Positions 1 to 39,868 of a stretch of DNA of 39,868 bases are shown here, one piece after another. A model generated the notes under the pieces. That model saw only the letters and a list, made by a program, of their open reading frames with translations. It ran no database searches and was not told where the DNA came from. The DNA lies in the IMG/VR virus record IMGVR_UViG_3300023105_001971, positions 1 through 39,868 of that record. The stretch is one strand, 5' to 3'. Every line of letters begins with the position of its first letter. Position 1 is the stretch's first letter. The translations under genes and the position numbers were made by a program. The stretch is from a virus. Taxonomy: Duplodnaviria; Caudoviricetes.

Positions 1-15
1 TACAAGGAGTAATGT

Positions 16-363
16 ATGGACCAACGACTAGAACAGGCGTTAGATTTTAGCAATTATATGATAACGCTAGATAATGCAAAGCGTATTTTAAAAGAACAAT
101 ACCAAGACAATTTAATTTGTTATTATAATGGCGGCAGATTTACTGTAACAAAAGAACTAGTAAGTTTTTGTCAAAGTTTATTATCGTTACAACAAGAACA
201 AACAATCTTAGTAGACGACAACGATTTTCCAGTTGAAGTGCAAGATTTACAAGAATTTACAAGCACAATAATTTCAAAGTATTTTGAGGCAACTAATACA
301 TATCTTACAGAATACAATAAATTAAAAGTCAATCGAACTGTAGAGGGAATCTTTAATGAGTAA
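16..363 (+). CDS. Hypothetical phage protein (115 aa)
   Basis: ORF with AAGGAG Shine-Dalgarno (4-9) before ATG; overlaps next gene; no catalytic motif recognised. Confidence 0.7.
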   Translation: MDQRLEQALDFSNYMITLDNAKRILKEQYQDNLICYYNGGRFTVTKELVSFCQSLLSLQQEQTILVDDNDFPVEVQDLQEFTSTIISKYFEATNTYLTEYNKLKVNRTVEGIFNE

Positions 364-1186
364 AGGTGCATTATTAATTGCACGTAATAATTCACAGATT
401 GACTATGTAAAACAAGCAATATTTTGTGCAAAAAAAATACAAGAACATTTAGATATACCAGTGAGTTTAATAACTGATAATAAAAGTTATTTAGATAAGT
501 TTGAGCATTCGTTTGACAAAATAATTGAAATTCCTAATACAATTGACTATCATCACAAAAGTTACAAAGATGGAATGTATGATAGAAAAAATTTAGAATT
601 TAAAAATACAGCAAGATCCGATGCTTATACATTAAGTCCATACAACGAAACACTGTTAATGGATACTGATGTTATTGTAGGTAACGATCATATGAAATCT
701 GTATTTGCACAGCAAAATGATCTTTTGCTATACAAGGATGCCTTTGAATTATCCAATTGGCGAGACTTGTTTGAGTTTGATCGTGTTAGTCCTAACACAA
801 TTGACTTTTATTGGGCTACTGTTGTATTTTTTAGAAAAAGCAAACTTACCGAAACGTTTTTTAATTTAATCACACATATTAAAGAAAACTGGCAACATTA
901 TAAAACACTATATCAAATTAAAAACGTTACATTTAGGAATGATTTTGCATTCAGTATTGCAGTACACATAATGAGCGGATATACAACCAATAAATTTGTA
1001 GGTAAGATGCCTGGTACACTGTATTATACACTTGATAGAGATATCTGTCATGATATAGACAAAAACAAATACAAATTTTTAATTGAAAAATCAGATGGAA
1101 CAGGATATTTTCCAACATCGATAAAAAACAGCACAGTGCATATTATGAATAAATTTAGTTTGAATAGGGTAATAGATGAGCATTAA
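356..1186 (+). CDS. GT-A fold glycosyltransferase-like protein (GT8/mannosyltransferase-like)
   Basis: N-terminal 'YVKQAIFCAKKI...PVSLITD' and 'SPYNETLLMDTD' DxD motif typical of GT-A; paralogous to next gene. Confidence 0.65.
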   Translation: MSKGALLIARNNSQIDYVKQAIFCAKKIQEHLDIPVSLITDNKSYLDKFEHSFDKIIEIPNTIDYHHKSYKDGMYDRKNLEFKNTARSDAYTLSPYNETLLMDTDVIVGNDHMKSVFAQQNDLLLYKDAFELSNWRDLFEFDRVSPNTIDFYWATVVFFRKSKLTETFFNLITHIKENWQHYKTLYQIKNVTFRNDFAFSIAVHIMSGYTTNKFVGKMPGTLYYTLDRDICHDIDKNKYKFLIEKSDGTGYFPTSIKNSTVHIMNKFSLNRVIDEH

Positions 1187-2024
1187 CTTTACAATATTTG
1201 CCCAAAATAGCACATATGATTATGTACAGCAAGCATGTGTTGCTGCTATGAGTATTAAACTAACCAATCCACAAAGTAAGATTTGTCTAATTACCAACGA
1301 TGCTGTTCCAAACAAATATCAAGATTTATTTGATCATGTAGTACCAATTCCTTTTGGCGATAAAAGTAAAAACAGTACATGGAAAATTGAAAATCGTTGG
1401 AAAATATATCATGCAACGCCATTTGAAGAAACTGCTGTAATTGACAGTGACATGTTGGTTTTAGACAATCTTGATCACTGGCAAAGTGCATTAGACAAAC
1501 ATGATTTGTTTTATGTAAACAAAGTACAAACATACAGAGGCGAGTGGGCTGATAACACATATTACAGAAAAAGTTTTCGTAATCACAACTTGCCCAATTT
1601 GTATGCAGGGTTCCATTGGTTTAAACGTTGTGAATTTTCGCATAACTTTTACAAGTGGTTAGAACTGGTAATGAACAATTGGGAACTGTTTTATGGACAA
1701 TATGCCGGCGGCAAGTATTTTCAACAGTTTCCGAGCATCGACGTAAGCAGTGCTATTGTTTGTAAAATATTACAAATTGAAGATAAAATAACCAGCAATA
1801 CAACTTATCCTACATTTACTCATATGAAATTAAAAAGTCAAGGCTGGGATAAAATTTATGTAGAAAACTGGCAAGAGCAAGTAGGAACATATTTAGACAA
1901 CGATTGCAATTTAAAAATAGGAAACTTTAGACAAACAGGTATTTTTCATTACACTGAAAAAAGTTTTTGTTCAGACCAAGTTATTCAAACATATGAAAAC
2001 AAGTTAGGAATTGCAAATGGATAA
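1176..2024 (+). CDS. GT-A fold glycosyltransferase-like protein (GT8-like), paralog of 356..1186
   Basis: 'YVQQACVAAMSIK...ICLITND', 'TPFEETAVIDSDML' DxD motif, C-terminal 'FTHMK' and 'IFHY'. Confidence 0.7.
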   Translation: MSINFTIFAQNSTYDYVQQACVAAMSIKLTNPQSKICLITNDAVPNKYQDLFDHVVPIPFGDKSKNSTWKIENRWKIYHATPFEETAVIDSDMLVLDNLDHWQSALDKHDLFYVNKVQTYRGEWADNTYYRKSFRNHNLPNLYAGFHWFKRCEFSHNFYKWLELVMNNWELFYGQYAGGKYFQQFPSIDVSSAIVCKILQIEDKITSNTTYPTFTHMKLKSQGWDKIYVENWQEQVGTYLDNDCNLKIGNFRQTGIFHYTEKSFCSDQVIQTYENKLGIANG

Positions 2025-2601
2025 ACCAAAATTATATGTATCAAACGAACGTTATGTTTATTTTGATGATACAGGAAATTTGATTAGGATTTCTAACAAA
2101 GATAACATAGAAGGCAATTATATTACTGTACAACTTGACGATGTAATGAGTATGATTACAGGTGCTGAGGGTATGGAAAAATATGTAGTACTGTTTGATA
2201 CTGTTACTAAACAAAATGTATTGCGTTCAAGATACATTGAAGAAGAAATTCAATTTGACATTAACAGTCAAATATATCAGTTACCGACTATAAAACCCAA
2301 TCGTCCAGATTTTACTATTCAACAAGATATTCCAAATAAAGTTTGGCGTTTAATACTAGATGAAACACTGCAATATAACTTGAAACAAAAAAGTTTAAAA
2401 TTTACAAGTGCTTTAAATATCAGTATTACAAAGAAAAATGATCCACATCATTTGCACAACAGTTTTGTGATTGATTTATCAGAATTAGACGAAAATGGAT
2501 TTGAAGTTCCGTTCACAAGCCAGATCGAACTTGACGCCAATGCATTAAGCGTATATACTACAAAGAGACTTGAAACATACTATCACGAGGTACTTCAATG
2601 A
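2017..2601 (+). CDS. Hypothetical protein (~194 aa)
   Basis: ORF track starts at TTG 2011; ATG 2017 follows an AGGA SD and is preferred; translationally coupled on both sides. Confidence 0.65.
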   Translation: MDKPKLYVSNERYVYFDDTGNLIRISNKDNIEGNYITVQLDDVMSMITGAEGMEKYVVLFDTVTKQNVLRSRYIEEEIQFDINSQIYQLPTIKPNRPDFTIQQDIPNKVWRLILDETLQYNLKQKSLKFTSALNISITKKNDPHHLHNSFVIDLSELDENGFEVPFTSQIELDANALSVYTTKRLETYYHEVLQ

Positions 2602-3539
2602 GCAACAAGTTTAGAGTTTTAGACTATGACATCATTTATCTGTCATATGACGAACCTAATGCAGAAGAAAATTACGCTGACTTGTGCAGCAAGATTCCGT
2701 GGGCCAAACGTGTACACGGAGTAAAGGGCAGCGATGCAGCACACAAAGCCTGCGCCGAAATTAGCGAAAGCGATAGATTTATTACTATTGATGGCGACAA
2801 CATTATTTTAAAAGAGTTCCTAGGTAAAGAATTTGATTTAGACAATCACGAAGATGCACACTGGAACAAAGAAGTAAAACTAGATGATTGTGTTATTAGT
2901 TGGAGTGCTAAAAACACAATCAACGGATTAGAATACGGCAATGGCGGCATCAAGTGTTGGCCTAAGCAAAAAGTGTTGGACATGCGTACACATGAAAATG
3001 CTGACCCTAACAATCCACATGCACAAGTAGACTTTTGTTGGGATATTGAATATATTCAAATGAACACTTGCTACAGTGAAATACGCAACAATGGATCTGC
3101 ACAACAAGCATGGCGAGCCGGATTTCGTGAAGGTGTAAAAATGGCACTGGATCGTGGTATGCGTGTTAGCGTAGATGACTTCCACAAAAATCATTGGAAA
3201 AACTTGCATCGTTTGTATGTGTGGCTAATGGTTGGTGCAGATGTAGAAAATGGACGCTGGGCTATTTACGGAGCAAGAGAAGGTTTGTACAAAACTATGT
3301 GTACAGATTGGGACTTTGTAAATGTGCGTGACTTTGATTGGCTCAACGATTATTGGAACAGCAAAGACATTAATGAAGATCAAATGGAAGAAGAAACACT
3401 TGACTATGGTTATAAGTTAATTGAAGAACTTGACTTGCCTATTGCTGCTGAACCTCTCAACGGCAATCAAAGTTTGTTCTTTAAAACTGTATATACTAAT
3501 CCTTCTCGTATTCCTAAAAGGAAATTAAATGTCATTTGA
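2598..3539 (+). CDS. GT-A/GT2-like glycosyltransferase
   Basis: 'DIIYLSYDEPNAEENY...RVHGVKG..AAH...FITIDGDN' (DxD), 'YGNGGIK', 'AWRAGFREGVK'; homologous to the C-terminal domain of 32950..34266. Confidence 0.65.
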   Translation: MSNKFRVLDYDIIYLSYDEPNAEENYADLCSKIPWAKRVHGVKGSDAAHKACAEISESDRFITIDGDNIILKEFLGKEFDLDNHEDAHWNKEVKLDDCVISWSAKNTINGLEYGNGGIKCWPKQKVLDMRTHENADPNNPHAQVDFCWDIEYIQMNTCYSEIRNNGSAQQAWRAGFREGVKMALDRGMRVSVDDFHKNHWKNLHRLYVWLMVGADVENGRWAIYGAREGLYKTMCTDWDFVNVRDFDWLNDYWNSKDINEDQMEEETLDYGYKLIEELDLPIAAEPLNGNQSLFFKTVYTNPSRIPKRKLNVI

Positions 3540-4911
3540 AACAGATAAAGCAAAATATATTAACGACATTACAAAAAGGCACTTTTCGCCTACGTTTTGC
3601 TTTGCTAAATGGTATCACACTACAATTTATTTGCAAACTGGTGAAACACACAGTTGTTATCATCCTGCGCCACATCAAATTGACGTAGATGAACTACTAA
3701 CCAATCCAAGTGCGTTGCATAACACAAAGCACAAAAAGCAAGAACGCAAAGAGATGTTAGAAGGCAAGCAGTGTGCAGGATGTCAGTATTGTTGGAATGT
3801 AGAAAACATGGGTCCTGATTTTATCAGTGACAGACATATTCGCAGTGGCAGCATTTACAACGAAGAAAGACTAAACGAAGTTAAGTTGAACCCTTGGGAC
3901 TTTGATGTAAACCCTGAGTACATTGAGATTTCGTTTGGCAATGAATGTAACTTCCGTTGTGGTTATTGTCATCCAAAAGCCAGCAGTAGATACCATCAAG
4001 AAATACGTCAGCACGGCCCTTATGATATGGTAAAAAATCATAGATGCGATGTTGATTGGTTTAAAGTATATGAAGAAGATAGCAATCCGTATGTACGTGC
4101 ATGGTGGAAGTGGTGGCCTGAAGTTAGTAAAACGCTAAACATTTTGCGTGTTACAGGCGGCGAACCTACTATTCAAAAAAGCACATACAGATTGTTTGAA
4201 GAACTTGAAAATGATCCTAAGCCGCATCTTGAACTAAATGTAAACAGTAACTTAGGCGGTAAAGAACGTCAACTTGCAAAATTTACAGATAACGTAAACA
4301 GTTTGCTTAGTCAAAATAAAATCAAAGCATTTAAATTGTTTACAAGTATTGACACTTGGGATAAACGTGCAGAATATATTCGTGACGGTTTAGATTTAGA
4401 AGTATTTGAACGTAATTTAGATTACTTCTTAACAAATACAACTGCACCTGTAACGTTTATGATTACGTTTAATTTGTTTAGTGTTACAACATTTCAAACA
4501 CTGCTAGAAAAAATCTTGGAATGGCGTGCCAAATACAATGATGTAAACAGCGGACGTTGGCAGCGTATTCATTTTGATACACCATATTTAAAAGAGCCAT
4601 TGCAGTACGATATAAACATTCTACCTAAAGAAACTTATATGCCTTATATGGAAAGTCATTTAAAGTTTATTGAAGAAAATGTTGCAGAAGGTTATAAGAC
4701 TGGATTTAGCAGCATGGAATATGAAAAGTTTAGACGTGTTGTGAGTTATATGAAAACAACTGAGTATGACGAGCAAAAAATACAAGAAGGACGAAAAGAC
4801 TTTTGGAACTTCTTTAAAGAACAAGATCGTAGACGTAATGTAGATTTTGAAGCAGCATTTCCTGAAATGGCAGACTTTTTTGCGCTGTGTAAGGAAGCAA
4901 ATGAAAGATGA
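3529..4911 (+). CDS. Radical SAM protein, long type with N-terminal SPASM/twitch-like Cys cluster
   Basis: CNFRCGYC (CX3CX2C), TGGEP, N-terminal FC...SCYH...CAGCQYC, 'YIRDG', C-terminal D..R...FPEM. Confidence 0.9.
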   Translation: MSFETDKAKYINDITKRHFSPTFCFAKWYHTTIYLQTGETHSCYHPAPHQIDVDELLTNPSALHNTKHKKQERKEMLEGKQCAGCQYCWNVENMGPDFISDRHIRSGSIYNEERLNEVKLNPWDFDVNPEYIEISFGNECNFRCGYCHPKASSRYHQEIRQHGPYDMVKNHRCDVDWFKVYEEDSNPYVRAWWKWWPEVSKTLNILRVTGGEPTIQKSTYRLFEELENDPKPHLELNVNSNLGGKERQLAKFTDNVNSLLSQNKIKAFKLFTSIDTWDKRAEYIRDGLDLEVFERNLDYFLTNTTAPVTFMITFNLFSVTTFQTLLEKILEWRAKYNDVNSGRWQRIHFDTPYLKEPLQYDINILPKETYMPYMESHLKFIEENVAEGYKTGFSSMEYEKFRRVVSYMKTTEYDEQKIQEGRKDFWNFFKEQDRRRNVDFEAAFPEMADFFALCKEANER

Positions 4912-6121
4912 ACATTTAACAAAAAGCAAAACGTTTTGTATGTTTCCTTGGTTGCATTTAAATGTAACACCAAAAGGAAACATATATCCTTGTTGTAGCA
5001 GTGATTACGTTGAGCCTTTTGCAAACACAAAAGACACTACACTTGAGCAAGCATTTAACAATGACAAGATGCGTCAATTGCGTTTAGATATGTTAGCAGG
5101 ACGTGAAAACGAAGCCTGCACTTTTTGTTATAAACACGAACTGAGTTCTCCTTACAGTTTTAGAAAATACAGTATTGAAAAATTTGCACACAAATATGAT
5201 GAACTTGTACCTTATACAAATGCAGATGGTAGTTTAGATAAGTTTACAATGGCGTATTATGATGTGCGTTTTAGTAATATTTGTAACTTTAAATGTAGAA
5301 CTTGTGGTAGTGAATTTAGTAGTAAGTGGGCACAAGAACACAAAGAACATGACGCACCGCCTCCAGGTTTTCGTGTAATACAACATGCAGATGCAAGTGG
5401 CAGTTTGCTGGATCAAGTTATTGAACAAATACCCAATATCGAACTTGCATATTTTGCAGGAGGCGAACCACTTATCACAGACGAACATTATGTTATACTT
5501 GAAGAAATGATTGCTAACGGTAGTTGTAAAGATATTACATTGCGCTATAATACAAACATGAGCAACTTCAAATACAAAAAATATGATGTGCTAGATATGT
5601 GGAGCAATTTCAAAGCAGTTGAAGTAAGCAGCAGTTTAGATCATTATGGTGCAAAAGCAGAATATATTAGACATGGCACGGATTGGAAAACTGTAGAAAA
5701 CAATTTGCGAAAAATACGTGATGTTGAATATATCGACTATCAATTTAATTGTGTATTGAGCAACTTGAACTATGTTACACTTGCTGATTTTTTTGAATAC
5801 ATGATAGACAATGACTTGTTACGCAAACACGATTACATTAGCATTTATCATTTGTTGAATCCTAGTTTTTACAGTGCGCAAAATTTGCCACAGCATTTAA
5901 AAGACAAAGGCAATACAAGACTGCAAAACTTAATAGATCAAATCAAAGACGAATATTGGTGTGTACAACATATTCAAAATGCAATGCAGTTTGCAAACAG
6001 TGCCAATATTTGGAATGATCACGGTGAAGAATTTATACATAATACTGTAAGACGAGATAAAATACGCAATGAAGATTTTACAGCAGTATTTCCAGAACTA
6101 TCGAGTATGCTAAATGGATAA
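4901..6121 (+). CDS. Radical SAM protein, long type
   Basis: CNFKCRTC, AGGEP, N-terminal FCMFPW...PCC...CTFC; ATG 4901 after AAGGA preferred over track start 4847. Confidence 0.9.
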   Translation: MKDEHLTKSKTFCMFPWLHLNVTPKGNIYPCCSSDYVEPFANTKDTTLEQAFNNDKMRQLRLDMLAGRENEACTFCYKHELSSPYSFRKYSIEKFAHKYDELVPYTNADGSLDKFTMAYYDVRFSNICNFKCRTCGSEFSSKWAQEHKEHDAPPPGFRVIQHADASGSLLDQVIEQIPNIELAYFAGGEPLITDEHYVILEEMIANGSCKDITLRYNTNMSNFKYKKYDVLDMWSNFKAVEVSSSLDHYGAKAEYIRHGTDWKTVENNLRKIRDVEYIDYQFNCVLSNLNYVTLADFFEYMIDNDLLRKHDYISIYHLLNPSFYSAQNLPQHLKDKGNTRLQNLIDQIKDEYWCVQHIQNAMQFANSANIWNDHGEEFIHNTVRRDKIRNEDFTAVFPELSSMLNG

Positions 6122-7382
6122 ACAAAAATTATTAAAAGAAGACGGTGCCTTTTGCATACTGCCTTGGATACACATGCATGCCTGGCCGGACGGTCGTGCT
6201 TTGCCTTGTTGTATTGCAGATAGTGATCAACCTTTTGGTAACTTGAAAGAAAACACTATTGAGGAAGTGTGGAATAGTGAACGTTACAAAGAGTTGCGTG
6301 TTGCCATGCTCAACGGTAAACAATTAGATACTTGTAAACGTTGCTATGAACTTGAAAACAGCACATGGATTTGGACACTGCGTAAAAACAGCAACGAATG
6401 GTTTGGTGACAAGCATTTTGACTTGGTAGAAAAAACCAAAGAGGACGGCACACTTACTGATATGCGTATGGCATATATGGATGTGCGTTTTAGTAATATT
6501 TGTAATATGAAGTGCCGTAGTTGCGGTCCTGAACTTAGTAGTTTACATGCACAAGAACATGGTGAATTATATGGTAAACATGAAATAGCCAACATGTTAA
6601 AAAACAATGGTAGTACTGTTGTAAACATTGCAAAAGAAAACAACTATTGGGAAAATTTACAAAAGTATTTGCCTGATGTAGAAGAAGTGTATTGGGCAGG
6701 CGGTGAGCCGCTTATTACAAATGAACATTACAAAATTCTTGACGAATGGATTGCTAATGGTAAAACAGATGTAAGATTGCGTTATACAACAAACTTTAGT
6801 AACATGCGTTATAAAAGCAAAAGCATTTACAGTTATTGGGAACAGTTTGATGATGTACAAGTTAGTGCAAGTTTAGATGCAAATGGTGCTAGAGCAGAAT
6901 TTATGCGCCACGGAACAGACTGGCAACAAATCGAACAAAATCGTATCGAAATGTTAGAGCGTGTACCTCATGTACATTTTGAAATTACACCAACTATTAG
7001 TTTGTACAATGTTTGGAATTTTCCAGACTTTCATATGGATTGGGTAGAGCGTGGACTTGTAGACATTGACAAGTGCAGACTCAACGTGTTAACTGGTCCT
7101 GACTTTATGCGTATTGATTATATACCAGAAGAATACAAGCGTGAACTACGTGCCAAGTATATTGATTATAAGAAATGGGCATACGAAAAATGCAAAGATG
7201 AAAACATGGTACGTGAAGTATTAGGGCATATTGACAGTGTGTTACAATTTATGAACATGGGTGAATACAACCAAGAAAAATTAAATCAATTCTTTCAAAA
7301 AAATCACACATTAGATGTGCATCGCAAAGAAGATTTTTGGGCAGTATTTCCTGAACTAGGATGGTTAAGAAAACATGTCTAG
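6114..7382 (+). CDS. Radical SAM protein, long type (tandem paralog of 4901..6121)
   Basis: CNMKCRSC, AGGEP, FCILPW...PCC...CKRC, C-terminal FPEL. Confidence 0.9.
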   Translation: MDKQKLLKEDGAFCILPWIHMHAWPDGRALPCCIADSDQPFGNLKENTIEEVWNSERYKELRVAMLNGKQLDTCKRCYELENSTWIWTLRKNSNEWFGDKHFDLVEKTKEDGTLTDMRMAYMDVRFSNICNMKCRSCGPELSSLHAQEHGELYGKHEIANMLKNNGSTVVNIAKENNYWENLQKYLPDVEEVYWAGGEPLITNEHYKILDEWIANGKTDVRLRYTTNFSNMRYKSKSIYSYWEQFDDVQVSASLDANGARAEFMRHGTDWQQIEQNRIEMLERVPHVHFEITPTISLYNVWNFPDFHMDWVERGLVDIDKCRLNVLTGPDFMRIDYIPEEYKRELRAKYIDYKKWAYEKCKDENMVREVLGHIDSVLQFMNMGEYNQEKLNQFFQKNHTLDVHRKEDFWAVFPELGWLRKHV

Positions 7383-7971
7383 AATAGTTGCATTTGGTTG
7401 TAGTTATACATATGGGTACGGATTACCTGACTGTAAAGAACAAGATGATTTGCCTAGTAAGTATGCATTTCCGTCTTTAGTAGCCAATGCAATAAACAAA
7501 GAAGTGCTAAACAAAGCCGACGGCGGAGCATCTCAAAAACAAATTGCTGCAACTGTTTTACAAACAGACATTAAAACTAACGATATTGTAATTATAAATT
7601 GGACAGATGCTACACGTAGAGGTATATACAACGGACATATGTGGAATCAATTAGCAAGTTGGACAAATGATAATACTTGGCTAAGATTTTATAACAAGTA
7701 CCACACCGAAACAGATGATACATTAGATACATTAATGTATATGAATTTAGCAAATTTATATTTAAAAAAACAAATTCGATGTAGAAAAGTTATTAATTGT
7801 TTAAATCGTCGAGATAATAATATATTAGAAGCAACAGAAAAATGGAACACAGTGCGTATTGATTTAATTTTTAAAACTAAAAAATTTTATTATCAACCTA
7901 TACCCGGTGACGGACACCCTGACGAAAAATCTCATCAAGTGTTTGCAGAAAGAATATTAGAACTATTATGA
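7375..7971 (+). CDS. SGNH/GDSL-like hydrolase or acyltransferase (GCS variant)
   Basis: Block I 'IVAFGCSYTYG', block II 'NKADGGAS', C-terminal 'DGHP...H'. Confidence 0.7.
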   Translation: MSRIVAFGCSYTYGYGLPDCKEQDDLPSKYAFPSLVANAINKEVLNKADGGASQKQIAATVLQTDIKTNDIVIINWTDATRRGIYNGHMWNQLASWTNDNTWLRFYNKYHTETDDTLDTLMYMNLANLYLKKQIRCRKVINCLNRRDNNILEATEKWNTVRIDLIFKTKKFYYQPIPGDGHPDEKSHQVFAERILELL

Positions 7972-8933
7972 GTACATTACTTAAAATAACTCCAATGGCA
8001 GAACCGTATGCTTGTCTTACTTGGCAAGTAAACAACTTTTGCAACTTTCAGTGTAGTTATTGTAATCCAGGCAATTGGGCAGGAGATAACCGTAACAACG
8101 GAAATTTACAATTGTATATTGATAATACAATGAAAATTTTCAACACTTACAAACAGCGTGGATACAAACATTTTAAAATATTCTTCAGTGGCGGCGAACC
8201 AACACATTGGGAAAACTTTATTCCACTTGTAACACATTTAAAAGAACAAATACCAAACATTACTGTTGCTGTAAACACAAATTTGTCACGCCCGTTAAAA
8301 TATTGGCAAGAACACTACAATTTGTTTGATGATATTGTTGCTAGTTTTCATATTGAATTTGCCAAGCAAGACAGATATATTGAAAACGCAAAGTTTCTGT
8401 GCGACAAAGTAGATTATTTGTGTACAAAGATGTTAATGCACGATGAACGTTTTTGGGAAGTAGTTGAGTTTGGAGAACGTGTTCGTAAAGAAGTACCAAA
8501 TTACAATTTAGAATGGACGCCGTTGTTTGATGAAATGAGTGTAAATGCAGGTCCTTGGGAATACAAAGATCCTGTAAAACAAAACTTTTTGGAAAACGCA
8601 CAGTTTGAAACTGTACAGCGTATTGACAAACCTTATAGAGAAAATTACGCTGTAAGTATGGCGCATTACGATACAGGCATCGAACCTGTAAACAGCAACA
8701 AAATTATTGCTGCACGACAAAACTTTTTTACAGGTTGGAAATGTCAAGTTGATGATGCATTGTTTATTAATCCACGTGGTGACATAAGCGGTGCTAGTTG
8801 CGGGGTAGGACAAACACACGGAAATATCACAGACACTGACTTGACTTTTGATTTAAAACCTGTTATATGTAACAAACAACATTGTCATTGTGGTACAGAT
8901 ATAATTATTCCTAAAGAGCCTGTAAATGTTTGA
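7968..8933 (+). CDS. Radical SAM protein, short type with C-terminal Cys cluster
   Basis: CNFQCSYC, SGGEPT, 'SFHIE', C-terminal GWKC...SC...CNKQHCHC. Confidence 0.9.
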   Translation: MSTLLKITPMAEPYACLTWQVNNFCNFQCSYCNPGNWAGDNRNNGNLQLYIDNTMKIFNTYKQRGYKHFKIFFSGGEPTHWENFIPLVTHLKEQIPNITVAVNTNLSRPLKYWQEHYNLFDDIVASFHIEFAKQDRYIENAKFLCDKVDYLCTKMLMHDERFWEVVEFGERVRKEVPNYNLEWTPLFDEMSVNAGPWEYKDPVKQNFLENAQFETVQRIDKPYRENYAVSMAHYDTGIEPVNSNKIIAARQNFFTGWKCQVDDALFINPRGDISGASCGVGQTHGNITDTDLTFDLKPVICNKQHCHCGTDIIIPKEPVNV

Positions 8934-9651
8934 TCATGTATTAATAAATGGTTGTAGTCACAGTGCTGGTAGCGAAATTGAAGGCAGCGGCATTGGCGAA
9001 GGCAATTACAATAGAGAAAATAGTTTTGGTGCACAGTTTGCAAAGGCTTTAAATTGTAGTTACACAAACATTGCTTATCCTGGTGCTAGTAACGACTACA
9101 TTGCACGTACAACGCTGTATTGGATATTAGACAATAAAGAACTAGCAAAACGCACATTGTTTTTAATACACTGGACAGGCACCGATAGAACCGAATATTT
9201 TTATGATGAAGGCAAAACCAGCGCCTTTGATTTTATTCCATTTAAGCCTGATACTAATGTAACACACCTACATCCTCAACACTATCCTGATTGGGCACCT
9301 AAGCAATGGACAAAAAACTTAGACATATTAAGTAACCAACTATTTCTTAATCATACGCAATGGGATATTAATAGATATAATAACATTATACAAACGCAAG
9401 AGTTTTTAAAAAGCAACGGATACAAATATGTTTTTAGAAATGCATTTCAGTGTTGTGAAAACAGACCACGATACAAATATTATATTGATAAGTTAGATAA
9501 AGATAATTTTTTGCATTGGGATAATGCAGAAGAAAGTTTTTACGATCATTGTATTAACATGGGATACGATGTTGAAGGACAACAGTATTGGCATCATAAA
9601 TTAGATGCACACACATATTGGGCAAAAAAATTAATTGACTCTTTTGTTTAA
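8926..9651 (+). CDS. SGNH-like protein (GCS variant)
   Basis: 'INGCSHSAG', 'NIAYPGASN', 'IHWT...R.E', C-terminal 'WHH...AH..WA'. Confidence 0.7.
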   Translation: MFDHVLINGCSHSAGSEIEGSGIGEGNYNRENSFGAQFAKALNCSYTNIAYPGASNDYIARTTLYWILDNKELAKRTLFLIHWTGTDRTEYFYDEGKTSAFDFIPFKPDTNVTHLHPQHYPDWAPKQWTKNLDILSNQLFLNHTQWDINRYNNIIQTQEFLKSNGYKYVFRNAFQCCENRPRYKYYIDKLDKDNFLHWDNAEESFYDHCINMGYDVEGQQYWHHKLDAHTYWAKKLIDSFV

Positions 9652-10959
9652 TTTGCCATAAAATTTTCTTAATCTTTTCAAGTTATGATAATTGTGCATT
9701 AAATCGGGTAACATTTCTTTATACATTTCACGCATTTCGTCTAAACTAAATTCGCTTATGTAATCAATAACTTCTGTAATACGAACTAATCTATCAGTGT
9801 TTTTTACAATGTTATCATAATCCTCAGGCCAATATTTTTCAAAAGTTTTAAAACCCATTTGATGTAACATTTTTATTGTTCCAGGCGCAGCAACTTCGAT
9901 AAATGGACGTATACTTTTAATAGCATTAAAAGTTTTTTCACTCATGTTTGGCCAAGGTTGTGTAACTCTACTTTCATTTACAATTACACAAAAACATTGT
10001 TCATATGTATCTAAAGGATCTTGTGTTTTTCGTTTATTAAATTGTACAGGTGTATCGTAATCAGGATCTGATTCTCTTGCCCTACATGCTTGTGGATTTT
10101 TAACTTCAAAACTCAAAGGTACTACTTGTCTAAGTTTTTCATTGCCTTCTAATAATGAATTTGCAACTTGAGGATATTTTTGTTCAAATTTATTCCAATC
10201 AAACCACATACGTTGTTTCATATCTTCACGTTGTACATCAAAGTAAAAACTTGCTTTGCTTTCTTTTAACAAATTTTTTGCTGCTAAATGACTGGTAATA
10301 AAATGACGACTTGGATCATATCTCCATGCTGCACTAAAAAATTTGTATTCAATCTTTTCTGCTAAATGACTTATTGGCGGATATTCGTCATTTGGTCCGC
10401 AACCTCGTTCATTAAAATCTTCTTGTATTTTAAATCTATCACTGCACCATGCAATAAACAAATCTGTATTTTTAAGTGTTACGTTTTTGTATATTTTTTT
10501 ATAATGTTCGGTACACATAAAATCTGTACAATGTACATGAATGTTTAATCCATGTTCTGCTGCCCAAGCATCAAGACTGTCTAATTCGTAACAACGAATT
10601 TTTTCCATATCATCATCGTCGTTGTCTATTTTTAAAATATGCGGTTCTAACACTCCTCTATCATTTGGAATGTAGTGTGTTAGTACTTCAACAAACAAAA
10701 AGTCAACTGTGTTTTCTTGTAATACTTTTTTATGTGCAGGAGTAATAAACAGTTTTTCTAAATTAGGAATATAATGTGTGCCGTTGTAAATGATTGTAGG
10801 ATTTGGATTATCGTAAATAAAACTTTCTTTTACAAGATCCATTAGGCTTTCAATTTTGTTCATATGATTTAACGGTGTTCTGCTTCCGTCATGTTTTATT
10901 AATTCCGGTAACAATTTATTTCTAGGTAAAAAGTATAGCCCGCTAAACCAGTCTTGCAA
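9631..10959 (-). CDS. Putative glycosyltransferase (GT10/fucosyltransferase-like C-terminal motif)
   Basis: TTG start with GGAG SD; 'IVNES...MSEKTFNAI...RPFI...GFKTF...DYD...HNY' resembles the GT-B 'ITEK' motif. Confidence 0.55.
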   Translation of the reverse strand: MQDWFSGLYFLPRNKLLPELIKHDGSRTPLNHMNKIESLMDLVKESFIYDNPNPTIIYNGTHYIPNLEKLFITPAHKKVLQENTVDFLFVEVLTHYIPNDRGVLEPHILKIDNDDDDMEKIRCYELDSLDAWAAEHGLNIHVHCTDFMCTEHYKKIYKNVTLKNTDLFIAWCSDRFKIQEDFNERGCGPNDEYPPISHLAEKIEYKFFSAAWRYDPSRHFITSHLAAKNLLKESKASFYFDVQREDMKQRMWFDWNKFEQKYPQVANSLLEGNEKLRQVVPLSFEVKNPQACRARESDPDYDTPVQFNKRKTQDPLDTYEQCFCVIVNESRVTQPWPNMSEKTFNAIKSIRPFIEVAAPGTIKMLHQMGFKTFEKYWPEDYDNIVKNTDRLVRITEVIDYISEFSLDEMREMYKEMLPDLMHNYHNLKRLRKFYGKLNKRVN

Positions 10960-10979
10960 AAGTGTTCTCCTAAGTTCAT

Positions 10980-10999
10980 TAAATACCCATATATTTATT
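10980..10999. promoter_or_regulatory. Overlapping divergent TAAATA motifs
   Basis: + TAAATA 10980-85 and - AATAAATA 10999-92, each followed by GGAG and a TTG start. Confidence 0.5.
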
Positions 11000-11012
11000 G
11001 GAGTATAGAATT

Positions 11013-11804
11013 TTGGCTTTTGTTTTTAATAAGAAATATCCGTTGATGGTTGATTTAGAGTATAGAAATGCAACACTAAAATGGTATAGTACAGATACAG
11101 AAGACATATATCCAAGACATATAAAAGAAAATGGTCCTAACTGGCGTTGGGAAAATGTCGACATTGAATACAAATTCAACAGCATGGGTTATAGATCAAA
11201 AGAAATAGATGATGTTGACGATAACTTTATGATAGGGTTTGGTTGTAGTTATACTGAAGGTGTAGGCATTCATGAACAAGACGTTTGGTTACCTAAAGTT
11301 GCACGTAGATTAGGAATGGATTATGTTAATCTAGCAAAACAATCAAGCGGCATGGATATACAAGCCTATAATGCAATATTGTACAAAAACAGTGGATTAA
11401 AATTGCCTAAATTGGTTGTAGTGCAATGGCCGCAAATGTTTAGATATAGTTTTGGTTATCTAAATAGAAAAATGAACAGTGTTGAACTTTGGGATAGAAG
11501 TTATGAAAACAGTGTAGATGGTAAATGGTGGACTAAACGTTACATTCAAGATCCTGGCTGTATGATGATAAATGTGTTAACATGGTACCATTCATTTAAT
11601 AACACTTGGGAAAGTTTGGGCGTTCCTGTGGTAAACTTTAGTTGGGAATTAGACTTAGTAGAAGAATTACAGTATAGTAAAACTCCGTGTCATTTTATTG
11701 ATCCTGAAGGAGTAGGTAGCACACAAGCAAGAGATTGTTGTCACGATGCACCAGAATTTCATGATCTAACAGTAGAAAAATTATTTGATCTTAAGGTGTT
11801 CTAA
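11013..11804 (+). CDS. SGNH-like protein (GCS variant)
   Basis: 'YKFNSMGYRS...GFGCSYTEGVG', 'NLAKQSSG', 'VQWP', C-terminal 'ARDCCHD'; TTG 11013 follows GGAG (track start 10998; start uncertain). Confidence 0.7.
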   Translation: MAFVFNKKYPLMVDLEYRNATLKWYSTDTEDIYPRHIKENGPNWRWENVDIEYKFNSMGYRSKEIDDVDDNFMIGFGCSYTEGVGIHEQDVWLPKVARRLGMDYVNLAKQSSGMDIQAYNAILYKNSGLKLPKLVVVQWPQMFRYSFGYLNRKMNSVELWDRSYENSVDGKWWTKRYIQDPGCMMINVLTWYHSFNNTWESLGVPVVNFSWELDLVEELQYSKTPCHFIDPEGVGSTQARDCCHDAPEFHDLTVEKLFDLKVF

Positions 11805-12798
11805 CCAAGTCTAGTGTACAGCAATGGAAGCACCCACCTAATGTACGTGCGTGACGCAATGGCAACATAGCACATTCAATACCGTGTGCTTCTAGTGCTT
11901 TACGAGTCGGTTCTTGATGTTCTTCTAATACAACTAGATTAGGATTAACACTAAACAAGTTAACATTCCAAGTCCAAATACTGCTGTTACATAATCCTGG
12001 ATAATGTCCAGCATCTACAGGATCAGGTGCCCAAATAACATCCCAATCTTTAAAAGGACCTGGTAGTACATCTTTGCTTTTAATTCTACTTGGATTAGCA
12101 AGAAGTAGTCCTTCTCTTAAAAATGCAATAGTGCTGTCAATATGCATGTAACTATATACATTTTCTAATGTGTGTACTCGGTAATCAGTGGTTGATTCTT
12201 GATAACTACGGTCTGGTGCATTTACCCATTCTTGTAAATAAGCAGCACCTGCTTTGTTTCCACTATTACTAACCAAATATAATATGTCATCGTTAGCCCG
12301 GATAGCATTAGCAGCGTCAAAGCATGGTGCTACTTCAGTTAGTGCAAGACGGTCTGGGTCGCCTACACATGTTTCATCGTATAGGTCGGTGCGATCAATA
12401 CGTGGGGGCGCATTAACACCTGCTATATGCGGTAGCATATGATGAAACTCTTTGTCTCTTGCAGTAAGACTCATTGGAGCCGCAAGGAGTTTTTTTCCAT
12501 GAACAAACACAGTATCACGTGGACAGTAGTTGTAATATTCAACTTCCGGAGTGCGTTTAGGTCTTACAACCTCTACACCCTCTCCTTCTAAAAATTTAAC
12601 AAAAGTTTCAAGATCTTCGTTGCTTTCTTCAACAACTTGATCTGGGTATAATCCTGAGACAACATCGCTAACGTCTTTTTTGTCTGCATAATTAATACAT
12701 CTTAAACTTTTATCCATTTCTGGAATACGGCAATAATCAGCAACTCCGACTACAACCTTTTTTAGTGGATCCCACTCGTTTGTGCTATAAATATTCAT
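11791..12798 (-). CDS. Amidinotransferase (glycine/inosamine-phosphate amidinotransferase family, pentein fold)
   Basis: 'NEWDPLKKVVVG', 'YCPRD', 'FDAAN' (Asp), 'HIDST' (His), C-terminal 'LGGCFHCCTLD' (catalytic Cys). Confidence 0.9.
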   Translation of the reverse strand: MNIYSTNEWDPLKKVVVGVADYCRIPEMDKSLRCINYADKKDVSDVVSGLYPDQVVEESNEDLETFVKFLEGEGVEVVRPKRTPEVEYYNYCPRDTVFVHGKKLLAAPMSLTARDKEFHHMLPHIAGVNAPPRIDRTDLYDETCVGDPDRLALTEVAPCFDAANAIRANDDILYLVSNSGNKAGAAYLQEWVNAPDRSYQESTTDYRVHTLENVYSYMHIDSTIAFLREGLLLANPSRIKSKDVLPGPFKDWDVIWAPDPVDAGHYPGLCNSSIWTWNVNLFSVNPNLVVLEEHQEPTRKALEAHGIECAMLPLRHARTLGGCFHCCTLDLVRTP

Positions 12799-12808
12799 AC
12801 TATATTTA
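12786..12808. promoter_or_regulatory. Divergent T4-late-like promoter motifs
   Basis: + strand TATAAATA 12786-93 upstream of 12818 (AAGGA SD); - strand TAAATA (12808-03), 4 nt, ATG 12798. Confidence 0.6.
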
Positions 12809-12817
12809 AGGAATTAT

Positions 12818-13606
12818 ATGGGTAGATTATTCACTTTTGGTTGCAGTTATACTTACTATGCATGGCCTACTTGGGCAGACATTATAGCAGTAGATAGAAA
12901 CCTTGATTTATATAACTTTGGTATTGCAGGTTTAGGAAATGTTGGAATTAATCAACGTGTTCTTGAAGCAGATTGCAAATATAACTTTACACCAGAAGAT
13001 CAAATAATGATTATGTGGACCAGTTGGTGCCGAGAAGATTTAATAAAAGGACTCGGTTATGAAGCAGCAGGAAGTGTTTTTTCTAAATATTCGATCAAGC
13101 ATTTGCAAAAACATTATGATTACGGAGACACACTTGTAAAAAATCATAATGCAATAATTTACACAAATAGTGTTTACAATATAAACTGGCAAGGCACAGC
13201 GTTTGACCAAGAATGGCTTGAAAGTGGATCAAAGTCTGGAGATTTTTTATTAGACAAAGAACCTATATTTTTTGAAAGATTAAAACAAATGTATTCAAAA
13301 AAAATGCCAAACATCAATCGAATTGGTTTTAAAGAAAGTGGCGCTAAAAAAAGTTTTGATATATTGCATGACGGTCACCCTGATATTCTTGATCATTTAA
13401 ATATTGTACAGCAAGATATTTGTACATTAAAGCAATCTACAATTGATATAACTACAGAACTTCATAACAATGTAAAACACATGTTAGGACGGCAAAACTG
13501 TAAAAACATCGATGATGCTATGCCTATAATTGATAAAATTATCAAGAGTCAGTATCTAGAATTTCATAAAATCAGACATAATACACTCACAAGGGGAATA
13601 GTATGA
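12818..13606 (+). CDS. SGNH-like protein, first of a tandem trio
   Basis: 'LFTFGCSYTYYAWPTWADII', 'NFGIAGLGN', 'MWTSWCRED', 'DGHPD..H'. Confidence 0.7.
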   Translation: MGRLFTFGCSYTYYAWPTWADIIAVDRNLDLYNFGIAGLGNVGINQRVLEADCKYNFTPEDQIMIMWTSWCREDLIKGLGYEAAGSVFSKYSIKHLQKHYDYGDTLVKNHNAIIYTNSVYNINWQGTAFDQEWLESGSKSGDFLLDKEPIFFERLKQMYSKKMPNINRIGFKESGAKKSFDILHDGHPDILDHLNIVQQDICTLKQSTIDITTELHNNVKHMLGRQNCKNIDDAMPIIDKIIKSQYLEFHKIRHNTLTRGIV

Positions 13607-14421
13607 ACACTTTATATACATTTGGTTGTAGTTTTACGCAATATCATTGGCCTACATGGGCAAACATTATTGCATATGATTTAAATATGACTCTTAAAAA
13701 CTATGGACAAGTTGGAATGGGTAACTTTGGTATCGCTAATAGAATACTAGAAGTAAATGAACGTATCGGTGTTGACAAAGACGACATGCTAATGGTGCTG
13801 TGGAGCAGTTGGGATAGAGAAGATCGATTAAAAGAAAAACAATGGCGTGGTGAAGGCAGCGTTTTTTCAAACGACGAAACATACGGTATAAAGTGGTTAA
13901 AAAAATACTACGACGACAGTGATAAAATAATGAAAAATGTGTTTTGGATTCACAGTGTTAACAGATTATACGGTAAACGTTTAACATGGCAAGGTTCGGG
14001 TTTTGATTATTATCGTAACGACACATTTTTTGATGAAACACCAGCAGGATTAGATGAACATGCACAAGCAATGATCAAAACATATGGACATTTAATGCCA
14101 GAAGTTTATCACTGGTTAAATGCAGAAGATAGGCACAGTTTTCATCACCTAGCAGATGCACATCCTGATATTAAAAAACATTTACAACTTGTACATGATG
14201 TAATTTATCCTGCACTTGGTAAGACGTTGCGTCAAGAAACATTAGATTTATTCATGCAAGTACAAAAAAGTTATGAAGATGCAAAAACGTTTTTTAATGA
14301 TCCTGAATCAGAGCCTCAAAGAAGTTTAGAGTTTTTAGACAAGTATTGGCCTGAAGTTAGAAAAATGTTAGATCGAAGTGATTGGGATTTAGCAGATGGT
14401 ACTAGTGTAATAGGACATTAA
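13603..14421 (+). CDS. SGNH-like protein, second of the tandem trio
   Basis: 'FGCSFTQYHWPTWANII', 'GMGN', 'WSSWDRED', 'DAHPD..H'. Confidence 0.7.
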   Translation: MNTLYTFGCSFTQYHWPTWANIIAYDLNMTLKNYGQVGMGNFGIANRILEVNERIGVDKDDMLMVLWSSWDREDRLKEKQWRGEGSVFSNDETYGIKWLKKYYDDSDKIMKNVFWIHSVNRLYGKRLTWQGSGFDYYRNDTFFDETPAGLDEHAQAMIKTYGHLMPEVYHWLNAEDRHSFHHLADAHPDIKKHLQLVHDVIYPALGKTLRQETLDLFMQVQKSYEDAKTFFNDPESEPQRSLEFLDKYWPEVRKMLDRSDWDLADGTSVIGH

Positions 14422-14422
14422 A

Positions 14423-15247
14423 ATGGCAAGATTATTTACATTTGGTTGTAGTTTTACAAATTACATGTGGCCTACTTGGGCAAACATTATTGCATTTGAT
14501 CAACAATTAGAATTAAAAAACTTTGCTGTTGCAGGAATGGGTAATGTTGGTATTATGCAACGAGTATTAGAAGCAGATTTAAAATATAAATTTACGTCTG
14601 AAGACAAGATAATGATTATGTGGACCAGTTGGAGCAGAGAAGACAAAATTATTGATAATCATTATCAGGGTAAAGGTAGTATTTTTAATCACGAACATTC
14701 GTTTCGATGGCTAAAAGAAAATTGGAGTATGGAAAACGATATTGTAAAAAATATTTCTGCAATTCATATTGTAAACAACATGTACGGCAACTATATTCAA
14801 TGGCAAGGACACAGTAGTAAACCTTATACCAGTGAAATTGATAGTCATCGAGCAGAATATACAAAGTCGTTAACTGAAGAATACGCAATTAAATTAATTA
14901 CTAAACTGTATAGACAAGCATTGCCCGATATTGAATATAGAATTTTAGAACAAGACAAACTTGCTTTTGATTGTTTTGGCGACAGTCATCCTGATGTAGT
15001 TGAACACATGGAAATTGTTAAAACTTGGATATATCCTGCACTTGGATTAGAATTACGAGAAGAAACACATCGCGAATATGAAAGTTTACAACAATACATC
15101 TACAACATTTTTACTAAAAAACAAATTACAAAGTTTGAAGATGCAATACCAATTGTAAACGGAATTTTAATCAAACAATTTCCTCAATTAATGGAATATC
15201 AAGATATTCAAAGTTTGTTAGATAACATTGAAGAAACGTCAGGGTAG
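14423..15247 (+). CDS. SGNH-like protein, third of the tandem trio
   Basis: 'FGCSFTNYMWPTWANII', 'AGMGN', 'WTSWSRED', 'DSHPD..H'. Confidence 0.7.
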   Translation: MARLFTFGCSFTNYMWPTWANIIAFDQQLELKNFAVAGMGNVGIMQRVLEADLKYKFTSEDKIMIMWTSWSREDKIIDNHYQGKGSIFNHEHSFRWLKENWSMENDIVKNISAIHIVNNMYGNYIQWQGHSSKPYTSEIDSHRAEYTKSLTEEYAIKLITKLYRQALPDIEYRILEQDKLAFDCFGDSHPDVVEHMEIVKTWIYPALGLELREETHREYESLQQYIYNIFTKKQITKFEDAIPIVNGILIKQFPQLMEYQDIQSLLDNIEETSG

Positions 15248-15795
15248 TTTTGCCAACTCCAAATTTCAGGTTGTGTAGCAATAGCATCAGGCAATTTATC
15301 CAATCCTACTTGTGCAGTTTCTGGTGTCATGTAATAATGATACCCTATTGAAGAAATATCTTGATCTGCCCACGGTGCATTTCTATGACGCCCGTCATAA
15401 CCTAGTTTGATAAGTGCATCTCTATCTTGTTTGTTGTCACAAAGTATTATGCCGCCTCTGCCTAGTTTTAAATGTTTGCGAAATTGAAAACTTAAACAAG
15501 TATATGTACCCGGTATATAACTATTTTGTCTCCACATGGTTGCAGCATCAATAATGTTGTCTGTAATGTAATAATACTCGGTCCATTTATCGTCAACAAA
15601 CTGCCAATCAATGCCTAGTTTTTCAAAAGTCATAGGCACACTTAAATATGTGTGTTGAGGACTTTTTGCTGTTTTACTTTGTGTGTGTCTTAAACACAGT
15701 TCTATTGCATGTGTACAGCAATCTGTGCTCACTGCATAAGGTGCACCAAAAAATTCAGCAATCGCTTTTTCAAATTCATCTACTATGTGGAACAT
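15208..15795 (-). CDS. Miniature DegT/DnrJ/EryC1/StrS-family PLP aminotransferase-like protein (195 aa)
   Basis: 'EFEKAIAEFFGAPYAVSTDCCTHAIEL', 'IIDAA', 'SFQFRKHLKLGRGGII' (PLP lysine), 'GYHYYMT'; lacks the usual C-terminal domain. Confidence 0.8.
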   Translation of the reverse strand: MFHIVDEFEKAIAEFFGAPYAVSTDCCTHAIELCLRHTQSKTAKSPQHTYLSVPMTFEKLGIDWQFVDDKWTEYYYITDNIIDAATMWRQNSYIPGTYTCLSFQFRKHLKLGRGGIILCDNKQDRDALIKLGYDGRHRNAPWADQDISSIGYHYYMTPETAQVGLDKLPDAIATQPEIWSWQNYPDVSSMLSNKL

Positions 15796-15810
15796 AAGTA
15801 TACTTATGTT
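15791..15810. promoter_or_regulatory. Perfect 20-bp palindrome containing both divergent start codons and ATAAGTA motifs
   Basis: AACATAAGTATACTTATGTT is its own reverse complement; each strand reads ATAAGTA-TACTT-ATG. Confidence 0.75.
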
Positions 15811-16924
15811 GTTATTTGAAGCCGAGACAGATATTTCGAAGATTTACAAAGATGGAAATTTTTATTACTTTTTGTGGGGTACAAGTTTTCCTGAACATGT
15901 TTATGACATGATGAAAAATCAAAAAAAGCCAAAAGGATTTTATGTTGTAGGACCTGAAGAATGGGAACCTGTTATGTTGTTCAGTGATCCGATGCATTAC
16001 GAATCATTTAAAAGTTATGTTAAAGAACACAACATTGATTTTAAAATTATTGCTGGCGCTGTAAACGACAAAAAATTTAACCCTAATTATGCATATGCAG
16101 GTGAAAAACCTTTTGAAAATCATCCTACGTATTTTGCACATGCAATAATATATCATGCAGTAACAAATGGTGTACAACCATATGGTATAAAAACTAAAAA
16201 AATACAAAAGTTGTTTACTAGTTTAAACGGACGTCCTCATCGTTGGCGGTGTGAATTTGTTGATACAATGTATGAACATGGTATGTTTGATGAAGGATAT
16301 GTAAGTTGGCATGAGTTAGACAAGGACGAACACTTTCCAGACTATGCTTATGAATGGAAACATTGGACGCCACGTATAATTAACTTTGATATCAACTGGA
16401 ATAGATCTGATGGAATGAAAGATTTGTTTTTGCCGCCAAACGAATTTAAAACCAGTGCAATTAGTTTAATCAGTGAAAGCAATACAAAATGTTTGTTCTA
16501 TACCGAAAAAACTTTTGTGCCTATTTTTCATCAAAGGCCTTTTGTAATTTATGGTGCTCCATACGCAAATACATATTTAAAAAACATGGGTTTTGAAATA
16601 TTTGAAAATATAATTGATTACAGTTTTGACAGCATACTTGATGATACTGAAAGATGTCAAGCATATTTTAAAGAGGTTGCAAAACTCAAAGATATGCAGT
16701 ATAATGAAATTGTAGAGTCTACCCATGCAAGAGTGCAGCACAATTATAATCGTATGATTGAAATAGTTGAAAACAAAGAGTATGTAAGCGATACATGGAA
16801 TCAGATAACAACCAACTGTAAAGAACATCAGTACTTGTCTAATTACTATAACATACTTAATATTGGCAAAGACGAACAGTATATTGAATGGAAACAAAAA
16901 TATGAAAATTCTAATAACAGGTAG
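15806..16924 (+). CDS. Putative glycosyltransferase (GT10-like 'TEKT' family)
   Basis: 'FTSLNGRPHRWR', 'LISES...YTEKTFVPI...RPFVIYG...GFEIFENIIDYSFD...HNY'; ATG 15806 preferred because 15785 overlaps the divergent gene. Confidence 0.55.
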   Translation: MLLFEAETDISKIYKDGNFYYFLWGTSFPEHVYDMMKNQKKPKGFYVVGPEEWEPVMLFSDPMHYESFKSYVKEHNIDFKIIAGAVNDKKFNPNYAYAGEKPFENHPTYFAHAIIYHAVTNGVQPYGIKTKKIQKLFTSLNGRPHRWRCEFVDTMYEHGMFDEGYVSWHELDKDEHFPDYAYEWKHWTPRIINFDINWNRSDGMKDLFLPPNEFKTSAISLISESNTKCLFYTEKTFVPIFHQRPFVIYGAPYANTYLKNMGFEIFENIIDYSFDSILDDTERCQAYFKEVAKLKDMQYNEIVESTHARVQHNYNRMIEIVENKEYVSDTWNQITTNCKEHQYLSNYYNILNIGKDEQYIEWKQKYENSNNR

Positions 16925-17813
16925 TAGTGGATTTATAGGTCAACACCTAATGCCTAGACTACAAGCAATCGGCGAAGTACATGAACTTCAAAGCGACTTA
17001 AAACAGCATTATGCAGTAAAAGAAGAAATTGCATTTGTAGAGCCCGACATTATTGTACACCTTGCTGCACGTACAGAAGTTCAAGAAAGTTTTTACGAAC
17101 AAATTGAATTTAGCGAAGTAAACTATGTTGGCACAGTAAACCTAATTGAAGCGTGTAGACAACTTGACCCTATGCCTTACTTTGTGTTTGCTAGTACAAT
17201 GGAAGTTTATGGATGGCAACCAATCAGTGACGAAGTTGAAGAGACTGGAACATATGTTAACAGTGTTGCATTTGATGAACACACAGAGCCGCATCCAAAC
17301 GCACCTTATGCAGTTGCAAAATATGGTTGTGAAAAATACCTTGAGTATGCAGAACGTGCATATGGATTAGAGTGGGCAAGTTTCCGTCAGACAAACAGTT
17401 ATGGACGCAAAGATAACGATTACTTCGTAACAGAACAGATTATTAGTCAAATGCTCAAAAGTGACGAATGTAATTTAGGTTATGCAGAACCTTATCGTAA
17501 TTTTATTTACATTGACGATTTGTTAGATGCATGGATGGCTGTTATTGAAAATAGAGAAAGTTGTAAAGGACATATTTTTACAATTGGTCCAGACGAACCA
17601 CGTAAAATTCGTGACTGTGCAAACTATATTGCTGAACAATTGGATTGGCATGGAACAATCAATTGGGACACAAAAGCACCAAGATTTGGTGAAATCTTTT
17701 GGTTAAACAGCAACCACAACTTGCTTACTGAAAAAACAGGTTGGAAGCCTAAAGTGTCTTATGAAGAAGGCATAGCAAGGACTATTGCACATTGGAAGCA
17801 AAAACTCAAATAG
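16902..17813 (+). CDS. NAD-dependent epimerase/dehydratase (extended SDR, NDP-sugar modifying)
   Basis: 'MKILITGSSGFIG', 'HLAA', 'NYVGTVNL', 'STMEVYG', 'YAVAK' (YxxxK), 'RNFIYIDD'. Confidence 0.9.
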   Translation: MKILITGSSGFIGQHLMPRLQAIGEVHELQSDLKQHYAVKEEIAFVEPDIIVHLAARTEVQESFYEQIEFSEVNYVGTVNLIEACRQLDPMPYFVFASTMEVYGWQPISDEVEETGTYVNSVAFDEHTEPHPNAPYAVAKYGCEKYLEYAERAYGLEWASFRQTNSYGRKDNDYFVTEQIISQMLKSDECNLGYAEPYRNFIYIDDLLDAWMAVIENRESCKGHIFTIGPDEPRKIRDCANYIAEQLDWHGTINWDTKAPRFGEIFWLNSNHNLLTEKTGWKPKVSYEEGIARTIAHWKQKLK

Positions 17814-18853
17814 TATACACAAATTGGGATCCTTGCAATGATGTAGAAATGCTTGGGTTACAACGAATGCCGTTCAAGGAATGGGTGTCCAACAAGAGCG
17901 GCATTTACCTGTATGCAATAGATTATAGATATAATTTTAATTCAAAAGAATTAAAGTTTGCAAATTATGATAATGTTTACATTTTGCTAGATGATACACT
18001 TGAAGCATATAGTTATAGAAGTTTTAAAAAAGTATACAATTTAGTTAGGCAATACAAGTTAGAAAATCGTGTAATATATGCAACTGGACATCTCGATGGT
18101 AATCGCGAATACGAAAATTGGCTTGCTTACAATGACAAAATTTACAATGTTTATGTAATGAACAATTGGTATTGGCGTCATAGAGATTGGACAATAGATT
18201 GCGGCAACGAAGTGTCAGTTGACAAAACAAAACTGTATTGTTGTATGCAAAATAGAGGACGTGAACACAGGCAAGCCACTACAATATATTTACATCAACA
18301 AAATTTACTCAATGATGGTATTGTTAGTGCAAATTTTAATCTCAATTTAGACTGTAATTTATACAATGCTGATTTAACAACACAAAAAGATTTTACTGAT
18401 AAAATTTTACCTTTGGTTGTTGATATAGGTGGCACAGGTGACAAGTGTTATCCTAACGATTTAAATCCAAAAATATACAATGATACTTTAATTAATTTGG
18501 TTAGCGAAACATTTTATCATGAAAAAACAAATAACCATGTAAGCGAAATGTTTATTACTGAAAAAACATATAAAGCCTTTACAGCATATCAAATTCCTGT
18601 TATAATAGGACCAAAGGGTATTGTTGAAAAATTACGCAGTTACGGTTTTGATATGTTTGACGATATTATTGATCACAGTTATGATAATATGGAAGACAGC
18701 GATAGGCTTTTTGCAGCAATTGATAATTTAAAAACATTACAAAAAAGAGATATAAAATGGTTTAGTGATAAAACCAAACAACGTAGAATTAAGAATAAAG
18801 AACTTTACCTAGCAGGTGTAAACATAGACGAGAAAGTAACAACATGCTTGTAG
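17792..18853 (+). CDS. Putative glycosyltransferase (GT10-like 'TEKT' family)
   Basis: 'CCMQNRGREHR', 'NLVSET...FITEKTYKAF...LRSYGFDMFDDIIDHSYD'; TTG start uncertain. Confidence 0.55.
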   Translation: MEAKTQIVYTNWDPCNDVEMLGLQRMPFKEWVSNKSGIYLYAIDYRYNFNSKELKFANYDNVYILLDDTLEAYSYRSFKKVYNLVRQYKLENRVIYATGHLDGNREYENWLAYNDKIYNVYVMNNWYWRHRDWTIDCGNEVSVDKTKLYCCMQNRGREHRQATTIYLHQQNLLNDGIVSANFNLNLDCNLYNADLTTQKDFTDKILPLVVDIGGTGDKCYPNDLNPKIYNDTLINLVSETFYHEKTNNHVSEMFITEKTYKAFTAYQIPVIIGPKGIVEKLRSYGFDMFDDIIDHSYDNMEDSDRLFAAIDNLKTLQKRDIKWFSDKTKQRRIKNKELYLAGVNIDEKVTTCL

Positions 18854-19452
18854 AACTAGATGATGTGGCATTTTGGATGGATGCTGTACGCAACAGTGAA
18901 AATCCTTATAGTGTACTAGAAAGTTTCTGGAAAGGACAACTTAAAAGCAAAGAGTGGCTTATAAACAGTTTGTTTTCTTGCGTAGACGAAAGCGTACCAC
19001 AGAACATTGTTATTCACGGCGGTTGGAATGGTGTATTAGCATGTATGTTTTTTAACAGCAGTATTAACACTGGATTTGTTCGCAGTATTGATATTGACGA
19101 AAGTTGCGAAGAAATAGCAAACATGATTTGCAAACGTCAAGAAATGATTGGCAACTTTCGTGCTGTTACTGCTGATATGTGTACTTACGAATACGAGTTT
19201 GATCCCGAAATTGTAATCAATACCAGTACAGAACATATCTCGCAAGAACAATATGATATTTGGCTCGAGCGTGTTCCTGACAACAGTCTTGTAGTATTGC
19301 AAAGCAACAATTATTATGATTTGCCTGAGCACATACGCTGTTTTGACACAGTTGAAGATTTTGCTGCCCACAGTGGATTGTCATATATAATTAAGCAAGA
19401 AACATTAGAACTGCCGCTGTACAATAGATTCTTGCTAATAGGACGCAAATGA
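18844..19452 (+). CDS. Class I SAM-dependent methyltransferase-like protein
   Basis: Motif I-like 'IVIHGGWNG', 'SIDID', 'DM', 'INTSTEH', 'LQSNN', 'RFLLIG'; paralog of the C-terminal domain of 34253..35302. Confidence 0.75.
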   Translation: MLVELDDVAFWMDAVRNSENPYSVLESFWKGQLKSKEWLINSLFSCVDESVPQNIVIHGGWNGVLACMFFNSSINTGFVRSIDIDESCEEIANMICKRQEMIGNFRAVTADMCTYEYEFDPEIVINTSTEHISQEQYDIWLERVPDNSLVVLQSNNYYDLPEHIRCFDTVEDFAAHSGLSYIIKQETLELPLYNRFLLIGRK

Positions 19453-20831
19453 GCACACAAAATTTTATTGAATTATTTAAAACTGGTTTAGAAGACCGTA
19501 CAACAAAAAGTTTTTGTGTCTTACCGTGGATTCATATGGCAACACGACCTAACGGAGATATGCGGTTGTGTTGCAGTGCTAACGCAAGCGGCGCTGGTAC
19601 AGATCACACAGTAGGACTTGTAAAAAATCAAGGACAAGTTGTAAATTTTGCATCTACAACACCTATGGATGCATGGAACAGTGATTATATGTGCGAAACA
19701 AGACGCACTATGATGGCAGGAGAAGTTCCTGCAAGTTGTACAAAATGTTTTGCAGAAGAAAGCAAAGGTGTAGTTAGTAAACGCTTGTGGGAAACCAGCA
19801 CATGGATTGAGCGTGGTGTAAAAGTCGAAGACTTGCTCAACAATACTACCGAAGATGGTAAAGTGCGAGAGCAAATTAAATATTTAGATTTACGTTTAGG
19901 GCATACTTGTAATATTAAATGTGTGATGTGTTCACCGCATGATAGTAGTAAGTGGGTCAAAGATTGGAAAGTACTTGAACCACAGTTAGAAGATCCTGAA
20001 GTAAAACGACAAATGCAATGGGATAAAAATGCATTTGACAACAAGTGGCATGAAAATGAAATCTTTTGGGATCAACTGTATAAACAAATACCTTATTTAG
20101 AAGAAGTTTACTTTGCTGGCGGCGAACCTCTTATGATTGCTGAACATAAGAAGTTTATTGAAGAAATTGTTCGCAGTGGACATAACAAACATATTAGATT
20201 ACGATATAACACAAATGGTATACTTGTAGATGAAGAACTTATTGATTTGTGGAAAAATTTTGAATTAGTTAAAGTTGGAATCAGTATGGATGCTGCTGGT
20301 CCGAGAAACAATTATATTCGTTATCCTACCAATTGGGAAACTGTAGAAAGCAACTTGCACATGCTAGACAATACACCGGATAATATTCGTCCTAGTATTG
20401 CAACTGCATTACAAATTTTTAATATAAAACATTTGCCAGATTTTGTACACTGGAAAATAAGCAGTGAATTTAGAAAAGTTAACACCGAAGAAGTACGTGG
20501 TATTATGGCAGGCGGCGGTTTAATGAATATGCATCTGCTTTATATTCCAACATTTCTAAGTATACAAATTTTACCAGAAGAAGATAAAAAAGAAATACGT
20601 GAATTGTTTTACAGTTTTAAAGGTTGGCTTGAACAAGTACATTTAAATGACAACAGTTTCTTTACTACTAATCCTTACGGATGGAAACGTTGGGAAGCAA
20701 TATTAAATCATATGGACAGTGCTGATAACAGTCATTTGTTACCAGGCTTTAAAGAATATGTAAACAAGTTAGACGCAATTAGGGGTGTGAGTGCTAAAAC
20801 AGTGTTTCCTGAACTTGCACATTTATTATGA
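19449..20831 (+). CDS. Radical SAM protein, long type
   Basis: FCVLPW...LCC...CTKC, CNIKCVMC, AGGEP, 'YIRYP', FPEL; close paralog of 37387..38802. Confidence 0.9.
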   Translation: MSTQNFIELFKTGLEDRTTKSFCVLPWIHMATRPNGDMRLCCSANASGAGTDHTVGLVKNQGQVVNFASTTPMDAWNSDYMCETRRTMMAGEVPASCTKCFAEESKGVVSKRLWETSTWIERGVKVEDLLNNTTEDGKVREQIKYLDLRLGHTCNIKCVMCSPHDSSKWVKDWKVLEPQLEDPEVKRQMQWDKNAFDNKWHENEIFWDQLYKQIPYLEEVYFAGGEPLMIAEHKKFIEEIVRSGHNKHIRLRYNTNGILVDEELIDLWKNFELVKVGISMDAAGPRNNYIRYPTNWETVESNLHMLDNTPDNIRPSIATALQIFNIKHLPDFVHWKISSEFRKVNTEEVRGIMAGGGLMNMHLLYIPTFLSIQILPEEDKKEIRELFYSFKGWLEQVHLNDNSFFTTNPYGWKRWEAILNHMDSADNSHLLPGFKEYVNKLDAIRGVSAKTVFPELAHLL

Positions 20832-21745
20832 TACACAGTATACAAAATTTAGATACAGATTTTACAATTGAATTTGAATTGGGCAACGTTTGTAATTTCA
20901 AATGTAACTATTGCTTTCCTGGTAGTAACGAAGGCAATCGTTTATGGCCAGACATTGAAACAGTTGACAAAGCATTGTTAACATATATAAAACGTCATGG
21001 CAGAAAAACAAGACTTTATTTAATTGGCGGTGAGCCGACACTGTGGAAACACCTGCCAAGATTTTGCACCAACATTAAAATGGCACATGATGTAACAATC
21101 AACATCAGTACAAATGCAAGTAAAAAAATGAATTGGTGGAAAAAATATTGGAGCAGTTTTGATGTAGTTAACATCAGTGTGCATCACGAATTTAGCAATA
21201 TACAGCATTGTATTGACGTTGCCGACATGTTGTATGAAAACGGTGTTGAAGTTAACATTGATGTATTAATGGATCCGGCACACTTTGAAAAGTGTAAAGA
21301 CATTGTTGAACAATGTAAAACAAGTAACAATTTGTTTCCTATTATTGCAAAGACAGTAGTATATAATGGCAATCATATGTATAACAGTGAACAATTGGAA
21401 TACATGGAAACTTTTATAAAACGTTATCCTGATTTAGTTTGGTATAATAAAGTATTAAGACGTCCGCACACACAATATATGATAGATGGCAATCTTGAAA
21501 CCAACAACAGTTATTTAATTAATAACAATTTAAATCATTTTAAAGGATGGAAATGTAATTTGGGTGTTGACCTTGTAAAAATTGATTCTTATGGTAATGT
21601 AAAAGGTAACTGTGGACAAGATTTAAATTTAAATATATACAATCTAAAAGGTTTTGAAATTAACCCAGTTATATGTGAACAAGAAACGTGTCCGTGTGCC
21701 GGCGAAACTATTGTAACCAAATGGAAATGCAATGACTACTTTTGA
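20828..21745 (+). CDS. Radical SAM protein, short type
   Basis: CNFKCNYC, IGGEPT, 'SVHHE', C-terminal GWKC...NC...CEQETCPC. Confidence 0.9.
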   Translation: MIHSIQNLDTDFTIEFELGNVCNFKCNYCFPGSNEGNRLWPDIETVDKALLTYIKRHGRKTRLYLIGGEPTLWKHLPRFCTNIKMAHDVTINISTNASKKMNWWKKYWSSFDVVNISVHHEFSNIQHCIDVADMLYENGVEVNIDVLMDPAHFEKCKDIVEQCKTSNNLFPIIAKTVVYNGNHMYNSEQLEYMETFIKRYPDLVWYNKVLRRPHTQYMIDGNLETNNSYLINNNLNHFKGWKCNLGVDLVKIDSYGNVKGNCGQDLNLNIYNLKGFEINPVICEQETCPCAGETIVTKWKCNDYF

Positions 21746-22790
21746 TACATTAATACCGGCAAAAAGAATAAGTTTTCAAATTGCTTGGGAAAGTACACTC
21801 AAGTGTAATTTAGATTGCAGTTATTGCGGCGACGGTCATGACAATAAAACAGAGCATCCTGCATTTGCAGAATGTTTAGATACTGTAGATTTTATTTACA
21901 AGTATGTTGATGTAAAAATGCAGCAGCGTCCAGAATCACAGCGTTTTGCAAATTTAAATATACAAGGCGGAGAAAGTATTTTTCATCCAAGAATTTTAGA
22001 TATACTAAAGTATGTAAACGAAAAGCGTAAAAACTACAATTGGTATATGGGTGTAGCAACTATTACAAACGCTGTTATTGGTCCTAACTTATGGAATAGG
22101 GTAGTTGAATATATAGATTATTTTACAATAAGTTATCATCCAGAGGCACCTGCTAAAAGCAAAGAACTTGTAAAAAACAATATTTTATATCTTATAGACA
22201 AACAAAAAACATTTCATGTTAGTGTAATGATGCACCCTAAACATTGGGATGATTGTATTGAATTTATTGAATGGTGCAAACAGCATGATATAAAATACAA
22301 TGCTAGACAGATTGATCATCATTGGTTAGACATGCGTTTTAATTACAACGCTGAACAAAGTGAATACCTAATTGGACGTAAAGTTACAACAAAAGATAAA
22401 ATTTTATATGGTTTAGCAAAAGGACTTAATCTAAGTAAAACAGGTAGAGCATGTTGCGGCGGTAATACGTTGTGTGCTGGTGGATGTGAGACAAACTATG
22501 TAGAAGGCAACAATTTTAAAAACTGGCATTGCAGTGTAGCAGATTACTTTTTGTATATTAGACAAGTAACTGGAGAAGTATTCACTAACAAAGATTGTAA
22601 AATGAATTACAATGGCAATGTTGGACCAATTGGTTATTTGTATGATACTAATAGTATTTTAGAAAATATGCATAACAACGGTGTAGTTTGTAAAAAATCT
22701 AGTTGTTGGTGCGGATTATGTGCGCCAAAGGCACGTAATAAAGAATTGTTTATTGATGCCATGAAGGCAAGTCAAGATCTTCCCAGTTAG
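21732..22790 (+). CDS. Radical SAM protein, short type with extended Cys-rich C-terminus
   Basis: CNLDCSYC, QGGES, 'SYHPE', RACCGG..C...C, WHC...DC...CKKSSCWCGLC. Confidence 0.9.
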   Translation: MTTFDTLIPAKRISFQIAWESTLKCNLDCSYCGDGHDNKTEHPAFAECLDTVDFIYKYVDVKMQQRPESQRFANLNIQGGESIFHPRILDILKYVNEKRKNYNWYMGVATITNAVIGPNLWNRVVEYIDYFTISYHPEAPAKSKELVKNNILYLIDKQKTFHVSVMMHPKHWDDCIEFIEWCKQHDIKYNARQIDHHWLDMRFNYNAEQSEYLIGRKVTTKDKILYGLAKGLNLSKTGRACCGGNTLCAGGCETNYVEGNNFKNWHCSVADYFLYIRQVTGEVFTNKDCKMNYNGNVGPIGYLYDTNSILENMHNNGVVCKKSSCWCGLCAPKARNKELFIDAMKASQDLPS

Positions 22791-23907
22791 TATAAGTTAA
22801 ATCTTTAACACATCCTGTTTCGGGTTTCCATTTTTCTATACCTTCTGCTGCACGTTTATCAAAAATAACAGTAGCATGAGGCAAGTTGTCTTTTAAAAGT
22901 TTAATTAATTTATTTTCTTGTTTTAATCTATATTCTAAAGGTAAAAAAGCAACAGTACCTTCGTATGCAAATATATTACTCATATCGATTACGGTTGCAT
23001 GTTGATCTTCAGTAGGAATAATTTGAATAAACTTTTCAGGTTCGTGCAAAGGATCTAATAAATATCCACCGCCTACATTATCTAATGCACGTTGATTATA
23101 ATCATAGTAAATAATTTCTGCTTCGTGTCCGTGTAAACGTTTTTTTGCTGCATCGGCATTAGCAATAGTAACTAAATGTCTAATCGGAGTGTTGTATTTT
23201 CTTGGATACTTCTCTGCTTCGCCAGTTGCTTGCGTATGAACATGTTGGGTTAAGCAGTAATTGTATTTTTGAAATACGTAAGGATCGATTTCTTCTCTGT
23301 AAATGTAGTGTTTGTTAGATCTACAAATTGTATCATATGCTTCAATTGGCAAATCAATAGATAAGAATGCACTAATTAAATTCCAACCGTGAATTTTATG
23401 TTTATACAATAATTGTTTTGTGCCCATGTTTAACCATGTAGGCAAATAATCATCGTGTACATTTGTGTGACTTCTAAAAGGAGCAATCTGACTGTGCGGT
23501 GATAATGGTTGATCTTCACCAACTTTAGGACATCCTATTTTTTTATAGTTCTCTAAGTTTATACTGTAACATTGATAGTGTAAACCAAAGTATGCATCAC
23601 CGCCATCTAAAATATGACCTATTATACCATCAAACGTAGGATGGTTTGCAAAAAAACTGTCACCGTTGGTAAATTCATTAGCAGCACTTGATACTACTGC
23701 ATATGTATACTTGTCTGCTACTAACCGAAGCATTTTGTCTTCATTTTTATCAACATAAACATCATAACCCATGCCGGTTAGATTGGTAATAGTGTAGTCA
23801 GCACGATTTTTGACAATTTCTTTTGCCATGCCTTTATACTTGTCTGTGTCATCTACAATACAGACACACCATTTTTTACTTTTAAATTTGGCTTGATATA
23901 CGTTCAT
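22750..23907 (-). CDS. Hypothetical protein (385 aa)
   Basis: Long ORF coupled to the upstream oxygenase; motifs 'GHILD...LHYQC', 'YYDYN', 'DMSNIF' not confidently assignable. Confidence 0.65.
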   Translation of the reverse strand: MNVYQAKFKSKKWCVCIVDDTDKYKGMAKEIVKNRADYTITNLTGMGYDVYVDKNEDKMLRLVADKYTYAVVSSAANEFTNGDSFFANHPTFDGIIGHILDGGDAYFGLHYQCYSINLENYKKIGCPKVGEDQPLSPHSQIAPFRSHTNVHDDYLPTWLNMGTKQLLYKHKIHGWNLISAFLSIDLPIEAYDTICRSNKHYIYREEIDPYVFQKYNYCLTQHVHTQATGEAEKYPRKYNTPIRHLVTIANADAAKKRLHGHEAEIIYYDYNQRALDNVGGGYLLDPLHEPEKFIQIIPTEDQHATVIDMSNIFAYEGTVAFLPLEYRLKQENKLIKLLKDNLPHATVIFDKRAAEGIEKWKPETGCVKDLTYTNWEDLDLPSWHQ

Positions 23908-24628
23908 GTTGTTTTTCGTAACTTCTAACTAGCATTTCACAGAAGTCTTGTTTCCTGTTACCTAAATGACAATGTGCAATCAAGTGTGTGCGACTTTGTC
24001 TACTCAAGTTAACTACACTATGATCTTTAAAAATGTTAACCATAAACATTTTTCCAGTAGCAAAAGGCACACAACCTGAATCTTTTAGTGTCATATAACA
24101 ATCTTTTGGATGATCAATTGCTACGTTTATTGGCAACGGAGCATCTAATATATTTTCCATATCGATTACTGGACTAAAATCATTGTGAGGACTAACACTT
24201 CCGAGTTGTGCTAATCGCATAAATCTAATACGTGCATAACTTTCACTTGGAAAAACATTTTTAAAAAAATTCTTTATATTTTTACATTTTTTGCCTAGTG
24301 AAGTCCAAATATACTCTGGTTCTTTTTCATAACCATAGGTTTGCCATACATTTGTTTTGTCAACATCAATACCGTGAAGTGTGCAACTTTCCCAACCAAC
24401 ATGTGTTCCTTCACCTATATGAATATCTCTATGTGAAACATATTGGTATTCGGCAAACTTAGAATCTTCTTGCCATGCATGAACATTAAAAATAGTATCT
24501 AGTTCGACCCACTGATATCCGTTGCCACATAATATCCATTTTGCTTGATCGATAACATCGTAGTCAGGCAATGGCTTAGGTGTTACAGGATGATCTTTGT
24601 GATCTAAATAAAAATTATGAGCGTTCAT
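23882..24628 (-). CDS. 2OG-Fe(II) oxygenase, aspartyl/asparaginyl beta-hydroxylase-like
   Basis: 'RIRFMRL...GSVSPHND' (HxD), distal 'HSVVN...RTHLI' (His and 2OG-binding Arg). Confidence 0.8.
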   Translation of the reverse strand: MNAHNFYLDHKDHPVTPKPLPDYDVIDQAKWILCGNGYQWVELDTIFNVHAWQEDSKFAEYQYVSHRDIHIGEGTHVGWESCTLHGIDVDKTNVWQTYGYEKEPEYIWTSLGKKCKNIKNFFKNVFPSESYARIRFMRLAQLGSVSPHNDFSPVIDMENILDAPLPINVAIDHPKDCYMTLKDSGCVPFATGKMFMVNIFKDHSVVNLSRQSRTHLIAHCHLGNRKQDFCEMLVRSYEKQHERISSQI

Positions 24629-24632
24629 GCTG

Positions 24633-24640
24633 TATTTATT
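24633..24640 (-). promoter_or_regulatory. AATAAATA late-promoter-like motif
   Basis: AATAAATA-CAGC-ATG (24628) in one of the few intergenic gaps; no SD. Confidence 0.6.
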
Positions 24641-24651
24641 AAGTGCGCAGT

Positions 24652-25698
24652 TTATAATGTCTTAAACACGGACAAACTTTTTGCTTTTGGAACACACATT
24701 CCACATCCACAACGCTGTTTTGGACATTTGATTATTCTATTTCTATTTTCAAATGCATAATTTAATATACCTTCTGTATTTGATAGTCTACCAATTGGTC
24801 CTACTCTTCCACTAAAACTAGTTTGACAAGTTTGATGATGATATACTTTTCCAGTGTGTTGATCAATGTGTAAGAAATACTTGTTAACAGCACAATACCA
24901 TCCTTTAAAGTTGGTATTTACTGCTTCTATTTTTTGCCAACAGCCGTTGCAACTGCCTTCTATACTTCTAGCACCACAACAACCCCGTGGTAATTCAGTG
25001 CCATTTGCTATTTTATCTACAATGTCTGTAGGTAATCCTTTTTCAGTAAGATACCATTGTTGCTGTTCTACTGTATATGGATGACTTGTTCTACGTTTTA
25101 CACCTTCGCTGTCGTCAAACCATTCTGTAAAACCAAAATTACCGTCGCCTATCATTGTAGGTTTGCTGTCAATGCCCAATGCTTTTAATTTTTCATGCAC
25201 TTCAACACATTCTGCCCAATGGTCTGTGTGCATCATTACATTAACTGTTAACCAAATTCCTGCATTGTGTACTAATTCTGCATTGCGTATTGTTCTTTCT
25301 TTACTAAACAAGTTTGCTTCAGCATGATAACTTAAAGTAATACCTACAAAGTTGTCTTTAATAAAGTCAATATGTTTTTCTGGCCATGTTCCGTTGCTGG
25401 TCATTCCAATTTGGAAATCAGTTTCGTTACGTATTTTTTCCACAAAACGCCAAAAGTCTGGATTTACCGTAGGTTCGCCTCCTGTAAATCCTATGTTAGC
25501 ATTGGGTTGATTGTATAATTGAGTGTATTGTTTAATAAAATCAAGAGTGTCACACAATTCATTCCAACTTGTAGGTGGACTATATGTATTGTGTCGAGTA
25601 CTTTCGCAATAAGTGCAATCAAAGTTACACCTACGTCCAATATCCCAAGTTACCATCATAGGTTCTGGTTTGGTTAATTTAATTGCATCTACTTCCAT
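24652..25698 (-). CDS. Radical SAM protein, short type (paralog of 21732..22790)
   Basis: CNFDCTYC, TGGEPT, 'SYHAE', RGCCG...C..C, WYC...TC...CPKQRCGCGMC; ATG 25698 preferred over track start 25746. Confidence 0.9.
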   Translation of the reverse strand: MEVDAIKLTKPEPMMVTWDIGRRCNFDCTYCESTRHNTYSPPTSWNELCDTLDFIKQYTQLYNQPNANIGFTGGEPTVNPDFWRFVEKIRNETDFQIGMTSNGTWPEKHIDFIKDNFVGITLSYHAEANLFSKERTIRNAELVHNAGIWLTVNVMMHTDHWAECVEVHEKLKALGIDSKPTMIGDGNFGFTEWFDDSEGVKRRTSHPYTVEQQQWYLTEKGLPTDIVDKIANGTELPRGCCGARSIEGSCNGCWQKIEAVNTNFKGWYCAVNKYFLHIDQHTGKVYHHQTCQTSFSGRVGPIGRLSNTEGILNYAFENRNRIIKCPKQRCGCGMCVPKAKSLSVFKTL

Positions 25699-26585
25699 TT
25701 TGTAATATTCACATCTGCTGCACAAGTACACCATTCTCGGGTGCATGTAATTGGCTCTTCAGGTAGTTCAAATGTATCGTCGTATATATTTCCTAAACTG
25801 CCACCTACTCTACAAGTGGCTCTGTGTACATCGCCGTTCCAGTTAATCATTAAACTTTCTAATCCTGCATTACAATTCCAGCCTTTGAATTGATTTCTAT
25901 GTTCTTTTATTAAATCGTTAGCATGTACTAATTCAAAGTCGTCAACTAGTGTATTAGGCTGTGCAGTTGCAGTGTTATTTAATATCCATTCTAAATCTTG
26001 TCCGTTATAACGTAAATCATCAAACCAATCATGTTTTTCTGTCCAACGTATACGTCTTATTGTATAAGATATATTATGTCCTGTTAAAAAACTTGCTGCA
26101 TATTTTACTTTATCCATGTGATCGTGGTGCGCCATTATAGCAACATGGTAGTCTTTAGGAAATTTAATACTTTCTTCGCCTGAAGCAAACCCAATAATAT
26201 TAGTTAAACTACGTTTCCAGTTTTCATCTTCCAAGTGTAAACTAAAAACAATATAATTTACAGGTATTCTTTCATAAAAATCTGATGTTCGTGTTGCATT
26301 AGTTGTAACACTTAGCCATTTAATTTTGGGTCTTGCATATTCTAGCAAATCTTCTATTGCAGGATGAACACATGGTTCTCCTCCTGTGAAACTAATTCTT
26401 GCATTTTTAAGATTTGCAAGTTTATCAACTGTGTGCATTAATTTGTCTAGTCTTGTATGCGGTGAAAAATTATCATGTATTTCTGCAGGACAATATGTGC
26501 AATCTAAGTTACAGCGTTTACCCAAATTCCATTCAATTTTTACACTATCTGCGTAATGGTTCCAGCGATTTTCAACTCTATACAT
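25689..26585 (-). CDS. Radical SAM protein, short type
   Basis: CNLDCTYC, TGGEPC, 'SLHLE', GWNC...TC...CTREWCTC; ATG 26585 after GGAG. Confidence 0.9.
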   Translation of the reverse strand: MYRVENRWNHYADSVKIEWNLGKRCNLDCTYCPAEIHDNFSPHTRLDKLMHTVDKLANLKNARISFTGGEPCVHPAIEDLLEYARPKIKWLSVTTNATRTSDFYERIPVNYIVFSLHLEDENWKRSLTNIIGFASGEESIKFPKDYHVAIMAHHDHMDKVKYAASFLTGHNISYTIRRIRWTEKHDWFDDLRYNGQDLEWILNNTATAQPNTLVDDFELVHANDLIKEHRNQFKGWNCNAGLESLMINWNGDVHRATCRVGGSLGNIYDDTFELPEEPITCTREWCTCAADVNITKWK

Positions 26586-27849
26586 ATTGAACAAACTCCG
26601 GATTTACATTTAAAAAGTTTTGATTGCGTGTCTTATCTAATGCACGGTTAAAATTTACACAATCATTCCAATACTGACTCAAATCTTTTGCTTCTAAAAA
26701 GTTAATGTTGTCGGATATTTGCCTCTCAGTAACAGATATAAGAGCAGGATTACTTCGTACAATTGGATAATCACGGAAGGTTTTTTGTATGGTTTGTAGT
26801 TCTCCAATAACTTTCTCCTTTAACGGTTGAGGTATTACTTGAGCACTGAGTGCTCTTGGATATGTTACTCTGTGTGAGTAAAACACAATACCCATGTTAT
26901 TTAAGAAATAATCAATACATCTAGGTAGTTGTAAAATATTGTTTGCTTGTACAGTAAATGCTCCAACAATGTAGTCTACGTTACTAAAACTTTTGAATAC
27001 TTTTATATTTTCTTCGACTTCTTCAAAAGATCCATTGCCTCTTATGTATTCATATACATCACCAATACCGTCAATGCTAACATTTACAACTACACGTTTG
27101 AACTTAGGCCAGTAATCGTGTATACTACGTCCTTTAATGCCCAGTGTAGTTCCGTTGGTTGCATATTTTAGTTCTATGTTTTTGCCGTAAGGTGCCATCA
27201 TATCTAAAATTTTATAATGCATTGGATCCATTAATGGTTCGCCACCAGCAAATTCAATACGTCTAAAATATGGAATAAGTTTTTCTAAATTATCCCAAAA
27301 GTCATCACGTTCTTCAAACAAGCCTACATATGGGTGCTGCATTAGGTTGAGTTTTTTTACAGCATCTACTAGATAGTTTCCTTCGTCTTTGTAAAACTGT
27401 TCAACTTCTTGCCAGTCTTTCCATTGTGTACTATCTAGTGGGTTACACATACGACATTTGAGGTTACACAAGTTGTTTATTTTGATTTCTATTGTAGGAA
27501 ATTCAAATGGCATACTGTAATCATCACGCAAACTGTCTAATGCGTTAGGATACAGGTTGCAACGTGCATCTGGAAAACTATCTCGTATGTGACGTTGTCT
27601 TAAACTTTCAACACCTTGGTCTTCCAAGTTAAAACACGGTTCACATGCAGCCGGACGTTCACCACACAACACTTGTCTGCGTATTTCACGCATTGTACCG
27701 TTGTTCCAAATTTCCTCTAAACTGTTATTTTGTATCCAGCCAACAGGCAAACTACGACAACAGGCTTTTACTGCGCCATCTTCTCGTGTAGCAAGTCCTG
27801 TAAACGGATGTAAACAAAATGTTTTACTTGGATGTAAGGATTTTGACAA
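26578..27849 (-). CDS. Radical SAM protein, long type
   Basis: FCLHPF...ACC...CEPC, CNLKCRMC, AGGEP, 'YIRG', C-terminal LDKTRNQ...PEF. Confidence 0.9.
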   Translation of the reverse strand: MSKSLHPSKTFCLHPFTGLATREDGAVKACCRSLPVGWIQNNSLEEIWNNGTMREIRRQVLCGERPAACEPCFNLEDQGVESLRQRHIRDSFPDARCNLYPNALDSLRDDYSMPFEFPTIEIKINNLCNLKCRMCNPLDSTQWKDWQEVEQFYKDEGNYLVDAVKKLNLMQHPYVGLFEERDDFWDNLEKLIPYFRRIEFAGGEPLMDPMHYKILDMMAPYGKNIELKYATNGTTLGIKGRSIHDYWPKFKRVVVNVSIDGIGDVYEYIRGNGSFEEVEENIKVFKSFSNVDYIVGAFTVQANNILQLPRCIDYFLNNMGIVFYSHRVTYPRALSAQVIPQPLKEKVIGELQTIQKTFRDYPIVRSNPALISVTERQISDNINFLEAKDLSQYWNDCVNFNRALDKTRNQNFLNVNPEFVQYV

Positions 27850-28486
27850 GTTCTTTACCTAAAATTTTATTACTGTATGCATTTGGATGATATCCGTCAG
27901 GCCAAAAGTACTCCTGAAATGGTTCTGATTCCATTTTTAATTGTTGTTCTCTGTTTTCTAGCCAAACACGTGACATGTCTTTACTACAATTATCAAAGTT
28001 AAGCATACCACCCCATCCACTATCCCACAATCTAGGATGATTGTATTTTCCATCACTTACTAATTCACTAACACTGTGAATAATTATGTTACTATCGTTT
28101 CTGTGTTTTAAACTATGACATCCGCCTATAAGTTTTATGTTTGCTTCGAAAGAATTTGCTGATTGTATTGTTGATTCTAATAATGTTTCGTTTGCTTTTA
28201 TTAGTTCGTCGGCAGTTAAAAAGTCGTTTACATAAAAACTATAATGTTTCTTGGGATTCGTTATATCTCTAAAAGGATCTGTTACAAAGAATAACACTAC
28301 ATCGTAATCATGATGATGCTTTGCAATATTAAACAGGGCTTCTTGATTGTTCCATCCCCACATAACATCTACTTCAGCAATTTTGTTTAATTGTTTTACA
28401 TAACCTGGTCCAGTATTTACGTGTTTACCACCGCGAATATCCCAAATACCAGCCGCCCAACTATCGCCTACGCTAAGAATACGCAT
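27824..28486 (-). CDS. SGNH/GDSL hydrolase-like protein (canonical GDS)
   Basis: 'MRILSVGDSWAAG' and C-terminal 'PDGYHPN' (DxxH); ATG 28486 preferred over 28543. Confidence 0.75.
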   Translation of the reverse strand: MRILSVGDSWAAGIWDIRGGKHVNTGPGYVKQLNKIAEVDVMWGWNNQEALFNIAKHHHDYDVVLFFVTDPFRDITNPKKHYSFYVNDFLTADELIKANETLLESTIQSANSFEANIKLIGGCHSLKHRNDSNIIIHSVSELVSDGKYNHPRLWDSGWGGMLNFDNCSKDMSRVWLENREQQLKMESEPFQEYFWPDGYHPNAYSNKILGKELVKILTSK

Positions 28487-29168
28487 GTTGTATACCCCAT
28501 TCTCTTTCCTTGCACCAAAAACATTCACCGCACAACGGCACACGTTGATAAGGTTTATAATTTGTATAATCTAAGTCTGCAAATTCGCCTTCACAACTGC
28601 GAGTAATTTCGAGCAGTTCTCCTATATGGTTATCCATATATTGTTTGATAATCCAGTCTTTACGTACATTGGTAAACGGATGACAAACTGTTACACCCAT
28701 GTGTTCTGTTTCAACTGGCAATCTAGCATAATCTCTATCATCTAAACTGCCTTCAAATTTTTCAGTTGGATTTAGTGTTACACCTGCATACCATGCATCT
28801 AAATTGTGCAAGTGTGCAACATATTCGTTGTGCGCTCGTAGTATAATTCTATTGCCTGACTTGTTTTCACCATACTCGTCAGTGATGTATGTTGTATTGG
28901 GCTCTTCCATTTCAGGAGGTATAAACCCTTCGATATGTTCAATACGATTACTAAACTTTTCTCGAAACCAACTAACAACGTCTTTGGCAATCCAACGTTG
29001 CCACGGGCGTGTTTTCCACATACGCACCTGTGTAGTAAAGTAAATATCGGCAGTAGTGTTACTTAATATAAGATATGCTAGTAACGCACTATCTGCGCCA
29101 CCACTTAAACTGATGCCTATGCGTTTCCATTCTTTTTTTATTGGGATGTAAATTCCGTCGACTTTCAT
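28473..29168 (-). CDS. QueC-like PP-loop (N-type) ATP pyrophosphatase
   Basis: 'ISLSGGADSA' PP-loop, 'PF...K..I', 'TRSC...CGECFWCKER' Zn-binding Cys cluster as in QueC. Confidence 0.75.
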   Translation of the reverse strand: MKVDGIYIPIKKEWKRIGISLSGGADSALLAYLILSNTTADIYFTTQVRMWKTRPWQRWIAKDVVSWFREKFSNRIEHIEGFIPPEMEEPNTTYITDEYGENKSGNRIILRAHNEYVAHLHNLDAWYAGVTLNPTEKFEGSLDDRDYARLPVETEHMGVTVCHPFTNVRKDWIIKQYMDNHIGELLEITRSCEGEFADLDYTNYKPYQRVPLCGECFWCKEREWGIQHAYS

Positions 29169-29173
29169 ACTCT

Positions 29174-29201
29174 ATTATAACACACATCAGTAATGTGTCA
29201 A
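29174..29201 (-). promoter_or_regulatory. Consensus sigma70-type promoter with extended -10, leaderless start of the QueC-like gene
   Basis: Minus strand TTGACA, 16 bp ending in TGT, TATAAT, then 5 nt to ATG 29168. Confidence 0.8.
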
Positions 29202-29993
29202 GTGTCCTATTCCTATGCGTTCTTTAAATTCTTGTGTAAACTTACAGTCAATACGCAATCCATATTCTTGCTGCATACTGTATTCACCGCCATGCCAGTC
29301 TTGATCGTTAAAAAAGCAGGCATGTGAATTTACATAATGTTTGCGTTTATATTCTGGATCCCAAATATAAAAACCTCTTTGTGTATTTGGACGTATGTGT
29401 ATAAACTCAATGTTGTGGTCGGTATAATCGTGTGTATCTGCATCCAAGTCTCTATGCTCAAACGGCTTGCTACTGCTTTCACTTACAAAGAACATCACTC
29501 TGCCAGTGTGTTCTACAATGTTTTTTTCTTTGAGTGCATCTACCCATGCCATAACACCAGGAAAGAATTCACTTTCTGGAGTTGGTTGTCTTGCAACACT
29601 ACCTCTATCTTTCATGTTAGTGCCTTCTTCTTGTAGCACATAATAAATGTAAGGATCGTGCGCACCCATAGCACTTTTTAAATATCTTACAAACAAGTTG
29701 CGTTGTTTATAATCTGTAAAGTCTTTTGGAAAAATAGTGTTACCGTTTAGTTTAATTGGATCGTTTTCGTCAAGTGCTTTGTATTCTTCAAATGCACGGT
29801 ATATAGGTTTCCAATTACAAATGTAACTCATGTCTTTAAAATCAAACCCAGGCGTCATCCATGTGCCTTCTTTTGCATAGTCTCTTGCAAGTGCCATGCC
29901 TTTGCATATCTCTGCATTTAAACTCTTAAATCCTTCAATATCAAGAAATGGATCAAGGTCGATATATGGTTTGTTCTCAAATCCTCTAATCAT
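29187..29993 (-). CDS. Putative 2OG-Fe(II) oxygenase (cupin/double-stranded beta-helix)
   Basis: 'GRVMFF...FEHRD' (HxD), 'FNDQDWHGG...LRIDC' (distal His, Arg); ATG 29993 preferred over track start 30050. Confidence 0.6.
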   Translation of the reverse strand: MIRGFENKPYIDLDPFLDIEGFKSLNAEICKGMALARDYAKEGTWMTPGFDFKDMSYICNWKPIYRAFEEYKALDENDPIKLNGNTIFPKDFTDYKQRNLFVRYLKSAMGAHDPYIYYVLQEEGTNMKDRGSVARQPTPESEFFPGVMAWVDALKEKNIVEHTGRVMFFVSESSSKPFEHRDLDADTHDYTDHNIEFIHIRPNTQRGFYIWDPEYKRKHYVNSHACFFNDQDWHGGEYSMQQEYGLRIDCKFTQEFKERIGIGHLTHY

Positions 29994-29998
29994 GCAAA

Positions 29999-30015
29999 TA
30001 CTTATCCAGTAAATA
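29999..30015. promoter_or_regulatory. Divergent TAA(A/G)TA promoter motifs between two oxygenase genes
   Basis: - strand TAAGTA-TTTGC-ATG (29993); + strand TAAATA-CTGC-ATG (30020); no SD on either side. Confidence 0.6.
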
Positions 30016-30019
30016 CTGC

Positions 30020-30673
30020 ATGATAGCGTCAACTGAATACACTGCAACAACAGAACAGTTTGAATACTTAAAAAGTATATGCAGTACCGAAAACAAAATG
30101 GTGTTAAACAAACCTACTGGTGATTTCTTTTATGATCCGTGGGAAGTGTTACCAGAATATCGAGATACACCTGTTGAACAGTTTTTATCACAATTACCTG
30201 ATATTGGCGAAGCACGTATTATACGACAAGAAAGCGGCACTTGTTATTTTAGTCACAGTGACATTGATGACAGATATCATTTAAATTTAAGTGGCGACTG
30301 TGCTGCACTTATTGACATTACCAAAAACAAAAACTATTTTTTATATCCTGATCAAAAAGTTTATGTAATGAATGCTGGTACAACACACAGTGCAGCAAAC
30401 TTTGGAGAACACACTAGATATCAGTTGGTAATAAGAAAACTATTAGAAAATGTAACATGGACAGACACCACAGTTGAAATACATGCCGGAGGTGAAAATC
30501 CGAGATTTGCATTTGACAAGTATGTTAGTCCGTTGTTAAATGATATGAACAAGCGTAGAATACTTGGCAATTTTCAAGTATTAGAAACTGGCGTTCGATT
30601 AAAAACAACAAAGTATTGGTTTGAAAAATTAAAAGAATCAGTTCCAACTGAATTTAAGTGTATATCAGTTTAG
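30020..30673 (+). CDS. 2OG-Fe(II) oxygenase, AspH-like
   Basis: 'GEARII...CYFSHSDIDDRYHL', 'HSAANFG..RYQLVIR'. Confidence 0.7.
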   Translation: MIASTEYTATTEQFEYLKSICSTENKMVLNKPTGDFFYDPWEVLPEYRDTPVEQFLSQLPDIGEARIIRQESGTCYFSHSDIDDRYHLNLSGDCAALIDITKNKNYFLYPDQKVYVMNAGTTHSAANFGEHTRYQLVIRKLLENVTWTDTTVEIHAGGENPRFAFDKYVSPLLNDMNKRRILGNFQVLETGVRLKTTKYWFEKLKESVPTEFKCISV

Positions 30674-31334
30674 CCTTATCGATAAATTCGTCAGGATAAT
30701 CTCCTCTAAAACTTTCAAGAGTTAATTGCCCGTAAAATTCAAATGGGTATGTGGCATTTATATTAATATCATTTTCTTTACAATATGCTAATAACTTTTC
30801 TTGTCTGCTTTCGCTAATATGATCCAGTACCTGAGATATAGTTATTTCTTGTTCATTGTCTCTATAACAAAAGAAATGATTTATACTGCGTAAAGTGCCG
30901 TCTATTATAAAGTAACTGCTAGGATGTAAACTAAACTTCCAAATTTTACTGTTTCTGTATGCTTGTAAAATGTTTAACATTTGTTCCTGCCAATCAGGAA
31001 GTACAGAATCATAATTTTCTTTATTGCATTTTGCTTGTTGCCAAAAATCTACATCTTGGTATTCAAAAACCAGTTTGCGTTCTACATCATCAATGTGTCT
31101 TAGTTTAGGCATTAAGTTTTCGTATTTGCCAAAAAACAACAAACTAAACTTAAAATCTCTTTCCCATTTTTCTTTTAGTTTTGCTTCGGGTAAACATTGC
31201 CCATTGTGATATTTTTGGTCAGTGGTATAATGACAAGTAAACAATTTGGTAGTTTTGTCAACAAAACTTGTATAAACTAGATTGTTTCTGCAAAGTCCTA
31301 CACCAGGTACATTGTTGTAATAGTATTCAATCAT
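30654..31334 (-). CDS. Hypothetical protein with possible degenerate kinase-like fold
   Basis: 'MPKLRHID...LVFEY', 'KFSLHPSSYFI', 'SINHFF' align positionally with the kinase hinge, catalytic loop and DFG but lack both Asp residues. Confidence 0.45.
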   Translation of the reverse strand: MIEYYYNNVPGVGLCRNNLVYTSFVDKTTKLFTCHYTTDQKYHNGQCLPEAKLKEKWERDFKFSLLFFGKYENLMPKLRHIDDVERKLVFEYQDVDFWQQAKCNKENYDSVLPDWQEQMLNILQAYRNSKIWKFSLHPSSYFIIDGTLRSINHFFCYRDNEQEITISQVLDHISESRQEKLLAYCKENDININATYPFEFYGQLTLESFRGDYPDEFIDKAKLIYT

Positions 31335-32905
31335 TAACTATATAAAGGCAAGAACTTTGGTTCACCGTTTACAGTAATTTGTAACCAACTGTCAGGGGCA
31401 GTTGTATTTGAAGGTTCTACGCCTGTTTCTCCGTCTGTATTAATTTCTGCTAATGTAACATGCAACTTGCCATGATTGTCGTAAATCATATAGTTTGCTT
31501 GTTCTTCGTAGCCACCTGTTACAAAATACAAATCTCCAGGGCACCCTGCTTCTTTCAAGTCAGGTCTAACGTCTGCATCTTCGGGTATTCTTGCATAAAT
31601 TGCTGCAACGTATGATTTAGTTTTAAACAAATCTCCGCCCATGTGTATTGCAGTGCTGTCGTTTGGATTAGCATTTGTGTCAATGATTGCACTATAAACC
31701 AATCCAGGTAATTTTTGTCCTGGTTTAACAGGAACTGGATCTGTTTGTGTACCACCCGACAAGCAAAGTTCCATACCTATTTGTAGCCAATCACGTACAG
31801 GAGGCTCAAATTCTCTAAAGTATCTTAACTCAATTGCTGGTTCGCTGAATACTTTATCTATTTCTATTTTTAAACCGTTGTGATCAAAATTTGCGTTTGG
31901 CAGTTCTAAGCATTCGCCACTTAATTGTTCTGTAAACAAATTAGAAACACTGATACTATTTGACTTAGCATTGTATATTTCTATTCCGTTGTCGTTATAG
32001 ATATTACCTTTGAGATCTACATTGTGTAGCATTCGTTGTTCACTATCAAACAATAATTCGTTTGTAGTTGGATCACAAATATCACCTGCAAATACCCCTG
32101 AAATCTTTTTTGCAACAACTTCGTCTGCTGATACAACTGAAACTGACAATTCGTCGTTATCTAAATTGTACATGCTATTGCCAATTTTGTTTAGAATGTC
32201 ACCGTAAAACGATCCTGTAAAGTCACCTTGTAAACTGTCTATAGTTTTGTGTTCAACATCGATAAAAACGTTGCCTGTACTGTCAACAATGTTACCTAAC
32301 AAGTTACCAAAAAATGTACCTTGGAATGTGTTTGTTTCTGCATTGTAAACTGTTTCGCCATTTCTGTCAGTAAAGTCGCCCACAAATTTACCTGTAAATA
32401 CACCTGTGTTGTGATCATAAGATAGCAATCCGTCACTGGTGTATACATTACCGATTACGTCTTTTTTGATTGCACCAATTTCGTTATCAAAAACTACATT
32501 TCCTTCACGGTCAAGGATACTGCCTTTGACATTTCCTAGCCAAGTGTTATTGGAAATATCTGTTAAAATATCTCCATTGTTATTGTATATGTCTCCGACT
32601 ACGTCACATTTTATAATGTTGGTATCTGTATCGTATACAATATCGCCTTTTTCGTTTACAATATTAGCACGAATTGTATTAGCATCAATATGATAAGTTT
32701 CGATGTCAATGATTTTTCTACCATGCACACCTAGTACATGACCTTTAACATTACCTAGATACTCTCCTAGATCTTGATCGATAAGCAGTTCGCCATCACT
32801 GTTTACAATGTTAGCCATCACTGTGCGATTGTAACTATCAATCATCATGGTGCTGTCTGCACCTACAATATTAATCCTATACGGAGCACCTTCGTAAAGT
32901 TCCAT
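31334..32905 (-). CDS. Acidic Gly/Asn/Asp-rich repeat protein, probable virion fibre/structural protein (523 aa)
   Basis: AAGGAG SD; about 11 repeats of G(N/D)(I/V)x(D/N)xxGxxhxD; C-terminal 'PSNTTAPDSWLQITVNGEPKFLPLY' resembles the ends of phage fibre proteins. Confidence 0.55.
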   Translation of the reverse strand: MELYEGAPYRINIVGADSTMMIDSYNRTVMANIVNSDGELLIDQDLGEYLGNVKGHVLGVHGRKIIDIETYHIDANTIRANIVNEKGDIVYDTDTNIIKCDVVGDIYNNNGDILTDISNNTWLGNVKGSILDREGNVVFDNEIGAIKKDVIGNVYTSDGLLSYDHNTGVFTGKFVGDFTDRNGETVYNAETNTFQGTFFGNLLGNIVDSTGNVFIDVEHKTIDSLQGDFTGSFYGDILNKIGNSMYNLDNDELSVSVVSADEVVAKKISGVFAGDICDPTTNELLFDSEQRMLHNVDLKGNIYNDNGIEIYNAKSNSISVSNLFTEQLSGECLELPNANFDHNGLKIEIDKVFSEPAIELRYFREFEPPVRDWLQIGMELCLSGGTQTDPVPVKPGQKLPGLVYSAIIDTNANPNDSTAIHMGGDLFKTKSYVAAIYARIPEDADVRPDLKEAGCPGDLYFVTGGYEEQANYMIYDNHGKLHVTLAEINTDGETGVEPSNTTAPDSWLQITVNGEPKFLPLYS

Positions 32906-32914
32906 AAAATCTCC

Positions 32915-32943
32915 TTGACAACTTTGCTAGTAGTATATATAAT
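32915..32943 (+). promoter_or_regulatory. Perfect-consensus sigma70-type promoter, leaderless start
   Basis: TTGACA (32915-20), 17 bp, TATAAT (32938-43), then 6 nt to ATG 32950 with no SD. Confidence 0.85.
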
Positions 32944-32949
32944 AGTGAT

Positions 32950-34266
32950 ATGTATGATATAGTCTTTATTGGCAAAAACACAGAAAACTTTGACCTACTA
33001 AAGAAACGATTTCCACTAGCCAAAAAGGCACTTGATGTTAAACAAGCACAGCGTATAAGTTTAACAAAGTTTCTTTGGCTTGTTTGGGATGATGTTGTAG
33101 TGCAAGATGATTTTAACTTTGACTACGTGCCTGATGCGTGGAGTCAAAACGTTATCCATTTGTTTTTAAATGGAGAGCATTATGACGGCATTTGTTTGGT
33201 TCCAAAGTCTATGGATATTACACAAAAAGAAATCGATCATAGATTTTTTGTGTCAAATAAGAAAGTAGAAATACAGGCTAGTAAACCTTGCAAGTTTGAA
33301 GTTTTTGAAACTTTAACATACGAAGATTATCTTGATGCTTTGGAAACAAGCAAATATGATATGTTTTGGATTGTACCAGATTATGTTAATCCTGCAAGGC
33401 ATTTTAAGTTTGACAGTTACTTTAGCCATCTTGGACGTAATACAAACTATGCTTATTTGAATGGCAAATATCATGACGGTATTGTGTTGTGCAGTAAAAA
33501 AGCAAAATTCAGTAGACGTGAATTTGATTACAAATTTATTGCAAACAAAAAAGAAATAGATATTATTGTAAGCACACCTAAACCCTATGACATGGTGTTT
33601 ATCAGTTACCAAGAGCCAAATGCTGATGAAAATTATGAACGTATACTGCAACGTTTTCCAGACTGCAAACGTGTACACGGTGTAAAAGGCATCCACCAAG
33701 CACATATCGAAGGTGCTAAATTGTGTAACACAGATATGTTTTGGATTGTTGACGGTGATGCAATCATTGTAGATGATTTTAACTTTGATTATCAAGTAGC
33801 ACGTTGGGATAAAGAAACTGTGCATGTATGGCGCAGTCAGAATCCGATCAATGATATGGTATATGGTTATGGCGGTGTAAAATTATTTCCAACAGAACTA
33901 ACAATCAATATGGACACTACAAAGCCTGATATGACAACCAGTATCAGCAGCAAGTTTAAAGCAGTGCATGACATTAGCAACATTACAGCATTTAACACAG
34001 ATGCATTTAACAGTTTTAAAAGTGGATTTAGAGAATGCTGTAAATTAAGTTCGAAAGTTATTGATAGACAAAAAGACAATGAAACAAATGAACGCTTGCG
34101 CAAATGGTGTACAATAGGCAGCGATAGACAATACGGTAAGTATGCTATTGCAGGAGCAAAAGCAGGTGCAGCGTATGGTATGTTGCACCAAGGAGATTTA
34201 CAAGCATTGAAAAAAATCAACGACTTTGATTGGCTACAGGAGCAATTTGAAAATGCAAACATTTGA
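32950..34266 (+). CDS. Multi-repeat GT-A/GT2-like glycosyltransferase
   Basis: Three related units (FLWLVWDD, MFWIVPDY, MFWIVDGD); last unit 'DMVFISYQEPNADENY...RVHGVKGIHQAH...YGYGGVKL...SGFRECCKL' homologous to 2598..3539. Confidence 0.7.
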   Translation: MYDIVFIGKNTENFDLLKKRFPLAKKALDVKQAQRISLTKFLWLVWDDVVVQDDFNFDYVPDAWSQNVIHLFLNGEHYDGICLVPKSMDITQKEIDHRFFVSNKKVEIQASKPCKFEVFETLTYEDYLDALETSKYDMFWIVPDYVNPARHFKFDSYFSHLGRNTNYAYLNGKYHDGIVLCSKKAKFSRREFDYKFIANKKEIDIIVSTPKPYDMVFISYQEPNADENYERILQRFPDCKRVHGVKGIHQAHIEGAKLCNTDMFWIVDGDAIIVDDFNFDYQVARWDKETVHVWRSQNPINDMVYGYGGVKLFPTELTINMDTTKPDMTTSISSKFKAVHDISNITAFNTDAFNSFKSGFRECCKLSSKVIDRQKDNETNERLRKWCTIGSDRQYGKYAIAGAKAGAAYGMLHQGDLQALKKINDFDWLQEQFENANI

Positions 34267-35302
34267 ATTATTAGATAGATTTGAATTATTGTATCCGACA
34301 AATACAAAGTTAGCAGACTTGCGTAGAACTTACATTGATAATGATTTAAGTAGTTTATTTAGATTGGTCGATGCTGATGAAGAATTACGAAAAGCAATTT
34401 TAGAAAAAAATCTGCACAGTATTTTTAGACTATTACCAGAAGAACCTGGAGCATTTGGTACTGTAGATGATTTACGCAAAGCAGTAATTGAACAAAACTT
34501 ACATAGTATTTTTAGATTAGTGGATCATGAAGATTTACGTAAGGCAGTAACAGAAGATAATTTACACAGTGTATTTAGATTACTTAACGATGATGATTTG
34601 CGTAAACTTGTATTAGAAGATAATACTTGGAAGTTATGGCCTGTTTTAGAACGTTATGTTAATACACAATTTATTGCAGCATTTAAAAGTTTCTTTGTAA
34701 ACGATGTTGAAATATGGAACGACTGTTTTAGTCGAGGACAAATACAAAGTAAACTATGGTTAATCAACGAACTTAAAAAATGTAAAGTAGATCTAGGCAC
34801 AGTGTATTTGTGTGCAGGTTGGTATGCTACACTTGCTACAATGCTTTTTGAAAGCGGTATGAAGGTAGATAAAATTCGCAGTTTTGATATTGATCCAAGT
34901 TGTGTAGATATTGCTGAAACATTTAATAAACCTTGGTTTGTTGATAATTGGAGGTTTAAAGCAGTTACAAAAGATATTATGCACATTACATATGATGAAC
35001 ACTGGTGGGAAAGTTGGAGCAATGCAAACAACAGGATGAGTAAACCTATACTTGACATACCAGACACTATTATTAATACCAGTTGTGAACATATACCTAA
35101 TTTTGCAGAATGGTATGCTAAGATTCCAGATGGCAAGTTAGTTGTATTACAAAGCAATAACTATTATGAAGTAGAAGAACATGTTAATTGTGTTAAGGAT
35201 ATAAAAGAATTTGGTAATATGGCACGTATGACAGGTCCGTTATATGCAGGAGAATTAGAATTGCCTAAATACAAGAGGTTTATGTTAATTGGATATAAAT
35301 GA
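34253..35302 (+). CDS. Class I methyltransferase-like protein with N-terminal helical tandem repeats
   Basis: ATG 34253 after AGGAG; 'GQIQSKLWL', 'LCAGWYA', 'SFDIDP', 'INTSCEH', 'LQSNN', 'RFMLIG'. Confidence 0.75.
   Translation: MQTFELLDRFELLYPTNTKLADLRRTYIDNDLSSLFRLVDADEELRKAILEKNLHSIFRLLPEEPGAFGTVDDLRKAVIEQNLHSIFRLVDHEDLRKAVTEDNLHSVFRLLNDDDLRKLVLEDNTWKLWPVLERYVNTQFIAAFKSFFVNDVEIWNDCFSRGQIQSKLWLINELKKCKVDLGTVYLCAGWYATLATMLFESGMKVDKIRSFDIDPSCVDIAETFNKPWFVDNWRFKAVTKDIMHITYDEHWWESWSNANNRMSKPILDIPDTIINTSCEHIPNFAEWYAKIPDGKLVVLQSNNYYEVEEHVNCVKDIKEFGNMARMTGPLYAGELELPKYKRFMLIGYK
34337..34624 (+). repeat. Four in-frame ~20-30 aa tandem repeats (NLHSIFRL...DLRKAVxE)
   Basis: DNDLSSLFRLVDADEELRKAILE / KNLHSIFRLLPEEPGAFGTVDDLRKAVIE / QNLHSIFRLVDHEDLRKAVTE / DNLHSVFRLLNDDDLRKLVLEDN; visible in DNA as recurring 'agtatttttaga...gatttacg'. 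Confidence 0.9.
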
Positions 35303-35513
35303 TTTATCAATAAGAGAACTGCAAAAAGAAAGTGCAAGAGCATTGAGTACAATGCAAGCAACAAACAATAATATATGGCAGTTCAACAAACGTGCGCATC
35401 ATAACAGTCATAATTGGTATGTTGCTGTTATTGAATGGTATGTAGAACAGTATGGTGATTTACCTAGTAAGACCGGACCTGGTAAGGATATAAAGTTGGT
35501 ATACGATGTATAG
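35289..35513 (+). CDS. Small hypothetical protein (74 aa)
   Basis: Exactly fills the gap between the methyltransferase and radical SAM genes, overlapping both; GAGG upstream. Confidence 0.6.
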   Translation: MDINDLSIRELQKESARALSTMQATNNNIWQFNKRAHHNSHNWYVAVIEWYVEQYGDLPSKTGPGKDIKLVYDV

Positions 35514-36585
35514 ATACGAAGATATACGTGTTATTCATTTAGAAAACACACAAAACTGTCAAGCAAGTTGTCCTATGTGTGACCGTAATCAAAACGGTGG
35601 TGCACTAAATCCGCATATTGATTTAAGCGAATTAACCTTAGATGATTGTAAACGTATTTTTGAACCTGACTTTATCAAACAACTAAAAACCATGTACATG
35701 TGTGGCAACTTGGGCGATCCTATTGTTGCACGAGATACATTAGAAATATTTCGTTACTTTAGAGAGCACAATGCAGACATGTGGCTTTCGATGAATACAA
35801 ATGCAGGAGCAAAAAGTGTTGAATGGTGGAAAGAACTTGCCCAAGTCTTGGGTAGAATGGGTGCTGTTATTTTTAGCGTGGATGGTCTTAGTGACACTAA
35901 TCATTTATACAGGCAAGGTGTTGTCTGGGACAATGTAGAACGTAATATGCGGGCGTTTATTGACGCTGGCGGCAGAGCACGTTGGGATTTTCTTATTTTT
36001 GAACATAATCAACATCAAGTCGAAGAAGCCGAAGCATTGGCAAATGCATGGGGATGTGAGCGTTTTATCAAAAAGAAAACCGGTAGATTTGTAACTGCAA
36101 GTAGTGAAAAGAAAGAGTCACACCAAGCAGTTGATCGTAAAGGAAATGAAACTACAGAAATTAAAAAACCTGATGAAAAGTTTTTAAACAAAGCACTAAC
36201 CAAACAGGATGCACTGTTAGAAAAGTATGGCACTATGGATGCTTATTACGATGTAGTGCCAATTAATTGTAAAGTCAAAGATGAAGGTAGTTTGTTTATC
36301 ACAGCCGAAGGACTTGCCATGCCTTGTTGTTGGACTGCTGGTAGAATGTACAAGTGGTGGAACCCAGATCCAAAGGTAGAGCAGATATGGAACTTTATCG
36401 ATGCTGTAGGCGGCAAAGATGCTATCAACGCAAAGAAACATGGACTTAAACAGGTGTTTGAAACAGGTATATTTGAAAACATTGAGAGCAGTTGGAACAT
36501 TAAAGGTTGTAGTAATGGCAAACTTAAAGTGTGCAGCATGAAGTGCGGAGTTGAGTTTGATCCGTTTGGAGAACAGTTTAAATGA
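35506..36585 (+). CDS. Radical SAM protein with C-terminal SPASM/twitch-like domain (third subtype)
   Basis: CQASCPMC, 'CGNLGDP' in place of GGEP, 'FSVDG', C-terminal C...PCCW...CSMKC. Confidence 0.9.
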   Translation: MYRYEDIRVIHLENTQNCQASCPMCDRNQNGGALNPHIDLSELTLDDCKRIFEPDFIKQLKTMYMCGNLGDPIVARDTLEIFRYFREHNADMWLSMNTNAGAKSVEWWKELAQVLGRMGAVIFSVDGLSDTNHLYRQGVVWDNVERNMRAFIDAGGRARWDFLIFEHNQHQVEEAEALANAWGCERFIKKKTGRFVTASSEKKESHQAVDRKGNETTEIKKPDEKFLNKALTKQDALLEKYGTMDAYYDVVPINCKVKDEGSLFITAEGLAMPCCWTAGRMYKWWNPDPKVEQIWNFIDAVGGKDAINAKKHGLKQVFETGIFENIESSWNIKGCSNGKLKVCSMKCGVEFDPFGEQFK

Positions 36586-37370
36586 TAGAACTAGATAAAA
36601 ATAAAAAAAGTATAGGAATAATTGGGTGTAGTTATACACATTGGCATGATGGAAACTGTGAACTTGAAAGTTATCCTGCATTAATTGCAAAAAAATATAA
36701 TGAATATAACGTTGTTGATTTAAGTATGCCAGGATCTTCAAATGATTCGGCATATATTAGATTACGCTCTTTTGAAAAATTACATAATATAAAGTTTGAT
36801 AAAGTGATTTTTCAAATAACTCATTATGGTAGATTTTTACACATGCCTCAATATAACGTAAAAAACACCGATATATTTAGAGAATACCGTCAACTCAAAA
36901 ATTATATCTACACAGACGGAAATTGGAAAGACGAAAATTGGGATACTATTACTTCTTCGTATTTAATTTCTCCTAGTTTGATTTTCAAAGTTTGGTATAG
37001 AGAAAGACTTGATTTTTTGTCTAACCATTTTCGGATAAAAGTCAAAGACTTACAAAAATGGTTATATCATTATTTAGAATCTGATATGTTATCATTAGTT
37101 CTTGAAAAAGAAATGCATGTGATAAATGGAATTTATGGAAAAGACAATGTTCTATTGTTTTCGTGGCATGCAGGAATCGATAGCAGCGATTTGACATCAT
37201 TTGAAAAATGTGATTTTCCAGAAAACTATATAGGATCAATGGCAGAAATGATTGGACCTAAGACTTTTTTTAAATTAGGAATTGACGATGCTCCGCATTA
37301 TGATCGAATCGGAAACGGAATAGTTTTTAAACACCTAAAACCACGTTTAGATAAATTATTAACACCTTAA
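36582..37370 (+). CDS. SGNH-like protein (GCS variant)
   Basis: 'IIGCSYT', 'DLSMPGSSN', 'FQITHYGR', C-terminal 'DDAPHY'. Confidence 0.65.
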   Translation: MIELDKNKKSIGIIGCSYTHWHDGNCELESYPALIAKKYNEYNVVDLSMPGSSNDSAYIRLRSFEKLHNIKFDKVIFQITHYGRFLHMPQYNVKNTDIFREYRQLKNYIYTDGNWKDENWDTITSSYLISPSLIFKVWYRERLDFLSNHFRIKVKDLQKWLYHYLESDMLSLVLEKEMHVINGIYGKDNVLLFSWHAGIDSSDLTSFEKCDFPENYIGSMAEMIGPKTFFKLGIDDAPHYDRIGNGIVFKHLKPRLDKLLTP

Positions 37371-37378
37371 AATAAGTA
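37371..37378 (+). promoter_or_regulatory. AATAAGTA late-promoter-like motif
   Basis: Lies in the 16-bp gap before ATG 37387, with an 8-nt spacer and no SD. Confidence 0.45.
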
Positions 37379-37386
37379 CGTATATA

Positions 37387-38802
37387 ATGACAGAAAAAAC
37401 ATATACATCAGACACATTTTGTATTCTACCATGGGTGCATCTAAGCACAAGACCAGACGGTAGTATGAGAGTATGTTGCACAGCAAATGCAAGCAGTGTT
37501 GGTGCAACCAATGATAAAGAACACGGCGGACAAGTTGGCATACTAAAAACAGATGATGGCAAGCCCAACAACTTGAATGTGACAGATTTTCAAACTGCTT
37601 GGAATAGTCAGTATATGTGCAATGTTCGCAAACAAATGCTAAACGGTGAAAAACCGCCTAGTTGTTTAAAGTGTTATAGAGAAGAAGAAGCAGGACATAA
37701 TAGTAAACGTATGTGGGAAACTGCATATTGGAGCCAGCGTGTAGATGTAGATAAACTTATTGCAGACACAAACAAAGATGGCAGTGTTCCGCCTAACCTA
37801 GCATACATTGATTTGCGATTTGGCACCAAGTGTCAACTTGCCTGTGTAATGTGTTCACCGCACGATAGTAGCGGATGGATCAAAGACTACAAAAAAATAT
37901 TTCCTGCTGTGCAAAATGCATCACTTAAAGAAACAATGCAATGGCAAGACAAAGGCAGCACAAATGGCAGTAGTTACAATTGGCACAAACAAAATCCAGT
38001 ATTTTGGCAACAATTCTATGAACAAATGCCTAGTATGCAGCAAATTTATTTTGCTGGCGGTGAAAGTCTTATCATTGAAGAACATTATGAAATACTTGAA
38101 CATGCAATTAAAATGGGCTATGCAAAAGATCTTGAATTGCGTTACAACAGCAATGGTGTTGAGTGGAGAGAAGATTTGTTTGACCTATGGAAAGAGTTTA
38201 AATTAGTACGTTTTCATTACAGTGTAGACAGTATACACGAAATGAACGACTATATTCGTTATCCTAGCAAATGGACACGCACACAGGAAGTGTTTCATAT
38301 ATTAGACAATGAAACAAGTAATAATGTTGAAATAACTATTGCTTGTGCAGTTCAGGCACTTAACATCTATTATATTCCAGATTTTATCAAATGGAAACTT
38401 GAACAAGGATTTAAAAAGATTAACATGTGGCCATTTGGCGCAGGAGGTGTAAACTATCACTTTGTGTATCATCCACCACATCTAAATGTTAAAGTGCTAC
38501 CAGCATGGTTCAAAGCAGAAGTGCGTAAAAAGTATGAAGAATTTTATCCCTGGTGGGAAGCAAATTGGGAAAAGGGTATTCCGAGTTGGCACAAAGGCAA
38601 AGTAGATTATGACAAGTGGCGTGATGCTGGATACGGTATTAAACGACTACAGGGTATGTTAAACTTTATGGAAAGCGATGACTGGAGTGTGCGTTTGCCG
38701 GAGATGCGAGAATTTTTAGAATTGTGCGATAAGCAACGTGGATTAAACTGGCAAGAAGTATTTCCTGAAATGGCAGACATATTTGAAACGGAGACAGCAT
38801 GA
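37387..38802 (+). CDS. Radical SAM protein, long type (paralog of 19449..20831)
   Basis: FCILPW...VCC...CLKC, CQLACVMCSPHDSS, AGGES, 'YIRYP', FPEM. Confidence 0.9.
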   Translation: MTEKTYTSDTFCILPWVHLSTRPDGSMRVCCTANASSVGATNDKEHGGQVGILKTDDGKPNNLNVTDFQTAWNSQYMCNVRKQMLNGEKPPSCLKCYREEEAGHNSKRMWETAYWSQRVDVDKLIADTNKDGSVPPNLAYIDLRFGTKCQLACVMCSPHDSSGWIKDYKKIFPAVQNASLKETMQWQDKGSTNGSSYNWHKQNPVFWQQFYEQMPSMQQIYFAGGESLIIEEHYEILEHAIKMGYAKDLELRYNSNGVEWREDLFDLWKEFKLVRFHYSVDSIHEMNDYIRYPSKWTRTQEVFHILDNETSNNVEITIACAVQALNIYYIPDFIKWKLEQGFKKINMWPFGAGGVNYHFVYHPPHLNVKVLPAWFKAEVRKKYEEFYPWWEANWEKGIPSWHKGKVDYDKWRDAGYGIKRLQGMLNFMESDDWSVRLPEMREFLELCDKQRGLNWQEVFPEMADIFETETA

Positions 38803-39356
38803 TTATTACAGGTAACAAAAACTCTGGACTGGCAGGCGCATTGTATAAATTGTATCCTGATGCTGTGTTTGTAAGTAGAAATACAGGGTTTGATTTAACA
38901 ATCAAAAAAGATCAAGAACGTTTTGCTGAATTAGCAACAGAGCATGATGTTTTTATTAATAACAGTGTTATGTGGAAGTTTCAACAAACTGTTTTATTAA
39001 ATGAAGTTTATCACAAGTGTATCGAGAAAAAACATGATATGCACATTGTAAATATCAGTAGTACTACTGATCGTGTTAAAAAAGGCGGCAGTTGGTTATA
39101 TAATGCAGAAAAGAAAGCATTACGTGATTATTCAAATACGCTTGGACTAAATGGTGTTTGGAATGAAGGTCCTAAATTATCTTTAATCAGCGTTGGCACG
39201 TTAAGCAATAAACAAGACAAACACCCAAATAGAAATACACTAGATATAGACGTTGCTGCACAATATATTAAATGGGTAATAGATCAACCGAGACATATTG
39301 CAATTAATGAATTAAGTATTGATCCTATGCAACCCGATGAATGGTATGAGGAATAA
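38799..39356 (+). CDS. Short-chain dehydrogenase/reductase (compact, 185 aa)
   Basis: 'IITGNKNSGLAG', 'VFINNS', 'IVNISS', 'YNAEK' (YxxxK). Confidence 0.8.
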   Translation: MIITGNKNSGLAGALYKLYPDAVFVSRNTGFDLTIKKDQERFAELATEHDVFINNSVMWKFQQTVLLNEVYHKCIEKKHDMHIVNISSTTDRVKKGGSWLYNAEKKALRDYSNTLGLNGVWNEGPKLSLISVGTLSNKQDKHPNRNTLDIDVAAQYIKWVIDQPRHIAINELSIDPMQPDEWYEE

Positions 39357-39359
39357 ATT

Positions 39360-39868
39360 ATGAGTTGCACATTCTGCCCACTACCGTGGAACAGTATTAA
39401 CCTAAGAAACAATGGTGATTTACGTATTTGCTGTAACACAAACAGTTATAGTCCGCAACGTGGTATTATGAAAAAAGAAGATGGTACTACATACAATGCG
39501 GGCAAAGACGACTGGAATGAAGCACGTAATGCGCCAATTTTAAAAGAAGTACGTGCAGCAATGCTTAAAGGTGAATGGCATCCTGAATGTGAACGTTGTA
39601 GACAAGAAGAAATTAACGGTATTCGTAGTCGTAGAGAATATGAATCTGATGACTGGGCTAAATGGTTTGGCAATCATATCGATTTAGAAAAAGCACAAGA
39701 AATTACAGAAGAAGACGGAACACTTGATGTAAGTAAACAAGATATTAATTTTGTTGACATACGTTATGGAAACTTTTGTAATTTAAAATGTCGTATGTGT
39801 GGCCCAACTGACAGTCATAAGTGGTATGAAGATCATGTTAAAATTACTGGCAGAACACACTATACAGA
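39360..39868 (+). CDS. Radical SAM protein, long type (3' end beyond the window; absent from the ORF track)
   Basis: Read by hand: MSCTFCPLPWNSINLRNNGDLRICC...CERC...DIRYGNFCNLKCRMCGPTDS; GAGG SD; no stop before the window edge. Confidence 0.9.
   Translation, partial: MSCTFCPLPWNSINLRNNGDLRICCNTNSYSPQRGIMKKEDGTTYNAGKDDWNEARNAPILKEVRAAMLKGEWHPECERCRQEEINGIRSRREYESDDWAKWFGNHIDLEKAQEITEEDGTLDVSKQDINFVDIRYGNFCNLKCRMCGPTDSHKWYEDHVKITGRTHYT

Follow-up and report, generated by a model that had tools for sequence, protein, structure and literature searches.

What does an aquatic phage make with a long array of radical SAM and sugar-enzyme genes, and on which molecule would the product be placed? The window, i.e., the whole stretch of 39,868 nucleotides analyzed here, was originally predicted to hold a probably viral cluster of 13 radical SAM enzymes amid glycan-building and tailoring genes, and thus a candidate for an undescribed hypermodification pathway.

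Source phage and layout of the island

Judged by gene content, the window is a fragment of an uncultured T4-like jumbo phage whose genome measures about 365 kb (CheckV, overlapping contig) and whose group has genomes near 350 kb. The gp23 capsid and gp55-like late sigma genes, by which the original prediction proposed to classify the contig, are present outside the window on the overlapping contig and in syntenic relatives, along with baseplate and tail genes and a length above 200 kb; the capsid of a syntenic relative is nearest to Rak2/PA5oct-like jumbo phages. On the overlapping contig, the window starts directly 3′ of tail-fibre genes. A cellular origin is ruled out by the virus record and the upstream tail genes, and the syntenic phage relatives agree with the viral origin suspected before. 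The island starts at position 16 with g01 (16..363, plus strand; a conserved core protein of 115 aa) and not at 356 as first proposed. The window covers about its first two thirds and ends before the island does, as anticipated.

Coding sequence fills 99.6% of the window, and same-strand neighbors lie at most 20 bp apart in 32 of 33 pairs (earliest start codons taken). With 13 of 44 genes on the minus strand and ten strand switches, the gene arrangement indicates that the island is organized as at least 11 transcription units and not as a single operon. The proposal of one coupled cluster agrees with the dense packing but is too simple for transcription, and some of the enzymes occur in cells as well. 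Phage serotype-conversion loci of the GtrABC/Oac type carry a membrane-embedded transferase or flippase. In the window, no protein contains a hydrophobic 19-mer above 1.55, and Pfam search and hydrophobicity scan revealed no membrane protein, flippase or polymerase. The window also lacks tRNAs.

By synteny, the island is a fixed core (g01–g05, g37, g38) surrounded by separately promoted cassettes, a variation that may be likened to an O-antigen locus. In relatives, the cassettes are inserted between two core blocks, are drawn from the same few families and occur in either orientation. Relatives were counted among the best 80 of 607 confirmed matches, which favor close kin. Among these 80, tail genes lie directly upstream of the island in 46 of 48 relatives, the order g02-g03-x-g05 is kept in 54 of 54 and a radical SAM gene is found within 5 kb in 46 of 47, in line with the expected co-occurrence. 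The two closest relatives contain 21 and 23 radical SAM genes, and one of them spans the whole island (55–60 kb).

A sigma-70-type promoter of g01 (12/12) is located 6–34 bases 5′ of the window start on the overlapping contig L001. Among the best 80 of 607, the core starts behind a host-type sigma-70 promoter in 43 of 52 marine relatives, against a background of 0.9%, and behind the tail-gene motif ATAAATA in 1 of 52. Hence, transcription of the marine core is separate from that of the tail genes, and probably early. Given these core promoters, a single late operon continuing from the tail genes into the island is rejected for the window phage, although the stretch between them and g01 revealed no terminator. 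The second core block is headed by a predicted sigma-70-type promoter (32915..32943, plus strand; 12/12), found at g37 in 13 of 36 relatives (among the best 80 of 607), and g32 has one on the minus strand (29201-29174; 12/12). Seven cassette genes of the window carry TAA[A/G]TA 4–8 nt before an ATG, and g36 homologues have late promoters in 11 of 11 cases.

Core, radical SAM and cassette genes

The GT-A-like paralogues g02 (356..1186, plus strand; DTD at 103) and g03 (1176..2024, plus strand; DSD at 90) are core genes, 25% identical and without Pfam matches. The g03 profile matches glycogenin (2.6e-6, over the first 105 positions only), moderately supporting a GT8/glycogenin-like glycosyltransferase; the assignment of the phage-specific g02, whose profile has no PDB match, is likewise moderate. 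The core protein g05 (2598..3539, plus strand; DGD at 65) combines a GT-A fold with a helical C-domain. Its best structural match has a Z of 9.9 and a TM of about 0.34, nucleotidyltransferases being among the matches, and Foldseek ranks two glycocin S-glycosyltransferases, ThuS and SunS, at the top (E 2e-4 to 5e-4). The second core block (g37, g38; 32950..35302, plus strand) encodes a GT-like paralogue of g05 (33% identical, moderate support) and a methyltransferase-like protein, and is followed by g44 (35289..35513, plus strand), a conserved 74-aa protein with a median identity of 84% across 79 loci. Modeling suggests that g05 and g37 are glycosyltransferase-like GT-A-fold proteins with DxD, a fold common to nucleotidyltransferases too.

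Between g03 and g05 lies g04 (2011..2601, plus strand), a two-domain non-enzyme with an Ig-like C-domain. A three-chain model of g02, g03 and g04 scores 0.85, against 0.19 for the best of three controls; the runs share at least 86% of contacts and partner pLDDT is at least 75. Of solved pairs, 116 of 157 attain the mark for complex scores, compared with 2 of 215 mismatched ones; these numbers hold only roughly for a three-chain job. The model supports a predicted transferase complex in which the Ig-like C-domain of g04 bridges g02 and g03. Foldseek retrieved nothing for g04 from the PDB at E 0.001 or better and three strong BFVD matches, all unnamed or uncharacterized. Its N-domain weakly resembles the tail-fibre chaperone VIA (Z 4.0, rmsd 2.7, 54 residues, rank 19), with no backing from Pfam, PHROG or PDB profiles, and a chaperone role, for which this match was the sole support, was set aside. 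A presumed CBM5/12 likeness of the repeats that long g04 forms and one g03 contain as insertions was set aside, Pfam giving no support.

The CX3CX2C motif occurs once per protein in 13 of 43 ORFs of the window. Twelve of these match Pfam Radical_SAM and the thirteenth, cut by the contig end, matches SPASM; hence, by sequence, the 13 genes are radical SAM enzymes, as originally read, and not chance motifs. A GGE-type motif is present in 12. The NCBIfam entry NF033640 (N_Twi_rSAM; cut-off 170 bits) is passed with 306–425 bits by g06, g07 and g08 (3529..7382, plus strand), g23 (with g24 and g25 at 19449..22790, plus strand), g30 (with g28 and g29 at 24652..27849, minus strand) and g41 (with g39, the SGNH-like g40 and the short SDR-like g42 at 35506..39356, plus strand), and the truncated g43 (39360..39868, plus strand) scores 145 bits. 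Counting g43, this N-twitch family, with auxiliary cysteines N-terminal to CX3CX2C as in the catalogue entry, comprises seven of the 13. The remaining six, among them g24, g25, g28 and g29, have extra cysteines C-terminally. The window differs from the entry by uniting many paralogues with these six. The literature yielded no NF033640 enzyme with a measured reaction.

Most cassettes encode further tailoring enzymes. g09–g11 (7375..9651, plus strand) comprise two SGNH-like genes flanking a radical SAM gene with C-terminal cysteines, g13 (10998..11804, plus strand) is SGNH-like and g15–g17 (12818..15247, plus strand) are SGNH-like paralogues, 37–39% identical. g19–g22 (15785..19452, plus strand) encode a GT10-like protein, an NDP-sugar epimerase/dehydratase, a second GT10-like protein and a methyltransferase-like protein; g12 (9631..10959, minus strand) is tentatively GT10-like. 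g14 (11791..12798, minus strand) matches the streptomycin enzyme StrB1 (PDB 1bwd) over its full length (1e-56), including the Asp, His and Cys that we take to be the StrB1 catalytic residues. Two metatranscriptomes (shares 0.05–0.06) contain a few short exact pieces, e.g., 516 bases in g14; these contigs may be DNA and say nothing on timing or habitat. g18 (15208..15795, minus strand) is a half-size DegT-type PLP aminotransferase of only 195 aa. On the minus strand follow g26 and g27 (22750..24628), g26 having virus-only clusters and no family match and g27 being a 2OG-Fe(II) oxygenase; g31–g33 (27824..30050), i.e., an SGNH-like, a QueC-like PP-loop and an oxygenase-like protein with the HxD motif only; g35 (30654..31334), with a protein-kinase-like (APH/Kdo/RIO) fold; and g36 (31334..32905), a fibre-like protein with Mtd_N in one distant homologue. 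g34 (30020..30673, plus strand) is 2OG-Fe(II) oxygenase-like. In relatives, fibre genes (Mtd_N proteins) also bound the right end of the island, and cassettes include UDP-glucose dehydrogenase and hexapeptide acetyltransferase.

The predicted gene inventory survives unevenly. The epimerase g20 (4e-39), the aminotransferase g18 (1e-14) and the amidinotransferase g14 are firm, as is one of the three supposed 2OG oxygenases (g27, 5e-7; motif-level or weak for g33 and g34). Among seven glycosyltransferase-like genes, g02, g03, g05 and g37 are moderate, and g12, g19 and g21 motif-level or weak (g21 0.0017, 18.5 bits against a Glyco_transf_10 cut-off of 23.9, no PDB match). All eight SGNH-like genes have the motifs (block I G-x-S, block V D-x-x-H) with weak Pfam support (g09 0.0095; g11 DUF6071). 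The methyltransferases g22 and g38 (profile E 0.26–0.6), the SDR g42 (4e-5) and the PP-loop protein g32 (PHROG 1e-8, Pfam 0.003) are weak as well. g01, g04, g26, g35 and g44 had been overlooked. The sugar-type pathway suggested earlier agrees with the GT-A fold, the glycogenin-like profile and the StrB1 match.

The cultured Ralstonia phage RsoM2USA has a syntenic minimal core in its tail operon, with homologues of g01, g02, g03, g05, g06, g37 and g38 (27–46%) after tail genes and a gene at the g04 position. Unlike the window, it carries a single radical SAM gene (the g06 homologue), no SGNH cassettes and late promoters: the TAAATA motif located ahead of the sheath and tube genes also stands before the epimerase and the g01 homologue. 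The g20 homologue is located between tail sheath and tail tube. The core ORFs 347–358 (MG752970) are all hypothetical in the record, and the accessible part of the RsoM2USA paper names only ORF358 (GDP-mannose dehydratase) among them (PMC8504454). Cultured cyanophages and pelagiphages gave no g03 or g05 matches.

Homologues of g05/g37 are present on Bdellovibrionota chromosomes in 22 of 151 genomes and those of g41 (57–63% identity) in 18 of 151, and g02 was not found there. As these chromosomes have no virion, the g05/g37 and g41 enzymes need no virion acceptor. In the g41 tree, the 16 phage rows group together as a single clade (100/100) nested among six bacterial rows; since the joining node reaches only 94/95, no donor is claimed.

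Candidate products and targets

From these data we infer, with a probability of roughly 0.45, that the island would make a phage-encoded glycoconjugate on tail proteins. The tail-linked position, the late motifs of RsoM2USA, the sugar-enzyme folds and profiles, the complex model and the soluble proteins are consistent with this reading. The sigma-70 core promoters, the chromosomal homologues, the middling structural matches of g05 and the weak chaperone likeness of g04 speak against it, as do the weak assignments of three of seven glycosyltransferases, all eight SGNH proteins and both methyltransferases. The glycan would likely be built in the host cytoplasm, joined to a protein that the phage itself makes (tail fibres or baseplate being the most probable) and edited by radical SAM and other tailoring enzymes. 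First, a phage-specific priming complex of g02 and g03, predicted to be held by g04, would add the first sugars to an acceptor protein; speculatively, g04 might recognize this acceptor through its free N-domain. g05, g37 and the methyltransferase-like g38, common to Bdellovibrionota, could then extend and cap the chain. g20, g18, g14, g42 and g35 may supply unusual NDP-sugars, including, by StrB1 and DegT homology, an amino and then a guanidino/amidino sugar. Finally, the radical SAM enzymes may oxidize, epimerize or deoxygenate sugar carbons in a BtrN-like manner, and SGNH, 2OG and PP-loop enzymes may add or remove groups. Swappable cassettes would thereby confer a lineage-specific "virion serotype". 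A bolder version, which we hold only tentatively, is that a very common aquatic jumbo-phage clade builds a g02-g03-g04-primed tail-fibre "O-antigen", which as many as about 23 radical SAM enzymes, some of them taken over from Bdellovibrionota, rewrite by hitherto unseen chemistry into strain-specific virion serotypes.

The early-type promoters at g01 and g37 would fit an early remodeling of the host surface, in which soluble enzymes alter O-antigen, capsule or a surface-protein glycan from the cytoplasmic side and block superinfection or grazing. In bacteria, LPS is acted upon by GT8 and GT10 families, six Bdellovibrionota loci have a dnaB-GT2-GT2-GT2-g05 operon, and pelagimyophage islands have been read in this way in the accessible text of PMC7029224. 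We nevertheless consider it unlikely: the window revealed no membrane protein and neither a flippase nor a polymerase, in RsoM2USA the core bears late motifs but lacks a sigma-70 site, some 20 iron-sulfur enzymes would bring a lytic phage little gain in host display, and this reading would explain neither the fixed linkage to the tail nor why g02 is phage-only.

StrB1, DegT, BtrN-like twitch radical SAM enzymes, SDR and APH-like kinase together resemble an aminoglycoside-style toolkit. A diffusible aminocyclitol- or nucleoside-type small molecule directed at host defenses or competitors would suit this set, the occurrence of the g05/g37 and g41 homologues in predatory bacteria, and the AMP-ligase, sulfotransferase and thiolase-type genes at the right end of relative G161. 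Yet amidinotransferase and aminotransferase are optional cassettes missing from the RsoM2USA core, the invariant part consists of four transferase-like genes plus an adaptor, and neither exporter nor cyclitol synthase was seen, making this product rather doubtful.

It is improbable that several unrelated tailoring units have accumulated next to the tail genes in a plastic region, the core alone being a system. Although the strand switches, the separate promoters, the variable cassette orientation and radical SAM genes outside the island in G003 and G006 would be expected, the order g01–g41 is preserved almost throughout in G161 and G162, at 36–89% protein identity, and cassettes enter between two core blocks from the same few families.

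DNA hypermodification, with transferases and radical SAM enzymes decorating a modified base against restriction, is quite improbable. Early-type promoters, weak likeness of some radical SAM proteins to MoaA, viperin and QueE, and the QueC-like g32 are compatible with it, but the island lies among virion genes and contains no hydroxymethylase or TET. RsoM2USA has a dCMP hydroxymethylase-like gene (T4 gp42, 1e-22), but about 210 kb from its core; five marine records (all incomplete) matched only canonical thymidylate synthases, and TET/JBP was not found in them, the control being equally blank. A RiPP-like glycopeptide with a small conserved substrate such as g44 is very improbable: ThuS and SunS head the matches of g05 and g44 is conserved more strongly than g37 and g38, but g44 tracks the methyltransferase (adjoining g38 in 75 of 79 loci) rather than a radical SAM gene (38 of 70), is not seen in the RsoM2USA region or found in 151 Bdellovibrionota-class genomes, the island has no other conserved small ORF and the window no peptidase or exporter.

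Known systems and implications

The host recognition cluster of pelagimyophages and cyanomyophages is, in the accessible text, a large and hypervariable island that belongs to the structural region, is located between VrlC and gp14, contains tail fibres, glycosyltransferases and radical SAM cassettes subject to gain and loss, and putatively targets the host O-chain (PMC7029224). The window island shares the hypervariability, tail fibres, glycosyltransferases and cassettes, but belongs to a different, jumbo phage group, has a fixed g01–g05 core and far more radical SAM genes, and follows tail genes without subsequent neck genes (G004, G161). The two may work alike. Hence, the arrangement is not wholly undescribed, as tail-linked islands of this kind were already noticed in other aquatic myophages (PMC7029224), and the original claim of novelty holds for the chemistry. 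Other phage gene sets are described, in the accessible parts of the sources, for S-SCSM2R (glycosyltransferase-aminotransferase-radical SAM-amidinotransferase genes; PMC12801897) and moraphages (a lineage with four core glycosyltransferase orthogroups; PMC12619734); radical SAM and 2OG genes of an unrelated jumbo phage are listed without function (PMC11898562). A literature search of largely open-access main texts found no published biochemistry of this locus.

Glycans are reported on mycobacteriophage capsid and tail-tube proteins (Freeman et al., 2023, as cited in later work), a precedent for the tail-protein reading. There and in PBCV-1, virus-encoded soluble transferases act on virion proteins, a parallel drawn here from genes alone; g05 weakly matches the fold of the PBCV-1 capsid glycosyltransferase (PDB 2p6w/2p73, E 2e-3). 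As far as these sources go, both systems use few transferases and show no radical SAM tailoring, in contrast to the 13 enzymes of the window. BtrN of butirosin biosynthesis is a twitch radical SAM enzyme oxidizing a cyclitol (PMC9012708, accessible part); its twitch domain is C-terminal and that of NF033640 N-terminal, so the two are likened by domain type and not by sequence match. The products of BtrN and StrB1 are, according to the parts available, free antibiotics.

The gene family of the island is huge: for g05 alone, clusters at 90% identity number at least 8,000, and the IMG/VR stretches that carry it are estimated at 2,800. The N-twitch radical SAM family gains a genomic context and thus candidate substrates, and the minimal core with its predicted three-subunit complex reduces a 40-gene puzzle to about eight genes. 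If the tail-glycan reading is true, virion glycosylation would no longer be confined to a few transferases but would include, in aquatic jumbo phages, a surface polymer that is tailored and diversifies, and the island would represent the largest viral radical-chemistry pathway known, reduced to a minimal form of eight genes in a cultured phage.

Gene content and carrier phage

The window (39,868 bases from a single IMG/VR virus record, about 34% G+C) is free of tRNA genes, and 13 of its 43 genes encode a CX3CX2C motif. Twelve of these proteins match Pfam Radical_SAM and the last, truncated one matches SPASM, which confirms the 13 radical SAM enzymes (rSAMs) of the original prediction. Six pass the cut-off of NF033640, an NCBIfam N-twitch rSAM family, and the truncated seventh is of the same type; auxiliary cysteines are N-terminal in these seven and C-terminal in the other six. 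The remaining predicted gene counts keep their labels at uneven strength: g14, g18, g20, and g27 are firmly assigned and g02, g03, g05, and g37 are backed by fold, profile or paralogy, whereas the three GT10-like, eight SGNH-like, and two methyltransferase-like labels reflect motifs or sub-threshold matches. Gene packing is as tight as the proposed coupling implied (32/33 same-strand pairs at most 20 bp apart), but the strand switches 10 times and the cluster therefore comprises at least 11 transcription units rather than one. An additional 74-aa gene, g44 (35289-35513), lies almost always directly 3' of the methyltransferase-like g38, has a median identity of 84% in 79 loci and is possibly a partner or substrate of g38. 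The g38 N-terminus (34226-34650) forms about four helical repeats, which neither its paralogue g22 nor the homologue in the cultured Ralstonia phage RsoM2USA has. On the minus strand, g35 (30654-31334) has a protein-kinase-like fold with APH, Kdo, and RIO kinases as neighbours; residues at its catalytic loop and DFG position look altered, and it looks like a small-molecule kinase or pseudokinase.

The suspected viral origin is borne out by the surroundings of the island, that is, the core genes (g01-g05, g37, g38) and the variable cassettes around them. Tail and tail-fibre genes lie upstream in two contigs (99.95% identity over 11 kb), and CheckV rates 47.6 kb as 13% complete, implying a genome of about 365 kb. 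In the closest relatives, G161 and G162, almost the whole g01-g41 order is preserved, and CX3CX2C genes number 23 and 21, respectively. In G161, late sigma factor, SbcC/D nuclease, and baseplate genes precede the island (about 44-105 kb), which ends on the right with nitroreductase, oxygenase, AMP-ligase, sulfotransferase, thiolase-type, and subtilase genes and an Mtd_N fibre gene. The right end in another relative, G006, holds a TctA-family membrane transporter gene (L109:2238-3527), an exception among otherwise soluble enzymes. A further syntenic contig, 335 kb long and filed in a MAG, has a capsid with 64-69% identity to those of Rak2/PA5oct-like jumbo phages. Jumbo-phage contigs binned in GTDB bacterial MAGs include L086 and L092 (G004:C57 and C77), L088-L090, and L093, one of them 335 kb long.

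A syntenic core and its minimal form

Relatives were taken from the best 80 of at least 607 confirmed g05 loci plus the overlapping contig L001, collapsed to 58 clusters at 90% identity and counted only where the flank sufficed. Synteny, which the original prediction proposed to test, is evident in this set: the order g02-g03-x-g05 occurs in 54/54 relatives, tail genes lie upstream in 46/48, and an rSAM gene follows within 5 kb in 46/47. The interval between g05 and g37-g38 varies in content and ranges from nothing to about 30 kb, with cassettes that include UDP-glucose dehydrogenase, hexapeptide acetyltransferase, and B12-dependent rSAM genes.

A search of 50,697 phage records with g03 and g05 matched RsoM2USA (MG752970) alone. 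Its ORFs 354-347 correspond to g01, g02, g03, a gene in the g04 position, g05, g06, g37, and g38, and its g20 homologue lies between the tail sheath and tail tube genes. In the accessible text of the RsoM2USA paper, the core is unannotated except for a dehydratase, and no core protein is among ten virion bands (PMC8504454). A short hairpin (L003:17315-17345) separates late motifs from the g01 homologue.

The g03 profile matches glycogenin, g02 is a paralogue of g03, and g04 has a predicted two-domain fold (pLDDT 89). In the complex model, the Ig-like domain of g04 sits between g02 and g03 with a score of 0.85 (best control 0.19), contacts agreeing in at least 86% and partner pLDDT of at least 75. 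This score level is reached by 116/157 solved and 2/215 mismatched pairs, a calibration only roughly valid for three chains and for the alignments made in this analysis. The model supports binding among the three predicted partners. The g04 N-domain lies outside the confidently modelled interface. The Mu tail-fibre chaperone is the one structural match listed for this domain (Z 4.0, rmsd 2.7, 54 residues), and profile searches give no support, leaving the chaperone likeness a lead, not a finding. Long g04 forms carry one or two copies of a small repeat between the domains, and the same repeat occurs in the g03 N-terminus of one phage (L030:8664-10001, L024:3788-5200, L024:5193-6098). A Pfam search with this repeat gave no match.

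Promoter motifs and timing

A 12/12 TTGACA-N16/17-TATAAT site precedes each of g01, g37, and g32. Sites of at least 11/12 precede g01 in 43/52 and g37 in 13/36 relatives, compared with 0.9% of random windows. ATAAATA lies upstream of tail genes (7/7, 34/42, and 23/63) and of g36 homologues (11/11), but of g01 in only 1/52. Sigma-70-type sites at g01 and g37 and the rarity of ATAAATA before g01 thus disfavour a simple late operon. Two observations point in the opposite direction: the sheath, epimerase, tube, and g01-homologue genes of RsoM2USA are preceded by TAAATA and have no sigma-70 site, and marine g01 genes lacking a sigma-70 site have TAAATA in 6/9 cases, with one copy directly adjoining the start codon.

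TAA[A/G]TA also occurs 4-8 nt ahead of an ATG in seven genes of the window: g14 (12798), g18 and g19 (15795/15785, sharing a single near-palindromic site), g27 (24628), g33 (about 29990), g34 (30020), and g41 (37387). The motif stands at 4 nt in 1.6% of 370 island starts versus 0 of 2,641 internal ATGs, and at 5 nt in 1.4% versus 0.08%. Such proximity suggests leaderless late transcripts. By analogy with T4, sigma-70-type sites would be early and TAAATA-type sites late promoters. Common to all members would be that the enzymes are present late.

Candidate products and cellular counterparts

The best fit, to which we give a probability of about 45%, is that a phage tail protein would be primed with a glycan that cassette enzymes would then edit. 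This reading is favoured because the enzymes are soluble, the chemistry would use NDP-sugars, the linkage to tail genes is fixed, variability resembles that of O-antigens, and the enzymes would be available late. Cyclitol oxidation by a twitch rSAM has a precedent in BtrN, according to the accessible text (PMC9012708), and NF033640 enzymes might act similarly.

Remodelling of the host surface is an unlikely alternative; it agrees with the early-type promoters and with the published reading of similar islands, as far as that text is available (PMC7029224), but membrane parts are lacking from the window. Somewhat less probable still is a diffusible small molecule as the product, followed by a mere collection of separate units in place of one pathway. 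For DNA modification, which we consider improbable, RsoM2USA has an unannotated dCMP hydroxymethylase-like gene (L244:3608-4444, MG752970 ORF10), but this lies about 210 kb from the core. It adjoins dCMP deaminase and nucleotide kinase genes in a candidate separate DNA-modification cluster, and no such gene was found in five marine records, all incomplete. A RiPP is very improbable.

A GTDB search yielded 13 loci, each of them in a MAG. Most resemble phage contigs that were mis-binned, but three are chromosomal, Bdellovibrionota-type among them. In 151 genomes of the class of G009, a genome recorded as Bdellovibrionaceae, the g05 profile matches 22 (one marginal), g41 occurs at 57-63% identity in 18, g02 has one marginal match and g44 none. 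Genes g01-g04 and g44, of which g02 and g44 were searched genome-wide, appear to form the phage-specific part. Six cellular loci have the order dnaB-GT2-GT2-GT2-g05 next to ribosomal protein genes, and others combine g37, g38, g41, g39, g10-like, and g23-like genes. Given these chromosomal homologues, the elaborating enzymes do not depend on a virion. A bacterial chromosomal island (L118-L120; G005:C34:140-200 kb) holds about 15 rSAM genes and the g05/g37/g38/g39/g41 set, and a small and a mid-size membrane protein recur there as a pair. Its flanks, recognised from N-termini, we take to be EF-Tu and ribosomal protein/rpoB genes. A Rhodospirillales MAG has three tandem g05 homologues (L098:1968-6080), two of which carry fused Sel1 repeats, a hint of protein acceptors.

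The claim that no characterised pathway is alike stands in part. Tail-linked glycosyltransferase islands with rSAM cassettes in pelagimyophages (PMC7029224), a similar gene mix in a cyanophage (PMC12801897), four core glycosyltransferases in moraphages (PMC12619734), and virion glycosylation in mycobacteriophages are in print, as far as the accessible texts go. Our literature search turned up no work on this core or on the chemistry of NF033640 enzymes. The island is notable for its scale, its uncharacterised chemistry, and its testable minimal form.
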